DNA from: a virus | Virus record (IMG/VR): IMGVR_UViG_3300009788_000087 | Length of the DNA: 64,000 nucleotides | Direction: 5' to 3' (one strand) | Part shown: one piece after another, positions 1 to 64,000 of the stretch | How the letters are laid out: the number at the start of each line of letters is the position of its first letter | How positions within the stretch are numbered: the stretch's first letter is position 1 | Position numbers and translations under genes: made by a program | Notes under the pieces: model-generated | What the model was told of the DNA's origin: nothing | The model's input: the letters and a program-made list of their open reading frames with translations, nothing else | The model's database searches: none

Positions 1-206
1 CTCCAATCATTAGCAAACTTGTCTGCAGCTTCTTTTTCTTTTGTTGTAAATTGATCCCATGTAAACACTGGAATCTTATCAGTCGATGATGTACCAGTTG
101 ATTGTTTTTGTTTTTCCCATGGGTTTGGATCACTAGGTTTTATTGGCTGTTGCTTATCGAAATCCCATTGAAGCGTGGCTTCGTATAATTTGATGAGCTT
201 GATCAT
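1..206 (-). CDS. Hypothetical protein, 3' end runs off the window; possible internal head protein
   Basis: ATG at 206 gives MIKLIKLYEATLQWDFDKQQPIKP..., open to the window edge. Its N-terminal KL..LxE motif matches neighbouring genes. Confidence 0.6.
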   Translation of the reverse strand, partial: MIKLIKLYEATLQWDFDKQQPIKPSDPNPWEKQKQSTGTSSTDKIPVFTWDQFTTKEKEAADKFANDW

Positions 207-210
207 CTCT

Positions 211-588
211 CTACTTAAATCTCCTCTCGAATGCGCCGAGTTCCCTGAGGAACACACGCCACTCACGAAGCACTCTTCCCATAGCGTGTGACTCTGCTGT
301 ATTGTAAGCTCTCTTGTCCTCTCTAAGGGCCACATCCTCAAGGATATCCTGCACTGTCTCATTGAGCTTGCAAGCCATCTCGCTGAGCTCCAGTTTCACT
401 CGTGAGCCATGAGCCAGCTCCGCCACATACTGCCCAAACTTGCCGGAAGATTCGGTCTTATTGTGGTCGACCTTCTCCTTCGGTGACATCATTCCTGAGG
501 GTTGTTCTGCAGCTCCTTGCATGCCCTTGATGTCTTCCGGGTCAATTTCAACAGAGATCTTAAATGCTTCTGTTAATCGTGTTCTCAT
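211..588 (-). CDS. Hypothetical protein (125 aa), possible internal head protein
   Basis: ORF track; co-oriented and tightly packed downstream of the capsid gene; N-terminus MRTRLTE|A. Confidence 0.7.
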   Translation of the reverse strand: MRTRLTEAFKISVEIDPEDIKGMQGAAEQPSGMMSPKEKVDHNKTESSGKFGQYVAELAHGSRVKLELSEMACKLNETVQDILEDVALREDKRAYNTAESHAMGRVLREWRVFLRELGAFERRFK

Positions 589-1028
589 TTTTGTTCTCTC
601 GCTTGAGCACTTCGTTTAAATTCTCTGCCCAGTTCATTTACAAATCGATAATCCAAGTCTCTAACAAAATTAGCTATTGATTGTTTTTCACGTGTGGCTG
701 TTGCAAAGGCTTCCAGTATCCATGTAGCAGCATATTTTGCTTTGAGGTTGTACCATTTTTCAGGACCGTCATATACTAACCATGCTTTATCTGCTGTCCT
801 AAGTTTTAAATCCTGAACAGTTTGATCAAGATACTCTGAACCGTCTATATCTCTGCCTTCTCCGTATGCTTCCACTGAATCAGCAAGAAGTGTTATCAGT
901 ATCTCTCTTCCGTTGGACCATTTCTTTAGATGTACACTGTTGGGATCGACATACTGATTAACAAGCTTCTCTATTCTTTTTGTTGTAATGTCTGACGCTT
1001 CAAGAAGATATAGACTTGTTAGTTTCAC
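585..1028 (-). CDS. Hypothetical protein (147 aa), possible internal head protein
   Basis: ORF track; 4-nt overlap with the next gene; N-terminus MKLTSLYLLE|A. Confidence 0.75.
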   Translation of the reverse strand: MKLTSLYLLEASDITTKRIEKLVNQYVDPNSVHLKKWSNGREILITLLADSVEAYGEGRDIDGSEYLDQTVQDLKLRTADKAWLVYDGPEKWYNLKAKYAATWILEAFATATREKQSIANFVRDLDYRFVNELGREFKRSAQAREQK

Positions 1029-1030
1029 TC

Positions 1031-1315
1031 TTATCTCGGTGTCTTTCCTACAACGCCAAGCAATTGCTTAAACTTCTGCTGCACTACGTCATCGACCCCT
1101 GCATGATCCAAGATAACAATTGCGAGCTGAATGAGCTCATGTTCGTTCATGTCCCTGACAATTGGACTCTTAAACATCAGCTTAATTGCTTTATCGATGC
1201 GTGTGCCATGATTGTCGGCATCTTTGCCAAAATCTTTGTTAGCATCCTTATTGACATCTTTATCAGCTTCTTCTTCTTCTTCTTCTACGATTCGAAACAC
1301 TTCATTCAATTTCAT
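1031..1315 (-). CDS. Acidic hypothetical protein (94 aa), possible internal head protein
   Basis: Start moved from 1405, which lies inside the terminator hairpin, to the ATG at 1315 preceded by GGAGG. N-terminus MKLNEVFRIVE|EEEEE. Confidence 0.7.
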   Translation of the reverse strand: MKLNEVFRIVEEEEEEADKDVNKDANKDFGKDADNHGTRIDKAIKLMFKSPIVRDMNEHELIQLAIVILDHAGVDDVVQQKFKQLLGVVGKTPR

Positions 1316-1373
1316 ACCACAAACCTCCGCCGTTGTTTTAAATATGGGTTCGTAAGATCTTGTGTCTTCGGGC

Positions 1374-1407
1374 AAAAAAATGGTGCCGTCCGAAGACGGC
1401 ACCATTT
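1374..1407 (-). terminator. Rho-independent terminator after the major capsid gene
   Basis: Minus strand reads AAATGGTGCCGTC-TTCG-GACGGCACCATTT-TTTT: a perfect 13-bp stem, a C(UUCG)G tetraloop and a U-run, 26 nt after the capsid stop. Confidence 0.9.
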
Positions 1408-1433
1408 GATTTAGTACACTCTAGTAACCAGAC

Positions 1434-3152
1434 TTAGATTACGTTGAGGTCCTGCACCTGTACGGTTCCATAAAAGTCGCTTCGAACCAATTTCTTAGCG
1501 TACCTGGTCATCACACCCTTGCGAGGCGTGAAGTCTTCAGGTGCGTAGATCGTCGGAGTGACAATCAATGGCACGTAAGGTGCATACACAAAGCCCGTCT
1601 CGAGGAAGCTACCTCCCTTGTATCCAACAAGAACCTTGTTCCTGATGAAGTACGGATCCTTGTAGACCGTGAACCTGTTGTTCAGGCTACCGACCTTTTC
1701 AGTACCGACGGTGAACTGGCTCTCCTTTGGGTCCATCGAAAGGTTTGGCTTATAGAGCACTGATGCTTCCAGAATCGTGCAGACATCCGGAGATGTGACG
1801 AGGAAGTTAGCTGCTCCACGAAGCGTCTTGCGATGGATGTTGTTTGCGACGTCGATGACTGTCTCGATGAGAGTCTCGTACCACTCGCGAACAGTACCAG
1901 TGAAGGACGCACCAGTTGCGGTGTTGCCCGTGGTCTTATCCAGGAAGTTACCAGGCTTACGTGACCAGAAGAAGTTCGCGCCAGTTGCATTGTATAGCAA
2001 GTCAGCGAGAATTTCGCGGTCGATTTCAAGAGCGATCTGCTCTGAAAGCACCTGAGTAAGCTCAACCTCTGCATCCAAGTTCTGGTATGCAGCGAGGTCC
2101 TGAGCAAGCTCCGGAGTCCAGCGAGCCCTAAGCTTCCTGGTCTCAGCAGTCACACTGACTGACTGGATACGCAGGTCGATTTCTGGGATCGACGGAGTTG
2201 GGCTGGTAGCAAGGTCAGACTCGAAGACCGGGAGGGTCAACGTACCAGAAGTTCCACCTGTGAGGCTAGGATCAATCAGGTAACTGATCTTGATGGCGCC
2301 GTCAACACCGACACCTGCACCACCGAGCTGTGGCAGTGTACCACTTACGATGAATACAACATTATCACCGTCTCTTACCGTGTGGCGCCTGTAGACTACG
2401 ACATCTGCTGTTGCATCTGTACCGAGTCTAATAGGAACACCGTCGCTCGTTGTCGTGAATGACGTTGACGAACCTGACACGGGTACCCAATGCTTCAAGC
2501 CACCGATAGAAACATCAGAACCTGAACCGACTAGAATCGAGCGTGCACTTGTAACAGTGAGCTTGATAAGATTCGTCACTGAACCTGAAAGATCAGGATC
2601 ATGTGCGACGTCTGACAACGATGCAGTTGCTGCAGTGTAGTTGAATGACGCGACTGATACTCTTTCCCTACTTGAGAAGCTCGTACCGAAGTTATAGAAA
2701 CCTCCAGTACCTAGGTTCTCAGTTCCAGGTGCTGTCTGGTCACCGAACAATGAACCACCGACCGTAAAGTCGTCGTTCTTATTGCCGGCCTTGACAGTAT
2801 CAAACCTGTAGTCGAGGTAGAAGAGAAGTCCTGATGGCAGACTCATTGGCTGCACAGAAACGAGCTCGTTCGCGATCAGACCACCGAATACACGGCGTAC
2901 GATTGGGAATGCAACGTTCTGGAAACCGATAATGTCAGCTACCTGTGACTGCTCGTTAAGAAGCTCGCCAGCCATGTTCTCGAGAAGAACGGCCATGTTA
3001 GACTTGTCAGCCTGGTTACGACTGTCGTCTAGACCCTCGAGAAGACCGGTGACGGTCCACTTCTCAACTAGTCTCTTTACCTCAGCTTTACGATCATTCT
3101 TATAAATGTCCTTCGTAAGTGCTGCGAGGTTGAAATTAGCTTGCCTTGGCAT
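1434..3152 (-). CDS. gp23: Major capsid protein, T4 gp23-like (572 aa)
   Basis: Motifs KW..TGLLEG, VSVQPMSLPSGLLFYL, V.AETRKLRARWTPELAQDL, EIDREI, GFVYAPYVPL, GVMTRYA. AAGGAG SD. Likely protease site LNE|Q at residue 67. Confidence 0.97.
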   Translation of the reverse strand: MPRQANFNLAALTKDIYKNDRKAEVKRLVEKWTVTGLLEGLDDSRNQADKSNMAVLLENMAGELLNEQSQVADIIGFQNVAFPIVRRVFGGLIANELVSVQPMSLPSGLLFYLDYRFDTVKAGNKNDDFTVGGSLFGDQTAPGTENLGTGGFYNFGTSFSSRERVSVASFNYTAATASLSDVAHDPDLSGSVTNLIKLTVTSARSILVGSGSDVSIGGLKHWVPVSGSSTSFTTTSDGVPIRLGTDATADVVVYRRHTVRDGDNVVFIVSGTLPQLGGAGVGVDGAIKISYLIDPSLTGGTSGTLTLPVFESDLATSPTPSIPEIDLRIQSVSVTAETRKLRARWTPELAQDLAAYQNLDAEVELTQVLSEQIALEIDREILADLLYNATGANFFWSRKPGNFLDKTTGNTATGASFTGTVREWYETLIETVIDVANNIHRKTLRGAANFLVTSPDVCTILEASVLYKPNLSMDPKESQFTVGTEKVGSLNNRFTVYKDPYFIRNKVLVGYKGGSFLETGFVYAPYVPLIVTPTIYAPEDFTPRKGVMTRYAKKLVRSDFYGTVQVQDLNVI

Positions 3153-3187
3153 CTTTTGTATCTCCTTTAAATCTTTCTTTTCAATGT

Positions 3188-4543
3188 TTATGATACGAGG
3201 CCAGCGAGTTCCCTCTGACGTGCGAATTGTGTTCGCATGCTATTTCCATCCACAGATTCCCTGAGGACCTTTTGGTCCGGTGATCCGCTGGTAAGCCTTC
3301 GTTGAGCGTTTGGTCGGTTGCGACGGACTCTTCCTTCATTGAGGTGGAGCGCCGACTTGAACGAAGCCTTGAGAGCCTCGGACACGATGCGTGCTTCCCT
3401 GACATTTGCAGCCTCGTCAATCTTAGAGATGACAAGCTTCTTCTGCTCATTGGTCAAGTTCTTACCGAAATCATTGAGGATTTCGTTTACATGGAGAACC
3501 TTTCTATTGAAGAGGTTAACTTCATGGATTTGCTTCTTTAGTTCCTTGATGACGCCAGCTGCCTGAGCGAACTGTGATTCAAGGTACATGACGTAGCGTG
3601 CAAGCTCCTGGTTTTCCTTGAGACCCTTTTCGATTGCCTCTTTTACCTGGTAGTCCTGCGCCTGCGGTGGCTTGCCCTCTTCCCAAGGCTTATCACTATC
3701 TTCATCGTGAAGACCCTGTGAGTCATTTGCCTTGCGAGGATTCTCAGTTTCCCACTTAGAAGTATTATATGTGTCAGCGTAACCACTCGTTACGTTTGGG
3801 CTCCAATCAACGGAAGTTTCCTGCAGTGCTGCAGCAGACTTCATCACGTTTTCGTAAGCCTTCCTTAGACCTGCTTCGTCGATAGTGATTTCTTCGTCCA
3901 TGTCTTCTTCCTCTGGTGCACCCTTTTTTTCACCGAGTGTAGGTATTTGTGATTCGTCTTCACGATCATATTCTTCTTCATCGCCACCGAAGTCACCACC
4001 ATAGTCACCCATCGGAGGCATGTCACCCATTTCAGGCAGTTCTTCATCGCCGCCCATATGGCCCATTTCGGGCAGTTCTTCGTCACCCATGCCGCCCATC
4101 GGAGGCATGCCGCCCATTTCATATGACATGTCCTGCATAGCATCCATGTCGCCTTCAGCACCGCGACGTGGCATTCCGCCGAGCTCTTCTTCATCACCCA
4201 TTTCGGCAATACCAGGGAACATAGATTCAAGAGACTCTTTCTCGAGTTCCTTCTCGTCCTTCTTACCCTTGTCGTCTTTCTTCTCGGCCATTGTGTCTTC
4301 TCCCTCGAGCTGCTTTCCTTCTTCAAATTCAGGATTTTCGCCTCGGCCCTCTTCTCCTCGACGGACTCGGTCGACATCTTCTGATCTGACAGAATGATTG
4401 ATATGCCTCTCGACGAGATTTCGAATAGATGAAGACATCTCCTCGACGAGCTTCTGTTTCGCAACCTCAACGGCTGCATTCTTAACCTGTTGCGCGTCTG
4501 CCACAGCTTCTTTAACGATGTTTCTACCGCTAGCTCCCATCAT
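3188..4543 (-). CDS. Prohead core/scaffold protein, gp22-like (451 aa)
   Basis: Immediately upstream of the MCP; very acidic Met/Gly-rich middle; C-terminal coiled coil (IKELKKQIHEVNLFNRKVLHVN...IDEA.NVREA) ending R.RELAGL, typical of large-phage scaffolds. Confidence 0.8.
   Translation of the reverse strand: MMGASGRNIVKEAVADAQQVKNAAVEVAKQKLVEEMSSSIRNLVERHINHSVRSEDVDRVRRGEEGRGENPEFEEGKQLEGEDTMAEKKDDKGKKDEKELEKESLESMFPGIAEMGDEEELGGMPRRGAEGDMDAMQDMSYEMGGMPPMGGMGDEELPEMGHMGGDEELPEMGDMPPMGDYGGDFGGDEEEYDREDESQIPTLGEKKGAPEEEDMDEEITIDEAGLRKAYENVMKSAAALQETSVDWSPNVTSGYADTYNTSKWETENPRKANDSQGLHDEDSDKPWEEGKPPQAQDYQVKEAIEKGLKENQELARYVMYLESQFAQAAGVIKELKKQIHEVNLFNRKVLHVNEILNDFGKNLTNEQKKLVISKIDEAANVREARIVSEALKASFKSALHLNEGRVRRNRPNAQRRLTSGSPDQKVLRESVDGNSMRTQFARQRELAGLVS
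4026..4087 (-). repeat. 36-nt-period tandem duplication encoding GDEELPEMG twice in the scaffold
   Basis: cccatttcaggcagttcttcatcgcc (4026-4051) versus cccatttcgggcagttcttcgtcacc (4062-4087). Confidence 0.85.
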
Positions 4544-4573
4544 TGATCTCCATTGACCTAATGAATCTACAAC

Positions 4574-4579
4574 TAAATA
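4574..4579 (-). promoter_or_regulatory. Candidate late-promoter element TATTTA (TAnTTA family) upstream of the scaffold-capsid unit
   Basis: Same TAnTTA hexamer found in about 11 intergenic or junction positions upstream of late genes. Confidence 0.4.
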
Positions 4580-4608
4580 ATGTAAGACTTTCTTTTCAAA
4601 CTATTTTT

Positions 4609-4830
4609 CTACTTTCTAACGTTATTTCTTGCAGTCCATTTCGCCTTTTCTTTCTTACGTCTTCTAATAACGGATGGTTTCTCGAAGTATGCCCTGTGAG
4701 TTACCTCTTTAAGTATTCCATTGTCTCTCACTAGCTTTGCGAAGCGCTTAATCATACGATCTGTAGCTTCATTCTTACGAGGGGTAACTTCAAGGTGTTT
4801 AATCAGGACAGCATCTCCGGGTGGTTTCAT
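4609..4830 (-). CDS. rpsU: Phage-encoded 30S ribosomal protein bS21 (73 aa)
   Basis: EVTPRKNEATDRMIKRFAKLVRDNGILKEV..RAYFEKPSVIRRRKK matches the bS21 pattern (ikrFkr..gil.E...r.yyEKPS..Rrrk). ATG at 4830 directly follows the upstream stop. Confidence 0.92.
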   Translation of the reverse strand: MKPPGDAVLIKHLEVTPRKNEATDRMIKRFAKLVRDNGILKEVTHRAYFEKPSVIRRRKKEKAKWTARNNVRK

Positions 4831-4831
4831 G

Positions 4832-5419
4832 TTATTTCTTCTTTCTTCTTGAGGTATTTTCAATTAACCTCTTACTATGTGATTGAGTTTCCATCGACTT
4901 AACATATTTCGGCTCGCGAGGCTTAAAATTCTTTGACTCTCTGACTGGCACGCTGTACCAGTGAGCTAGCTGCTCCCAGACAGCTCCTTCCTTCTTTGTA
5001 GTTTTCCAGCCTTCCATCTTTGGATTGCTCATACTACCTTGCTTTCCCATATGTACACGTGTGTTATACGGTGCAGATTCTTTCATCTTCGCGTTCGGCA
5101 TTGGTTTGAGCTTGAACTCTTCCATCATCGTGTGTTTCACGATTGCTCTAAGCGCAGACTCAGATGTCCACGGTCCCATGTTGGACTTGCCCTGTCTCTG
5201 CAAGCGATTGCCTTCCTTTGTTGAAGTACTGAGAGGTTGTGAGAAGTCCAAATTCCCTCCAGAACTAAAACCACGAGGAGATACATCTTCATCGACATAA
5301 CCATCAACGCCCTTCTTGCCCTTTTCGTCTTTCTTCTTGTCGTCTTTTGCTTTTTTCTCGACAAGATTTCTAGCTACTTTACGAATAACGCTCTTTAGTT
5401 CTTCTATAGTAAGCTTCAT
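4832..5419 (-). CDS. Basic hypothetical head-region protein (195 aa)
   Basis: Start reassigned to MKLTIEELKSVIRKVARNLVE (5419), 1 nt after the upstream stop. Low complexity. Confidence 0.75.
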   Translation of the reverse strand: MKLTIEELKSVIRKVARNLVEKKAKDDKKKDEKGKKGVDGYVDEDVSPRGFSSGGNLDFSQPLSTSTKEGNRLQRQGKSNMGPWTSESALRAIVKHTMMEEFKLKPMPNAKMKESAPYNTRVHMGKQGSMSNPKMEGWKTTKKEGAVWEQLAHWYSVPVRESKNFKPREPKYVKSMETQSHSKRLIENTSRRKKK

Positions 5420-5420
5420 T

Positions 5421-6626
5421 TTAATAGTGCCCCGCTCCGCCAATTGCTTTCATGATCCTCTCAGACATTCTCTCGATGTTCATTCCTTCACCGGTGAGCA
5501 CGTCAGATGCCCATGTTTCATAAATACCGAGAAGTTTGTCTTTTCCGATTTCTCCGAGAGATTTCATGAAATGTTCTGGTTCTATTTGAATGAGAAATTT
5601 CACAAGACTAGGTTCGTCCATTGTATCAAGTTGCTTACGTGCAGTCCCATGTACGTCCATGAACGTATTCTTTGCAAAATCTAGATCTACATCATGCATG
5701 GAGTGAGAGCACTGCTTCGGTGCTGCAGGTGTATCTTTCATGCTAACGAAAGCTTCTATCAATCCGTAGTGATAGTTTTCTTTCCACGTAAATCCAGGCT
5801 GCATCCTAGAGTATTTCAATGAATGACCAGGTGTCTGTGTAAACTTAGCTCCACCGACCTGTTTCATCCTAGCATCAATAGTGTCCGTATCTTTTGTCTC
5901 ATCGTCTGTTGGAATATGGAATGCTATGATATCATCATCTTCTGGGTGTTGGACACTCATCTCAGGAGAACGCTTCATAATATTTCCCTGAAATGGCAGT
6001 CCATAGTTATACTCGTCTTGCCTGCGGAAAGGACCTTCTCCTTTACCAGCCCTCTCAAGATCATCGTCAGTCACGGCATTATCCCATGGATTACCCTTTG
6101 GTCGAGCGCTCCACTGACCCGAAGTGCCTGGATGTACCCTTCCACCAGTATGTTGGCCGCCCGTTCCTTGTCCAGCTTTGGCGACGTTGAATGGGACGCC
6201 CATTGCTTCAGCTGTCTTATCAAGCCATGGATCATCTTTCTCGTCTGGCACACCAAACTTTGACCTAGAACGCGGCGGATTGCTTACGATATTTCCCTGC
6301 ATGGGAGTGCCGTTCAAGACTCCATCGATCTCATCCATCCCGTCCATCCCGTCTATCCAACGTTCATCATCTGACGGTACACCTTTAGGAACTGGAACTG
6401 ACTGAAGTGATGGTCCGTGTCCAGCACTATCACGTGAATATGCGTGCGGTTGACCCCAGCTAGGTTGTGCTTTACCGTATGGGAATTTATCATCTCCCGT
6501 CTGGTATGCCTTGCGATTGACTCCTTTTCCACGGATACCAGATGTATCCGGACGGAAGAACATCGAGCCACCATAGCTAGACTGGTCTTCTCTCAGTGAG
6601 CGATAGTATGTTTCTCTTATGCTCAT
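5421..6626 (-). CDS. Hypothetical Gly/Pro/Asp-rich head-region protein (401 aa)
   Basis: Long ORF with 1-nt overlap to the upstream gene; N-terminus MSIRETYYRSLRE|D. Confidence 0.8.
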   Translation of the reverse strand: MSIRETYYRSLREDQSSYGGSMFFRPDTSGIRGKGVNRKAYQTGDDKFPYGKAQPSWGQPHAYSRDSAGHGPSLQSVPVPKGVPSDDERWIDGMDGMDEIDGVLNGTPMQGNIVSNPPRSRSKFGVPDEKDDPWLDKTAEAMGVPFNVAKAGQGTGGQHTGGRVHPGTSGQWSARPKGNPWDNAVTDDDLERAGKGEGPFRRQDEYNYGLPFQGNIMKRSPEMSVQHPEDDDIIAFHIPTDDETKDTDTIDARMKQVGGAKFTQTPGHSLKYSRMQPGFTWKENYHYGLIEAFVSMKDTPAAPKQCSHSMHDVDLDFAKNTFMDVHGTARKQLDTMDEPSLVKFLIQIEPEHFMKSLGEIGKDKLLGIYETWASDVLTGEGMNIERMSERIMKAIGGAGHY

Positions 6627-7231
6627 TACCTCGTAATTGGAGCTTTGCTCGTATCAATACGAATCTCATCAAGTTTCTTGCGTCGTTCCTCAAGTGCACG
6701 TTCTTGGCCTTGAGTTGTCTGCTGCATTATTCCTTTATTGCTTTGACCTGACATCTTTCTAAAGATCTCACCGTAGCGTGACGGATCTGACATTTCTAAT
6801 TCGCCACGAGAATTTGTCTCCACAGGTCCCATAATTGGTATTGAGGGTTTGCCAGCACCTTCACGCATGTTTGTAGGGACGACATTTTTGAACATTGACG
6901 CAAGCAGCGGATTTTCTTTTGCGAACAGCGCAGATCTTGCTGTTTCGTTCTTACGAGTAATTGTCCCCTGTTGATAGATTCCCTCGTCTGAGTTGTCCAT
7001 CATTTCAGGAACATGCTCATCTCTTGCATTTGAAAGTTCTTTCTCGTAGATATCTTCAAACTTCATTGATTGACGCTGCGGTGATGGTGGCCTCTGCGGT
7101 TGGACTGGTGATCCAACAGCTTCATGTACAAGGTTCTTTATGTACATCTCAGATACGACTTTAGGAAGTAGCTTTCGCACTTCTTCCGCTACGATCACTC
7201 TGATCATCTCTACCATTGTTGGTTTCTTCAT
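6626..7231 (-). CDS. Hypothetical head-region protein (201 aa)
   Basis: ORF track; N-terminus MKKPTMVEMIRVIVAEEV; tight packing. Confidence 0.8.
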   Translation of the reverse strand: MKKPTMVEMIRVIVAEEVRKLLPKVVSEMYIKNLVHEAVGSPVQPQRPPSPQRQSMKFEDIYEKELSNARDEHVPEMMDNSDEGIYQQGTITRKNETARSALFAKENPLLASMFKNVVPTNMREGAGKPSIPIMGPVETNSRGELEMSDPSRYGEIFRKMSGQSNKGIMQQTTQGQERALEERRKKLDEIRIDTSKAPITR

Positions 7232-7265
7232 CTTAATACACTTTCATTTAATTTTATCTACCATC

Positions 7266-7271
7266 TAAGTA
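7266..7271 (-). promoter_or_regulatory. Candidate late-promoter element TACTTA
   Basis: TAnTTA in the 46-nt spacer at the junction of the GC-rich cassette and the head genes. Confidence 0.35.
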
Positions 7272-7277
7272 TAGATG

Positions 7278-8054
7278 TCAACTACAAACAGGTATAAAAG
7301 CATCTAATGCAGCTCCCAGTAGTTCTCCTAGTTCAGCGCAACCATCGGCGGTGTAATGCTTATTGTCTATATCTAGGTTGATCACGTCCGGATTCACGAC
7401 TGTGACACGCGAGTCAGCCGCTGCTACAGCATCCTGCGCCGTGCGAATAGTCCCCGCAAAAGCCGCGACGTTGTCTGCATTAAGTCGCGCGATAATAAAT
7501 GGCATCGTGGCGTTATTGAAGTCAATACGAGCCTGTGCAATGAAACTATTCAAGTTTGTCTCGTATGCGTCGGCTTCGACCTCCACTATGGAATCCGCCT
7601 CACCCTGAATCCAAATCATGCCGACGACTTCGTAGCCTCCAGCCCATGCATTGAGCTGTGCTGCTCTATTCTCCAGGAATGCTTTCATGCGACTGTAAAG
7701 TACGGTACCAGTAGATGCCGTCTCGTCCCAGTCATTGGCTAAATCAGTAGCGCCGGTAGCGCATTTAACTAAGTAGACTTCTCCGTGTGTCTGAATGTTT
7801 GGTATATTACGAACAATGCCAACTTCAGGCCCAAACTCTCCCTGTGAGTTGACGCGCGATTTTGTATCGTGCCATCCCCACTCAAATGCGCAAGGCGATG
7901 CACCGTCATCACTAGAACATTGCAATTGTTGCACGATTCTCACGCCCGGGAATTCGTCTCCGTAATTAGCGAAACCTCCAGTCAGGTTTGCAGGGTCGGT
8001 GGCCAAGCCGAGTGCGTTGCTCTGGCCAGCGAGAATGATAACCTGATTAGCCAT
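7278..8054 (-). CDS. Sialate O-acetylesterase-like SGNH hydrolase (SASA/CE6-type, 258 aa)
   Basis: VIILAGQSNA (catalytic Ser block), GMIWIQGEADS, and C-terminal D..HY (DNKHYTADG) are the hallmark blocks of the family. Confidence 0.9.
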   Translation of the reverse strand: MANQVIILAGQSNALGLATDPANLTGGFANYGDEFPGVRIVQQLQCSSDDGASPCAFEWGWHDTKSRVNSQGEFGPEVGIVRNIPNIQTHGEVYLVKCATGATDLANDWDETASTGTVLYSRMKAFLENRAAQLNAWAGGYEVVGMIWIQGEADSIVEVEADAYETNLNSFIAQARIDFNNATMPFIIARLNADNVAAFAGTIRTAQDAVAAADSRVTVVNPDVINLDIDNKHYTADGCAELGELLGAALDAFIPVCS

Positions 8055-8941
8055 TATGCTGTCACCATCTGTGTGTGAAAGGTTGCGAGAGATGCTTGTG
8101 TAACCGCTTCCGCTGCGGCACCCTCGAACAGTAGGACATAAGCAATGTCCGCACCTGCTGCGGGGAAGCGTGAATCCCCGATCGTGAAGTAGCTGTTATT
8201 GGTAACGAAGGTCAGTGTACTCACGTCACGTGTATGCTCCGATATTTCATTCATTGTCTTGACCGTCTGCGCGGTCGCATTATAGACCATGCCACCGATG
8301 TGCCAGTTTCCGTCATTACTATCACCGACGATCAGGCTATTGGCTACGCTGGCCGTGCCATCACTGATCGTAGTGGTTAGGCGTCCGAGCGAGTCAAACG
8401 AAGAGACAATACCAGCATTGTCAGCCGCGGGCGCGGCAGCCAGCCCCCGCCCCTTTGAGAGCAGTGCCAACGTCGCCGCGTTTTCGACAGCTACGTTATA
8501 CACGGCCATCCATGCGGTGCTCTGTGTAAGGTCCCCGATGAGGACGTTGCTCGCGGCAAATCGTTCACTGGATAAGATTGTAAGTCTGATCGCTGTTCGG
8601 CTGCCTTGTAATCCTGATGTTGCAATTGCCCATTCCGCACCATCTACATCACCCTCGAAAAGCTGCTCATCCTGAAGCGCATCGACAAGGTTGTTATCGG
8701 TTGTTTCTTGACATGTCCAGATGTAACTGGGTGTTGCGGCAGGTACGCCGAGGGCTGTAGCCACTGCTGCTGCAGTAATGGGAAAATTTGTGTCAGTGAC
8801 AGCAGAAGATACTTCAGCCCCCGTTGGAATGCACGAAGTCCCTATTGAATCCGAATGTGACAGATCTCCACTAAGAATACGTGGGTCTTCGTGCAAACCA
8901 CCAGTAATCAATCGACCGAATGCATCATAGAATGGAGTCAT
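8054..8941 (-). CDS. LamG/concanavalin-like lectin-domain virion protein with a conserved N-terminal module (295 aa)
   Basis: NDGNWHIGGMVYN and FTIGD...DIAYV LamG-type pattern. The first ~33 aa are homologous to those of 9496-10341. Confidence 0.7.
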   Translation of the reverse strand: MTPFYDAFGRLITGGLHEDPRILSGDLSHSDSIGTSCIPTGAEVSSAVTDTNFPITAAAVATALGVPAATPSYIWTCQETTDNNLVDALQDEQLFEGDVDGAEWAIATSGLQGSRTAIRLTILSSERFAASNVLIGDLTQSTAWMAVYNVAVENAATLALLSKGRGLAAAPAADNAGIVSSFDSLGRLTTTISDGTASVANSLIVGDSNDGNWHIGGMVYNATAQTVKTMNEISEHTRDVSTLTFVTNNSYFTIGDSRFPAAGADIAYVLLFEGAAAEAVTQASLATFHTQMVTA

Positions 8942-8944
8942 AAT

Positions 8945-9496
8945 CTATGCAAATAGCTGGTACAATGAAAGTAGACCAAATCCACCAGCTACAAGATATG
9001 CAACTATCGCACGGTTCTTCCACTTGGTTATTTCTGACTTCTTTGTGACTATGAGGTCTGATGGTTTCGCGTTCTTCTCTATTTCTTTCATCTTTTCCTC
9101 TGGAATATCAAGAAGATCTTGTTCTGTCTCTAGCTGACCAAGACCTTCGACAAAATGCGGACCATCTGAGATGGGTGCGGAGAAGAATATGACTTCTGAT
9201 AGAAGTTCCGCTCTAAGCATGTCCATCTCATCTTGACTAAGCTTATTCTCGAACCCAATCTGACCAACCGCCAGCACGTCAAAGATCCAGTCATCCGGCT
9301 CCACGTCCGCTTGGGGTCCTACTAGTGCTGCGACACGGGCGCGAACGATTGTTTTTACAGGAGCGGGGTTCTCCAGCACAGTGCGGATCTGCGACAGAAA
9401 TGCCTCGAACTCGGGCACCGTGACGCGCGCGCTGTGCTCGCTGACGTCGTTACTCGTCGGCCAGCCCAGATGAACAGTGTTATCAGGTACGGCCAT
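8945..9496 (-). CDS. Hypothetical protein with C-terminal transmembrane helix (183 aa)
   Basis: C-terminal AIVAYLVAGGFGLLSLYQLFA preceded by a basic patch. The 5' half is GC-rich and the 3' half is not. Confidence 0.7.
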   Translation of the reverse strand: MAVPDNTVHLGWPTSNDVSEHSARVTVPEFEAFLSQIRTVLENPAPVKTIVRARVAALVGPQADVEPDDWIFDVLAVGQIGFENKLSQDEMDMLRAELLSEVIFFSAPISDGPHFVEGLGQLETEQDLLDIPEEKMKEIEKNAKPSDLIVTKKSEITKWKNRAIVAYLVAGGFGLLSLYQLFA

Positions 9497-10341
9497 TATA
9501 CAAACGCCACATCAGTGGAGAACGTCGGGAGAGCTGGAGCACCTCCGCCGCCAGCGGTCGGGGTAAGAGTCCATCCGTTACCGCTCGCGTCCAACCAAAC
9601 GTTGTTCAACTGGTGATAGGCTTCCAGGCCGGGCTGCGCGGTGATGTGAGCTAGTTTGTTGGCGTCGATCTGCGGCTGAGTTCGGATTGTGCTGCACACA
9701 CGTGACTCGTCTTGCCTGCCATCAATGGATGCTACGGCTCCGCTGAGCGTCGAACTGCCACCGATAGAAAATCTATCACCGCTGACGGTCGATGACCCGG
9801 CTCGCGCTATGATGATTGTCCCGTTTCCCTGCGACACTCCATCGATGAAAAGTTCGTGCTGTACCGCCTGTGATGCGGCAGCGGCAAGCCACGTCCACGC
9901 CACGTGCGTCCAGACGTTATTTGCGCCGCCAACCCAAGTCCATCTCTGCTGCTGAAACCCGCCCGTGTCTGTTCGCACAAAAGCGTGGAAAACTCTATCA
10001 GGACCTGACGAGGTGATTAACAGAGCGTCGTTTTGAGTGGCGGCGACAAAGCCCCATCTCGACATCAGTGTTTGGGTGGCGGCCCCGGTAAAGGTGTCTA
10101 GCTCAAATAGCGTCTCGTACGTCCGGTCGCCAGTCGTGTTGATTCCCTCGCCTCCAACCAGCCCAAGGATCTCTGCAAGGTTGTTGGTGTTAGTGCCGGC
10201 ATGAGTGAACTGAGCGCTGTGAGTGTTGACCAGCTCTCCATTCACTGATTCAGAATGTGCCAAGTCCCCACCGAGGACACGTGGATCCTCTCTAAGCCCC
10301 CTCGTCACGAGCTCTGGTCCATATAGAGGTGTTAGGATCAT
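9496..10341 (-). CDS. LamG/concanavalin-like lectin-domain virion protein with a conserved N-terminal module (281 aa)
   Basis: TYETLFEL, WTHVAWTW, LFIDGVSQG, FSIGG, IDGRQDESRVCSTIRTQ.QI form the canonical LamG_3 pattern. Confidence 0.85.
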   Translation of the reverse strand: MILTPLYGPELVTRGLREDPRVLGGDLAHSESVNGELVNTHSAQFTHAGTNTNNLAEILGLVGGEGINTTGDRTYETLFELDTFTGAATQTLMSRWGFVAATQNDALLITSSGPDRVFHAFVRTDTGGFQQQRWTWVGGANNVWTHVAWTWLAAAASQAVQHELFIDGVSQGNGTIIIARAGSSTVSGDRFSIGGSSTLSGAVASIDGRQDESRVCSTIRTQPQIDANKLAHITAQPGLEAYHQLNNVWLDASGNGWTLTPTAGGGGAPALPTFSTDVAFV

Positions 10342-10647
10342 TTAATCAGAAGTAAGCTCCGTGACCATCGCAGATCCCGTTGTCGCAGTCCAAATACCTG
10401 TTATAGATCCAGTGTACATTGGCAATGGAACCTCATAGTATGAACCTGAACCCATCTTTACAGTGAAGTCATTGCTTGATGCATTTGTTCCAAGTTTTAA
10501 AAACAGTATTGCCTCACTGAAATTGTAAATCATTGCAGCACGACGATGTAGATTCTCAGGAATTACAGTAGTAAGTGCGCCTGTTGCTGGCACTCTTGTT
10601 CCACTAGCTGCTGCAACTCCTAAAAAATTTCCGATGTGTAATGCCAT
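10342..10647 (-). CDS. Small beta-rich virion-type protein (101 aa)
   Basis: RRAAMIYNFS...LFLKLG...YYEVP...GSITGIW pattern of small phage structural proteins; adjacent to the protease; three [ST]GS motifs. Confidence 0.7.
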   Translation of the reverse strand: MALHIGNFLGVAAASGTRVPATGALTTVIPENLHRRAAMIYNFSEAILFLKLGTNASSNDFTVKMGSGSYYEVPLPMYTGSITGIWTATTGSAMVTELTSD

Positions 10648-10651
10648 ATTG

Positions 10652-11245
10652 CTACTTCCTCACTCGTATATCATTAAGAGCTCTATAGATCCTGTCAGCC
10701 TTGCTCCATATTCTCTTAACGTCAACTTCAACTGATTCATTCATGAACGCGCCAGGAGTTGATGGTTCACTAACTGCGTCAAAACAAATGAGCTGGTAGT
10801 CATCCTGTACAACGTCAGTACCTTCATTCGTTGACTCTGTGCTTCCCACTCCCCTGCTCGACATTCCAATTCTGACGCCTGATTCAAGAAGTGACTCAAG
10901 GATCTTTCCTTTCGGTGTATTTAGAACTTCTACCATCCCACGAACTACATCACCTTCCCAGAAGATTTCTCTGACAATGTGAGATGTCTTATCGAGTGCA
11001 ACTGTTGATGTTTCAGGATGATCAAGTTCGCCTAGAGCTCTGTTCTCACGAACGACTTTCTCATAGTTCAATACTTCACGTTGAAGGATCTCATTTGGAT
11101 AGATTCGACCATTCTGATTCTTCGTACCAGACTTCTGAAGAATTGCTGGCAGAAGAATTTTTCCACCATTCTTATTCCTTGACTCATTGATGGCATCGGC
11201 AGTACATTCAAGTGCATACCACTCTCTTAAAAGTGTCTTTTTCAT
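10652..11245 (-). CDS. gp21: Prohead core protease, T4 gp21-like (197 aa)
   Basis: NQNGRIYP, ALGELDHP (catalytic His), GMSSRGVGS (catalytic Ser), FDAVSEPST. Confidence 0.97.
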   Translation of the reverse strand: MKKTLLREWYALECTADAINESRNKNGGKILLPAILQKSGTKNQNGRIYPNEILQREVLNYEKVVRENRALGELDHPETSTVALDKTSHIVREIFWEGDVVRGMVEVLNTPKGKILESLLESGVRIGMSSRGVGSTESTNEGTDVVQDDYQLICFDAVSEPSTPGAFMNESVEVDVKRIWSKADRIYRALNDIRVRK

Positions 11246-12408
11246 TATGATATTTTCCTGTACTTAGATGTTAGAGTACGTTTAAGCATCGTGATTTCGA
11301 GTGCATTGAGATCTGCCACGAACCCGTCTACTTTCTTCTCCATCTTCATGAGGTACTCATCACGCTTCTGAACTGCCTTAGCAACGTCATCTGACGTATC
11401 GAGTGCATCCTCTTGAATAGCCATCATCTCTGCTCTGAGCACTTTGGATCTTTCTGGATCAATCTTTCCCATCGTGCCACGTGCATTCTCAGAGACATCA
11501 ATCTTTGGGTACCCATTCACGATAATCAAGTAGAATGGACCTACCTCACCAGTTCCTTCACTGTCTCCAATGTAGAACTCCATGTAGAGCTCACCCTTCT
11601 CAACATCTTTCTTTACGCCCTTCTCCTTAACTTCGAAGCCCGCAGATTCAAGCGAATTCTTTATTGTCCCCGCTGCGTCTTTCAGTGCTTTCTCGGACTT
11701 CTTTGCAATATTCTTCTGCATGCCCTGAAAGGTTTTATCAGCGAGGACTGCTTGCTTTGAGAGTTTGCTTACGTACTCGTCCCAACTACTTCCGCTCTTT
11801 TCCTCACGGAAGATCGACTCAGTTATGCTCGCTACGAGCCTATTAAGAGATTCTTTCTTTCCATGTTTCTTCGAAGCTGGAGCTTTGGTCTTGGGATCTT
11901 TTTCTTTTTCAGCAGCTTTCTCAGGATGCTTGCGTAATTGCTCAACATCTTTCTTCATCGCTGCAAGCTTTGATGGATCCCTTGGTGGAAATCTACTGAG
12001 CTCAGAGCGACGTGCGGCTAGCTTCGTTGGAAATTCACCGACCTCTTTCGAGCCTTGCTTCTTTCCTGGATTCGGTGCATAGAGGACGTACCCCTCACCA
12101 CCCTGTTTCTTTCGAACGATCTCACGGACCTTACTCCTAATGACCTGACGCAGTGCATTCTCTGCGAATCCTTTCTTGATCATCTCAGCTAGCTTGACGT
12201 ACTCGTTCTCATCAAGCATGCCTTCCACGATGCCAGATGATTCCTCATCAAGACCACAGAAATAAGCAATTGCTTCAACAACACTAAGGGTCTCATTCAT
12301 GTCGAGCATCTCGTCGACTTTCTTCTTCCTTTTCTTGATGCCAACTGGTACCTGGAACCCCGCGATTCCACCGACACCAGAAAATTCTTTTAGTGTCTTC
12401 TTAGCCAT
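11245..12408 (-). CDS. Hypothetical head-region protein (387 aa)
   Basis: Long ORF between portal and protease; N-terminus MAKKTLKE|FSGVGGIAGFQVP. Confidence 0.8.
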   Translation of the reverse strand: MAKKTLKEFSGVGGIAGFQVPVGIKKRKKKVDEMLDMNETLSVVEAIAYFCGLDEESSGIVEGMLDENEYVKLAEMIKKGFAENALRQVIRSKVREIVRKKQGGEGYVLYAPNPGKKQGSKEVGEFPTKLAARRSELSRFPPRDPSKLAAMKKDVEQLRKHPEKAAEKEKDPKTKAPASKKHGKKESLNRLVASITESIFREEKSGSSWDEYVSKLSKQAVLADKTFQGMQKNIAKKSEKALKDAAGTIKNSLESAGFEVKEKGVKKDVEKGELYMEFYIGDSEGTGEVGPFYLIIVNGYPKIDVSENARGTMGKIDPERSKVLRAEMMAIQEDALDTSDDVAKAVQKRDEYLMKMEKKVDGFVADLNALEITMLKRTLTSKYRKIS

Positions 12409-13267
12409 TAGAGTTTAATTCCTCCACGAGCTTGCAATAAAGCAGCATGTCTTCAACGTGTGAACTATGAGATTCTCTCAGGTTCAATTCACGAAGCATG
12501 TTTTCAGCGTCTTTTAATTTCTTTATCATCTGCTTATCTTCATGAATTTCTTTTACACCATGAGCAGACTGCATCTCAAATAGAAGTCTCTTTCTTTCAA
12601 CAACGAGCATTGCAGTAACGAGTCTAGAACTATTCTCTGATGCTAGAGCAACGACATACTTCTTGAGCAATCTCTTCTGTGACTCACACAATGTATCATT
12701 GTATCGCTCATTGAATTTCTTGACAGTAATTGAATAAACCAGAGGATCGATCTTTTCAGTTATAGCATGTCTCTTTGTATCGACTGACATGTAGTTTATG
12801 AGTGCTTCTTCGAGATGTACTCGCTGGACGCTCTCGTTGATAGTACTCTTCGGATTACACCCGTTAATCAACATCTGGATCGATGCGTATGCTTTGTAGT
12901 CAGCAAACTTGTAATCAGAGAAGAGATTCTTTCCGAATGCACGATGAATCTCCTTGATTGCATTGCTCTTCTTTATGTCTATCAGTCTATGATCAAGCTT
13001 CTTCGCTACAATGATAACTTCTGCCAACACTCGACGTGCGACATTCGGTTTTACACCTCGAGTTGAAGCTATAATTTCAAAGAGCTGTCTCTCCTTTGCC
13101 ATCGGTTGGCCAGCAGCAAAGTACTTCTTTGTAATTGCCAGGGCACACTTATAGCTTCGAGAGTCCTTGTCGATCAACGACTCAGACATCTTTCTAACGA
13201 GAAATTCATAGACTAACCCAGAATTCCTGCGCTTATTATGCTTAAACCTCATCTTCTTAGAGCTCAT
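12401..13267 (-). CDS. Conserved hypothetical protein downstream of the portal (288 aa)
   Basis: KHNK.RNSGLVYEFLVR N-terminus and helical composition; position typical of large T4-like head modules. Confidence 0.8.
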   Translation of the reverse strand: MSSKKMRFKHNKRRNSGLVYEFLVRKMSESLIDKDSRSYKCALAITKKYFAAGQPMAKERQLFEIIASTRGVKPNVARRVLAEVIIVAKKLDHRLIDIKKSNAIKEIHRAFGKNLFSDYKFADYKAYASIQMLINGCNPKSTINESVQRVHLEEALINYMSVDTKRHAITEKIDPLVYSITVKKFNERYNDTLCESQKRLLKKYVVALASENSSRLVTAMLVVERKRLLFEMQSAHGVKEIHEDKQMIKKLKDAENMLRELNLRESHSSHVEDMLLYCKLVEELNSNG

Positions 13268-13305
13268 ATTGTTGATGTCTCCATTCTCCTATGGATTTAA
13301 TCTAA

Positions 13306-16300
13306 CTAGGAAGAATTCTTAGTGCTGTATCCTCTATAGAGATTTTCTTTAAGAATGCTATTCGTTTTTCTAAGGTCATTTTCAAATTTCTCTACTCTAG
13401 CCAACGAAGATTGCACATACTGACCGATTGGGTCGGGTTCATTTGATTCTGTCACATTCTCAGAAAATGGGTTTGATATCATTCTTTTTATTGATCTCAT
13501 ATCGAAAGGATCAGATGCTGTCTGTTTCTCAGTACCGAATACATGGTTAAACAAGTCTTCACTCGGGTCAAATAAGTCCTTACCCTTGTTAACTGATACC
13601 TCTGAGCTACAGCCGCGGCTTCCAGGGTTATGTCTTTCGTCACCTTCGCCAGACTCATCGATTTCACTTTTATCTTCTTCGCACTCATCTTCATCTTTTA
13701 ATAGAATAGGTGCCATCGATAATGTTAGTTCATCGTCATTCTGGTCATCGTAGTCGACGCCAGCTTCAAGTTCTTCTTCGCCGCCGAGTGATGTTGGCAG
13801 TTCTTCTTCTCCTGGTATTGCTTCACCGCCTGGCTCTGGTTCTGCTCCTGGTGCTGCACCTATGCTAGGTTCTTCTTCATCAGTCTCTGGTTCAGCAGTT
13901 ATGCCATCAAGCTCCATCTGGAATAACTTATCAGCGCGCATCTCATCCTGCATCTCTTCAATTTCTTGTTTCGACATGCCAAGGATGTCACGCCATGTCT
14001 GTGTCTTGCTGACCATGCCCTCCTGGACAGAACCTGCAATCTCAAGCTTTAGTCTCCATAGTTCAAGTTTCTGCTGCTCAGCAATCGTAGATGGATTAGC
14101 CATCTTAATATCATAATCGATTAGCTCGTTATCACGGAATCCAAGAAGATAAAGATGGATAATCGCGATTTTCATGAGCTCTGAGAGCACAATCTTCTGA
14201 ATTCGCTGAATTGTCCTTGAGAATCTAACATCTTCTTGCGCAAGTGTCGCTTTAGATCCCACATCACCCTCATATCCGAGGTACGCCTTTGGAATCTGAA
14301 GTGCTGCAAAGAGCTTATTCTGAATATACTCTACATCTTCGATATCGCCAGTGAATTGACCACCCGGCAATGTTGTAATGTCTGAACCCTTCCCGTCTCT
14401 TTGGGGCAGGAAGTAATCTTCATCGACAGAGAGAGGGTTGTAGCGAAGATCGACACGTCCTGTGGCTGCATCAATAATCTTGCTTCTCTTCAGTCTATTC
14501 TGGATCTGCTCCATCTCTGCTGGCACATCTTCTGGTTTGACGTTACCAACTTCAATCTTAAAGACTCTCCTCTCAGGAGACCTCACGATCCTGTAGACTA
14601 GCATTGCATCCTCGATGAGGATAAGCTGACGCCAAATGCGTCGTGCTGGTTCAATGATGCTAGCACCATATGGCAAGAAGTTATCATTACCCAGAAGTCT
14701 AAAATGAATGATCTGCCATGCTTCCAGGATCATGTTGCCCTGTGTCAGCCACCTGAATCGGAATGCGAACGGATTCTTTGGATCATAGCCTTCTTCCCTC
14801 TCTACCTCATTGATAGGAATCGGGAGCATGTTCAGAATTCCATTCTGCTCACTTGCATCCACGAACAATATGAAATCACCGTATTTGCACAGGTTTCTTA
14901 CCCACGAATGCAGGTTAAACTCGATATTAAGAATATCAAAGAACAGCGTCTCAAGAATATTCTTGATTTGTTGGTTATCAGACTCAATCTCGATCATGTG
15001 GCCTTTCTCATCCACATTCGTTACTTCATCTGCGTAGATATTCAGAGCAGAAGCAATCTCTGGAGTGTTATGTGATATTACTGAATCTGTTGCAAAGTTC
15101 TTGTATTTGTCAACTGTTAAATCATATACGTCTTCATGTCCATAATATTCAACAGACACAACCTTACAATTGTTGTAGTTTCTACAGAAGTCTGCAGTAC
15201 TCTTATAACCGTGTTGTTTAACTCTACCTTTAATTTTCATGGGCGTGACATCTAACTTTCTCACAAGATCCATGCCTTTCATGTTTGGTGTCCATGCATC
15301 ACAGATCATTTGAAACGTTAGAGAATCATCCCATCTTGGGTTTTTACTTCCTGCATTATCCCAACCGTGGTTTTTCCACTCGGAATTATATGTTTTCGCA
15401 AAGATCTCCCAATTAGCGAAACTATATCTTTTTAATTTTCTCTTTATAACATTGGGATCGGTATCAAAAACTTTGCATGTCTCATAGAGATTAAATCCGT
15501 TATTCTCAGCGGCTTGTAAAATCTTTGCAAATGTTATATCTCGACGCTCAGCAGGATTATTCTCCTTCATGAATTTCGAATGTTCACGTTTGAACTTCTC
15601 AATCCACTCACTATTCTTTTCGTAGTTCCACTTATGTTCTTTGTTATAAATAATCCTATGAAGACGTGAATGATCATCACGATTCATTATCTCAAGATTT
15701 TCTGGTCTATTATCAAACTTTAAGAAATTCTTATGATGGACTACTTCATTTTCTTCCATGATTCTATCAGAAGACCATTCAGCAATCATTTTATGTTCTG
15801 TCTGCCACCCGTTTTTCGTATCGGGTGTCATTGAATAGATATACTGATAGTGTTCTGTGTCAAATCTACCTTTAGGCGAACGAAATGAACGACGATAGAA
15901 TGGCATCATAGAATCACCAGCAACTAATCCACAGATCTTCCTATAAGATCCGTCTCTTAACATGAGTCTATGGTCAGATGTTCCTATGATTTCTTTTCCA
16001 TTATCGAATGTTACTTTCCACGCGTGTTCTGTTCTTGTTTTTCTAGCTTGCTTAGCTATAGCAGGAACAATCTGTCCAACTTCATGGTCATAAGAAAAAA
16101 CAACAAACTCTTTCTCAAGACCATATTCTTCAGCTAGTTCTTTAATTGTCTTATATCCACCAGGTACAGCTATAAGTGTACTTCCTAGAATGCAATATTC
16201 CATTTCTGAGTAATCTGCATACCTCGCCAGCCGCTCGTACTGTCCATATGATGCAAGAGAGTTAACGTAGAGCGACGAGAGCTCTTTTCTATACGCGCGT

Positions 16301-16425
16301 GCAGTGCCCTGAGGCTCGTACATTTTCGAGCTACTCGCGACCTTGTGGCGTACGACGGGACCGTTGCGGAACAGCCTAGTTAACTGAGCCCAGATACTCT
16401 CTTGTTGTCTAATCAGTGGTGGCAT
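13306..16425 (-). CDS. gp20: Portal protein, T4 gp20-like, intein-containing (1039 aa precursor, about 663 aa spliced)
   Basis: PEIASALNIYADE, W.R.LCKYGD.F, IEDAMLVYRIVRSPERRVFKIEVGN, EDYFLPQRDG.GSDITTLPGG, DVEYIQNKLFAALQIP; acidic C-terminal tail. Confidence 0.96.
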   Translation of the reverse strand: MPPLIRQQESIWAQLTRLFRNGPVVRHKVASSSKMYEPQGTARAYRKELSSLYVNSLASYGQYERLARYADYSEMEYCILGSTLIAVPGGYKTIKELAEEYGLEKEFVVFSYDHEVGQIVPAIAKQARKTRTEHAWKVTFDNGKEIIGTSDHRLMLRDGSYRKICGLVAGDSMMPFYRRSFRSPKGRFDTEHYQYIYSMTPDTKNGWQTEHKMIAEWSSDRIMEENEVVHHKNFLKFDNRPENLEIMNRDDHSRLHRIIYNKEHKWNYEKNSEWIEKFKREHSKFMKENNPAERRDITFAKILQAAENNGFNLYETCKVFDTDPNVIKRKLKRYSFANWEIFAKTYNSEWKNHGWDNAGSKNPRWDDSLTFQMICDAWTPNMKGMDLVRKLDVTPMKIKGRVKQHGYKSTADFCRNYNNCKVVSVEYYGHEDVYDLTVDKYKNFATDSVISHNTPEIASALNIYADEVTNVDEKGHMIEIESDNQQIKNILETLFFDILNIEFNLHSWVRNLCKYGDFILFVDASEQNGILNMLPIPINEVEREEGYDPKNPFAFRFRWLTQGNMILEAWQIIHFRLLGNDNFLPYGASIIEPARRIWRQLILIEDAMLVYRIVRSPERRVFKIEVGNVKPEDVPAEMEQIQNRLKRSKIIDAATGRVDLRYNPLSVDEDYFLPQRDGKGSDITTLPGGQFTGDIEDVEYIQNKLFAALQIPKAYLGYEGDVGSKATLAQEDVRFSRTIQRIQKIVLSELMKIAIIHLYLLGFRDNELIDYDIKMANPSTIAEQQKLELWRLKLEIAGSVQEGMVSKTQTWRDILGMSKQEIEEMQDEMRADKLFQMELDGITAEPETDEEEPSIGAAPGAEPEPGGEAIPGEEELPTSLGGEEELEAGVDYDDQNDDELTLSMAPILLKDEDECEEDKSEIDESGEGDERHNPGSRGCSSEVSVNKGKDLFDPSEDLFNHVFGTEKQTASDPFDMRSIKRMISNPFSENVTESNEPDPIGQYVQSSLARVEKFENDLRKTNSILKENLYRGYSTKNSS
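15067..16194 (-). mobile_element. Intein (376 aa) with HNH-type homing endonuclease in the portal gene
   Basis: Starts at Cys (CILGSTLIAV), block B GTSDH, block F VYDLTV, ends ISHN before Thr. The rejoined extein SEMEY|TPEIASAL restores the portal motif. Internal VHHKN...NRPENL HNH motif. Confidence 0.95.
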
Positions 16426-16433
16426 GTTCTATT

Positions 16434-16868
16434 TTAAATCTTCGAAATCTTGTCAATTATATTTTGATAAGATTTCTTATACTCTGGCGAAATTAATTCA
16501 TTGCTTTTAGCAATTTCAACCATTTTTTTTATCAATTTCCAATCTACATTTGAAGCTAACTTTGCATTTGTCGTATCATGTGTTACTTGTCCAGAACTAT
16601 TCGTAGATCTGCCATTCACAACAAAGCTAACAAGTTTTTTTCTATCTGAATCTGATATTTCTCCATCTAACCACGGAGCATCGGCACTACTGGCTAATGA
16701 AATTATTTGTTTCAATTCTTCTTTTGAAAAATGACTAGCTATGTCAGCTCCTGAATGTCTACACCCGGGATTTTTGCAATCTACATCATGCATTCCCACA
16801 TATGCACCTGGTTCCCCACATTCTGGACAGTCAGCTTCAAAGAGATATATGTTATGTATTTGCTTCAT
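16434..16868 (-). CDS. Hypothetical protein with N-terminal Zn-ribbon (144 aa)
   Basis: CPECG...DCKNPGCRH; AT-rich; N-terminus MKQIHNIYLFE|A. Confidence 0.7.
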   Translation of the reverse strand: MKQIHNIYLFEADCPECGEPGAYVGMHDVDCKNPGCRHSGADIASHFSKEELKQIISLASSADAPWLDGEISDSDRKKLVSFVVNGRSTNSSGQVTHDTTNAKLASNVDWKLIKKMVEIAKSNELISPEYKKSYQNIIDKISKI

Positions 16869-16869
16869 A

Positions 16870-17379
16870 CTACGATTTTACCATGTAACCCTTGATATAA
16901 TTAGCAGGAATATTAGAAGGATACATTACCTCTGCAAGTTCCCAATATCTAGGGTTTCCTTTGCCTTTCTTTTTCCATGTCTCATGGTCATAGATCCTGG
17001 TATCTCTCTTTGATGTAACGAATTTATCCCACATGTTCGACGGAAGCTGCACTACAATAACAGCTCTCTCACTCATCGGTGCGCTCTTGACAGCTTTAGA
17101 GCGCCTGAAATCCCTCTCGCCACCTGCTCCTGCCATTGCAGCATAGCCGCGTGCAGTAAACGGATCTAACGCTAAATAAACTCCGACACCTTTTGCTCCA
17201 TGGCCAGCCTGAAGTCCTCCCTTTGATATCTTATCGAGATTGCTAATGTGAGTACCATGAAATAAGATACCAGTGTCCTGCCACCAAGCGTTCTCATCGA
17301 ACGACCATGGCATCTCCCTCATGTTTAGTTCATCAAACTTCTCAATGATGAAGATCTCGTCAAGTCGTGGCCAACTCAT
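16870..17379 (-). CDS. ADP-ribosyltransferase-fold protein (PARP/Tpt1/DarT-like H-Y class, 169 aa)
   Basis: LFHGT, GVYLA, ARGYA, ELAEVMYP.NIP..YI. ATG at 17379 forms an ATGA overlap with the terminase stop. Confidence 0.75.
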   Translation of the reverse strand: MSWPRLDEIFIIEKFDELNMREMPWSFDENAWWQDTGILFHGTHISNLDKISKGGLQAGHGAKGVGVYLALDPFTARGYAAMAGAGGERDFRRSKAVKSAPMSERAVIVVQLPSNMWDKFVTSKRDTRIYDHETWKKKGKGNPRYWELAEVMYPSNIPANYIKGYMVKS

Positions 17380-19061
17380 TTGCTTGAAATCAACCAACCT
17401 AAATTTTCTACAGTACCATCAGGCAGCACTAGTTCGTACGGATTAACTCCTGGACTAGCAGATATCCTGTCATTTGCTTTAACAAATCTAGGATCCTTCG
17501 TAGCTCCCGGTATCTGAGTGTGATCTGTCACGTTTTTACTAATTAGACCCAACAATGTCTTGCTCATATCTTCAGTTAACATGTTTGGAGAAAGAAATGT
17601 TTCTTTTACCCAGCATGCAAGAGCCATGGAAATAACGAGATCATCGTTATAACCCTTCATTGCTTCAGGTTTGCCATTGTTCCAGATGAACTTTCTTAGT
17701 TCTTCAAGCATTCGATTTGATCGAATCGTTATGTTTCTCGTTCGAATATACTCCTCGAACTTCTGTAGCATTAGCGGTCTTGTGCGAACAGATGTCGTAA
17801 ACCCTGGAACATACTCTGTCATTGATGGAAGTGGCAGAGCTGCATTAAATGACTGCCCTGGCTTAAAGTCTCCCTTACGTGAGAAATAGATATTCTCATA
17901 TTCAGCTAACTTAATGTGTTCTAAGCATGCTAGCCCGACTGAATTGTTCTCTACAACAAGAAGTGCTCCATTATAGTCATTCCCTGTACGGACAAGTAAT
18001 TCCGCAAACTGATCAGGTGGAACTTTTGCATAGTACTCAGCATGCTGTGTCAGTGTGCCAATATCAAAGATATGTGCTCCAGAATAGTCATTCCCATCTC
18101 CTCTGGCAACATCTGCAGTAATCATATACTGAATCACTGGCTGCGGTGGTGTCCACACGTGGAGTTTTCTATCCCAGTTTTCGAATGAGACAGGTGGAAG
18201 AATTGTATTATCTTGGATCCACTGCATCTGTTCAGATGTGATAAAGTTATCACCAGATGCATTGAAGTTGCACTCAAGCTCCTGTGCAACCTCTCGCTTG
18301 TCCATTCCAGCTGTTTCTTTTTTGAACCAACTGCTTATCTTGTATCCGGGTCTTACTGGATCATCTTCAAGATCATTAATCCCATTCTCATCGATGACTC
18401 GCTCAGGATGCACATACCACATGAGCTTCGTTAATTTAAACTCATTCTCCCCCGTGTCAGCACCAACAAAAATCTTGTGGAACGTATTTCCGATGCCTTT
18501 CGGAGTCGACATCATTACGACACTACCACCAGCTGTAACAACCGGACGAAGACCAGTCCAGATCTCCTCCATGTTCTCAATATGAGCAGCTTCATCGATG
18601 ATTAGCAATGAACCTGCTTCTGAACGGCCAGCATCCTTGGCTGTTGAGACAGCCTTGATACGTGAACCATTTGTCAGCTCGATTGAGAATACGTTGTTTG
18701 CAACGACTGACGTGAGCATCAGCCATGCTGGTAGATTCTTGATCGCTGTGGCGACCTTGCGAATGATATTTCTCGCTGTCTCTTTCTTTGTTGCTATAAC
18801 GACGATATTCTTATCACGTCGGAATAACATCATCCATGTAGCATATGCAGCTGTGGTCTCAGAGATACCCAGCTGTCGTGCTTTTAGAATGCAGTTGAAG
18901 CGATTCTCTTGGTAGTCCTTTAGCAGGGTTGCTTGATAGTCGTACAAGTCAAAGGGAATTAATCCTCTGACTGGATGCTGAATCTTTACATAATTTCGTA
19001 TGAAATATTCAGGATCAGTGCCACACTTTATGATCTCAGCTTTTAAGGACTTCCTGTTCAA
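17376..19061 (-). CDS. terL: Terminase large subunit, T4 gp17-like (561 aa)
   Basis: Walker A KARQLGIS, Walker B LLIIDEAA, STPKG coupling motif, nuclease ADVARGDG.DYS and DDLVIS. Confidence 0.97.
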   Translation of the reverse strand: MNRKSLKAEIIKCGTDPEYFIRNYVKIQHPVRGLIPFDLYDYQATLLKDYQENRFNCILKARQLGISETTAAYATWMMLFRRDKNIVVIATKKETARNIIRKVATAIKNLPAWLMLTSVVANNVFSIELTNGSRIKAVSTAKDAGRSEAGSLLIIDEAAHIENMEEIWTGLRPVVTAGGSVVMMSTPKGIGNTFHKIFVGADTGENEFKLTKLMWYVHPERVIDENGINDLEDDPVRPGYKISSWFKKETAGMDKREVAQELECNFNASGDNFITSEQMQWIQDNTILPPVSFENWDRKLHVWTPPQPVIQYMITADVARGDGNDYSGAHIFDIGTLTQHAEYYAKVPPDQFAELLVRTGNDYNGALLVVENNSVGLACLEHIKLAEYENIYFSRKGDFKPGQSFNAALPLPSMTEYVPGFTTSVRTRPLMLQKFEEYIRTRNITIRSNRMLEELRKFIWNNGKPEAMKGYNDDLVISMALACWVKETFLSPNMLTEDMSKTLLGLISKNVTDHTQIPGATKDPRFVKANDRISASPGVNPYELVLPDGTVENLGWLISSK

Positions 19062-19072
19062 AAGAAGTCTCC

Positions 19073-19456
19073 CTATAGCTCATATGTGCGTGACGACCTG
19101 TAGTAGTATCTATTATTTAATGAGACCTTCTCGACACTACCGCAACGCTCTGCTTTACGTTCTTTGAGCTTTAAGGCAGAACGAGTACGTGACTTGAAAT
19201 CAGCTTTCAAGCGCTTCTCGTACTCCTTGAGATATGTTTCTGCCTGAGCGTCGACCTCTTTTATTCTCGATGGAAGATCGATCTCAAAACAATGGTAGGT
19301 AACCGTCATTTGGTTACCATTGTGGAACTTTACTTTGAAGCCATAACCAGCATGATCCGAGATCATATCCTCGGTAATCTGGTTAATCATCGCGGTTTTA
19401 TCCGCAGTCTGCTCGTACGGTGTTCCTTGTACTTCGTAGCTCTCTACATTTGGCAT
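19073..19456 (-). CDS. Hypothetical protein (127 aa)
   Basis: ATG at 19456 preceded by AAGGAGAG; directly upstream of terL. Confidence 0.75.
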   Translation of the reverse strand: MPNVESYEVQGTPYEQTADKTAMINQITEDMISDHAGYGFKVKFHNGNQMTVTYHCFEIDLPSRIKEVDAQAETYLKEYEKRLKADFKSRTRSALKLKERKAERCGSVEKVSLNNRYYYRSSRTYEL

Positions 19457-19539
19457 GCTCGATTTCTCTCCTTGGAAAATCAATCAAGTCATGCATAAGT
19501 AGATACTTTTTTCTAAAAAAGCCGAAAAATTTAGTTCCT

Positions 19540-19752
19540 CTAACTATTTCCCTGCAGCATATCACTAAACTTTTCAATCGTTTTCTCATCTGGTCGCCAA
19601 CCGTCTTTCCACCTCTGTTCACGGCCTTCAACGAATTCAATAAAACAATGTGTGCAGCACTTATAATCATAATACGTGTGGTTTGACTTGCTTCCCTTCA
19701 TGATACTCCTGCATACAGGACACCACATAGGTACACGCAGTGATTTTCTCAT
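19540..19752 (-). CDS. Small Cys-rich Zn-finger hypothetical protein
   Basis: CPVC...CCTHCF.EFVEGRE.RWK.GWRP. Confidence 0.7.
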   Translation of the reverse strand: MRKSLRVPMWCPVCRSIMKGSKSNHTYYDYKCCTHCFIEFVEGREQRWKDGWRPDEKTIEKFSDMLQGNS

Positions 19753-19760
19753 TTCTTCAT

Positions 19761-20069
19761 TCACTTGATCACCCAAAAACTAAATTTTTCAACCACATTT
19801 TTACCACTATCTGCAGCTGCTCTCAATCTTACCACACATACACCATCGGGTATTGTCTCATTGAGTACAAAAGTACAATTAACTTTTCTTCCCCACCTGC
19901 GTACGTCGACTTCCATAAGGTCATTATTCGCATCAAGTATCTTAACATCGACGTCATGACAGTTCTTGAATAGTTTTGGATTGAGGACTATCTTAAAACT
20001 GTATTCACATAATTCGTGATATGTCTCACGAAGATCAAAGACAACTATATTACCATCGAATTTCTTCAT
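19761..20069 (-). CDS. Hypothetical protein (102 aa)
   Basis: ORF track; abuts the upstream stop; beta-rich. Confidence 0.7.
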   Translation of the reverse strand: MKKFDGNIVVFDLRETYHELCEYSFKIVLNPKLFKNCHDVDVKILDANNDLMEVDVRRWGRKVNCTFVLNETIPDGVCVVRLRAAADSGKNVVEKFSFWVIK

Positions 20070-20894
20070 CTATTGCCTCGAAAATGGAGACCACGAGTAA
20101 TTAATGGTCGTGTACCACCCTAAACTACTAGTATCAGAATCTGCCCAGACGCCGCCGGACAGATATACTGGTCCGACCGGATAAGATAAGCCAACGTATG
20201 GAATGATTCCTACTGAATGTATGTCCATGCCAAAGTCTAGGGAGATTTTCTCGTACCACCTTTCCTTGAAAATGAATGGATTGACCCCAGATAGTTTTAC
20301 GTCTAGGTCTACGTTGTCCTCGCTCGACGTAACATACGTTGTCCAATGACCATCTCTCGCTTGTGTAACACTTAAAGTCAAGAGCAGAGGACGCTTTTGC
20401 TTGATGCTTACCCAAGCGTGTGGAGGGTTTGTGAGTGTAAATCCCTCCACAGTGATATAACCGAAGTCATTATCAAAATCAACACGAACCCTATCATCAG
20501 TTGGATCGTCTGGATCATCTCCTGGAAGAGTTGTCTCTTTTGCATTAATTGCAGCCTCATATGCTTTCTTCCATGTCGCAGAAACTCGGCTTGCTACAAG
20601 GATCTCTTCATCACGTTTCTTAATTTGCTTACGAAGTTTCTTTATCGTCTCAGCGTCATGTTCGCCTTCAGCTTCAAAAGTCTTAAGAACATCTTCGAGA
20701 TTTTCTAACTCAACAGACTTCTTCTCAAATGCATTCTTGTGGATCTCAACTGTCTTTGTCGACATCGCAATATCGTTATGGAGCTCCACGATCTGTTTTC
20801 TATGAATACGTTGTTGTACCCACATTGTAAGACCCATTGCTATGATAGACACAACAAGAATTACAACAATATATTTCTGAAGCTTCTTTAACAT
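20070..20894 (-). CDS. Membrane-anchored coiled-coil protein, spanin-like candidate (274 aa)
   Basis: N-terminal TM segment (YIVVILVVSIIAMGLTMWV), long coiled coil, C-terminal amphipathic beta-strands ending INYSW; next to a holin-like gene. Confidence 0.55.
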   Translation of the reverse strand: MLKKLQKYIVVILVVSIIAMGLTMWVQQRIHRKQIVELHNDIAMSTKTVEIHKNAFEKKSVELENLEDVLKTFEAEGEHDAETIKKLRKQIKKRDEEILVASRVSATWKKAYEAAINAKETTLPGDDPDDPTDDRVRVDFDNDFGYITVEGFTLTNPPHAWVSIKQKRPLLLTLSVTQARDGHWTTYVTSSEDNVDLDVKLSGVNPFIFKERWYEKISLDFGMDIHSVGIIPYVGLSYPVGPVYLSGGVWADSDTSSLGWYTTINYSWSPFSRQ

Positions 20895-20895
20895 G

Positions 20896-21162
20896 CTAGC
20901 TCTCTAGAGTTGTATCTTGATTTTTGGGATGCTCGGCACTAAACTTCTTATCAGTATAACGTCTTGAGACGTACGCACCCAGTGTCGGCGTAAGAACTGC
21001 TGCGATTTCTGCCGCCCCAATATCACCAAAAGAGTACGTATTGTCATTAAAGATGAGTGTACTACCAGCTAGCAATAGCTTGATGATAACAACTACGAAT
21101 CCCATCAGTGTTAATGTTAGGATTGCATCTGGATGACCGCTAGTATTCTTAATCCACCTCAT
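20896..21162 (-). CDS. Small two-TM membrane protein, holin-like (88 aa)
   Basis: Two hydrophobic helices and a charged C-terminal tail (RRYTDKK). Confidence 0.55.
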   Translation of the reverse strand: MRWIKNTSGHPDAILTLTLMGFVVVIIKLLLAGSTLIFNDNTYSFGDIGAAEIAAVLTPTLGAYVSRRYTDKKFSAEHPKNQDTTLES

Positions 21163-21392
21163 TAGTTCTTTTTCCTTTTCTTAATCCTGTATCCTCGATC
21201 GTGTTCTAAAAATTCCAGCTCTTCACCTTCATTAATGCCACCGTGTGTAAACCGCTCGCTGTATGTAATCTTCTCACCAGGTTTTAAAACATTCTTAGGT
21301 TTCCCAATTCTCTCTCGAGCAGAACCAATAAGGTCTTCGATCATCTTACCAAAACCACCTTCTTTACGAAACTTCAACCATTTATCTTTCAT
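21162..21392 (-). CDS. Hypothetical protein (76 aa)
   Basis: ORF track; 1-nt overlaps on both sides. Confidence 0.65.
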   Translation of the reverse strand: MKDKWLKFRKEGGFGKMIEDLIGSARERIGKPKNVLKPGEKITYSERFTHGGINEGEELEFLEHDRGYRIKKRKKN

Positions 21393-21673
21393 TATTCTTC
21401 TCCAAACAACTTAAAAGATACTGGAATTTGATATGCTGCATAGATTTGATTACGAATATATTCCATTTCGTCATTTAAACCCATAGGTTCATATTCCACA
21501 ATATGTTTTATTGTTACGTCATGTCGTTGGATCCATTCACCTGTATATTCAAGCGTTAAAGGATCATATTTTAATCTTCGCTTTAGTCTTGGAACCTTAT
21601 CACAATCATTTGAACAATAAAAAGAAGTAAATAACATCTTCAATTCTATTCCACAGTGTTTACAGTTATTCAT
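21392..21673 (-). CDS. Small protein with Zn-ribbon and a portal-like C-terminal helix (93 aa)
   Basis: CKHC...YCSNDC; the C-terminal EYIRNQIYAAYQIP resembles the portal segment EYIQNKLFAALQIP. Confidence 0.7.
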   Translation of the reverse strand: MNNCKHCGIELKMLFTSFYCSNDCDKVPRLKRRLKYDPLTLEYTGEWIQRHDVTIKHIVEYEPMGLNDEMEYIRNQIYAAYQIPVSFKLFGEE

Positions 21674-24600
21674 TTAGCATACCTCGATGTGCGAATATCT
21701 TTCCTTATCAGAGGATATATCAATATTGTTATCAACCATGTCTTTAAGTGCGTCGATGTGGCTGATAATAATCACGTGATCAAATACTGACCGTAAGTAG
21801 TCGAACATTTTGCTCACGTTGTCCATATTCTTTGGGTCAAGCTTACCAAATCCCTCATCGATTATGAACATGTTCGTCTTTGGGAGATTCGTTATACTAA
21901 GAAGAGCAGTTCTTATTGCAATGGATGCTAACTCACGCTCTGCTCCACCACCTAATTCTAGCAGTCGACCTCTATAGTCACCGTACTGAAGGAAGAGTCT
22001 TATTGACTGCTCTTCTGCGTCATGTTCAATGAAGACATTGAAGTCAGCTACTGCAGACAGGATCTTATTGATCTCGTCATTTATCATCGGCAGTTTTTCT
22101 ACAAGGATCTGGTATGCAATACCGTATTTGCCCATTGCATCTAGATAATGTTCATATGCATCACAGAGAGTTCTAATCTCCTTGAGAGACTCGATCTCGC
22201 TCTTGATATGTTTGATTACGTTTTCTTTAGCACCCAATTTCTTGCTATATTGCAAACGCCTGTCATTATGTCCTGATCTGAGTTTTTCCTGCTCAGAAAG
22301 GAGAGCAAAACGTGCTGCAATGTCAGCGTCGATTTCTTTATTCTTAGCAATTGCCTCTTGATTTTCTTCGTATCGATTTAAGTCAGCCTCTGCATCTTCA
22401 ATCTTTTTCTTTTCGCTCTCAATCTTAAGCTTAGTATTTTCGATTGATAGTTCGAATTGTCGAATTAGATTTCGATCTTTCTTTGCAGATGACACTTTAT
22501 GCATGTATTCGTTGTATTTAGACTCAAAATCTTCCTTCTCTCTATTCTTTACTTCTATATTGAGAGCAGTCATCTTCTTAGTCAATGATACAATTAGCTT
22601 CTTCTGCTCTTTGATCTTCGTTTTCTTATCAACAGCAGTTATGAGGAATTGACACTTTGGGAACTTATCGCCACATGGGACTTTCTTCAAGATTGCTACA
22701 TCTTCTTCCCAGCGATCTAGTCTCTGTTGTTCCTTAGCCAGTTCATCTCGTATATCATCATACGAAGCTCTCAGCTCCTCCAGTCCACTCAGAGACTCTC
22801 TAATCTCCTCTATATTGGTCCCCTCAATCTCCAATTCAAGCTCACCGATATACTCTAGTACACTCGTGCGCTTGTCTATGCGCTCATTGAGCTCTTGCTC
22901 TAGTGTGCTCTTCTCTGATTCGGCAGCTAGTAACTTATCTTTTACTTCATGTACGTCAATATTCCATGTAATCTTATCCTTGCTCTCACGTAGACATGCG
23001 ATCTCATCACGGAGAGCTTCTATCTCTGCATCACACAGATCGATGTGAACCTCACAGTCAAGAATCTTCTCATCAACAACCTGAGACTCTACTGTTTCCA
23101 TGGCTAGCACATCTTCTAGGTTGCCATCCTCAAAATCTTTCAATCTCGTGAGATGTTCCTTGCTCTCATCTTTTGCCATCCTTCCCTTCTGCTCGAACAT
23201 GTCAAGGTCCATGAATCTAGAAAGAATCTTCCTCCTGTCAGTCTCCTTGCATTTTACGATGTCATGTTCACGCCCTTGTTCTAGGAATGACGTGAGCAGA
23301 AAGTCTTCGTGACTACCGAGCATTCTCCTAATATTTCGTTCGGTCTCTGACCTGAGAGTTCCATTTAGTGATCGAGTCGTCTCATCTTTGTTGATCTTGA
23401 AGAGATTAAGTGATGTCTTTCCCCACTCTTTTTCCTCGTCAAGCTTTCGCTTACCGTACTTAATGCGTTCAATCGTTCTCTCAATAACGTATGTCTCATC
23501 GCCCACGGAAACCTGAGCTACCATGTGTGCGTTTTCCTTGTTATCATTAATGAGAAAGATATTCTTTGAAACACTTTTCGTTGTTCTATCAAAGAGTGTC
23601 TCAGTTATAATATCAATGAGTGATGATTTTCCTGAAGAGTTTGGAGCGAATATTCCTGTCACACCTTTTAGTTTCTTTAGATCAATGAAGTTCCCATCAC
23701 CGTAGTTGAACATGTTATTCCAAGCAATTGTATCAAGCTTCCAGTGAGAGTCACGCAACACATCTTCATTCTTTTCGAGGTGTGCTTGGTGTCTTCTATT
23801 AAGTTCAAGTATCTTGTCCATTACTTCATTTGTTAGTTTACGATCTTCAAGGTACTTGCGGAGAAGTCGTTCCTGTATCTTTTGGTCACGAAGGTTCTCC
23901 ATCTTAATGGATTTGCCAGTGACTGTCTTGTATTCTTGTCTGCCAATATTCTTGGCAGCAAGAGAGATGATGTCAAATGGATCGAATTTCTTTCTTACTT
24001 CCTTCTCAAATGCCTGCTGTTCTACTAGCGTATACTGCTTAGGGGAAATTATACGAATGCGAGAATTTGATTCAATGTCCTCTTTAGGTAAACTAAGATC
24101 TTCATTCAATCTGATAGTGTAAAATTTTCTCGAACCACCGAGCTGAACGTGTCGAACATTGAAAGAGTTCTTCCCTGCAATATCCCACACAAGAAAACCC
24201 TTATCTGGCTCTTCACCAAAATTCTGTTGAATGAGAGAGCCAGCATATGCAATACGACCAGCACTATCCATAAATTGATGCTTGTGGATATCACCCAATA
24301 GAACAAAATCCAGACCATTGAATATCGAAAGGTCTGTATCTGCTTCTGACATTCTCCACCCAATGTCTGTCTCTGACCTGAGCAGTGAACCGTGATAAAG
24401 TCCTATGTTTATATCTTTCCTATCACTCCAATCATTTGGTTTAGGAAAATTATCTTGATCTGCGCAGCTAAATATCCACAGGCCAGCATCCTGATATTTG
24501 TGTCCAAGTTCATATAGACCAGATCCACTGTGCAGCACGATTGGATATGCTGTATTGCCTTGAATGCTATCCACGATGGGAGATATCGCATCCTTCCTAT

Positions 24601-24862
24601 TCGGATTCACGAGGTTTAGATCGTGATTACCAAGAAGAATGTGGTACGGTGCGTATGATGCAACAGCTCTGATGTGTTCAGAACACATATCAACGAATTC
24701 AGGAGATATCTGGGTTTTCGTGTGCGCCGTATCGCCTGTATTTATGACGAGATCTGGTCGAAGCTCATCTAGCTTCTCATAGAAATTATCGAATACCTTC
24801 CTGTAATCAGAGTGGTATTTTAAATTCCTGATATGGATATCGGATACATGAACTATCCTCAT
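21674..24862 (-). CDS. sbcCD: Fused SbcD/Mre11 (gp47-like) nuclease and SbcC/Rad50 (gp46-like) ATPase (1062 aa)
   Basis: Phosphoesterase motifs SDIH, GDTAH, GNHD, YHG, GDIHK; Walker A APNSSGKSS; coiled coil with PCGDKFPKC hook; Walker B FIIDEGFG.LD; terminal ISH. Confidence 0.95.
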   Translation of the reverse strand: MRIVHVSDIHIRNLKYHSDYRKVFDNFYEKLDELRPDLVINTGDTAHTKTQISPEFVDMCSEHIRAVASYAPYHILLGNHDLNLVNPNRKDAISPIVDSIQGNTAYPIVLHSGSGLYELGHKYQDAGLWIFSCADQDNFPKPNDWSDRKDINIGLYHGSLLRSETDIGWRMSEADTDLSIFNGLDFVLLGDIHKHQFMDSAGRIAYAGSLIQQNFGEEPDKGFLVWDIAGKNSFNVRHVQLGGSRKFYTIRLNEDLSLPKEDIESNSRIRIISPKQYTLVEQQAFEKEVRKKFDPFDIISLAAKNIGRQEYKTVTGKSIKMENLRDQKIQERLLRKYLEDRKLTNEVMDKILELNRRHQAHLEKNEDVLRDSHWKLDTIAWNNMFNYGDGNFIDLKKLKGVTGIFAPNSSGKSSLIDIITETLFDRTTKSVSKNIFLINDNKENAHMVAQVSVGDETYVIERTIERIKYGKRKLDEEKEWGKTSLNLFKINKDETTRSLNGTLRSETERNIRRMLGSHEDFLLTSFLEQGREHDIVKCKETDRRKILSRFMDLDMFEQKGRMAKDESKEHLTRLKDFEDGNLEDVLAMETVESQVVDEKILDCEVHIDLCDAEIEALRDEIACLRESKDKITWNIDVHEVKDKLLAAESEKSTLEQELNERIDKRTSVLEYIGELELEIEGTNIEEIRESLSGLEELRASYDDIRDELAKEQQRLDRWEEDVAILKKVPCGDKFPKCQFLITAVDKKTKIKEQKKLIVSLTKKMTALNIEVKNREKEDFESKYNEYMHKVSSAKKDRNLIRQFELSIENTKLKIESEKKKIEDAEADLNRYEENQEAIAKNKEIDADIAARFALLSEQEKLRSGHNDRRLQYSKKLGAKENVIKHIKSEIESLKEIRTLCDAYEHYLDAMGKYGIAYQILVEKLPMINDEINKILSAVADFNVFIEHDAEEQSIRLFLQYGDYRGRLLELGGGAERELASIAIRTALLSITNLPKTNMFIIDEGFGKLDPKNMDNVSKMFDYLRSVFDHVIIISHIDALKDMVDNNIDISSDKERYSHIEVC

Positions 24863-25797
24863 ACACGAGCTTTCAATCTCAACGCTTGAATTTGATTGTG
24901 TACCCAGAATGCAGTGTGTTTCGCGTGTTTAAACTGTCCACGCGTCATGTCGCCTACATCTAACGCATCATGTTTTTCTACTTCGATCAAACCGACTGGC
25001 ACTCCATAGCTCATAAATAGTTCCATTAACTTCATCTGCTTTGCTCTAGCGTCTGCATCTAAAGCCAAATAAACAGGTTCTTTCGATGTTACAATTTTCG
25101 CAAAAAGCAATGAATCCTCGTTTAGGATTGTACCTTGCAATGGTACTGAATTCTCTGCGACGAACGAGTCAAATGGTCCTTCAACAAGGGTAACTGGCTC
25201 GTCCCAATCTACTAGATAGTCATTGAATATTATGTTCTTGTCAAAGTTACCATGCTTGTAGGACAGTCCTGCCCAATCATAGAATTTTCTTCCTACGAAG
25301 AAGTTAAGATCTCCTCCACTATCGAATGAAGGAATGATGATTCGCCCTTTGTACGGACCTTCAAGACAATATCCTAGCTTATATCGTAGAATATCTTTAT
25401 TCGATATTCCTCTGTCTTGAACATACCGTACCGCATGTAATCTATACGGGCAATCGGTTGTGATGCTTCTTGAAAGAGACCTGAACTCTGCTGGGAGAGT
25501 GGGGACGTCATATTCTTCCGATGCTCTATCTCTAGAATCTTTCGCATCTTTTCTTCCAATGTTTTCTGCATACTTGTCAGCTTCTTCATTTCGTCCTTTA
25601 AAATACAAAAGTGGCTTAAGGTTAAATCCCTTGAAACCACACACCCAACAGTTAAAATTATCAGTCTTTATGTTAACGCTTAGTTTAGCTTTATGGTGTT
25701 GATGTTTCGGGCAGAAGAAAATGCATTCATCACCTTTTCGAAATTCTTCATGACCTAAAATTGATCGAAGCGCTTCTAGCTTTCTTGCTGATCGCAT
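24859..25797 (-). CDS. dnaG: DNA primase (Zn-binding plus TOPRIM domains)
   Basis: CPKH..HK....CWVC zinc domain; TOPRIM VEGPFD, LALDAD, DVGD. Start set to MRSARKL. Confidence 0.9.
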   Translation of the reverse strand: MRSARKLEALRSILGHEEFRKGDECIFFCPKHQHHKAKLSVNIKTDNFNCWVCGFKGFNLKPLLYFKGRNEEADKYAENIGRKDAKDSRDRASEEYDVPTLPAEFRSLSRSITTDCPYRLHAVRYVQDRGISNKDILRYKLGYCLEGPYKGRIIIPSFDSGGDLNFFVGRKFYDWAGLSYKHGNFDKNIIFNDYLVDWDEPVTLVEGPFDSFVAENSVPLQGTILNEDSLLFAKIVTSKEPVYLALDADARAKQMKLMELFMSYGVPVGLIEVEKHDALDVGDMTRGQFKHAKHTAFWVHNQIQALRLKARV

Positions 25798-26327
25798 GCG
25801 TGCTTTAAGTAACCAGCACGAGCCACGCAATATGCATCGGCCATGTCATAGCAATATGGTTGTGGATTACCATTTCTAGTCTCAACATATTTAAATTCAG
25901 GTACGATTTCCCTTACAAAGTCAAGAGTAAGCTTTTTCTTATTACTACCCTTTGGTATAATTAGGCCATCTCTTTTCATCGTCGCCTTCACTGTAGAAGG
26001 GTGGAGCATAATAGGTTCATTAAGTCCACTAAAGTGATACCACATCCACGATACTATTCCATTGAATGCCGCAAGCTTCATAATTGTCTGCTGTGATGTT
26101 CTACCACCAGAGAACCCTGATAACTTATCTTCTACAAAGATGTGTGTGAAACTGTCATCTAGACAACGGTCAACATCATGAAGATAACCTTCGACAGCTT
26201 TGGCTTTAGTCATGAGTGACTTATCGACTTTTCTCAAATCGATATAGTTAGCTGCATAGAATGACCCATCATCATTAAGGTAACACACACCCGTAATGGA
26301 TGTTGAAACGTCTAAACCAACTATCAT
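25776..26327 (-). CDS. ruvC: RuvC-like Holliday junction resolvase (183 aa)
   Basis: IVGLDVSTSITG, IFVED, DMADAYCVA acidic catalytic motifs. Confidence 0.88.
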   Translation of the reverse strand: MIVGLDVSTSITGVCYLNDDGSFYAANYIDLRKVDKSLMTKAKAVEGYLHDVDRCLDDSFTHIFVEDKLSGFSGGRTSQQTIMKLAAFNGIVSWMWYHFSGLNEPIMLHPSTVKATMKRDGLIIPKGSNKKKLTLDFVREIVPEFKYVETRNGNPQPYCYDMADAYCVARAGYLKHACDQQES

Positions 26328-27211
26328 TAGAAATCCAATTTGAGCCGGACGTTAATTTTATCCCGCTCTCGATTTCTAACTGGCTGTGCGAGTTTTGCGA
26401 TGCCGACCAACTTACGCTCTTTGTTATAGAGACCTACTGCAGTTACATAGGTGGTCGGATTGTCTCTTATAACACGTAGCTTATTGGATCCAGAGTCAAA
26501 AGTTGTGAAAGATGAATTATTCGATGCATTTGTTGCAGCGCCGTTAATACGACACATGAATACCTTAGTCGGCACTCGTTGTTGGCCGGCGAATGACACT
26601 CGTAGTAAGTCATTTGGCATTTGTGAACTCGGATTGACCTCTCCAAAATTCAGTAAAGCTGGATCCCTGATGACGATAAGACCCTCACTGTAAAATACAT
26701 TGCCAACTTTATTCCAATGCACACCTCTATAGTTTTCTTTATCTGCCGGGAAAGATGCAGAAGTTGCAGAACCTGATAGATATAGTCCACCTCTACCATC
26801 ATCAACGAGAATTCTCTGGATTGACTGGGAGAGAAATGAGTTACACTCTAGACGAACACTACCTGTAGCGATTGCTCGTCCATAGTATAAACTTGGGATA
26901 TGAACAACTCGAAATTCATTAATAGTTGCTTGTGATGATGGGATTAACTTCTTCTGTGTTATAAAATCCGCATTGTCATTTGGTGTCCATATTGGTCTCT
27001 GAGAAGAATTAAAGTTTTGCAATCTTCCATGTAATGATGAGCCATCTGGCGCATAATTAAACGCACCGGAGCCTGCTGCTCTTCCATGCAGGATCGACTT
27101 GGGTCCATCATTTAATCGTGCATATACAAGCAACCTTGAATCAGATCCACTTAAAACAAGTGTTCTATCAAACTTGATGACATCTCCGAAAAAGTACGAT
27201 TGTATGCCCAA
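26327..27211 (-). CDS. C-terminal part of a frameshifted baseplate/tail structural protein
   Basis: Ends TYVTAVGLYN...IAKLAQP...RLKLDF, paralogous to the C-terminus of 28120-29145. Continues the LamG domain of 27151-28089 after a 1-nt shift at 27170-27172. Confidence 0.7.
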   Translation of the reverse strand: MGIQSYFFGDVIKFDRTLVLSGSDSRLLVYARLNDGPKSILHGRAAGSGAFNYAPDGSSLHGRLQNFNSSQRPIWTPNDNADFITQKKLIPSSQATINEFRVVHIPSLYYGRAIATGSVRLECNSFLSQSIQRILVDDGRGGLYLSGSATSASFPADKENYRGVHWNKVGNVFYSEGLIVIRDPALLNFGEVNPSSQMPNDLLRVSFAGQQRVPTKVFMCRINGAATNASNNSSFTTFDSGSNKLRVIRDNPTTYVTAVGLYNKERKLVGIAKLAQPVRNRERDKINVRLKLDF

Positions 27212-28089
27212 ACTTTAGCGTCGAACATATAACCATGAAAAGTTTGAACCGTGTCACCTAAGCTAAAAAGACGTAAGCTCTCTGTTATTTCTGGTACAGG
27301 TAACGTTAGACTGCTAGTTGATCTGACACCAGCATCAACCATGTCGATTGTAAAGCTACCAGTATTATTTGAAACCCTAAATGCAACATGTTGCCAGCGA
27401 TCTCTTGTCACAGAGAAAGACGATGTTAGATTAATTGTTGCATCATCATCATTATTGAAAAACCCAAGTCTTCCATTTGATCCAGTGATGTAGAATCTCC
27501 ACTTCATCATAGTGGAATTAACAGTCATAGCCATGATTGTGTAGTCGTTATTACTACCACTAATCGATAGTGGTTTAATCATGGCTTCGATAGTATATGA
27601 TGCAGTCATCGTAGAGAAATCAGGGCCATCACCGAATGTTACTATATTCTGTGTACTCGGTTCAGAATACAACATGTAGTAATCATATGATGCAGTCGTA
27701 TAATCTACACTTACTTTCTCGTAGTAATCATATAAATTGAGGATTGGCCTAAAGTGCTCATCTCCCCAAAAACTATCATGTTGTTCTGTGTTTTTATCAA
27801 CAGCACGATTAACTACTTGAACATATGATACAGATCCAGTAAATGGATATGATGCACTGATCTGAACTTTCCCATCAATCGTATACGTATCCAGATTGTA
27901 GGTCGGCTGGATCGTTAGATCGGTACCAGTAGTTTCTCTTGAGCGGATACCCCCATAGAGACTTATGGAACCAGATGTGCCAACGCTGCCACGCCAACCA
28001 GCTGTTCCTGATGCTAATATTACCTTTGGACTTGTGTTAAGATTATAGTGAACAATGTCCGCAGGTCCAAATTTGTGGTAAACTGCCAT
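27151..28089 (-). CDS. N-terminal part (LamG domain) of the same frameshifted structural protein
   Basis: ATG at 28089 (MAVYHKF); LamG pattern YTIEAMIKP, WQHVAF, FHGYMFDAKVW. Confidence 0.75.
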   Translation of the reverse strand: MAVYHKFGPADIVHYNLNTSPKVILASGTAGWRGSVGTSGSISLYGGIRSRETTGTDLTIQPTYNLDTYTIDGKVQISASYPFTGSVSYVQVVNRAVDKNTEQHDSFWGDEHFRPILNLYDYYEKVSVDYTTASYDYYMLYSEPSTQNIVTFGDGPDFSTMTASYTIEAMIKPLSISGSNNDYTIMAMTVNSTMMKWRFYITGSNGRLGFFNNDDDATINLTSSFSVTRDRWQHVAFRVSNNTGSFTIDMVDAGVRSTSSLTLPVPEITESLRLFSLGDTVQTFHGYMFDAKVWAYNRTFSEMSSSLIEHLF

Positions 28090-28103
28090 CAATTCATGAC
28101 GTC

Positions 28104-28109
28104 TAAATA
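28104..28109 (-). promoter_or_regulatory. Candidate late-promoter element TATTTA
   Basis: TAnTTA in the 30-nt spacer, followed 6 nt later by an ATG-AAT-TGA mini-ORF that overlaps the gene start. Confidence 0.35.
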
Positions 28110-28119
28110 AATTTAAAGT

Positions 28120-29145
28120 TCAGTAATCCAATCTTATACGAAAAATTGCTTCAGTATCTGGGCTTTTTGTAATTGGTTTGTTGACTTTCGCAGCTGCAAG
28201 GAGATTATCATTTGGATCATAAAGACCAATTGTCGTGATATATGTCCTTGTCTGAAGGATATTGCTGCCAGATGTCACCCTGATTCTTTGTTCTGCGTCA
28301 ATGAACGTTGAGTTACTAGAATAATTGAACTCCGTATTCGTTGCTCTTGCGAAGTAAATCGTTGAGTGTAGGTTTGTCTGGTTGTGTAGATCCTTGCGTT
28401 CAATGTGTTCACGTAAACCGTCAACCAATGAGTCGATTGAAGATGATGCTTGAGCACCTTGTAGTGATACAGAACCTGTCCATGCAGCTACACCATTTTG
28501 AGTAATAGATGAATCCCATACGGTAGATGTAGGAAGAACAATCACTCCAGCATTATACCAAACCTGACCGACTTCATTACCAGAAGAACCGCTGATCTTC
28601 AACGGAGCATATTCGCCGCCGACATCTTGCTTGAAAGATGTTACTGCACCTTCGTCAGAAGCTGTATACTGTGCGACACCTGACTCTGCTAGATCTGTGT
28701 TGATCGTTAAAGCAATCGTACCTTTCTTAAGTTCATCTTTGTGGATGTTCCTCTTAAAAGCAATGAAGAATATCTCACTTCTTTCTGAACCAGCGACAGT
28801 GAATAATGAATCTCTATTTCCAAGAAGTGTTGAAGCAAAATGTCTGTACATCTTGATCTTCTCATTCTGAGAACTAGCTGCTGCTAGGTTTTGATTGAAT
28901 GACGAGCCAGTCGCGTAACCAAATGTCATATCAAACAATGGAGTACTCAATGAACTCGTTGGCGACGCGTCATATGCTGTCTGCCAATATCCACCAAGCT
29001 TTGTTGATGAACCAGATGAAATGTTATCGAAGAATTTGATGTTCTCCTCAACAGAATAAATCGATCCTGAGACCGCAATTACCTCATTTACAAATGAAAC
29101 GATTGACGCTACGTCGTTAGCTAAATCGAACTTCTTAAACGACAT
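28120..29145 (-). CDS. Baseplate/tail-associated structural protein (341 aa)
   Basis: C-terminal EFNYSSN.T...TYITTIGLYD..NLLAAAK..KP..K...RLDY, resembling the C-terminal half of tail-collar/fibre-attachment domains. Confidence 0.7.
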   Translation of the reverse strand: MSFKKFDLANDVASIVSFVNEVIAVSGSIYSVEENIKFFDNISSGSSTKLGGYWQTAYDASPTSSLSTPLFDMTFGYATGSSFNQNLAAASSQNEKIKMYRHFASTLLGNRDSLFTVAGSERSEIFFIAFKRNIHKDELKKGTIALTINTDLAESGVAQYTASDEGAVTSFKQDVGGEYAPLKISGSSGNEVGQVWYNAGVIVLPTSTVWDSSITQNGVAAWTGSVSLQGAQASSSIDSLVDGLREHIERKDLHNQTNLHSTIYFARATNTEFNYSSNSTFIDAEQRIRVTSGSNILQTRTYITTIGLYDPNDNLLAAAKVNKPITKSPDTEAIFRIRLDY

Positions 29146-29159
29146 TTTCTATTTTACTC

Positions 29160-29876
29160 CTAGCTCGTTGCAAACTCGGTGATAGTGACACCAATTTTAA
29201 TGTTCATGCCTGATTGCTGTCCAGTAACGACAATATTTGCACTAATCGTCCTAGGCTTAGTAACGCTTGCGCCAACCAAAGTGTCAAATGCTTCAGTTGT
29301 TAATGTCTGTACGCGAAGATTGAACTTGAGTTCAGTTCCACCTGCCGATGTCACTCTTCCTGGTACAGCAGCAACGATATACTGTGCTGTGCCAAATGGT
29401 GAGATCGATACTGGGATCTCATCATGTACAAAGAGAAGATCATTGTCAACTTCAATTGAATAGTTTACGTCGATAATCTCTGCTGGCAAGACTGTCTGAG
29501 ACCTTGAAATATCTTGGCTGACGATCACGTCAACACCACCGCCGACAGAGTCTGTCTGTTCCTTAAGACTGATAGTTGTTGGTTTGGACGTGAACTTGGG
29601 CAAGAACTGCAGTCTAGCATTTCTGATCGTTATGAGCGGATTCCTGAGAGCAATGTTCTCATTTGTGAATGCTTCGAATATTGGAGTATCGAGGATCTTA
29701 CGATCTTTTGAGTCAGAACCAGTAAGTTCATTCCAGAACCTATAGTCTATCTCGTCGTCGCCCAGTCTAAAAGCAACAATCTCGAAACTTCCGTCGTTTC
29801 TTGCAAGTTTCTCACGACCCAAGTCTGTGAGGACTGCGTCGATGAAGATCTGCCCAGAATTGTCTTGAAAACCCAT
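29160..29876 (-). CDS. Baseplate/tail-associated structural protein (238 aa)
   Basis: MGFQDN...IDAVLTDLGRE.LA...F.LGDDEIDY N-terminus, paralogous to 37438-38163. Confidence 0.7.
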   Translation of the reverse strand: MGFQDNSGQIFIDAVLTDLGREKLARNDGSFEIVAFRLGDDEIDYRFWNELTGSDSKDRKILDTPIFEAFTNENIALRNPLITIRNARLQFLPKFTSKPTTISLKEQTDSVGGGVDVIVSQDISRSQTVLPAEIIDVNYSIEVDNDLLFVHDEIPVSISPFGTAQYIVAAVPGRVTSAGGTELKFNLRVQTLTTEAFDTLVGASVTKPRTISANIVVTGQQSGMNIKIGVTITEFATS

Positions 29877-29930
29877 GATATCAAACTCCGCGGGAACCTA
29901 CGTTCCCCATAATTATGGTTCTTTTTCCTT

Positions 29931-32330
29931 TTATAACTTACCAAAGAGCTGAGTTGCATAAAGCCCCTTGTGGCGTCCTCTATCTGCTCTTGGATCCTCG
30001 ACTATACCAGTAACGCCAGTAGATATAGCTTGGTCAAGGAAATCTCGTATATTTTTGTCATCTAGCTTTGGTTTATCCACTTGGATATGTACTGTCTTTT
30101 CACGTTTCGTTATCTCTGGTTTCAAATTATCGAAAACCATTGTAACCAATATGTCTTGTTTCTCACCCGTATCCAGAGATTCCATTCTGAGGCAGTATGT
30201 GGTATCTGAGAATACGCGATTGTTTGTTCCTGGTCGTGATGTCATGATTAGTGTATCTTGGAATGTCGTCTCTCTGAATATTCTCGCTGGTGGGTTCGTG
30301 GCGAATGCACCAATTGCCTCTAGCCTCACACCAGCAGCTGAGATACTTTCTATTGGATACTCGCCTTCGTTCTTGAATTGTTCATTTAGACGAACAGCGA
30401 GCTGGCAAGATAAAAACGAGAACTCGTCATGTCTTGTAACAGTTTGAGCAGCATAAACATACTTTAGATTCCCGTCTTGGAAGTACTTTACGTCATTGTC
30501 AAAGAATAATACATTCTGCGCACCGAACCTAATGTCAATCAGATCCCAATCTGTAAGATCATTTCCAGCGCCATCTCGTAACTTTCTGAAGAGCCTGTAG
30601 TAATGGATATCACGCTGGCTATTGCACGGAAGCTTCCACGTCACGACGACTCTCTTCCTGTGTGACTCAGTTCGAACTGAGAATTCATCTGGCGGACCTG
30701 GTAGCTTTGTATCAACAATTGCTCCATATCGCCAATTCCTGCCCCACTCGCTTGTAAAATATGAACTCTTATGTGTTGCAAGACCCTTTGTCTGTGTAAA
30801 GTCAGCATCGAAGAAGTTTCCATCCTCGAACCCCATATGAGTAATATTACCCTTCCGTGTCCACTTGAGGATAATCTTTATCCTATATCGATAAATGCCT
30901 CCATACAAGACTTTCGTATCAATAAATTCAGTACAATCAATGTCTGGAATCTCAATCTCGTCAATGAGCTGAAATACACCATCAGATCCTTGTGTATATT
31001 TTTCTATGACATAGCCAACATATTCAGTACCTGATTCTTCCTGTGTTGCTGGAAATGTTGGAATATTAGATTTCTTCTTAATCTCAGGTTCTGTTTCTGA
31101 TAGAACACAAAGATTTGGCAGGAATTGTCCGAGACCAGCGATAACTTCAGCATGTTCTGGGTATTCAATTAGATCAACTTTACCTTCGCTCACGAGACCA
31201 GTAATCGCAGGATCAACAAACACAACTTCAGTGAATGCAGTCATGTCAGTTACTCTCCGTGGAGCTGCAACTGTCTCATAGATTATATGAATAAGTGGAT
31301 CTTCTTCTTGTGTACCAAACGTTCCAACAGACTGTGAGCTTTTCTCTGCTGTCACTAATCTCATTGTCATTAGTGGAGATGATGGTAGGATCCCTTGGAT
31401 TGTTATAGCTGCAGGAGCGTCATGGGCTGAAAATATTGAACGTGTTGGACTACTTGTTTTTACTATCGAAAACTTACCATCATATAGGTCTCCCTTTATG
31501 CTCTTGGCTTTTTTCGACATTACCCCCACCGATGTCTTCGATGCTCTAATGATACCATTATCAGAATTGATATTTGTTTGGATATCATGTAGTTCGATGC
31601 CGTTCGTGCTTTCAGAACACAGATATTCCATCTCATCAACTCTTGCTGTTGGTCCTACAGTAGAATATCCTGCTTTCGTAAGAGGCATCTCAACAATTGC
31701 CGAGATAACACCCGGGCATATGAAACCATTGGCGACAGCTTTCCTTATGACGCCGAATTTCATAGCGCTGAGTCTATCGAATCTTATGCCGCGTTTGATG
31801 TCAGAACGAATTGGTTTGTTGACTCTAAGTGAAAAGCTTCTCGTTCTCTTATCGGTCGGTGGTGATATTCTGGATGATGGTGGCTTATCTGTAAACGGAG
31901 CGCGCTGCCATTTGAGTTTGATATATCTGGGTATATCTTCTACTTTCTTGTTGCCGCGGGGCTCATCGTCATTTGTCTCTTCATCTTCAATATAATAATT
32001 GTAGTGTGGAATAGCCTCAAATTTGAATGCAGTAAACAAAGTATTAAACGACCCAGGAGATGACTCTCTTGTTTCTACAACAGAAAACTGTGGTTCTGTT
32101 GTTACTTCAAAATCACTAACTAAACCATTATTAGCTTCAGGGATAATTGGAGCCGCTAAGTCACGATCATCTTCTTCATTAAAATCAGATATTACAACAA
32201 TACCATCAGCTGATATAACTCTACCACCTATAGGATCTCCCAATCCACCTGGTAGACCTGTATCAGAGTTAGAATCAAATACTCCTACAGTATCTCCCAA
32301 ACCTCCAAATGAAAAGAACTTAACTGCCAT
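29931..32330 (-). CDS. Virion structural protein with FN3-like domains (799 aa)
   Basis: FIDTKVLYGGIYRYRI, PGPPDEF...VTWK, FFDNDV...YVYAAQTV. Confidence 0.65.
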   Translation of the reverse strand: MAVKFFSFGGLGDTVGVFDSNSDTGLPGGLGDPIGGRVISADGIVVISDFNEEDDRDLAAPIIPEANNGLVSDFEVTTEPQFSVVETRESSPGSFNTLFTAFKFEAIPHYNYYIEDEETNDDEPRGNKKVEDIPRYIKLKWQRAPFTDKPPSSRISPPTDKRTRSFSLRVNKPIRSDIKRGIRFDRLSAMKFGVIRKAVANGFICPGVISAIVEMPLTKAGYSTVGPTARVDEMEYLCSESTNGIELHDIQTNINSDNGIIRASKTSVGVMSKKAKSIKGDLYDGKFSIVKTSSPTRSIFSAHDAPAAITIQGILPSSPLMTMRLVTAEKSSQSVGTFGTQEEDPLIHIIYETVAAPRRVTDMTAFTEVVFVDPAITGLVSEGKVDLIEYPEHAEVIAGLGQFLPNLCVLSETEPEIKKKSNIPTFPATQEESGTEYVGYVIEKYTQGSDGVFQLIDEIEIPDIDCTEFIDTKVLYGGIYRYRIKIILKWTRKGNITHMGFEDGNFFDADFTQTKGLATHKSSYFTSEWGRNWRYGAIVDTKLPGPPDEFSVRTESHRKRVVVTWKLPCNSQRDIHYYRLFRKLRDGAGNDLTDWDLIDIRFGAQNVLFFDNDVKYFQDGNLKYVYAAQTVTRHDEFSFLSCQLAVRLNEQFKNEGEYPIESISAAGVRLEAIGAFATNPPARIFRETTFQDTLIMTSRPGTNNRVFSDTTYCLRMESLDTGEKQDILVTMVFDNLKPEITKREKTVHIQVDKPKLDDKNIRDFLDQAISTGVTGIVEDPRADRGRHKGLYATQLFGKL

Positions 32331-34256
32331 CTATAATATAGTAGGTGGAGTTCCACCTTCTCCTGCACCAGGTGCCATCAATGTTGCTTCTCCGCTGATT
32401 CCAACTCGAAGATCCTGTCCACTAGGTCCTGACCCGAAACTAGCTCTATTTGGATTGAGATCAAAGAATAGCCTAATCGTCCGTACGAATTCGCTCATTC
32501 CTTCAAATGTCGTCAAGTCAAGAACTTCTACACTTGGGTCAAACTCGCCCACGAATTGAATCGGGTCCTCAGCTGACTCTGGTTTATCATCTGTATCTGG
32601 TACATCAATCTCTGTCGGTGAGGACGACTCGTCGACTCGAGTGGCATCTGTGCTACCCTGTAGGACGATTAGGAGATTGCTTACAAGAGATTCCATGTCA
32701 ACTGTTGCTGTTTCAGGATCTATTGCTGCCAACACTGTTGTCAACCCACCAAGTCTACGCTCATCAAATACTGCAGTCGCTCTTGTGAATGTGTCTTCCT
32801 GTGGTGATTCCTTCGAACCAAAGAATAAATCTAAACCCGTCGCTTCGATAATCTCTAAAATTGTCTGTGAGACACCAAATGTAGCAATGCTTTCCTTCAA
32901 GTTCTTAATCACTTCATTTGGATCGAGTGGACGGAAGAATTTATTAAGCTGTATCTGATCCCTCAAAAAACTAAGATCTGCACCCAGATATGAGAATCTT
33001 CTTACTGTAGCTCGATCATCACCACGTTCAATTGCTGCCAATGTATTTGCTGCAGCTATAATCCAATCGTACTTATCATGACCATAATATTTCTTTGATA
33101 AGAATGGATATGGACTGATGTCGTTAAATGTCGCACCTTCCAGTTTTGTCCCGATGGTGCTGTCAACGTGGTTTTGCATCTCTTTCTCAATATCTGACAG
33201 CTGTAACATAGCAATCGGAAATGGAGCTACATCGACATCGAATACAAATCTAGAATCCCTACGAGCATTCTGAACTGCCTTCAAGTGGTATGTGTAAAAA
33301 TTGTGTTTCGTGACGTTCTTATCAAGGAATGCATAAATCGAATTATCATCGAACTGCTCATAGAATGATAAAACCCATTCCTTGATATAATCCTTGAGAG
33401 CATTATACTGTATTGCAGCCTGCTCATTTGAGAGCTCAAATGTCACGTCTTTGTTATCAAATACACTATGACGTCTAAGTCTATATCCTGACGCGTCGGG
33501 AATTCTCTTCCACCCTACTATAGCACCTTGAAATACATTGTCAGGATCATATTTTGCAGTGAAGATTATCTTTGGAATACGATTCTTGAAGTTAAGCTGA
33601 CCCAGTGATTCTCTGATGCGTGCTCTCTTTATCTTATCTACATTTGGAATAAAACTGAGGAGGTCTACTACACCTTCCGCGAGTGGCATATCATATCCTG
33701 CCAGCTGCAATGAATATGACGAAATCTGTCCTGCGGCGGCACCTGTTGTTGAAGATCTTTCGTTAAATCCGAGAGTACCCTCTTTTTCACGTTCTGCAAG
33801 GCGCAGTAGTATATCTAAATTGAATGCAAGATCATCTGCAAGCTGTCTATCGATCATGATAGGCGCAATTAATCTCTGTCCTTTTGTCTCACTAATAGCA
33901 GAAAACTTCAAGGAGCGATTCTCATTAAATCTTGCAATCTCAGCAAATGGATTAGAAGGAGGTACGAACCCTGCTGCTTTTGCTCTTGAGATGAACATGC
34001 TAATATCATCAATAACTTCTATTACATTATTTGCTGCAGATCTTATCGCTTGAATCTCTCCGTGTGATAATGGAACTCCCGAGTCAGTAAATGGTATGAC
34101 GTCACTGGGGTTATTTACTAATGCTGCTGAATTGTCACATTTTTGAAGTAAAGCTGGCGCGCCACCAGTCAACATATTAATAGCACTGTCTTTTAACCTC
34201 AAGCTAAAGAGACAGTCAGCAAGTGCTATTATCTTATTTTGATTTTCTGTAGGCAT
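32331..34256 (-). CDS. Virion structural protein with an FN3-like domain (641 aa)
   Basis: IVGWKRIPDASGYRLRR...FLDKNV..HNFYTYHLKAV. Confidence 0.6.
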   Translation of the reverse strand: MPTENQNKIIALADCLFSLRLKDSAINMLTGGAPALLQKCDNSAALVNNPSDVIPFTDSGVPLSHGEIQAIRSAANNVIEVIDDISMFISRAKAAGFVPPSNPFAEIARFNENRSLKFSAISETKGQRLIAPIMIDRQLADDLAFNLDILLRLAEREKEGTLGFNERSSTTGAAAGQISSYSLQLAGYDMPLAEGVVDLLSFIPNVDKIKRARIRESLGQLNFKNRIPKIIFTAKYDPDNVFQGAIVGWKRIPDASGYRLRRHSVFDNKDVTFELSNEQAAIQYNALKDYIKEWVLSFYEQFDDNSIYAFLDKNVTKHNFYTYHLKAVQNARRDSRFVFDVDVAPFPIAMLQLSDIEKEMQNHVDSTIGTKLEGATFNDISPYPFLSKKYYGHDKYDWIIAAANTLAAIERGDDRATVRRFSYLGADLSFLRDQIQLNKFFRPLDPNEVIKNLKESIATFGVSQTILEIIEATGLDLFFGSKESPQEDTFTRATAVFDERRLGGLTTVLAAIDPETATVDMESLVSNLLIVLQGSTDATRVDESSSPTEIDVPDTDDKPESAEDPIQFVGEFDPSVEVLDLTTFEGMSEFVRTIRLFFDLNPNRASFGSGPSGQDLRVGISGEATLMAPGAGEGGTPPTIL

Positions 34257-34257
34257 G

Positions 34258-37200
34258 TTACAACGTCACAACTCCCGGTCTTCTAGGTCTGACTATTGAT
34301 TTCTTTGTTGTCGTGACTGACCTCTTTTGAGAAAAACCGCGAATTAGTGGGCTTCTAATCCTAAGTGGTTTCGTATCACGTGCTAGTAGATTTCTCTCAG
34401 TCTGCGTTATAGATGCGTTAATCTTTCTTTCAAATGACGGATCAGATATCTTAATGCCCCTAATGATTGGTTTCGCTGTATTTCCAGTATTAATACCGAC
34501 TGCGGTTAATCTATAGAAGTATGTGTTTCCAAACTCAACATCTGAATCAATATAGTGATGTTGACCCGATAGAACACGATTCTTTCTTGAATCTTTATTA
34601 ACTCTTGAATCCATTACATCGAAAACTCGTGCACGAGAACGACTAGATTCCTTAAATACGTCGATTACATGTTCGAAGTTTAACTTCTCAATATCTTTCG
34701 TATTCGTAACATTCAAACGTGCTGCTGCAAAATTGTTAACAACAGCTCTCTCAATCTTCCACCTATCAACAGTACCAGAGTTCTTCGGTGTATCCCAATT
34801 CAATGTAGTAAAGAATGGTTCACATTTCGTATCGCATGACTTAATCTTAAACTTGATTGGTCGAGCGACAGGAGTAAATGTGTTAATGCTAACTGTGTTT
34901 GAGAAGTTGCTAATGAAATTTCCTGTCTGCATTGCGGAAACACGATACATATAATTTGAATCTACTTCGAGGAATACAGGTCTATATGACGGAGTTTTTT
35001 CACCTGACTTTGCAATACGATCGTCAAATGATCTATGTTCCGTTAATGGAAATTGATCCCATATTTCAGAACCTTTCTTCTTGCGCTCAATCTGATATAG
35101 CGTTCTGAATATTGTTTCCTCAAGAACATCTCTATTTCCGATTCTATCCTCTGGATCTATATCGATATTTCCATCATCCCATGCCAGTGTCACGACTCCA
35201 TTTTTTCCACTAATAGCCGTAATATTCAATGGTGCGTCAACAAGTGGTCTAGTTGAGATAAAGAGAGGAGAAGAGACTGCGTATGACGACTTATTACCGA
35301 ATCTATCTACCGCGTACACACTATATTGATACGTATTATCTATTCGTGTCGTCTTATCGAGAAATAATATCTGCTTGTTGTTATTCTCGAAATAACCAGT
35401 CCATGCATTGTCACTTGATCGCATTACAGTGTCTTCAAATGTCTTGCAGCCGGCCGACTCACAATTACCTTGTCGAATTTGACTTGGTTGTGTTGGTATC
35501 GTAAATGCACGTTCTTTAAGTGTATTATTCTTTCTTGCGAGGAAGAATGCTTTTACACGAGGGTCATCACCGATTATTGTGATACGAATATTCTTTGTCG
35601 TAGCATCGACCTCTGCAAGAATCGTTGGCTTCCTAAGATCTGTAATACGACTTGATCTTTCATTTAAGAAGACAACGATTTCCTTTGGGTGTTGTGACTT
35701 ATTACCGTGTACATCAACAGAATAAATTCGATATATGTACTTCTTACCTTGAACTGAAGTTTTATCTACAAATGTTGAACCACCGAACTTTGTATTTAAC
35801 GACTCACCAACTTGAACATATCCCGTATCAAGTGCTTCACGGGACTCACGCTCTACAGTAAATCCCAATTCACTATCAATCACTGGAATATTCTCAGGAG
35901 CAACCTCTTTACGGTTAGACATCGATAATTTTCTATAAATCTCAAATTTAACGACATTGTCTTCTAGATTAGCTAACATGCAAAGTGTTACGAAACTACC
36001 ATTCTTCGCTATAGCGATACTACGAGGCTCACGAGGTGGTACCACATCTTCTATAGTAATCTTAACGATTCTTGATCTGACACTTTCAGTAATTGTCTCA
36101 TCGAGTGAAGAGACATAGTATGTGTATGTACTCCCAAGTTCTACAGTGTTATCAATGTAAGAGAACTCCACAAGCTCTGCACCGGGCGGCCCGACCTTAC
36201 GGTTCTTAAGACGTATGATTGGAACGACTGTAAGCTCCTTATAGTTGCTTGCATTCGGCTTATCCATAACAAGACTACTTTGAATCTTGGCGCGCTTTTT
36301 AATTTCTTTTCTATGTCGATGACCTAGCTTTGACAACGTGTCAGCACTAACTTCCGTACCACCTGATAGAATGCTTACTGGGTCATACTTTGTTGTCAAG
36401 TTTGGATTCTGAATCTGAATATTTCTTATTGCTTTTAGATCATTTACAACTGACGCGTCAATTTCACCGATCTCTGTCAGATCAAGAAATGAAAGTAAAG
36501 ACTCAAGGTTTTTATTATCAGAACTTTTTGTTTCCATTTCAGGATCACGCGTCGCAAAAACTGCAGATCCTGAAGAACTAACAAGACCCGTGCGTAATCC
36601 AGTGAATTCATCGATTTTTGTCGTTAGTGAGAGTGAGTTCTCAATTCCATTCTGATCAAACCTGAGACTCTCGTATGCTCCCTCTTTTGCGAAGTTCTTA
36701 TTTCTCGTTCGCATCGTGACACCCTGTATCTCAGCAGCACCATGTCTATTAAGACGGACGCGGTGTGGTCGTGTAGATTCAGGAGACTTCTTCTTTGCTC
36801 TAAAGATGCGAAAAGCTTTTACTTTCTCTTCACGAATAAGTTTGTTAGGTAACGTGAATTTAACCTGTGTAGAATACCTGTCAACCAATCCACGATCACT
36901 GAAGACTATTTGCACAAAGTCAATATCTGGAACTGCTTTATTTATGCGTGGTGATATAATTGGTTTATCTTCGATTGAAGATACAGTACCACGCTTGATG
37001 AGGCTGCTGACAGCAGACTCAACCATCACTCTTGCATCACTACTATTGATTGTTTCAAGACCAATAGCAGTAACGACTGAGTCAATAAAACTATTCTGTA
37101 TTGCCTGCAAATCTGACTTTGCATACTTCGTGCCTTGAAATCCTCGCTTATCATCTCCAGTATCAGTTTCGATTGACTCACGTATAGTTTGATCAAGTTC

Positions 37201-37437
37201 ACCGAGTGTTTGTCTTGCTGCGGCGGCGGCTTTTTCAACAGCTCTTGCTACAACATTCATACCAGATGCCGCTTCAACAAGGTGATCAGAGTTCGATTTA
37301 GACTTTACAAAGACATCATCTTGACGATCTAAAGGCTGCTTGCCAAAGAACTTTCGTGTCTGCGTTCCTTTGCCAAGCGGCAGTTTAAATCTGCTGCTAA
37401 TAGCTTGCTGGTCAGATCTACTATTAGAACCAGCCAT
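34258..37437 (-). CDS. Large virion structural protein with about 5 FN3-like repeats (1059 aa)
   Basis: Repeated F/Y-x-D...Y-x-Y-x-V/I motifs (YIDNTVELGSTYTYYV, FVDKTSVQGKKYIYRI, FLDKTTRIDNTYQYSV, YIDSDVEFGNTYFYRL). Confidence 0.7.
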   Translation of the reverse strand: MAGSNSRSDQQAISSRFKLPLGKGTQTRKFFGKQPLDRQDDVFVKSKSNSDHLVEAASGMNVVARAVEKAAAAARQTLGELDQTIRESIETDTGDDKRGFQGTKYAKSDLQAIQNSFIDSVVTAIGLETINSSDARVMVESAVSSLIKRGTVSSIEDKPIISPRINKAVPDIDFVQIVFSDRGLVDRYSTQVKFTLPNKLIREEKVKAFRIFRAKKKSPESTRPHRVRLNRHGAAEIQGVTMRTRNKNFAKEGAYESLRFDQNGIENSLSLTTKIDEFTGLRTGLVSSSGSAVFATRDPEMETKSSDNKNLESLLSFLDLTEIGEIDASVVNDLKAIRNIQIQNPNLTTKYDPVSILSGGTEVSADTLSKLGHRHRKEIKKRAKIQSSLVMDKPNASNYKELTVVPIIRLKNRKVGPPGAELVEFSYIDNTVELGSTYTYYVSSLDETITESVRSRIVKITIEDVVPPREPRSIAIAKNGSFVTLCMLANLEDNVVKFEIYRKLSMSNRKEVAPENIPVIDSELGFTVERESREALDTGYVQVGESLNTKFGGSTFVDKTSVQGKKYIYRIYSVDVHGNKSQHPKEIVVFLNERSSRITDLRKPTILAEVDATTKNIRITIIGDDPRVKAFFLARKNNTLKERAFTIPTQPSQIRQGNCESAGCKTFEDTVMRSSDNAWTGYFENNNKQILFLDKTTRIDNTYQYSVYAVDRFGNKSSYAVSSPLFISTRPLVDAPLNITAISGKNGVVTLAWDDGNIDIDPEDRIGNRDVLEETIFRTLYQIERKKKGSEIWDQFPLTEHRSFDDRIAKSGEKTPSYRPVFLEVDSNYMYRVSAMQTGNFISNFSNTVSINTFTPVARPIKFKIKSCDTKCEPFFTTLNWDTPKNSGTVDRWKIERAVVNNFAAARLNVTNTKDIEKLNFEHVIDVFKESSRSRARVFDVMDSRVNKDSRKNRVLSGQHHYIDSDVEFGNTYFYRLTAVGINTGNTAKPIIRGIKISDPSFERKINASITQTERNLLARDTKPLRIRSPLIRGFSQKRSVTTTKKSIVRPRRPGVVTL

Positions 37438-38163
37438 TTATCTCCTCTCCTTCGAGAATCCAATAGATCTTGTAAGTGACTCAATCTTGTCAGAATCAGA
37501 CTTTCTCAAGTTTTTAGTCTCTTCATCTTTGAAAAGTCTCATATCACAATTGTATGAAAGAACACCTTTCTTGTCACGCTTTGGAACAACTTCTGTTAAA
37601 CCATTTGAAGCACTAACAAATACACGGACGAGGTTTCCCTCATGTGATGCTTTATCGAAATAGTCTTCAATTCTCTTACTGAACTCTAATCTTGAGCTAT
37701 TAAATTTCTTGAACCCACGATCGAATGGACCACTCTTTGTGATGACATTACCAGACTGATCTAACGTCACATAGATATCCTGAAGTCTCTGCTGCTTCAT
37801 CCCTATTGAGCCAGACGTTAGTTCAGGACTCGTTGATATTCGTGGCAGAATCTTCTGACCCTGTGGCATAGTGAATAACATGTTTTTTATGTTCGTCTGA
37901 TCCCGAGCTTCACTATTCATACCTTTTTGAAGTCCAAAAACAGCTTCTCGTACAAGTGTCGCTTCAATTTGCTCACCTTTTGACGCTGTTAACTGAGTGT
38001 TTGTTATGCTTCCACTAGTGCTGACATATGGATCATAGTCCACTTCATCATCAGAGAACGCATAATATGAGAACTCTAGTTCATTTTTCGAATATAGCTC
38101 ACGACCATAGTCAGTGAGAACCATGTCTATTACACGTGTGTTCTTATCGAGAAAACCAGCCAT
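37438..38163 (-). CDS. Baseplate/tail-associated structural protein (241 aa)
   Basis: MAGFLD...IDMVLTDYGRE...FSDDEVDY, paralogous to 29160-29876. Confidence 0.7.
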   Translation of the reverse strand: MAGFLDKNTRVIDMVLTDYGRELYSKNELEFSYYAFSDDEVDYDPYVSTSGSITNTQLTASKGEQIEATLVREAVFGLQKGMNSEARDQTNIKNMLFTMPQGQKILPRISTSPELTSGSIGMKQQRLQDIYVTLDQSGNVITKSGPFDRGFKKFNSSRLEFSKRIEDYFDKASHEGNLVRVFVSASNGLTEVVPKRDKKGVLSYNCDMRLFKDEETKNLRKSDSDKIESLTRSIGFSKERR

Positions 38164-38171
38164 CTGTCAGA

Positions 38172-38177
38172 TAACTA
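38172..38177 (-). promoter_or_regulatory. Candidate late-promoter element TAGTTA, 8 nt before the ATG
   Basis: TAnTTA overlapping the upstream stop; no SD before the ATG. Confidence 0.35.
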
Positions 38178-40073
38178 TAAAGATCCTGTAGTTGCCGCCG
38201 CAATGATATCACGAGATTGTGTTGTTAATCCCTTGTTGGCGATGATAGACCTGAGAGTCAATGCTCTTGACACGAGTGGTTTTGGTGCTACAGCATCATT
38301 TAGGATTCTAAGATTTTCTGATGGGTCAGTTTGTATGTCAAATGTTGGCTCTTCTCCTGATCCACTAGAAATTGGAATAAATGGTGTATCATATTCATTA
38401 ATGAGAAACCAAGTTGTATCACTACCTGTCAATCTAGTAGAAAGTGAGCCAGTCAACCTTGAAAAGACTGCAAAATCACTAAGGTTTGATGCTGTGTTTG
38501 ATGTTATCCCTACAGTTAGACCCGGTGATCTTGATGTTAGCTCATCATCATAGAAAATTGTAGATGTTCTACCTACAATAACATCTGGATTCACATGTTT
38601 TGGTCGATCTTCTCCAGGGCTCAAGGATCCACTGACTATTAGTGCTCTTCGCTTTGTTGCGAAAGTATCTGCATTTCTTACACTAAAGAGATGTTGTGAC
38701 ATTCTTCCTATACTTGGATCTTTATTTTTCTTGTAGGTTATCTCTAATCTTGCTTGTCTAAAATAACCCCTGACAAATGTTGTGTCACCTGTTCCTACTT
38801 CATCTGCATATATTCTTAGTGTCCAAACGCCATTAATCTCTGTGTTACGTAAACCTGGTCTTCTACCAATAATAAGTGGTGGCTCATGAGCTAACCCTGT
38901 TAAGGGCCATTCTTGAAGAAGAGGGTCTAATATTGGAAGATATGGTCTTATTGTTTCTGGGCCAAAATTTGATCCAGTTGTTGGCCATTCATTTGATCCA
39001 GTAACACCACCCGCAGCTGTGAGCCAACCGGCTGGAGGAGATCCCGCTGCAGCTTCTGATCCAGTTACGATTCCAGCATCACTTATCCATGATATTGAAC
39101 TTCCAGTGGCATATGCAACACCGGTTACAGCTTGCGCAGGAGAGCCTCTACCAAGTAAATGCTCATCTGCTACCTCAGAACCTGATGCAAAATATACTGT
39201 TACATCACAGGGATTTCTTTGATTTGATGAATCCCAGAAAATCGTTCTCATATTGACATCGGAATTCCAAACTCTTCTTTGCCCAGCAAGTCCAAACCCG
39301 ACATTCGATGTTCCACCAATCCATAGTAAAAACTGATTAGTAAAACGTGATGGGCTAAATTGATCGGAAGCTTCGATATCATTTCCTGCAGGCCAACCAT
39401 CAAAACCATTTACATTTGGAGATTCCAGTGTCACCCAAAGATTACCCAAGCGATGGTCTTTTTCAGATGGAACACCTATTCTCGTTGTTAAACACTCAAA
39501 CCAAATTTTAATATCAACCAAATTCCCATAATCAGAAACTTCAATTGGAATTGATAATGCTGGTACTAGCGCATTTCCGCTATTTTTATACTCTGTACCT
39601 TTCACAGCGTCTGTTGTTCCAAGATCTTCAGATCCTGATATTTTGTATGTTGTTGTAACAGTAGATGTCTTGCTATAGAATTCTGATCCACTTGCTGACA
39701 CTGCGGTCGACTCAAGCGCTAAAGAACGACTGAGGAATACGTTACGACTGTTTTCTATCGATGCTGTTACTTCATTTATCACAAACGCTTGGTTACGTCC
39801 AGTGTGTGTCTGTACCCACGACGGTGGAGTAGAGAAGTCGCTACCCACTCCATCGATAATTTCATGGCCAAGCTCAGTACGCAGTGCTTCGCCTTTCAGC
39901 CACTTGTTATATCTATTTCGCTCAGTTATTCGACGTGCGTTAATGCTACCTTCAACTTCAAGTGAAGATGTACTAGGTGCTCGTGGAGCATGTGTGATTA
40001 TCGATGTGGCACCTCGTGCATTGATACCAACTGAACCACCGGAAATCTTGATTGTGGTATTCTCGTCACTCAT
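38175..40073 (-). CDS. Virion protein with an interrupted proprotein-convertase P-domain-like fold (632 aa)
   Basis: IPIEVSDYG.LVDIKIW...LGNLWVTLESP and, about 200 aa later, INGVWTLRIYAD...G.FRQARLEI; 12 [ST]GS motifs. Confidence 0.6.
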   Translation of the reverse strand: MSDENTTIKISGGSVGINARGATSIITHAPRAPSTSSLEVEGSINARRITERNRYNKWLKGEALRTELGHEIIDGVGSDFSTPPSWVQTHTGRNQAFVINEVTASIENSRNVFLSRSLALESTAVSASGSEFYSKTSTVTTTYKISGSEDLGTTDAVKGTEYKNSGNALVPALSIPIEVSDYGNLVDIKIWFECLTTRIGVPSEKDHRLGNLWVTLESPNVNGFDGWPAGNDIEASDQFSPSRFTNQFLLWIGGTSNVGFGLAGQRRVWNSDVNMRTIFWDSSNQRNPCDVTVYFASGSEVADEHLLGRGSPAQAVTGVAYATGSSISWISDAGIVTGSEAAAGSPPAGWLTAAGGVTGSNEWPTTGSNFGPETIRPYLPILDPLLQEWPLTGLAHEPPLIIGRRPGLRNTEINGVWTLRIYADEVGTGDTTFVRGYFRQARLEITYKKNKDPSIGRMSQHLFSVRNADTFATKRRALIVSGSLSPGEDRPKHVNPDVIVGRTSTIFYDDELTSRSPGLTVGITSNTASNLSDFAVFSRLTGSLSTRLTGSDTTWFLINEYDTPFIPISSGSGEEPTFDIQTDPSENLRILNDAVAPKPLVSRALTLRSIIANKGLTTQSRDIIAAATTGSL

Positions 40074-40375
40074 TCGAACTTTAGTACCCTTGTCGCCTTG
40101 GGTGTATCTCCTGTTGTATCAACGTTTGCTGTTCGTCCCAGTTTAATAACACCTGACTCTATCAATATAATTGCTGCTTCCTTGCCCGTAACACTACCTC
40201 CGAGCATAACAGCACCTCTTCTTGGAGGAGGGAAGAGAATATCTTTTGTTGGTTCAGGTGGTGTAATTAGCTCTACATCGAAACCAACACCACCAAATGG
40301 TTCATCTAGACCGCCGAACCCACCGTCACCGAATCCAGTACCTTCAATGATGTTTTTTAATATAGGTTTTGCCAT
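40070..40375 (-). CDS. Hypothetical Gly/Pro-rich protein (101 aa)
   Basis: ORF track; 4-nt overlap with the downstream gene. Confidence 0.65.
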   Translation of the reverse strand: MAKPILKNIIEGTGFGDGGFGGLDEPFGGVGFDVELITPPEPTKDILFPPPRRGAVMLGGSVTGKEAAIILIESGVIKLGRTANVDTTGDTPKATRVLKFE

Positions 40376-40414
40376 CTATGATTATCCGATTGTATATTCC
40401 TCATTAGCGAGATT

Positions 40415-40816
40415 CTATGATTCAACGTCACCATTGACGAGCAATCGCGTTTCAAGCTTAAGACGCTCATCGACTTGTCGCAACGCTGTGAGATCGGATG
40501 CAATACCGGTCGTGATCGGTGCGGGGTTGCTCATGTCAGTGCCGGACTGGTCACCGTACTCGTCGCCTGCTACCGCCGATGATGCTAGGCGAAACCAACG
40601 TCGAACGGGTCGTGGATTCGAGAATGGGCCGTCAGCAGGCGTCATTCTGATTCGCTTCGACACGCGTGTAACCTTGCGTCGCTGGACGACCGGGTCAGCA
40701 TCGACGTCAGCTAAATTAATCGGGTCGCCGTTCTCGTCAACGTGATACTTGATGACCGTCTCATCGTAACTATCTGTATCTGTGCTCGTGCTCGTTGTCC
40801 AATTTGTCTGTGCCAT
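40415..40816 (-). CDS. Hypothetical protein (133 aa)
   Basis: ATG with AAGGA SD; GC-rich like the adjacent fibre module. Confidence 0.65.
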   Translation of the reverse strand: MAQTNWTTSTSTDTDSYDETVIKYHVDENGDPINLADVDADPVVQRRKVTRVSKRIRMTPADGPFSNPRPVRRWFRLASSAVAGDEYGDQSGTDMSNPAPITTGIASDLTALRQVDERLKLETRLLVNGDVES

Positions 40817-40840
40817 AATATTCCTTCGCGAATTATCTTA

Positions 40841-41281
40841 TTATCCAACTATATACTCTTCACCCTCTTCAAATTGTCCATCTAGACCAACTGAAATAGG
40901 TGATTGCCCAGCAAATACAACTGGCGGATGAATACCAACGACAGCATTATCACTACTTCGCCTAATTGGTTTGAAACCAAGCGCTAGAATCGCATCACGC
41001 TGCGCCACTGTCAGGTCTGCTACCAGTTTAATATCAGCACCAAGATGTGCAAGTGCAATTAAAATTTGCTTGGAGCCTGAACCGATGAACCAGAGTTTTC
41101 CTGCGAGTCGACCGATCTTGAAGACGGTCAATGCGTGGCCATCCCAACTCGCTGTGAATATCCCTGGCCCGGTCTTGACGAAGTACTCGCGGACGCCTTC
41201 ACCAATATCCGGCACCGTGCGTGTTCCGTGCTCATCGGTGATCTCGATTAGCTCGACGCCTATGACTACGGGGCGGCTCAT
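40841..41281 (-). CDS. Hypothetical protein, possibly a fibre chaperone (146 aa)
   Basis: ATGA overlap with the fibre/lectin gene; function inferred from position only. Confidence 0.6.
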   Translation of the reverse strand: MSRPVVIGVELIEITDEHGTRTVPDIGEGVREYFVKTGPGIFTASWDGHALTVFKIGRLAGKLWFIGSGSKQILIALAHLGADIKLVADLTVAQRDAILALGFKPIRRSSDNAVVGIHPPVVFAGQSPISVGLDGQFEEGEEYIVG

Positions 41282-43266
41282 GGTACATCCTTTCTCGGTT
41301 TGTTCCAAATGCGGATGCGTGCAATGGTCCCATTCAAGTATTGAGCCCCACCAGTGACGAAACCAAGACGTATTTTATCTGCGTTATTACCGGCAGTCCA
41401 TGTAACCGCAGCTCCTGCCGTTCGTACACCGTTGACATGAATGTCCCAGTTTTCCCCGGCGTGTTCGTCTAGTTCGTCCACTGAATCCCAGCGATAGCGA
41501 ACCGTGTGTCCAAGGTGGTGCGATGTCGCTGGTGAGGTGACTGTCTTGGTCACCTTGATTACAGCGCTACTATCCCAATGGACAAAATTCGGTCTATCGT
41601 TAACACCGGACGTTCCCTGATATTTCAGGACTAACCTATCGTTGAGCGGATTTCCAATCATCCAGACGTACCCGTCGGAGGCATCATTATCTAAAGATGC
41701 GGCACTAATCGATTCTACTTCGCCGGCCACAGGATTGTGATACGTGTTACCGCCCGCATTGAGCAAGACCACGTCCGTTTTTATTCGTGTTGCACTCGCA
41801 CCCGTTGGTGTTGGTATGTATGTCGTTGCCCCTTCATTTAAGTTGCCTCCAACATTTATCTCGAGCTGCCAGCCCCACTCAGCGATCTTGGAACCGTCGT
41901 CAACCTTGAGCCGGAACTCAATAGAGACGCAGCCGGCCGGCGTCGTGAACGTCGTCTCGTTCCGGCGCACCTTATCATCAACGTTGAAGTCGAGCGCCAA
42001 TGCGGCGGAACCAATCACAGCTGTGTTTGTTACGTCAAAGATCTCGACATCACCGAACGCATTGACGCCAGTATCGCCGCGGCCTGCAAACAAGCTCCAT
42101 GCGTAATCGGTCTCTGCGAGAACCGTGATTGTCTGCTTACGACCCTCGACTCCACCCGCTGCGGCAATCGTGTTCATTGTCTGTGTACCGTCAGGCGCCT
42201 CGTTGGCATTGGCGACACTGGTCGGCGTTCCTATGTCAACATAGTCAGTGCCGGTCGCAGCCTCTTCACTTCCTTTGCATAGATTTGTTGCAGCATCTTC
42301 GACAAATATTCCGAGCTTGCTTGCGTGTGTGTGGACGCTATTATATCCGCTCGCGAACTGGCCCGGGCCGTACTTGCCCACGCGGTCGCCGTAGGACGAG
42401 TCATCGCCTACGATCGGGCACGCCAAGCTCGCGCGGGTGTACGTGTCGAGCTCGGGGGTCGTGTTCTGTGTGGCATGCGTCCAGAAGGCGTCGAGGTCGC
42501 TCTGGCCGAGGCCCTCGGCGTCGGCGCCCTCGAAGATCGCGCAATAGGCGATATCTACCTTAGCCCCCTGCGTTCTGGATGCTCCCAAGGAGAACCCGAC
42601 CGTTGACGTAAGGTCTATCGTTCCCGCAATTGTCCCCGAGTCGCTGCCCTGGTCAGTGAAGAGTTTTACGTCTCCAGTGTTGCGGTCAATCATTGTGAGC
42701 GCGGCGTGCCAAGCATCATCCTGGTAATCGTAGGCCGCGTCTTGAACTGCGCCGGATACGGTGCCGGAATCTTCCCCGGACCAACCCCAAGTAATGCGAC
42801 CACCAGTCTGTGTCGTTATCCAGTAGCCATGCGGCGGTGTCGTTTGTCGCTTGCCAAATAGGTAAAGAGTCGTAGATGATGGGTGGAGACGGAATACGAG
42901 TAGCACAGCGATTGACGTAGTAGGAGCGTCGAACGGCGTTGCGCTCGCTGCTAGGAACTTCTGGTTTGTCGCATCATCGAAGGCTACACACTTCTTGTTG
43001 TAAGTATTTGTGCCGTCGTAGAACCCGACAGATGTTCGTCCCTGGTGGGGGGAGGTGGTCGGCACCAATGCGGTACTCGCAACCTCCCCGATAAGGTTTC
43101 CAGACGTCTCATCACAGAGCCAGATCTCGCTAGCAGTTCGCCCTGGGATCACACTCCCCGCCTGGTCCGGGAATGCCTGCTGAGCCGGCTCGCGGAAGTC
43201 TAGGTCTAGTAGCAGTTCGATGAACGCGCCCCTAAAAAATGCAACCGGTTTAACAACTGGACTCAT
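41278..43266 (-). CDS. Receptor-binding/lectin-type virion protein with LamG and CBM-like domains (662 aa)
   Basis: LamG block (DDAWHAALTMIDR, FSLGASR, DIAYCAIFEG); the tail-fibre-type motif IFVEDAATNL...EWGWQLE...ATTYIPT..ASATR; terminal YLNGTIARIRIWN; GC-rich. Confidence 0.75.
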   Translation of the reverse strand: MSPVVKPVAFFRGAFIELLLDLDFREPAQQAFPDQAGSVIPGRTASEIWLCDETSGNLIGEVASTALVPTTSPHQGRTSVGFYDGTNTYNKKCVAFDDATNQKFLAASATPFDAPTTSIAVLLVFRLHPSSTTLYLFGKRQTTPPHGYWITTQTGGRITWGWSGEDSGTVSGAVQDAAYDYQDDAWHAALTMIDRNTGDVKLFTDQGSDSGTIAGTIDLTSTVGFSLGASRTQGAKVDIAYCAIFEGADAEGLGQSDLDAFWTHATQNTTPELDTYTRASLACPIVGDDSSYGDRVGKYGPGQFASGYNSVHTHASKLGIFVEDAATNLCKGSEEAATGTDYVDIGTPTSVANANEAPDGTQTMNTIAAAGGVEGRKQTITVLAETDYAWSLFAGRGDTGVNAFGDVEIFDVTNTAVIGSAALALDFNVDDKVRRNETTFTTPAGCVSIEFRLKVDDGSKIAEWGWQLEINVGGNLNEGATTYIPTPTGASATRIKTDVVLLNAGGNTYHNPVAGEVESISAASLDNDASDGYVWMIGNPLNDRLVLKYQGTSGVNDRPNFVHWDSSAVIKVTKTVTSPATSHHLGHTVRYRWDSVDELDEHAGENWDIHVNGVRTAGAAVTWTAGNNADKIRLGFVTGGAQYLNGTIARIRIWNKPRKDVP

Positions 43267-43267
43267 C

Positions 43268-45973
43268 TTAACTCATATCCTGCACAAATGATCCAAGGAA
43301 ACTAGTGCCATCCCAGAGACCACTGACAATATCTATAGAACCTGAAGTCAGAGCAAGAACCGGCGCTACTCCACTCGGCCACTTGAATACTGAATCATAT
43401 GTCACCGCAAAGTCTGGTGTTGTGGCGTGCTGGGTTACTTTCATTAGTACCGTCATTCCTGCTTCCATCGATGTTGGTGCTTGTATCTGTACATCATCAC
43501 TAAGTACTAAATCCCACACTGTTCCGTGCGTTACTGCATCCGGTGTCACACTACCGCTTGTTGCAAGCACGCCAAATGACGCTGATAGTTTGTTGCCGTC
43601 GATCTCATCTGCACCACCAAGTTCGAGCTGTGTCGAAACATCGATGTATGTACCAGCCACGCTTATATCACCAATGACACTCACGTCACCTGCTGAATCC
43701 ACAGAGAAGCGATCGACAAAACCAGCGCTGTTTATGTTGCTGAACAAGTGCCATGCGCCGGTCGGATTTGCTGCGCCTTGCACTGGAATGATCTGCTGTG
43801 CGAATTGGACCTCTTGGCTTGAGGCAGTTACATTAGTCTTCCAGCCTTGACCTTCAAGCATGAACATCGGGCTGTACTGCTGTGCACCGGCGGTGGCGGC
43901 TGTGTCATTCGTGCAGCTCAACCCGACATCGGCATCCGTCGAAGAAGCCGCGACATTGTCAGGGCCTATTCCTTCGATTTTAAACCCGCTTGCGAGCACG
44001 TCGTCCCTCAGTGATATCGCTGATGACGTATAGCGCATCTTCTCGATACCGCCTGCGATAATCGAGACTGCGCCAGCGACGACGGCGCCGATGCCTCCAG
44101 TTGTGTCGGAGCGGTCCGGGCAGAGAGTGGGGTTATTAAACGCCGGCGCCTCATTGAGCATCGCCGGGCCGTTGGCGTCCTTCGTAAAGAAGTTGGCGCC
44201 GTAGACATCACCCCAGTGTCGCGATGTAGTTCCTAGGTCTAGACCGGTCACATCGATATTTGGCCTCATGCTTGAACTGTCTACAAAGACCTCAGCGTTG
44301 CCACCAACAGCGAAGGTTATTTGCGTAAAACCGTTGACAGATGTATTACCGCCAGCCTCTGCCCTGACAGCATAGTGTGTAAGATCTTCTCTTTGATCGA
44401 AGTGGCTAAAATATGCGGTATCTGTCGCAGGTGAGGAAAATGCTGCACGCCCGAAGACGAAAGTCGAATCCGTGTTCGGTGCTGCGTTGATAACTCTCGG
44501 GTCTGTAATGGTTACGTTTGTGTCACCAGTCGGTGCTGCATCAATGAACAGTGTGGACGCCACAGCAATCGTGTCGCCACCGCCGTCGTCACTTGTGTAC
44601 GTCGGTGCAAGGATACGTACTGCTGTTTGATCAGTGGTAACATCCACGAAGTTGATCGACGGTGACAGGTCGAACAGCGCGCTGGTCGCGTCCGCATCTG
44701 CGAGATTCGTGTGTGGTGCTCCAGTGATTTTGAATGCATTAGGCGTTCCGCTGGTTCTCGTCGCCTGAAGAATACCTACGCTAGCCAGATTCGAAAACGT
44801 TGCAGTGGCGGAGATGTTGCCAAACGTCAGTCTTGGTAAGCCAGCCACTACACAATAGAGGTTGTTCGCTGCGCTCGACAGTCCGGTGGTCAGGTTCGCC
44901 CTGTCCGGGATGATAGTCGGATTGATCGTCGATGCCGCCTCGTTGAGGATTGCCGGGCCGTTGGCGTCGGCCGCCTGGATTGAACCACCGAATGTGAGAT
45001 CAGTGCCATCAAATATAAGATTCGCATTTTCAGCAACTTGGTTGCTTCCATCTTCATATACTACACGATTTGCTGTACCACCATTGATCGGCGCTCCAAT
45101 AGAAAACCCACTTGCACCACCCGGTCTAGAATCTGCCGTTCCATCGAAGTGAATGTAATAACCCTCAGATCCACTATCAATGATTGTTCCAATTTTACGA
45201 TCTACAACATCGAGGAATGGACTAATGATACCGTCTGATCGAGCAAATACATCATCACCGATCTTTGCATCTAATGATGAAGTTAGCGGTCCGAATAGAC
45301 CTGTATGACGTGCAATAAAGAAACTGCCAGAAGCTGGATCTCCTGGAATCCCTGCTGTCGAGCCAGACACCACAATGTCAGAGCCTGTAATTGACGTGCC
45401 CTCCACCACGTAGAGACTGCTCTGGAAGCTCCCAGTCGCTTCACCTGACACTTTAGCGAATTCGAGTAAGCGCTCCTCACCAGGCAACCCAGGTTGGACT
45501 CGAAGCGAACCAGACGGCCTGATGAGATCACCTCTCTGGAGAGCTTCCTGTGCAAGACCGACAACAAACTGGCCCTCACCGAGCATGTCATTGACTACAG
45601 ATGTTAATTCCTGCTGAGCTCGAGCCCAACCAAAGCTACCTGATCTCTCTGTCTTCTCACCTGCAGCAGGAGAACTAAGGTTTGACTTCTGGTGCCTAAA
45701 TGCTATGATTGCTGAACTTGTGAGAGAGACATCTGCGTCGACAATATTGAGAACAAGATAATTGCCTTCCTTACTTCCGGTCAGAGTTGTACTGAATGCT
45801 ACCGGATCAGTAAATCCATCATAACTGCCTGATGGTTGGCTACCTGTAGCTGCAACCCATAAGATAGTTGACTCACCGCCATCACCATCGTTATCGAGAG
45901 TTACTGCAGAACCTATGACAGCTTCATAGTATGAACCTGTGATACCATTTATGACAATTTGTGATTGCGCCAT
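43268..45973 (-). CDS. Mosaic tail fibre-like protein (901 aa)
   Basis: Gly/Ala/Thr-rich, internal duplicated module, C-terminal fibre-type domain (FKWPSGVAP.L..TSGSIDIVS..WDG); located in the baseplate region. Confidence 0.7.
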   Translation of the reverse strand: MAQSQIVINGITGSYYEAVIGSAVTLDNDGDGGESTILWVAATGSQPSGSYDGFTDPVAFSTTLTGSKEGNYLVLNIVDADVSLTSSAIIAFRHQKSNLSSPAAGEKTERSGSFGWARAQQELTSVVNDMLGEGQFVVGLAQEALQRGDLIRPSGSLRVQPGLPGEERLLEFAKVSGEATGSFQSSLYVVEGTSITGSDIVVSGSTAGIPGDPASGSFFIARHTGLFGPLTSSLDAKIGDDVFARSDGIISPFLDVVDRKIGTIIDSGSEGYYIHFDGTADSRPGGASGFSIGAPINGGTANRVVYEDGSNQVAENANLIFDGTDLTFGGSIQAADANGPAILNEAASTINPTIIPDRANLTTGLSSAANNLYCVVAGLPRLTFGNISATATFSNLASVGILQATRTSGTPNAFKITGAPHTNLADADATSALFDLSPSINFVDVTTDQTAVRILAPTYTSDDGGGDTIAVASTLFIDAAPTGDTNVTITDPRVINAAPNTDSTFVFGRAAFSSPATDTAYFSHFDQREDLTHYAVRAEAGGNTSVNGFTQITFAVGGNAEVFVDSSSMRPNIDVTGLDLGTTSRHWGDVYGANFFTKDANGPAMLNEAPAFNNPTLCPDRSDTTGGIGAVVAGAVSIIAGGIEKMRYTSSAISLRDDVLASGFKIEGIGPDNVAASSTDADVGLSCTNDTAATAGAQQYSPMFMLEGQGWKTNVTASSQEVQFAQQIIPVQGAANPTGAWHLFSNINSAGFVDRFSVDSAGDVSVIGDISVAGTYIDVSTQLELGGADEIDGNKLSASFGVLATSGSVTPDAVTHGTVWDLVLSDDVQIQAPTSMEAGMTVLMKVTQHATTPDFAVTYDSVFKWPSGVAPVLALTSGSIDIVSGLWDGTSFLGSFVQDMS
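44163..44968 (-). repeat. Duplicated ~30-aa module in the fibre gene with a 17-nt identical core
   Basis: gccgggccgttggcgtc at 44163-44179 and 44952-44968; peptides ANGPAILNEAASTINPTIIPDR and ANGPAMLNEAPAFNNPTLCPDR. Confidence 0.85.
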
Positions 45974-45979
45974 TCTGAT

Positions 45980-45985
45980 TAATTA
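45980..45985 (-). promoter_or_regulatory. Candidate late-promoter element TAATTA, 6 nt before the ATG
   Basis: TAnTTA in the spacer upstream of the fibre gene. Confidence 0.4.
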
Positions 45986-46009
45986 CCTTAAAACAAAGAA
46001 CATGTACAG

Positions 46010-46177
46010 TTATTCTCCAGTGAATGGAAAAACCTCAATGCCAAACTCGTTTTTATTTCTCTCAAGATCATTTTTTATGCTATCGGGCACACCTGTAGAT
46101 GTAGACTTTATTGATCCAGATACAAATGTACTCGGAGCGTCAGTCTGAGAAGGAAATCTTCCACCAGGTCTAGACAT
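46010..46177 (-). CDS. Small hypothetical protein (55 aa)
   Basis: ATG 4 nt after the upstream stop; fills the gap; carries VSGSI. Confidence 0.55.
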   Translation of the reverse strand: MSRPGGRFPSQTDAPSTFVSGSIKSTSTGVPDSIKNDLERNKNEFGIEVFPFTGE

Positions 46178-46181
46178 TATA

Positions 46182-49100
46182 CTATGAACCGCCACCGATC
46201 AAAAGCGGGAATTTCTTACCTGACTTATCTTTGTTTCTTCCGAATCTCGTCCAGACTTCAATCCTACCCTCAGGAACAAATTGTGTTTCTTGGTTTTTCC
46301 TTCTCTCATATGTCACTTTTGGACGTTCTAGCATGTGGCTCTCTACCACGAACTCATCGCCGATGAAATATGCACGAGCGGGAATTAGTTTCTTCACCAT
46401 CTCGATAAATGTTCGATCGAAGAATTCAAGCATATCTGCAAAAATAGTGAAGTTCAAACGACCTTGCAGACGCTTGAAGTAATTGTCTCGAAGTATTCGA
46501 ATATCATCATAATGAATTCGATACTTGTTTGCCGGGAATCCGATTGCTTGGTTTAATTCGTCGAGTGATACAAGCATCTGAACGATATCTTCATTTAATG
46601 CATCGATCATATTGAACTCTAGACTGACGATCTTCAAGTCATTAACGAAATCGGATCTTTTTAGTGTCGTTGTATTGAATGTACGAACTTTATCTTCATT
46701 CCATCCAAAGTCTAGTGATGCGATATAGTGGTATCTATTCAAAAACTTCTTGTAACTTTGTTGATCTGAAGCAAATAATAGACCATTAAGAAAACCTAAA
46801 GGATCTGGTATTGCAAGATTTTCGATATCTGAGATAAGAGTACCGACACTTTCATCTCCGCCATTAAGCCTTAGGTGAATCTTAAGATCACTAAGGTTTT
46901 CGTTAATGTCGTTAACGCCATAGCTTTGAAAGTTTATAGCATGATCATCAAGCTCATCTTTCGTTAAAACTCGATCCCAATATCTAATTTCTTGAGCCCA
47001 AAACTGACTCTGTGTAGTTTTACCAAGTGATGAACCGACACCATGTGTATCCGAACCGATGCCGCCGACTGTAATACTATTCCATTTTCCAACAAATATC
47101 TGACCACTTTCAACACTACCAGAACTTCCCACGGCAGATAAATCTATATCTCCACTTTCATCAATATGGCGTACTTCGATCGATATTGATGAACTCAATT
47201 GATTTTTAATAATAGCAACGTTGTACCACTCGTTGTTAAATATCCCTATGCTATCTGTCTTTATATTAAGACTAAGTGAATCAGAAGAAGAAAGAGCAAG
47301 AGTTCCTGTATGCGATCCAACACTATCTTTATGGTACCACAACCCCATACCTGTTGCTGCAGTGAAATCGCCTGTAGACATTAAAAAACCCTCTGTGAGA
47401 GTTGCTTGAATATCTGTCGAGGAAGTTAAAGGAAATCTAAATCTACCTTCTAGAGTAAAACTACCTGTGCCTTGAAATGATCCTGCCCCTAGTGGAAACC
47501 TAGCTTCAACACGACTAAGAACCGATCCTGACCCGAACCCAAGAGCATATACTGATTTATCTGCCGTTATTCGTTTAGTTTGAATGCTCACTTCTGGCTG
47601 GTGACTATACTCCTTTAATCTTACGAAATTTTCATTGACACCATATGCTCTTAGAAGAGACTTAACACTCTCACGTGTACCTTTCGTTTTATATAAGTGC
47701 ATGAGGTTAATGAGTGTCCTTCGCCAGAACTCATTTTTAATCTCAAATAATTTCTTATCAAGATCCTCATTCGACTGAACATTCTTGAGCACAGATCTTC
47801 CGATCAGATATTGGAATGCATCAGTATTCAAGAAGTTGCCAGTAAACTCCCAACCAAAGAATTTCGCAACAACGTCAAGTAATGCGTCAGGTGTTTGATC
47901 GAAATCGCTGTAGTTAACTTTTAGAACATTGATAAACTGATCGATGTTAGACTTGATTATATCGTAATGACGAGCTGCGATGAGGACGAAGTTCTTAAGA
48001 ACATCTGTCTGACCCTGTTGCAGCTCTTCAAGTTTAAAGAAATTCTCAGGCAACATGTCGGTAATTTTATTGCTGTTCTGTCTGTCGTAAGCACTTCCAG
48101 ATGCCTGCTGCACAGCGATATATTCTGATATATCCGAAGTATTGAGGTTTAGAATTAGATCTGGATCCTCTCTAACCAAAAATGTGCCGCTGTGTCTTAG
48201 TGCACTGTGATAGTTTTGAATACGACCATTTAATCCATGACCTGAATAGTCGAGAGCAATCTTGTTGTCTTCATTTTCGAATGCTGATCCCGTTGTGTTG
48301 AATCTATACAACGCATTGAGGTTCTTCTGTGCGAATTGTTTTACATTGAATGATGAGCTAATCTCCTGTATAGTTCGTGCCTTATTCCAGATCTTTACGT
48401 CATCTATAGATCCTGTAAACCATACATTTAATCCAGCCGTAACGGCCGGTAGTTCTAATGTACCAGAACCAATGTAGAGATTCTCAGCAGGAATGTCAAG
48501 GGCCTCATGTATATTAATTGAAGCAGACTGGGCTATGACTGGAAATTCTGTTTGACTGCCTGTTAAAATCGCAATTGAACCAGTAAACGATGATCGATTA
48601 AAGATACCTGCAACATATTGAATAGTACTAGGAGCAAATGGTGTTGAAACTGAATCTGCAACAGAACCTGACCTTACCATGAATGTTATGTTTGAGCCAG
48701 TCAGGAACAGAGAGTAACCGTAGCGTTCCGTCGATGATGAGCCGCTCATCTTTTGGATAAGCATCTGGAAATCGTCTGTGCCCGTTAGAGCAACAGACGG
48801 TTCATACCACATCTCAACAGTCAGCGAACCGGTTCCAGGACTCAGCAGACCATTTTTTGCCTTGCCGTTCTCACTGCCAATGTCTTCAATGGCGACGTAT
48901 GACTTAGCAATCGTTGGATCGATCCTTAAGTGACCAACAGACTTCGGCCAAGCTTTAACTACATGTTGTTGATATTGGTCTAAGTCATTTTCGAATCTCT
49001 CAATGTTTTCACATGTCCCGTCAAAAGGATATTCATTGAGTATCTTCTCACCAGTAATATTGAAATAATCAAGTGCTGAGTTGAAGAATACAAAGTTGTC

Positions 49101-49283
49101 AAAATCAGAATAGTCGATCTTTAGACGCGTCGTTTCAAGGTTAGAAATACGTTCAAGAATTAATCCTTGCTCTTCCTCATTACTAGAAATTGTTTCAAGA
49201 GTATGCGGATCGGTGGCTACAAGTCCGGACTCAATTTTTAACTGATCTCTAAAGAGATCAAATAGATCATTCGCCACTTCCAC
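46182..49283 (-). CDS. Large baseplate wedge-associated protein with two LamG domains (1033 aa)
   Basis: LamG motifs (LTVEMWY, IDDVKIWNKART..EI; WYNVAII, EIRYWDRVLT); the DFDQTPDALLD.VAKFFGW segment resembles wedge proteins of the P2 gpI/T4 gp7 type; next to gp6. Confidence 0.7.
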   Translation of the reverse strand: MEVANDLFDLFRDQLKIESGLVATDPHTLETISSNEEEQGLILERISNLETTRLKIDYSDFDNFVFFNSALDYFNITGEKILNEYPFDGTCENIERFENDLDQYQQHVVKAWPKSVGHLRIDPTIAKSYVAIEDIGSENGKAKNGLLSPGTGSLTVEMWYEPSVALTGTDDFQMLIQKMSGSSSTERYGYSLFLTGSNITFMVRSGSVADSVSTPFAPSTIQYVAGIFNRSSFTGSIAILTGSQTEFPVIAQSASINIHEALDIPAENLYIGSGTLELPAVTAGLNVWFTGSIDDVKIWNKARTIQEISSSFNVKQFAQKNLNALYRFNTTGSAFENEDNKIALDYSGHGLNGRIQNYHSALRHSGTFLVREDPDLILNLNTSDISEYIAVQQASGSAYDRQNSNKITDMLPENFFKLEELQQGQTDVLKNFVLIAARHYDIIKSNIDQFINVLKVNYSDFDQTPDALLDVVAKFFGWEFTGNFLNTDAFQYLIGRSVLKNVQSNEDLDKKLFEIKNEFWRRTLINLMHLYKTKGTRESVKSLLRAYGVNENFVRLKEYSHQPEVSIQTKRITADKSVYALGFGSGSVLSRVEARFPLGAGSFQGTGSFTLEGRFRFPLTSSTDIQATLTEGFLMSTGDFTAATGMGLWYHKDSVGSHTGTLALSSSDSLSLNIKTDSIGIFNNEWYNVAIIKNQLSSSISIEVRHIDESGDIDLSAVGSSGSVESGQIFVGKWNSITVGGIGSDTHGVGSSLGKTTQSQFWAQEIRYWDRVLTKDELDDHAINFQSYGVNDINENLSDLKIHLRLNGGDESVGTLISDIENLAIPDPLGFLNGLLFASDQQSYKKFLNRYHYIASLDFGWNEDKVRTFNTTTLKRSDFVNDLKIVSLEFNMIDALNEDIVQMLVSLDELNQAIGFPANKYRIHYDDIRILRDNYFKRLQGRLNFTIFADMLEFFDRTFIEMVKKLIPARAYFIGDEFVVESHMLERPKVTYERRKNQETQFVPEGRIEVWTRFGRNKDKSGKKFPLLIGGGS

Positions 49284-49425
49284 TCACCTCACAGAATTCA
49301 ATAAACTCATCCACGAGCTCATCATACTCTTTTTCAGACAATTCATTACATTCTAAGCAGTATGTTTCACAGCTTCCTCGAAGCTCATCTTCATATTCTC
49401 TTCTTGTCTTGTATTTGAACTCCAC
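49267..49425 (-). CDS. Small acidic Cys-containing hypothetical protein (52 aa, below the track cut-off)
   Basis: GTG overlaps the upstream TAG; reads MEFKYKTRREYEDELRGSCETYCLECNELSEKEYDELVDEFIEFCEVSGSGE; fills the 140-nt gap. Confidence 0.45.
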   Translation of the reverse strand: MEFKYKTRREYEDELRGSCETYCLECNELSEKEYDELVDEFIEFCEVSGSGE

Positions 49426-50801
49426 TATATGACCCTAAACCTAAAGTCTTGATTGACTTTTTGTAGTTGTCCATCAATCTCAAAGAAAAACACGAGATTA
49501 TACACTTCTCTCTGTGATAGACTGCTCATAAAGAATTTGAAGTAGTTTCCATTCTTATCATATGACAATCTAGTAGTTTCTAATGTTCCTGTGCCAAGAG
49601 GAATTACATTTTTCTCAGTAAGTGCATTGTCAACACGATAATATCCCTTTGTGATGACAGTGTTGCCCATTTTAAGAGATCCTGTTAGTACAACTGCAGG
49701 ATTATAGGATCTTGTACGAACAAAGAGATTAAAGCGAATATCTTCATTTAACTCATACTCTTTTTTAAGATTCTTTACACTAACGACATGCTGTTCTTGC
49801 TTGTTTTCCTCGAATGGACCATCTTTAAATGGTGTAAACGTACCAGTTAAATATGATACGCTTGACGAGTGCCAAACATCATTAAATCTTGAACCAGAAT
49901 ATGATGCAGACGTAAATGTGAATGATGCACTGTATATTCCTGTCAATCCAGTGTGAGATCCAGATATTTGTTGGATAAATGAACCGCTTGGGTCTTGGAT
50001 TGTTACTGTTAAGACTTCACCGGATGTCCCGATTCCAGCAATATTTGCTAAAGTTCCTTTTGATTTATTGTAGAGGAATAACGTGTTTGAAGCATCGAAA
50101 GCAAGATTATCCCTATCATCCTTTAGTGAATCATCCCATCTCATTTCAATGGATGGTCTTTTATCTAAGAAATTTGTTTCACGACCATGAAATTTCTTTC
50201 TAAAGTAATTGATACTATCAGTTTCTTCTGCATCTGTGAGCTTGAGTAAGAAACCATTATTTGGAAGACCACCAGTTAACCAAGCACCTACAATATTTGT
50301 TACATCAACCTCTATATCTTCATTCCCTGTTACAAACGATGCAGTATTAATCGAAGTCGTAAGGAAATCACTTCCAGTTGTTGTCCAAAGAATTGCTCGT
50401 GTCGCTTTATCCCAGTTTGCCTCTCCTTTATCGAGATATTCTTCATGGTCAATACCAACACCCTCTGTCCAGGATTGTGACAAAGGTATAATGTCAAGAT
50501 CAAAGCTTGTTGGAACCGTATCAACGTGGATCGCGTTAGTCATCCTAAGCACGTACGTAGAACCGGTTGATGGAGCTCTACCAGACGCTGTGAGTGCAGC
50601 TATTCCAGATAAATCAAACTGAAGTAGTGTCCTTGCAAGACTAGCCGTCGCGGTTACTGTCAAAGATCCAGAAATTCCTCTCTTCTTGAAGATCTCAAGT
50701 ATCTCAGATGCACCGAAGTTTGATCCAGTCATCTGTACAGCATTTTTCTGCACATTCGTAATAAATGTGTCTTTCTCAGGGTATATTCTGAAGATCGCCA
50801 T
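49425..50801 (-). CDS. Baseplate-region protein with DNRLRE-like carbohydrate-binding domain (458 aa)
   Basis: IYPEKDTFIT...NFGASEILEI...RTLLQFDL...W.EG.G...NW...NNGFLLK pattern; eight [ST]GS motifs. Confidence 0.65.
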   Translation of the reverse strand: MAIFRIYPEKDTFITNVQKNAVQMTGSNFGASEILEIFKKRGISGSLTVTATASLARTLLQFDLSGIAALTASGRAPSTGSTYVLRMTNAIHVDTVPTSFDLDIIPLSQSWTEGVGIDHEEYLDKGEANWDKATRAILWTTTGSDFLTTSINTASFVTGNEDIEVDVTNIVGAWLTGGLPNNGFLLKLTDAEETDSINYFRKKFHGRETNFLDKRPSIEMRWDDSLKDDRDNLAFDASNTLFLYNKSKGTLANIAGIGTSGEVLTVTIQDPSGSFIQQISGSHTGLTGIYSASFTFTSASYSGSRFNDVWHSSSVSYLTGTFTPFKDGPFEENKQEQHVVSVKNLKKEYELNEDIRFNLFVRTRSYNPAVVLTGSLKMGNTVITKGYYRVDNALTEKNVIPLGTGTLETTRLSYDKNGNYFKFFMSSLSQREVYNLVFFFEIDGQLQKVNQDFRFRVI

Positions 50802-52621
50802 TATTTTGCCACACCGGAAATATCTTTATTCGGGTATTTGATCTCAAAGATCGCATTATCTGGACAGTAAACAATGTTATTATTTGTTTGTGATTGGACG
50901 TCAAACCTCGACTGCGAAAAGCCAAAACCATCTACTGTACCAAACACATTCCTGAATTTTAACTCATAAACTGAAATCACGCCCAGCACGCTCTGTAATT
51001 CAGCAGATAGATCAGACAAGACAATTGGTTGACCAATCTGCTGTCTATCAATATCGAAGTAATCCTTGCTTACAGACAAGCACTTGGCTAAAACCTCTGA
51101 TCTATTGAACTTTGGTGCTACAACAATACCAAAATCAAACTTCAAGTTTATGATATCACCGTCGAGGATATTAACACCATCAGTAATCATCCTAAACTGT
51201 GATACATATCTCATGATATTTTTCTTGAGACCTTGAGATGCGACATCAAGCTGTCCATTTTGGTCTTTTGTTAGAATATGCATATCAAGTGCGAGTGAAT
51301 TAGCGTTATTTCGCTTAACAAAGACCTTATCAGGCTTCCCGAATTTCTCAGGAAGCGTCATAATCCTCGCAATAAAGTCCTCTTTAGTCACAACGCGATT
51401 TTGCGTTGCAAAAAACGCGCCCGCGTTAGCTTTTACTTCACTAATTGTTTCAATTGAACTGCCGCCGTCGGTTTTTGTTAGGTTAATACATTCAATCGAG
51501 TTGTTAACCGCTGATTTCTTGGCTGTGTCAAGGTTTGTTGAGCTGAAAGTGAGTGTTGCATTTTCAACATTCTTTATTGCGCCTGCTGCTACATTTGTTT
51601 CACTGCCGCCGCCGACTCTATACCGGACAGTGACAGTCACGTTGAATGGGCTAAGCCCCAAACTACGCGTTTTTAGGAAATTCTGTGGATCTAGAGGGAA
51701 TGTTGTAAACGTTTTGCGGCCTGCAAGTGGAAGTGCAAGGTCAGCGAGGTTTGGAATGAGCTCATCATCGAAATTAATGCCGTCACCGGAACCAAATATC
51801 AATGATGTCTTACGTGTCTCTGGATTTCTATCAGTTATGAAGCGTCTCGGAACAGTAAGCAGCTTAAGTGTGTACGGTACCTCACTGCTATCTGTGCCTG
51901 TATTCGTGTCACTGTCAAATACTGTATCCTGCGCAAGGAAATCAACCTCTGTCCATTCATTTCCATCACTATCAGTAACTGAAATTACTTCTAGTACGTC
52001 CTGTTCAGATAATTCAATTGTTTTAAATTGCTCGAAGTCACCAAGTATGAATGCGTCTGACTTTGTTTCACCCGCAATGACCTCAACAGACTTTCTAAGC
52101 GCAAAATGTGTTGGAAGACCGGTATTGCTGTCAAATTGCGAACCCGTGACTTCACGACCATCTGAAGCACTGAACACAATATCTTCAAGCGACTCGTATG
52201 GCTGACCATTGTTACTGCTGGCGCGGGCGCCTTTGACTAGTCGTGGAGAGAAAACGTCATCAGGGATAATTTCACCTTTTGTATTCGATGTCGATGGCAC
52301 TTCAACCATGAAATGCAATTGTCCGCGGGCAGCGCGCGGACCTTTTGGTTTATAACCTAGGCTTTTTGCAAATGAAACGACATTCTTTTCTTGTCTAGCA
52401 GACTCTTGTTTAAGCTCATTAAATGATTGATCTAAGTAGAATGATAGCACATCACCGATATATGCATTGAGCTCAAGTAGTACCATACCTGGAGATGATT
52501 CGTTGAAGTCTTGAAACACTCCGCTATGGTGTGCTTGTGTGAACTTAATAAGATCACGCTTGAAACCATCAAAGTCTTTATTCAAGAACTTAATCGTCTT
52601 ATCTTTGAGAAACTCAGCCAT
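50801..52621 (-). CDS. gp6: Baseplate wedge subunit, T4 gp6/baseplate-J-like (606 aa)
   Basis: DFDGFK.DL, DFNESSPGMVLLEL.AYIGDVLSFYLD, FGSGDG, YRVGGG, QNRVVTKEDF. Confidence 0.92.
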   Translation of the reverse strand: MAEFLKDKTIKFLNKDFDGFKRDLIKFTQAHHSGVFQDFNESSPGMVLLELNAYIGDVLSFYLDQSFNELKQESARQEKNVVSFAKSLGYKPKGPRAARGQLHFMVEVPSTSNTKGEIIPDDVFSPRLVKGARASSNNGQPYESLEDIVFSASDGREVTGSQFDSNTGLPTHFALRKSVEVIAGETKSDAFILGDFEQFKTIELSEQDVLEVISVTDSDGNEWTEVDFLAQDTVFDSDTNTGTDSSEVPYTLKLLTVPRRFITDRNPETRKTSLIFGSGDGINFDDELIPNLADLALPLAGRKTFTTFPLDPQNFLKTRSLGLSPFNVTVTVRYRVGGGSETNVAAGAIKNVENATLTFSSTNLDTAKKSAVNNSIECINLTKTDGGSSIETISEVKANAGAFFATQNRVVTKEDFIARIMTLPEKFGKPDKVFVKRNNANSLALDMHILTKDQNGQLDVASQGLKKNIMRYVSQFRMITDGVNILDGDIINLKFDFGIVVAPKFNRSEVLAKCLSVSKDYFDIDRQQIGQPIVLSDLSAELQSVLGVISVYELKFRNVFGTVDGFGFSQSRFDVQSQTNNNIVYCPDNAIFEIKYPNKDISGVAK

Positions 52622-52636
52622 CTACATTAGTCTCCA

Positions 52637-53032
52637 CTACGTCGTAACTATGAATGTCGAACGACCCTGAAGGTCTGGTTTGCTCGTTAGCCTGTATGCC
52701 ATGACTACGCCGATCCCGTTCTCTGGTATTTCAGGTAGGTCATCTGAAAATAGTACATTGAGCTCATTTAATTCAACAAATGGAAGCCAAAGTGCCATCT
52801 GATTGTTGATTCGATCTGCGATTTGTCCCCTGAGTTCATTGCTATTCTTTTGCTGGAAGATGAACTCACGGAGATTGCATCCGAAATTGAAATGCATTAC
52901 ACGCTCGCCCCAGTTTGTTATAAGGATTGAGCGTATATCGTTCTCAACAGCTTCAAGCTCGGTCTCCGTTACTTGGAAATGACCAAGCGAGCCAGTCGTG
53001 ACGTTGAATGGTACAGTAAATCCGATCGACAT
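52637..53032 (-). CDS. gp25: Baseplate wedge/sheath initiator, gp25-like (131 aa)
   Basis: IRSILITNWGERVMHFNFGCNLREFIF...WLPFV.L. Confidence 0.9.
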   Translation of the reverse strand: MSIGFTVPFNVTTGSLGHFQVTETELEAVENDIRSILITNWGERVMHFNFGCNLREFIFQQKNSNELRGQIADRINNQMALWLPFVELNELNVLFSDDLPEIPENGIGVVMAYRLTSKPDLQGRSTFIVTT

Positions 53033-53039
53033 TCTACCG

Positions 53040-53045
53040 TAAGTA
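53040..53045 (-). promoter_or_regulatory. Candidate late-promoter element TACTTA, 7 nt before the gp25 ATG
   Basis: TAnTTA in the 44-nt spacer; no SD before the ATG. Confidence 0.4.
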
Positions 53046-53076
53046 GGATGTCAGAACGGTATTTTAAGATGGCGCT

Positions 53077-53550
53077 TTAAGCTAGTTTAACTATTGCTGT
53101 AATTCCAGTAGATATGTTAGTAGTTGTTACCACAATTGTGGTCGTGTATCTATGGAGAGCGGCTGCCAGTTCACGTGCGGCGCGAGCTTTATCTTCCATA
53201 TTTCGAATGATACCCGCAGCTATACCCAACTGAACAGCTGCACCTATAGCGGATGTCGTGATACCGGTGAATCCAGGACCTGCCCATACTGCAGGCGTCC
53301 AGTATGATATCATAGCTAGCTCAAGGCTAGCGAAAAACTGTCCAAACCCTACTGAGGCAAGCTGTGACTCAATGGTCACTTTAACTAGTCCTGAGGGCGT
53401 CGTCAGTCCTGCGACTGCTCCTTGAGCATAGTCATGGTATACCTTTGCCCATCGTCGAGCGGCATCTAGCTTCGACGCTGGTGGATTGTTCTGTAGTGCT
53501 GTAAATCCATCGACCAGCTTCTGCTTGATGAGTGGCACACTACTTACCAT
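53077..53550 (-). CDS. Hypothetical baseplate-region protein (157 aa)
   Basis: Ala-rich ORF between the spike and gp25. Confidence 0.7.
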   Translation of the reverse strand: MVSSVPLIKQKLVDGFTALQNNPPASKLDAARRWAKVYHDYAQGAVAGLTTPSGLVKVTIESQLASVGFGQFFASLELAMISYWTPAVWAGPGFTGITTSAIGAAVQLGIAAGIIRNMEDKARAARELAAALHRYTTTIVVTTTNISTGITAIVKLA

Positions 53551-54187
53551 CCACTTTTACAAATGTTGATAGATGAGCATTCGATATGATATTCGGTATC
53601 GATGATGGTACAGGATTACTCGAAGGTCCTGTTGGTGTTAGATGAATATGACCCTTGAAGTCCTGAGTGAATGTCTTTCCACGTATCACAGCTTCTGCAA
53701 CTTTCTCTATCGCTTTGTTGCTGAGATATATCTGTGGACCTTCGAGGATTATCTTTCCATCTTTCACAATGATGTGTGAATCACCCACGACAATGCGAAA
53801 ATCCTTTCGTGCAACGAATCTGATAGAATCAGACTTTATTATTGCTGCAGGAGTTTCATTTGCGTTCGTGCCAGCTTCTCTACTTGGCAAGTCTTCGATT
53901 TGCAGGTTCTTATCGACATCTGTTTTCATGGACACGTAGATATATGACATGTCTGTGTCAAAATTTGGATTAACGCTAGATCTACCAGCAATCAAGTGCC
54001 ACGAACCTGCACTCTTGCCCTCACCAGGAGCATTTATATGCCCATGACCTGAATCAAGAGGAGCTTCTCCGGGCGCTGCTCTATCGGCGCCACAAATCAT
54101 TGTGACATTATTTGACCCTTCAATAACTCTATCACCGTATCGTCTTATGAATCCTGGAACTTCTTCTTTAACAATATCATATGACAT
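53540..54187 (-). CDS. Central spike C-terminal part (beta-helix with HxH tip motif), gp5/gpV-like
   Basis: AIIKSDSIRFVARKDFRI, IILEGPQIYL, and terminal GHIHLTPTGPSS.P metal-binding tip motif. Confidence 0.65.
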   Translation of the reverse strand: MSYDIVKEEVPGFIRRYGDRVIEGSNNVTMICGADRAAPGEAPLDSGHGHINAPGEGKSAGSWHLIAGRSSVNPNFDTDMSYIYVSMKTDVDKNLQIEDLPSREAGTNANETPAAIIKSDSIRFVARKDFRIVVGDSHIIVKDGKIILEGPQIYLSNKAIEKVAEAVIRGKTFTQDFKGHIHLTPTGPSSNPVPSSIPNIISNAHLSTFVKVDGK

Positions 54188-54189
54188 GT

Positions 54190-54813
54190 CTAAGAGTCTC
54201 CAAAAAGAACTGTGAGAGCAGCGCTTACGACTCTTTCACCTGCATCACGATCTGTCGTAAGCGCTGTATTGTCTTCCGCTAATTCTGCAGAATCATCATA
54301 AAGAGATGTAAGACGAGCTGTTTCACTCGCTTCAAATGAATCCTGACCGCGAAAATAATTTACATTCTGGTGACCTGGGACTTTGCCAAACCACAATCCA
54401 TGCTGAAAGTCTGTATCTTCGAAGGTCACATAGACGTGCTCGCCTGGTTTGATTGGCATTGCGTCATGATCAGGGAACATTGGCCAAAATACTCGAAGTG
54501 AGTCATCATCGTCATACTGATCTAATCCAGCAGTGATGATGCGTGCCTTGATACTATTGCGCGGATTCAACGGGCCAACATTCGCTGGTACTTCAAATTC
54601 TCGTTTGTCTATGACATGCGCTAGTCCACCCTCACCCTCTGGATTTTCTAACAGTCCACCTTCTACATCGATTGCTATAACGACGGCGCGCCACCAAACT
54701 TGTACATTTTCATCTTTATCCCACAGCTCACCACGTACACTTTTATTGATGAGTTCTGAGAGAAAGACCTCTGGTCTTCGGAATTTCTCAATCGTTTGGA
54801 ATTTTTTAGCCAT
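54190..54813 (-). CDS. Central spike N-terminal OB-fold-like part
   Basis: RNSIKARII...FWPMFP...PIKPGEHVYVTF resembles the gp5/gpV OB-fold (W..P....P..GE.V.V.F). Confidence 0.55.
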   Translation of the reverse strand: MAKKFQTIEKFRRPEVFLSELINKSVRGELWDKDENVQVWWRAVVIAIDVEGGLLENPEGEGGLAHVIDKREFEVPANVGPLNPRNSIKARIITAGLDQYDDDDSLRVFWPMFPDHDAMPIKPGEHVYVTFEDTDFQHGLWFGKVPGHQNVNYFRGQDSFEASETARLTSLYDDSAELAEDNTALTTDRDAGERVVSAALTVLFGDS

Positions 54814-54822
54814 CTAAGATAT

Positions 54823-54996
54823 CTAGTCTCCACCTCTCTTTTCTAGTTCATCTGTGATGATTCGAACCTCTTCTCGTAAACGACCAATCTTCTCGAGAAG
54901 AGGACCAGCTTCTTTAAGCTTATCGTCCAGACTAATCAACAATGCTGCTACACGAGCTTTAAGGTCATCAACATCACATACAGAAAGATCAGGCAT
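54823..54996 (-). CDS. Small coiled-coil protein (57 aa)
   Basis: Heptad pattern; start reassigned to MPDLS. Confidence 0.6.
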   Translation of the reverse strand: MPDLSVCDVDDLKARVAALLISLDDKLKEAGPLLEKIGRLREEVRIITDELEKRGGD

Positions 54997-55306
54997 CTGC
55001 TGTTCTCCCCAGTGGTTTTGCTTCAATTACGTCAAATAGACTATCTTTGTCGTCTTTCGTAAGATTTTTATTATCTGTAGTTTCTGGCTTCTCAAGCTTC
55101 TGCTTAAGCTTTGCAAGCTCCACTACCTGGCCAGTCTGCTTAGTGAGAGAATCAACGATCTTCACAAGATTATCACTGATAGCCTGACGTACGAATGGAT
55201 CAGCTGCACCTTGTTCATTGAGCTCATCATAGAGTGTTTCTAGACGCTTTCTATCAGCTGTAATATTCTCTAGCGCCTTCAGTATATAGTCTTCTGATTG
55301 CTTCAC
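54989..55306 (-). CDS. Coiled-coil hypothetical protein (105 aa)
   Basis: ORF track; helical; downstream of the sigma factor. Confidence 0.7.
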   Translation of the reverse strand: MKQSEDYILKALENITADRKRLETLYDELNEQGAADPFVRQAISDNLVKIVDSLTKQTGQVVELAKLKQKLEKPETTDNKNLTKDDKDSLFDVIEAKPLGRTADA

Positions 55307-55311
55307 AATCT

Positions 55312-55983
55312 TTAATATCCCTCAGTAAAATACTTTGACTTCCACTTTGCATAAAGCTCACGCATCTTCTTAAGATTCATTGCGACTTGCTTCTCGTTCA
55401 GTCCAGTCATTTCCCTTAAATAAAGATACACTGCTTTCTTGTTATAAATAGTGACTAGTTCTGGATTACTCATGAGAAAGATCACGGCTTCTAAAACTTT
55501 TCTCTCATTCTTCTTGACAAGCTTTGAACGCCAGAAGTCAAGCTCAGTAAAGAGACTCTTCCAGAATTCCTGCTCAAGAACGTCATCTTCATGTGGAGAA
55601 TATGTCATCGAGGGATTGTCACGTATTGAATCACTATCGACTCCCACGTGCAATTCGCGCTCAATCCTGTTCTTCTTCGCTCTTTCTCTCGTCTTTTGGA
55701 TAAACCAGTTCTTTGCTACGACGTTAAAATAAGAGAATCCTTTCGTCCCTTTTTCAGGATCAAACTTCGGTAACATCTCATACAAGTTTGCTAAGCAATC
55801 CTGCTTAAGAGTTTCGACATCATCGATTGTAAAAAATTTGTACACAAAGATAAGATTCTCGATCAGTTTCTCAAATGCAGGTCGAATGCCTTCATTGAAT
55901 AGAGCATGTTTATTTTCTGAATCTTCAGTCTTAAGAAATTTCTTAATGTACTCGTCAGTTTCTTTTGTAAAATATTGTGGCAT
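55312..55983 (-). CDS. gp55: Phage late-transcription sigma factor, gp55-like (223 aa)
   Basis: YFTKET, LKQDCL..LYEMLPKFDPEKGTKGFSYFNVVAKN (sigma region 2), KKAVYLYLREMTG. Confidence 0.85.
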   Translation of the reverse strand: MPQYFTKETDEYIKKFLKTEDSENKHALFNEGIRPAFEKLIENLIFVYKFFTIDDVETLKQDCLANLYEMLPKFDPEKGTKGFSYFNVVAKNWFIQKTRERAKKNRIERELHVGVDSDSIRDNPSMTYSPHEDDVLEQEFWKSLFTELDFWRSKLVKKNERKVLEAVIFLMSNPELVTIYNKKAVYLYLREMTGLNEKQVAMNLKKMRELYAKWKSKYFTEGY

Positions 55984-55986
55984 AAT

Positions 55987-56322
55987 CTAATCTACAACAA
56001 TTGGTCTTTCTACTTCAGTTATTTCTTTCGGGGCAAGAGCGCGTCCAACTCTAACACCATTGAATACTTGTGCGTAGTAATCAAATCGTCCCTTCATCAA
56101 AGTCATATTTCGATTCAAGTGCATGATATCTGGTGAATTTGAAAAGGTCGATTTAGCAAGAAGTGATTCAAAATATTCATTGAAAAGGTCGATATCGTCC
56201 ATGACATTTTCAAACAATTCATCAAACTGTATCGTGCGCTTGATGAAGCGCTTAGTAATAAAATACGAAATAACGTTCCCCAATGCTGACACGATAAATA
56301 AAATTGTTATAACTGCAGTCAT
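55987..56322 (-). CDS. Membrane-anchored hypothetical protein (111 aa)
   Basis: N-terminal TM segment; ATGA overlap with the upstream gene. Confidence 0.7.
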   Translation of the reverse strand: MTAVITILFIVSALGNVISYFITKRFIKRTIQFDELFENVMDDIDLFNEYFESLLAKSTFSNSPDIMHLNRNMTLMKGRFDYYAQVFNGVRVGRALAPKEITEVERPIVVD

Positions 56323-56513
56323 TTCGTTCCTTTGGAATACCCATCTTTGGCCCAACAAGATCCCTTGAGTGCAAAATTAGACTTCGAAATAATTGGATCC
56401 ATCTCTATGTTGCAGTTTTCTTCACAACACATCGGTTGGTTCTTTTTGTCTAAATTCTGTTGAATCTCAACAATTATCTTGCATTTCGAGCATTTATAGG
56501 CATATATCGGCAT
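56319..56513 (-). CDS. FmdB-family zinc-ribbon protein (64 aa)
   Basis: MPIYAYKCSKC...C...F.LKGS.W..DGY. Confidence 0.85.
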   Translation of the reverse strand: MPIYAYKCSKCKIIVEIQQNLDKKNQPMCCEENCNIEMDPIISKSNFALKGSCWAKDGYSKGTK

Positions 56514-56516
56514 TAT

Positions 56517-56708
56517 CTAACACAGTTCCTCGCCGTCGCCAACAACTCTTCCTTTTCTCTTAAGATAATCTAAGTTTAAATGAAGGACTTCGTCATTGTC
56601 CACTGATAACTCAATATCTCTAAGTGAATCGGATATGTCTGTCTGCGCAAACAAACCACCCTGTACGATAGAAACGATCTCGATAAGAACATCTGGTCCT
56701 AATTTCAT
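56517..56708 (-). CDS. Small hypothetical protein (63 aa)
   Basis: ATG at 56708 with a GGAG SD. Confidence 0.7.
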   Translation of the reverse strand: MKLGPDVLIEIVSIVQGGLFAQTDISDSLRDIELSVDNDEVLHLNLDYLKRKGRVVGDGEELC

Positions 56709-56728
56709 TGTGTATTCTCCATTACTCA

Positions 56729-56757
56729 ATTATACCATTGGCAAAACCATAAGTAAA
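56729..56757 (-). promoter_or_regulatory. Host sigma70-type promoter (TTTACT-N17-TATAAT)
   Basis: Minus strand TTTACT (56757-56752), a 17-nt spacer and a perfect TATAAT (56734-56729), upstream of the unit leading to gp55. Confidence 0.65.
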
Positions 56758-56779
56758 CCCTACCGATGGCTTATAAGAC

Positions 56780-57241
56780 TTATCTTCCTTTACCGGTCCA
56801 TCGGGCTCGAGTGCCTCTTATATCGTAGTGCACGAATCGACCAGGATAGTGTCCCACTCCACCCTCTTTTATCTTTCCTTCATCGATAAGTAGCAAAATT
56901 AACTCATGGAGTTTAGCCGTAGAACAAAGAGACTTTAAGTCTGCAGCTTTAGCAACCATGTGTTTGGAATTTTTCACTCCACCTATAGCTGCGTTGTGTT
57001 CAGGCGTTCTATACCCTGAAAAGACTTTGATAGAAGTACCGACATGGTCACGAATTACTTGAAGATTCTTAGCAAGCTCTTTGACATTGTCGACAAACTG
57101 AAGTGGGACTTGAGTCTTTCTGTCATCATTTGTCACAAACTCTCCCAACTTGAAGTTTTCTGTTAGTTGTGTATCTGGAGTGAGTGGTCTTCTCTTACCA
57201 AACTTTTTTATTACTCTTGCAAGTTCCTCGAAAAATCCCAT
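56780..57241 (-). CDS. Peptidase M15A family cell-wall hydrolase, probable endolysin (153 aa)
   Basis: FKLGEF, SGYRTPEHN..IGG.KNSKHM..KAAD, FVHYDIRG..ARW (Zn ligands H, D, H). Confidence 0.9.
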   Translation of the reverse strand: MGFFEELARVIKKFGKRRPLTPDTQLTENFKLGEFVTNDDRKTQVPLQFVDNVKELAKNLQVIRDHVGTSIKVFSGYRTPEHNAAIGGVKNSKHMVAKAADLKSLCSTAKLHELILLLIDEGKIKEGGVGHYPGRFVHYDIRGTRARWTGKGR

Positions 57242-58113
57242 CTTGAAATCCTCGTTGTACCAAACTTCTCTACTGCTAATGTGGCACACTCATTCGCATA
57301 TCTAACTGCGCCTCTAATATCTTGTGGATCTCTAACAATCCCTAACGCAAATGCTGCAGTATGTGTATCACCACAACCAGTGACATCTACAACATGTTTT
57401 GCTTCTTTTGTCGAAAAACGTTCAGTATGAACCATGTACGATTTATCATCGCTTTTTGAGCTCTCACACTGGTGAAGCTGAGCTCCCTTTTCTCCAAGTG
57501 TCACAATGACAAAGTCAAACAATCGTTCAACGGCCGTGTAGTCTTTATTCGAAACCTGAAGAGAGTATTCGTGTTCATTCACGTTTAAGAACTTTGCTCC
57601 CTCAAATATTCTCAGGTCTTTTCGCTTCGAATCAACAACGACGGGAATACCAGAATCTAGAATCTTTTTTGTGACACTTTCTGTTACTGTCCCCTTGTCA
57701 TAGTCAGATATGACAATCAGGTCATAGTGCTGACTGAGCTCAAAACACTCTTCAAAATGTTCTCTATATGCTCGATCAAACTTCTTTTTGTTATCTACAC
57801 GACACACTATCTTATCATCACAGACGTATCTATGTTTTTCTAAACTATCTCCCCAGACCATCCACCCGTTAAGATCATTATCTGACATGAGATCAGCATC
57901 TAGAGCTCTCATTATTCCATTTAGATCTACAGAAATACTATCTCCAGCAAGTGCTTTGATATTTGCTGCTACATTTGCAGCTCCACCTAATCTACGCTCT
58001 TTCACACCAGTTTTATCAAAAACAGGGATATCTGCTTCCTGCGCCATGCGAGAAGTCGTAACGTGTGTGTAGCAATCTATGACTATGTCACCAACTACTA
58101 GGATTCTACTCAT
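57211..58113 (-). CDS. hldA: HldE/RfaE domain I-like heptose-7-phosphate kinase (PfkB family, 300 aa)
   Basis: ILVVGDIVIDCY, RLGGAANVAAN, ISDYDKG, VVDSK, VTLGEKGA, VVDVTGCGDT. Confidence 0.88.
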   Translation of the reverse strand: MSRILVVGDIVIDCYTHVTTSRMAQEADIPVFDKTGVKERRLGGAANVAANIKALAGDSISVDLNGIMRALDADLMSDNDLNGWMVWGDSLEKHRYVCDDKIVCRVDNKKKFDRAYREHFEECFELSQHYDLIVISDYDKGTVTESVTKKILDSGIPVVVDSKRKDLRIFEGAKFLNVNEHEYSLQVSNKDYTAVERLFDFVIVTLGEKGAQLHQCESSKSDDKSYMVHTERFSTKEAKHVVDVTGCGDTHTAAFALGIVRDPQDIRGAVRYANECATLAVEKFGTTRISRWDFSRNLQE

Positions 58114-58526
58114 AGTTTCCTTATCTTCTCTATAGTCTTCGACGTTGATATATCGACACAGTACGATTTAGGCACTATTTCAATACGTGCAATATCAGAT
58201 CCCACAACATCTTTATTCAGGTATTCAGGGCCTTTAACGATGATGTCTGGGTTTAGCTTCTTTATTAAATCGTAGGGTGTTTCCTCATCAAATATCATGA
58301 CACGATCGACATACTTAAGCGCCAAGAGCATATCACGTCGCATCCACTGAGAGATTATTGGGCGATCGTTGCCCTTGATCTTCCTAATGCTGACATCACT
58401 ATTCAATCCAACTACCACAGAACCTAAGCGACCGCCCGTCAGATCTCTTGCGTATCTCAACGTTCCTACATGACCAGCATGCAGAAGATCGAAACAACCA
58501 TTCGTGAATACGATATTACTTATCAT
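58110..58526 (-). CDS. hldC: HldE/RfaE domain II-like heptose-1-phosphate nucleotidyltransferase (138 aa)
   Basis: VFTNGCFDLLHAGHV, VVGLNSD.S, KG..RPI, FDEETP..LI..L.PDIIVKG, ISTSKTIEKI. Confidence 0.92.
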   Translation of the reverse strand: MISNIVFTNGCFDLLHAGHVGTLRYARDLTGGRLGSVVVGLNSDVSIRKIKGNDRPIISQWMRRDMLLALKYVDRVMIFDEETPYDLIKKLNPDIIVKGPEYLNKDVVGSDIARIEIVPKSYCVDISTSKTIEKIRKL

Positions 58527-58863
58527 TAAAATTTATGAACTCTGCAGGATGCATAGCTTTATCGTCGACATAAAAATCTGCTGACGGCTTGCCAAACAAG
58601 AGTCGATCATGACAGACTCTGTTGTCTTTCAACCATTTCTCTGTCATCTCACGATATATTGTCTCAATCATTATGACATCTCCATCACACGATTCCATGC
58701 CACGAGCAGTGAAGATCGTTACATGCCAGCCGTTCGTCCAAAGACGGTTGACTTCCTCTATAACCTCAAGATTTGGTAGTGCTAGATGATATGTTCCCGA
58801 ACTCTCCTGAGTACACAGGGTCCCGTCCAGATCCATCACTATCTTCTTCGTAGTCTTCGACAA
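58516..58863 (-). CDS. Small HAD-family phosphatase (capsule biosynthesis phosphatase type)
   Basis: IVMDLDGTLC, IFTARG, T..WL, FGKP.AD.YVDDK. Start uncertain (TTG at 58863, inside the upstream gene). Confidence 0.85.
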   Translation of the reverse strand: MSKTTKKIVMDLDGTLCTQESSGTYHLALPNLEVIEEVNRLWTNGWHVTIFTARGMESCDGDVIMIETIYREMTEKWLKDNRVCHDRLLFGKPSADFYVDDKAMHPAEFINFNDK

Positions 58864-59764
58864 CTGCTCTTCCTTTCATCTCAAGCCAATCCTTCTTCTC
58901 TCTAAGCTCAAGATTCCGCTCGATGACTGCACTAAATAGTTTCTCACCAGTCCCGAACTCTGCTGCGACACTTCTAAGGCTATTAATGTCTTTTGGAAAA
59001 CAGTGACCTCCCGCGCCGAGCTGTCCATCATGTCCTGGAACTTGTAAATGACTGCGTGCAATACGTGGATCTAAACAAGTGAGAAGCATTACTTCCTCGT
59101 AATCAACGTCGAGATGTCTACAGACTTGAAAAATCTCGTTTGCAATGAGAACCTTTGTCATTAGTAGTGTATTCGTAAAGAGCTTCACCATCTCTAATGT
59201 CGTTGGATCATCTGCCATCCCCAAGACTGCTTTGTTCTGCAGTTTCTTTTGGAAGAATCTTACGACGATAGTCGTATCTTCGTCATCACCACCAAATAGA
59301 ACACGTGATGTATTTTCTAGATCTGCAAAGCTATTCTTCTCAGTAAGAAACTCAGGAGAAAAAACAACACGAAGCCCAGTCTGTTGCATTTTCTTTGTGA
59401 ACCCAGGAGTCACTGTGCTCTTGATCACGATGACGAATTCACTCGTATCACGATCAATGCTCTTGGCAACTATTCTAATATCACTGAGAGCGCTTTCGAC
59501 GATGCTAGTGTGACAGCTGCCATCTTTGTTCATTGGCGTTGGAACTGCAAGAAAGACCACATTTGACTCACGAACAACGTCTTCAAGTGTGTCAAGCTTG
59601 TATGTATCATGAACTTTCTTAAACTTATCATAGACAACGGTACGACACTGATCATTGAAGAAATTTTCAATTGCTTGACCAACGTAACCAAATCCAACGA
59701 TGCCGACTGTCATATCAGCAACGTTAAAGTTATCCAAGAAATCGGGTGTATTAATGCTTGTCAT
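58766..59764 (-). CDS. ugd: UDP-glucose/GDP-mannose 6-dehydrogenase family protein (332 aa)
   Basis: VGIVGFGYVG, FLAVPTP, IKSTVTPG, FSPEFLTE, EMVKLFTN, LDPRI, GGHCFPKD (catalytic Cys). Confidence 0.92.
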   Translation of the reverse strand: MTSINTPDFLDNFNVADMTVGIVGFGYVGQAIENFFNDQCRTVVYDKFKKVHDTYKLDTLEDVVRESNVVFLAVPTPMNKDGSCHTSIVESALSDIRIVAKSIDRDTSEFVIVIKSTVTPGFTKKMQQTGLRVVFSPEFLTEKNSFADLENTSRVLFGGDDEDTTIVVRFFQKKLQNKAVLGMADDPTTLEMVKLFTNTLLMTKVLIANEIFQVCRHLDVDYEEVMLLTCLDPRIARSHLQVPGHDGQLGAGGHCFPKDINSLRSVAAEFGTGEKLFSAVIERNLELREKKDWLEMKGRAVVEDYEEDSDGSGRDPVYSGEFGNISSSTTKS

Positions 59765-60782
59765 TTATCATACCTTCGAATAGCTTATTGAAGCGTTTTG
59801 CTTGTACTTCCCAGTTTTCACTCACTGCGTAAGTCCTAGCATTATCTGATATCAAAGCGAATGCTGTCGAATCTTCTGTATATTCGATGATCGTATCTAT
59901 CCAGCTGTTGACAGGGGATACGATGCCATAGACACCGCATGTAATCAAGTCTGATGGTGTTCCCATGTTTGGCGGATACAGCACTATACATCCTGCCGCC
60001 ATTGCTTGCCTGTGAGCTCTTGAAGAGGGTTCCTTAAATGTCGAAGTATACGGCAGAAAACTACACTTATTGAATAATCCCCATAACTCAGGACCATTGT
60101 CAAGATTCTTATGAAATTCCAATGCAGGATGATCTATGATGACTCCGCCATTCGTGTAGTCAGGCCAACAAATATGTAGCTTGAAGCGTTTATCGCGCTG
60201 AAAAAGCTTCAGTGTAAGCTCTATTGCACCCTGCAAGCCTCTCCCGATATCAGAAGCCCACAGAAGCGCTCGAGGGTCTTTTTCACAGGGGTGATATGTC
60301 TCTGTATCAACACCAAGCGTGACACCAGGGAGGAGCTGGGGAGCTCTCGTAAGGCGTGAGAGCTCACTTGCCAAATTATTCTCATGCCACTTAGGAAAAC
60401 AGAGAATACCATCAAGCTTGCCTTCTTCTGTAGCTTTCTCGACAGTCTTCAACCAACCAAGACCGTATGTGTGGTCCTGACTATTGATTACGTTTACAGC
60501 TTCTGATTTATAACAAGTATCAATCCATTTTCTCCAGTGGACAACAACATCATAATCTCTTTCCTTAAAGATATCATACAGGATTACCTCTAAGCATGAT
60601 AATCCTCCGTCACGAGTTGTCTGTGGACCCCACTCAAAATCTGTTACAATATCAACTTCATTCTTACCAAATAGAGAATAGTAGTAAGGAAGCTCAAGAT
60701 GACATTTAATAAACTGAAAAACATAATCACGTTTAGCGAGATCTTCCCAATTCCTCTCAATTCCTACAAAAGCTATTCTCAC
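59751..60782 (-). CDS. Glycosyltransferase, GT-B fold (GT4-like, 343 aa)
   Basis: GVTLGVD, RALLWASDIGRGL, YTSTFKEPSSRAHRQAMAAGC (variant of the E..G...lEAma.G block), WE.QA..F. Confidence 0.8.
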   Translation of the reverse strand: MRIAFVGIERNWEDLAKRDYVFQFIKCHLELPYYYSLFGKNEVDIVTDFEWGPQTTRDGGLSCLEVILYDIFKERDYDVVVHWRKWIDTCYKSEAVNVINSQDHTYGLGWLKTVEKATEEGKLDGILCFPKWHENNLASELSRLTRAPQLLPGVTLGVDTETYHPCEKDPRALLWASDIGRGLQGAIELTLKLFQRDKRFKLHICWPDYTNGGVIIDHPALEFHKNLDNGPELWGLFNKCSFLPYTSTFKEPSSRAHRQAMAAGCIVLYPPNMGTPSDLITCGVYGIVSPVNSWIDTIIEYTEDSTAFALISDNARTYAVSENWEVQAKRFNKLFEGMINDKH

Positions 60783-61768
60783 TTATATTCACCATCTATG
60801 TAAAAAGACTTATACCACTCAACAGTTCTCTTAAGACCCTCATCAAGATCTATTTGAGGCTTCCATGCATGTATCGTTAAAAGCTTACTAGCATCGATGT
60901 ACTGTCTTTGAATTTCCTTAAACAATGGATCACGCCGGCTTACAAATGGTTTCTTCTTTGAACCCATAAGCTCTGATATCTTGGCAGCTAAATCATAGAT
61001 TTTCACTGGGCCTGTTCCACCGATGTTATAAGCTTCACCCTGAGGCGCTTTGATTGGTTTAAGTGCACAATATCCTGTCCCTAACTTAAGATAAGCTTCA
61101 ACTACGTCATCAATGTAGATAAACTCACGCTCCATGCTTTCAATATCTGAATAAAGCATTGGGCCTTTTCCATCAAGAATTAGCTTGATTGTATTTGGAA
61201 CGATTCGTGATAAGCTCATGTCACCCGGACCGTAGACATTACTGCACCTCGTTACGCAGATTGGCATATCATAGTTATGCGCGTAAGATCTAGCAATCAT
61301 ATCCATACATGCTTTAGAGGTATCGTATGTATTCTTTGGTTGTAGAGCAAAATCTTCAGTATATGGAAGTTCCTCATGATCTCCATATGCTTTATCTGAG
61401 GAAGCAACTACAATGCTCTTACATCTACCAACATTGCGTGCAGCTTCAAGAACATTCACAGTTCCCATTACATTAATACGATACGTTGACATTGGATCTT
61501 TTGAAGATGATCTAACAATGGCAAATGCTGCAAAGTGAAAGATTACATCAATCTCCTGAAGTGAGATTATCTCACTTAATGTCGTGTAATCGCAGATATC
61601 TCCCGTGAAGAGCTTGCAGTTTCCGTGGTACAAAATATCAGCTGCATGGCTAATTTCCTTAACTAAACCTGAAACATTAGCTCCCTCGAGAAGAAGTCTT
61701 CTGGCAAGAGCTGTGCCAATGAAACCATTGATGCCAGTGATTAATACGTTTTTGTTCTTCCAGCCCAT
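60779..61768 (-). CDS. NAD-dependent NDP-sugar epimerase/dehydratase (CDP/GDP 4,6-dehydratase-like)
   Basis: VLITGINGFIG, ASSDKAYG, YDTSK (YxxxK), RCSNVYGPGD, YNIG. Confidence 0.9.
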   Translation of the reverse strand: MGWKNKNVLITGINGFIGTALARRLLLEGANVSGLVKEISHAADILYHGNCKLFTGDICDYTTLSEIISLQEIDVIFHFAAFAIVRSSSKDPMSTYRINVMGTVNVLEAARNVGRCKSIVVASSDKAYGDHEELPYTEDFALQPKNTYDTSKACMDMIARSYAHNYDMPICVTRCSNVYGPGDMSLSRIVPNTIKLILDGKGPMLYSDIESMEREFIYIDDVVEAYLKLGTGYCALKPIKAPQGEAYNIGGTGPVKIYDLAAKISELMGSKKKPFVSRRDPLFKEIQRQYIDASKLLTIHAWKPQIDLDEGLKRTVEWYKSFYIDGEYK

Positions 61769-61770
61769 AT

Positions 61771-62349
61771 TTAGCCCCAAGCATCTTCAGATTTAAAAGC
61801 TCTTACTTTAAAGTTCCAATTCTGAAAATACGTCTCACCATTCTCATTTTTATCTAGAAATTCGATATCACTGAATCCTATTCGTTTGAGCTTATGCTCT
61901 AAAAGAGACTTTGTAAACGCTGTGTAGTGCCAGTTACCCTCATAATCCTGCCCGCCATAGAGTCTATTCATAGCAGCTTGAGCTATATCATTGAAAGGCG
62001 TGTTGCATTTTGCACATTTTTTATCTTCTGAATACATCTTGTTTGCGCATACGTTGCAAAGACAATCGTCTTTCATTGCAGCCATAGCACAGTGATCAAA
62101 GTCAGGAACTTGAATTTCAACAAATCCACCAGTTTTTAATGTAAACCAAATTTCCTGAAGGATCGTGTCTGTTAGTCGATAAGAAAAATGTTCGAGAACA
62201 TCAAGCATCAAGATCTCTTCTGCATCTCTCCACGGCCACGGAAACACTGTCAAGTCAACCTTAACTACATCACGACAACTTAATGTCAGCAGATCAGCGT
62301 TTATATAGCCTTCCCGTACATCAGAACCGCATCCTAAATTTAATCGCAT
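61771..62349 (-). CDS. Class I SAM-dependent methyltransferase-like protein (192 aa)
   Basis: LNLGCG, YINAD, DL..FPW, DVLEHF, LKTGG...VPD; Cys-rich insert. Confidence 0.8.
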   Translation of the reverse strand: MRLNLGCGSDVREGYINADLLTLSCRDVVKVDLTVFPWPWRDAEEILMLDVLEHFSYRLTDTILQEIWFTLKTGGFVEIQVPDFDHCAMAAMKDDCLCNVCANKMYSEDKKCAKCNTPFNDIAQAAMNRLYGGQDYEGNWHYTAFTKSLLEHKLKRIGFSDIEFLDKNENGETYFQNWNFKVRAFKSEDAWG

Positions 62350-63251
62350 TCTCTCACTTCTTCGATGAACTGAACGATCTCACGTGCTCTGTGTTGTGGA
62401 GTGTGTCCTTCCATTAGTTCTTGTAACAATGCTTTCCCTTGTTGTTCGTTGATTGGACCATCATACCACCCATCAAGCAAAAGATTTAAATCTTCAAGAA
62501 GCTCTTCTTCTGAATTGAAAGTACAAAACTGTTCTGGCCCATCTCCATCATTATCAAGAAGTGAATTGGAAAGAAGACATGAACCTGCGAACCCTGCTTC
62601 AAAGTGTCTACATTGGTAGCCATAACCCCAACCAAAATCTTGTCCTACATCTGTAGCATGATTCAACACGATTTTTGATCTATTATAGATAGCATTAATT
62701 ATTTCTGGATCAAAAATGCTTAAAGCAACCACGTTATGACCAGCTGCAGTTAGAAGTCTAATCATCTTATTTCGACTTTCGTGCATCACTGGATTCGAAA
62801 GACTTCCAATAAAACAAAAATCAATATCATGCAGAAGACCGAGCGGTCTATAGAGATCCGGATCTGCAGTCAGAAGTAATTTTTTGGCTTTCTTATAACC
62901 GATCTCGTTCGCTACACGAGCACCTTCCTTATCAAACGTGAATGCATAATCACAAAACTCCCGCATGTGTTCCATCATTCCACGGATGCCAGGTGCACGG
63001 ATATCATCTGGTTGATATTCAATTACAGTTTGACCAAAAGTTTTCATATCACGAAGAACAACATGCGAATATTCTCCTTGATCTTTGAATACAATAGTTG
63101 CATCAGCATCATTACGTAGCGTTTGAGATTCTTTTTGTGAAGGATCCCATGTAAACACTGAAACACCGATCTGCTCAAGTCCTTTCTTGAATGCAATCTC
63201 AGTGCCAAATGGAGCATTCCTAACGAAAGCACCTATCATGTTAATCTTCAT
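62340..63251 (-). CDS. Glycosyltransferase, CgeB/DUF3880-like (303 aa)
   Basis: LTADPDLYRP, DFCFIGS, IYNRSKIVLNH, RHFEAGFAG..LLS, HT..HR. Confidence 0.8.
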   Translation of the reverse strand: MKINMIGAFVRNAPFGTEIAFKKGLEQIGVSVFTWDPSQKESQTLRNDADATIVFKDQGEYSHVVLRDMKTFGQTVIEYQPDDIRAPGIRGMMEHMREFCDYAFTFDKEGARVANEIGYKKAKKLLLTADPDLYRPLGLLHDIDFCFIGSLSNPVMHESRNKMIRLLTAAGHNVVALSIFDPEIINAIYNRSKIVLNHATDVGQDFGWGYGYQCRHFEAGFAGSCLLSNSLLDNDGDGPEQFCTFNSEEELLEDLNLLLDGWYDGPINEQQGKALLQELMEGHTPQHRAREIVQFIEEVRECD

Positions 63252-63487
63252 TTTGGATCCCATCCAAAGTGTTCGCGAACTTGGTTTCTTAAATCTTCTG
63301 GTAGAGACTCTAATCTAATATAGTGTATAATGTCTAAATCGAATGTTGGAATATCTGCTTCATATGAATGTCTATACATTACAAACAAGCTGTTTTCTAC
63401 TTTAGAAATATCTTCTTGATTAGCTACCTTTTCTAAAGTCGTACCACTAGGTTTTGATCTGTCGGCTTTATCTTCAAAATATTTCAT
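63248..63487 (-). CDS. Hypothetical protein (79 aa)
   Basis: ORF track; 4-nt overlaps on both sides. Confidence 0.65.
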   Translation of the reverse strand: MKYFEDKADRSKPSGTTLEKVANQEDISKVENSLFVMYRHSYEADIPTFDLDIIHYIRLESLPEDLRNQVREHFGWDPK

Positions 63488-63858
63488 CTTGATCCTAACT
63501 CGACTCTATAAGAATCTTCTTCTTCATGTTTCGTGCTAAACTCAATCAACGTCGAATCCATCAATGCGATAATTTGGTGTTGTTGCCCACGTGGTATTCT
63601 AACACTATCTCCTACATGAAGATTTATGACATAGTCTTCTGCGTTTGAAGGATCTCTAAAGCGAATATTAACACGTCCTGAACTCAAGTACATCGTTTCG
63701 AGTTTCTTCATGTGATAATGCATTGAGCCTTTTTTATCTTTCTGTAGAACAAGTATTTTTCCACAGTAGTCATCAAGATTTTCGACCCATTTTTCATATC
63801 CCCAAGTGCGATTTGCACGATATGTGTCATCCCATGTAACTTTTTCTACTTTTGCCAT
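63484..63858 (-). CDS. Cupin protein, sugar isomerase-like (124 aa)
   Basis: WGYE.W..N..YCGKIL, SMHYHMKK.ETMYL.SG, IP.G..HQI, IEFST. Confidence 0.85.
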   Translation of the reverse strand: MAKVEKVTWDDTYRANRTWGYEKWVENLDDYCGKILVLQKDKKGSMHYHMKKLETMYLSSGRVNIRFRDPSNAEDYVINLHVGDSVRIPRGQQHQIIALMDSTLIEFSTKHEEEDSYRVELGSR

Positions 63859-63865
63859 CGTGTGA

Positions 63866-64000
63866 TCACTTTAATTTCTTAATAACAACTTCTATTGAAT
63901 ATTCTGAATCCAACGGTGCATGTCCATCTGGCATTTTTGGAACGCCATGATAGCCAGCATCACACGTGTTTATATAAATGATCTCATAAGAGCCTTCTTC
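63866..64000 (-). CDS. C-terminal end of a gene entering from the right edge
   Basis: Open frame EEGSYEIIYINTCDAGYHGVPKMPDGHAPLDSEYSIEVVIKKLK ending in TGA at 63866. Confidence 0.6.
   Translation of the reverse strand, partial: EEGSYEIIYINTCDAGYHGVPKMPDGHAPLDSEYSIEVVIKKLK

Follow-up and report, generated by a model that had tools for sequence, protein, structure and literature searches.

An order-specific [ST]-G-S tripeptide in virion proteins of a T4-like phage clade: a candidate acceptor motif for O-glycosylation

Glycosylation of phage virions has so far been documented mainly in a few actinobacteriophages, and we know of no rules by which its sites are chosen. This question is raised by the stretch of viral DNA analyzed here (IMG/VR record IMGVR_UViG_3300009788_000087; 64,000 nucleotides, hereafter the window), which comes from an uncultured T4-like phage and whose virion proteins are rich in the tripeptide [ST]-G-S. 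A first-pass annotation had read this tripeptide as a candidate O-glycosylation sequon served by a sugar cluster at 57–64 kb and its two glycosyltransferases (GTs). Here we ask whether the motif is a real signal, which proteins and phages carry it, and which enzyme might read it.

Results

The whole window proteome contains 78 [ST]GS tripeptides, against a mean of 17.5 and a maximum of 31 in 2000 shuffles (Poisson tail, 3e-26). Among all tripeptides in window proteins, SGS and TGS rank first and second for over-representation (z = 11.3 and 9.0, respectively), and the permutations SGT, GSS, SSG, STG, and GST occur at about expectation. The excess persists under a first-order Markov model (SGS, 37 versus 15.2 expected; TGS, 31 versus 15.0), and the enrichment thus survives correction for composition by shuffling and by the Markov model alike. 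Both TCN and AGY serine codons are found at either serine position of the motif. Ser follows [ST]G in 52% of cases (5.1-fold), Thr in that position being only 1.2-fold over expectation, and S or T precedes 72% of all GS dipeptides; the third-position Ser is strictly required, and [ST]-A-S is a weaker form of [ST]-G-S. An Asx/ST-turn idiom would favor NGS and DGS, both of which are scarce (0 versus 4.1 expected and 2 versus 5.5), which argues against such an idiom. Two established sequons show no enrichment: N-x-[ST], for N-glycosylation, is slightly depleted (38 versus 49.8 expected), and the Bacteroidota O-glycosylation sequon D[ST][AILVMT] occurs 20 times in the motif-rich proteins versus 22.2 expected.

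The signal is confined to the virion. Ten virion proteins hold 68 [ST]GS versus 7.9 expected, and the remaining window proteome holds 10 versus 9.7. The hand counts of the first-pass annotation were all reproduced across the proteins it listed, including zero in portal, terminase, and primase and one in SbcCD. [ST]GS is therefore a real, protein-level, order-specific, virion-confined signal. The proteins concerned, with a lectin-like protein taken as a contrast module, are as follows.

49425..50801, minus strand: peripheral baseplate protein, 458 aa, 8 motifs (0.63 expected), just after a gp6-like gene
46182..49283, minus strand: baseplate/fiber-network protein, 1033 aa, 12 motifs (1.10 expected), Pfam LamG_3 at residues 143–309
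43268..45973, minus strand: fiber, 901 aa, with a native N-terminal part, a GC-rich middle, and a C-terminal part
38175..40073, minus strand: virion protein, 632 aa, 12 motifs (1.37 expected)
37438..38163, minus strand: 241-aa protein, 2 motifs (0.30 expected)
28120..29145, minus strand: baseplate-module protein, 341 aa, 6 motifs (0.63 expected)
27151..28092, minus strand: LamG_3 protein (Pfam), 313 aa, 5 motifs (0.59 expected)
26327..27211, minus strand: 294-aa ORF in another frame, 4 motifs, overlapping 27151..28092
10342..10647, minus strand: 101-aa protein in the head-gene block, 3 motifs (0.19 expected)
1434..3152, minus strand: gp23-type major capsid protein (Pfam Gp23), 3 motifs (0.64 expected)
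41278..43266, minus strand: lectin-like GC-rich protein, 662 aa, 0 motifs (0.76 expected), GC 0.55, partial LamG_3 (Pfam)

The region 26327-28089, previously taken as one protein, splits into two ORFs with a 61-nt overlap, each in its own frame; 27151..28092 corresponds to the upstream half and 26327..27211 to the downstream half of a single 874-aa ortholog in the related record G001. Orthologs of the 341-aa protein are present in G001, Mel-JY01, and immuto, and all eight homologs of the 632-aa protein (27–38% identity) are enriched 4–9 fold, with motif positions conserved in part. The three motifs of the 101-aa protein, for which family searches gave no match, span 35 residues, and this protein may be a decoration protein. 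In the capsid protein the motifs lie at residues 189, 210, and 226, ahead of the best-scoring Pfam stretch (residues 313–563), and the G001 capsid ortholog has none.

[ST]GS is missing from compositionally foreign modules. The N-terminal 270 residues of the 901-aa fiber carry 11 motifs (0.93 expected), the GC-rich middle (residues 271–805) carries none, and two follow at residues 806 and 877, the C-terminal part matching a PHROG tail fiber; GC content is 0.50–0.55 across 42–46 kb versus ~0.40 elsewhere. Likewise, the GC-rich proteins at 41278-43266, 8054-8941, 9496-10341, and 7278-8054 contain no [ST]GS. The recount thus upheld the absence that had been noted from these modules. Its significance against composition is weak (0 versus 2.7 expected, P = 0.07), but it stands out from the rate of the enriched proteins, at which they would hold ~23.

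The AF2 model of the 458-aa protein is confident (pLDDT 91.2), and its fold matches are a CBM96-like sandwich followed by Ig/macroglobulin-like sandwiches. Seven of its eight motifs lie in coil, mostly right before a strand, and would, judging from secondary structure alone, be solvent exposed. This placement is compatible with an unmodified structural idiom, such as a loop or strand-entry cap or a folding or assembly aid, inherited and re-created in the β-sandwich and fiber proteins of the clade. The same explanation would suit the middle residue, which at the same alignment sites swaps among the small residues G, A, and S (116 homologs), the immuto fibers, where the motif sits inside the periodic repeat SGSFSGSFxGDGSxLTG, and the LamG domains, which hold part of the signal (7 of the 12 motifs of the 1033-aa protein). 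However, NGS and DGS are depleted, Thr is rejected at position 3, and the GC-rich surface modules work without the motif.

The distribution across phages bears on the same issue. The exposed tail, baseplate, and fiber proteins of the window phage and three cultured relatives show a roughly eightfold excess of [ST]GS. Specifically, the baseplate modules of Microcystis phage Mel-JY01 (45 versus 6.7) and Flavobacterium phage immuto (61 versus 14.0) are enriched, as are the cultured phage RM378 and metagenomic relatives of the window phage, and T4, cyanophage P-HM1, and the related huge phage LR756508 are not. In the nonstructural ORFs of Mel-JY01, immuto, and G001, the 32 motifs found versus 40.7 expected represent no significant avoidance. 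Enrichment is a clade trait, and a trait that follows phylogeny is what an inherited idiom would produce; the virion proteins of T4 and P-HM1, which lack it, speak against that explanation. Moreover, the LR756508 ortholog of the 458-aa family (E = 1e-21 to the Mel-JY01 and immuto orthologs) has no [ST]GS, so this fold does not require the motif, and carriers elsewhere span unrelated folds: LamG, CBM96-like, and Ig-like domains, fiber N-termini, sheath, and capsid. [ST]GS is independent of fold, and we regard the unmodified idiom as the main rival to a modification sequon, albeit a somewhat unlikely one. Across the 116 homologs of the 458-aa protein, each carries 3–11 motifs (mean 7.1 versus 0.74 expected), occupancy of individual sites ranges from 3% to 97%, and serine codon families switch at conserved motif sites; motif density is thus kept up while positions turn over, the positions being barely better conserved than control triplets (25.6% versus 21.4%).

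The sugar genes to which the motif had been tied are two sets.

57211..58863, minus strand: putative NDP-heptose mini-pathway with HldE-type kinase, adenylyltransferase, and HAD phosphatase (NCBIfam rfaE_dom_I, rfaE_dom_II, EcbF-BcbF)
58766..63858, minus strand: nucleotide-sugar dehydrogenase, 343-aa ORF, 4,6-dehydratase/epimerase, 192-aa ORF, CgeB-like GT, and cupin (Pfam, NCBIfam)

The matches of the split HldE-like kinase, adenylyltransferase, and HAD phosphatase all fall under the NCBIfam curated cut-offs, and GmhA was not found within the window. The second set opens a larger glycan locus that extends past the window end and begins ~4 kb upstream of baseplate genes, an arrangement shared by the related records G001–G004. 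Its CgeB-like GT (62340-63263) is conserved at 46–51% identity in four of five related records, near their baseplate modules, and has no homolog in 50,697 phage records; in Pfam and NCBIfam it matches Glyco_trans_1_2 only, and neither the 343-aa nor the 192-aa ORF has a match there. Homologs of the heptose kinase and the 343-aa ORF occur in G001 and G002 only, those of the GT also in G003 and G004, and Mel-JY01 and immuto have none of the three.

These data bear directly on the first-pass model, in which two GTs at 59.7–63.3 kb, acting like AAH/TibC, attach heptose from the 57–59 kb genes directly to [ST]GS. The AAH/TibC (BAHT) enzymes O-heptosylate Ser/Thr in the cytoplasm at many sites of the β-rich autotransporters AIDA-I and TibA, with NDP-heptose as donor (PMC4358343; PMC3835316). 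Here too the proteins are β-rich surface proteins with many candidate sites, the lineage encodes a putative NDP-heptose supply pathway, four related records conserve the GT at 62340-63263 next to their baseplate module, and a multi-GT fusion protein of G001 has a GT9 (heptosyltransferase-type) domain. However, neither of the two window proteins matches GT9, the G001 fusion has no TibC match in the PDB, and no resemblance to an AAH/TibC-type enzyme was detected. Aah, moreover, is reported to read a strand-loop-strand shape that lacks a sequence consensus and is modified where the loop begins (PMC3835316), unlike the strict tripeptide here, most copies of which in the AF2 model close a loop directly ahead of a strand. 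Finally, Mel-JY01 and immuto are equally enriched without the kinase, the 343-aa ORF, or the GT. The motif is therefore not tied to the 57–64 kb cluster and its two GTs, and heptose transfer by them is very improbable. For the heptose-specific version, equal enrichment in these two phages is one of the outcomes that the first-pass annotation had itself named as refuting; both phages do carry other sugar clusters, and every enriched genome has large soluble glycan clusters.

A different gene family tracks the motif. GT-B2, as we term it, is a phage-specific GT4 family that adjoins a second GT4, GT-B1; G001, G002, Mel-JY01, and immuto encode it, and RM378 has a diverged form. It was not found in LR756508, the syntenic position included, nor in any other phage record, T4 and P-HM1 among them. 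This distribution matches that of enrichment, T4, P-HM1, and LR756508 being the unenriched genomes, a correlation that offers one informative contrast (LR756508); apart from that contrast, it is confounded with phylogeny. In the genome of the window phage the gene is predicted, from the orthologous locus in G001, to fall beyond 64 kb. The GT4 pair adjoins a PD-(D/E)XK nuclease in every genome, with further DNA-metabolism genes nearby in immuto and RM378, which could mean that the pair acts on nucleic acid or elsewhere. The sole change reported on chemical analysis of immuto DNA is replacement of dG by fdPreQ1 (bioRxiv 10.1101/2023.04.13.536721), so its five-GT cluster probably targets something other than DNA. 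Both GTs show a weak sequence match to the PBCV-1 GT B736L (PDB 3oy2), confined to the generic GT4 nucleotide-binding region, and GtfA-type homology of the pair is not significant (best match, Gtf1 5e9t, E = 0.8). GT-B2, although its gene is not in the window, is the best candidate for the motif-reading enzyme.

Discussion

The best single reading of [ST]-G-S, to which we assign a probability of roughly 0.4, is that of a sequon-like acceptor for putative virion O-glycosylation with lineage-specific sugars in loops of exposed virion proteins. It is suggested by a signal that is order- and hydroxyl-specific, virion-confined, independent of fold, maintained in density, placed in loops, and distributed as GT-B2 is. 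Besides the gene neighborhood of the GT4 pair and the single informative contrast for GT-B2, two observations count against it: a promiscuous cytoplasmic enzyme might impose motif avoidance on nonvirion proteins, and there is no significant avoidance; and motif positions are conserved barely above control triplets. If the sequon reading is correct, selection would keep the acceptor motif in exposed loops of the peripheral baseplate, fibers, sheath, and small head proteins. Late in infection, a soluble phage-encoded GT would recognize the motif in the cytoplasm and O-glycosylate one of its hydroxyls, the best candidate being that of the third-position Ser, and lineage-specific enzymes would then extend the glycan, which would be heptose-based in the lineage of the window phage and consist of amino or methylated sugars in immuto. 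More tentatively, a deep T4-like clade may share an O-glycosylation code, under which GT-B2, possibly helped by GT-B1, would recognize [ST]-G-S on folded surface loops of virion proteins and each lineage would add its own glycan, giving a swappable tail and fiber coat.

The hydroxyl, virion, and loop specificity would suit recognition of [ST]GS by an enzyme or partner of any kind, and the motif could instead mark phosphorylation, acylation, ADP-ribosylation, an assembly-chaperone tag, or weak contact with host glycans. However, neither a protein kinase nor an acyltransferase nor a dedicated chaperone turned up whose distribution follows the motif, strict residue order is not expected for glycan binding, and the soluble glycan clusters of the enriched genomes likewise point away from such roles, which we consider improbable.

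A glycosylation sequon of this kind would have partial parallels elsewhere. GtfA/GtfB is an adjacent pair of GT-B-fold enzymes that acts in the cytoplasm and glycosylates Ser in S-(small)-S of Gram-positive serine-rich repeat adhesins. In the clade, too, two GT4 genes adjoin each other and the motif takes the form [ST]-[G/A]-S, but the candidate acceptors are loops of folded β-sandwiches rather than long low-complexity serine repeats. Chlorovirus PBCV-1, a eukaryotic virus, uses virus-encoded cytoplasmic GTs to place N-linked glycans at noncanonical sites of its major capsid protein, and resembles the present phages in having its own glycan machinery and nonstandard, here putative, acceptor motifs on virion proteins. 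For the virion O-glycosylation of mycobacteriophages, the proposal is that soluble GTs encoded by the phage attach glycans to its structural proteins in the cytoplasm of the host (Freeman et al. 2023, Cell Host Microbe, via PMC12619734). As there, GT genes are associated with structural genes (in the window and in G001–G004), and the outcome of phage-encoded soluble GTs would again be a glycan coat on the virion surface. Glycans of these siphoviruses lie at the C-termini of capsid and tail-tube subunits, and the summary in PMC12619734 reports no short internal sequon; in contrast, the candidate sites here are internal loops, mainly of baseplate and fiber proteins and also of sheath proteins, in T4-like myoviruses.

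If [ST]-G-S is a sequon, it would be a predictor of glycan-coated phage surfaces, bearing on host recognition, stability, and particle stickiness in water, and would provide a candidate enzyme family to characterize and a short tag for glyco-engineering. It would also be, to our knowledge and in the literature searched, the first sequon to be defined for protein glycosylation in phages. Even without any modification, [ST]-G-S would call for explanation, being a lineage-specific structural rule of unusual strictness. The roughly 8–10 fold signal pinpoints candidate sites to the residue across hundreds of metagenomic proteins and in three phages already cultured, immuto, Mel-JY01, and RM378. The hosts of the clade are diverse and include Microcystis, Flavobacterium, and Rhodothermus.

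Results

The long ORFs of the window all lie on the minus strand and include genes for a gp23-type capsid protein, a gp20 portal with an intein, a T4-type large terminase, a fused SbcCD, a primase and gp25. A baseplate and fibre module follows gp25, running from ~53 kb down to 26 kb, and a cluster of nucleotide-sugar and glycosyltransferase (GT) genes lies upstream of this module at 57-64 kb. No DNA similar to the window was found among 50,697 phage records. Two blocks of GC 0.50-0.57 (40000-46000 and 7278-10341; genome GC ~0.40) encode lectin-like LamG proteins, a SASA-type sialate/carbohydrate esterase and the middle of a 901-aa fibre, and look like recently imported receptor-binding modules.

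Translation of 71 ORFs (20,862 residues), with a composition-corrected expectation computed for each protein, reproduced every hand count of the tripeptide Ser/Thr-Gly-Ser ([ST]GS) in the first-pass annotation. Across the window proteome, no other tripeptide is as over-represented as SGS (44 vs. 9.4 expected) and TGS (34 vs. 8.2 expected). Together they total 78, against a mean of 17.5 and a maximum of 31 in within-protein shuffles (n = 2000). Ten virion proteins hold 68 of these motifs (7.9 expected), and the remaining proteins together hold 10 (9.7 expected). The permuted forms SGT, TGT, GSS, SSG, STG and GST are all near expectation in the same proteome. The enrichment persists both in the shuffles and under a first-order Markov model, where SGS and TGS in the ten motif-rich proteins remain two-fold above an expectation that itself includes their contribution. 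Local Ser/Thr/Gly richness is thus rejected as the cause, since the permutations are flat and the signal holds after Markov correction. At least 40 distinct 9-mers encode the motif, with both serine codon families used at both positions, so selection acts on the protein. A DNA-level cause, such as a repeat or a restriction or methylation site, is rejected on the same grounds and because, at conserved motif sites, the serine codon family changes from orthologue to orthologue. One region read previously as a single open frame, 26327-28089, consists of two ORFs in different frames in this sequence:

26327-28092, minus strand: two ORFs overlapping by 61 nt, which jointly match a single 874-aa protein of the related 185-kb IMG/VR genome G001

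Either an indel in the assembly, a genuine frameshift or programmed shifting accounts for the frame break. There is a T5 run at ~27190, and no clear slippery site was identified.

Within the ten motif-rich proteins, which include a 632-aa protein (38175-40073) and a 458-aa baseplate protein (49425-50801), Ser follows [ST]G 52% of the time (5.1-fold), and Thr is 1.2-fold enriched at that position. Ser or Thr precedes 72% of GS dipeptides, and NGS (0 vs. 4.1 expected) and DGS (2 vs. 5.5 expected) are depleted. A weaker companion form, [ST]AS, occurs 19 times (6.8 expected), a count reached in 0 of 1000 shuffles. Hydrophobic residues and Thr are mildly enriched at -1 and -3, as are Thr and aromatics at +2. 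No enrichment is seen for the Bacteroidota sequon D[ST][AILVMT] (20 vs. 22.2 expected), and N-x-[ST] is slightly depleted (38 vs. 49.8 expected).

Comparison with related phages shows that [ST]GS enrichment characterizes a clade. The 632-aa protein has eight homologues (27-38% identity), each with 4-9 fold enrichment; some of their motif sites are common and many private. The 458-aa protein has 307 homologues, and in a 116-member alignment (42-63% identity) each carries 3-11 motifs (mean 7.1 vs. 0.74 expected), distributed over ~25 recurrent sites with occupancies from 3% to 97%, where the replacements are TAS, SAS, SSS, SGT, TGT and TGG. Positional conservation of motif sites exceeds that of control triplets only slightly (25.6% vs. 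21.4%). The same orthologous protein set is enriched in G001 and in a 209-kb JGI contig (56 vs. 12.4 expected). Among cultured relatives (gp6 34-36% identical), the baseplate modules of Microcystis phage Mel-JY01 (45 vs. 6.7 expected) and Flavobacterium phage immuto (61 vs. 14.0 expected) are strongly enriched, as are their sheaths and further virion proteins. Rhodothermus phage RM378 shows moderate enrichment overall (52 vs. 19.4), chiefly in putative tail proteins. Non-virion proteins of Mel-JY01, immuto and G001 showed no significant avoidance of the motif (32 vs. 40.7 expected; P ~0.1). In Mel-JY01, low-complexity SGT/TSG/GTS repeats at L028:635-3052 create a spurious long plus-strand ORF opposite annotated minus-strand genes; this stretch inflates the raw genome-wide tripeptide counts for this phage and was left out as evidence, the baseplate module being used instead.

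A general property of T4-like fibres is rejected as the cause, as neither T4 virion proteins (8 vs. 12.7 expected) nor those of cyanophage P-HM1 (28 vs. 23.7 expected, with its giant Ser/Thr/Gly-rich fibres counted) are enriched. A GC-content effect is likewise rejected: in the related huge phage LR756508, GC is the same (0.38-0.40) and enrichment is lacking (baseplate module, 6 vs. 3.0; head region, 13 vs. 9.1). Nor is the motif a signature of the LamG family, as just ~10 of the 78 motifs fall in detected LamG domains and a GC-rich partial LamG has none. A PHROGs search of the motif-rich proteins gave almost no matches.

An AlphaFold model of the 458-aa protein built from the 116-sequence alignment is confident (pLDDT 91.2) and predicts a CBM96-like sandwich with Ig/macroglobulin-like sandwiches after it. 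Of the eight motifs in this protein, seven lie in coil, typically as the last residues of a loop ahead of a strand, and one lies in a strand. The LR756508 orthologue (E = 1e-21 to the Mel-JY01 and immuto orthologues) contains no [ST]GS and one [ST][GAS][ST], compared with 3-8 and 7-17, respectively, in the other orthologues, so the motif is dispensable for the fold. For the 632-aa protein, the AF2 model built from nine aligned sequences was too poor to use (pLDDT 40).

The first-pass annotation had linked the motif to the 57-64 kb cluster, which encodes an HldE-like kinase, an adenylyltransferase, a HAD phosphatase, a nucleotide-sugar dehydrogenase, a 4,6-dehydratase-type enzyme, a CgeB-like GT and a cupin. 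Four of five related IMG/VR records keep the GT close to their baseplate genes (46-51% identity), and G001 and a second related IMG/VR genome, G002, retain the kinase and a 343-aa ORF. The kinase, the 343-aa ORF and the GT have no homologue in Mel-JY01, immuto or LR756508, and the first two of these phages are nevertheless fully enriched, so the heptose machinery cannot define the motif. Possession of sugar genes is itself non-discriminating, because all of the large phages compared carry other GT1/GT2 genes. The proposed AAH/TibC-like transfer of heptose onto [ST]GS is the least supported version: no TibC-like enzyme was found, and Aah is reported to recognize shape, not sequence (PMC3835316).

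Proteome comparison revealed a conserved gene trio across a deep T4-like clade, in which a PD-(D/E)XK nuclease precedes two GT4 glycosyltransferases, here called GT-B1 and GT-B2:

G001, 147346-154191 (L020:7346-14191): trio; GT-B1 at 151882-153207, GT-B2 as the N-terminal domain of a fusion
immuto, L032:17008-20927: trio; GT-B1 is gp181, GT-B2 is gp180
Mel-JY01, L029:31375-36302: trio; GT-B1 a split gene (two ORFs), GT-B2 at 84935-86302
RM378, L034:8212-11893: trio; GT-B1 is p013
LR756508, 303690-306748 (L037): nuclease and GT-B1 only

In G001 and G002, GT-B2 is joined with GT9 and GT2 in one ~1050-aa protein, and RM378 p014 is a diverged GT-B2 (20% identity over ~400 residues; pairwise E = 3e-7). 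In LR756508, GT-B2 was not found genome-wide or at the syntenic position. Among the 50,697 phage records only immuto and Mel-JY01 match GT-B2, so T4 and P-HM1 lack it, and in the ESM Atlas it falls in virus-only GT4 clusters. GT-B2 presence tracks the motif across six lineages, with a single contrast, LR756508, informative beyond shared ancestry, and it matches the motif distribution better than do the enzymes of the window cluster. A chemical analysis of immuto DNA reports a single change, dG replaced by a formylated deazaguanine (bioRxiv 10.1101/2023.04.13.536721), which argues that the immuto GT cluster serves a non-DNA target.

Discussion

Collectively, our analyses are best fitted by a model in which [ST]GS is a modification sequon, to which we assign a probability of roughly 0.4, with O-glycosylation the most plausible chemistry because large soluble glycan loci are present. 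This model accounts for the strict residue order and hydroxyl requirement, the limitation to exposed virion proteins, the independence from fold, the retention of motif density while positions turn over, the lack of the motif in modules of foreign composition, and its absence from the homologous protein of a sister lineage without GT-B2. The main alternative, a loop idiom that involves no modification, is somewhat less likely. In its favour, small residues exchange at the middle position of the motif, the trait is confounded with phylogeny, and immuto fibres carry the motif in periodic repeats. These fibres (L024:34650-38460) contain repeated blocks of [ST]GSF[ST]GSFxGDGSxLTG(I/L), covered by no Pfam family, and one 1053-aa fibre protein has 26 [ST]GS motifs.

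Glycosylation of phage virions is known from mycobacteriophages, where it affects capsid and tail-tube proteins at their C-terminal ends (PMC12619734), and our literature search recovered no short internal sequon described for phages and no paper on Mel-JY01. If confirmed, a short internal sequon would be a new form of phage virion glycosylation, and the sequon reading is immediately testable in three cultured phages, immuto, Mel-JY01 and RM378.

Two further minus-strand genes were noted:

13306-16425, minus strand: T4-type portal, 1039 aa; intein at residues 90-453, portal domain at 453-830
21674-24862, minus strand: fused SbcD-SbcC, 1062 aa; metallophosphoesterase and SMC/AAA domains in one ORF

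The intein bears an HNH endonuclease domain and is inserted near the N-terminal part of the portal. The SbcD-SbcC fusion is also a single protein in G001, where the orthologue has 1053 aa.
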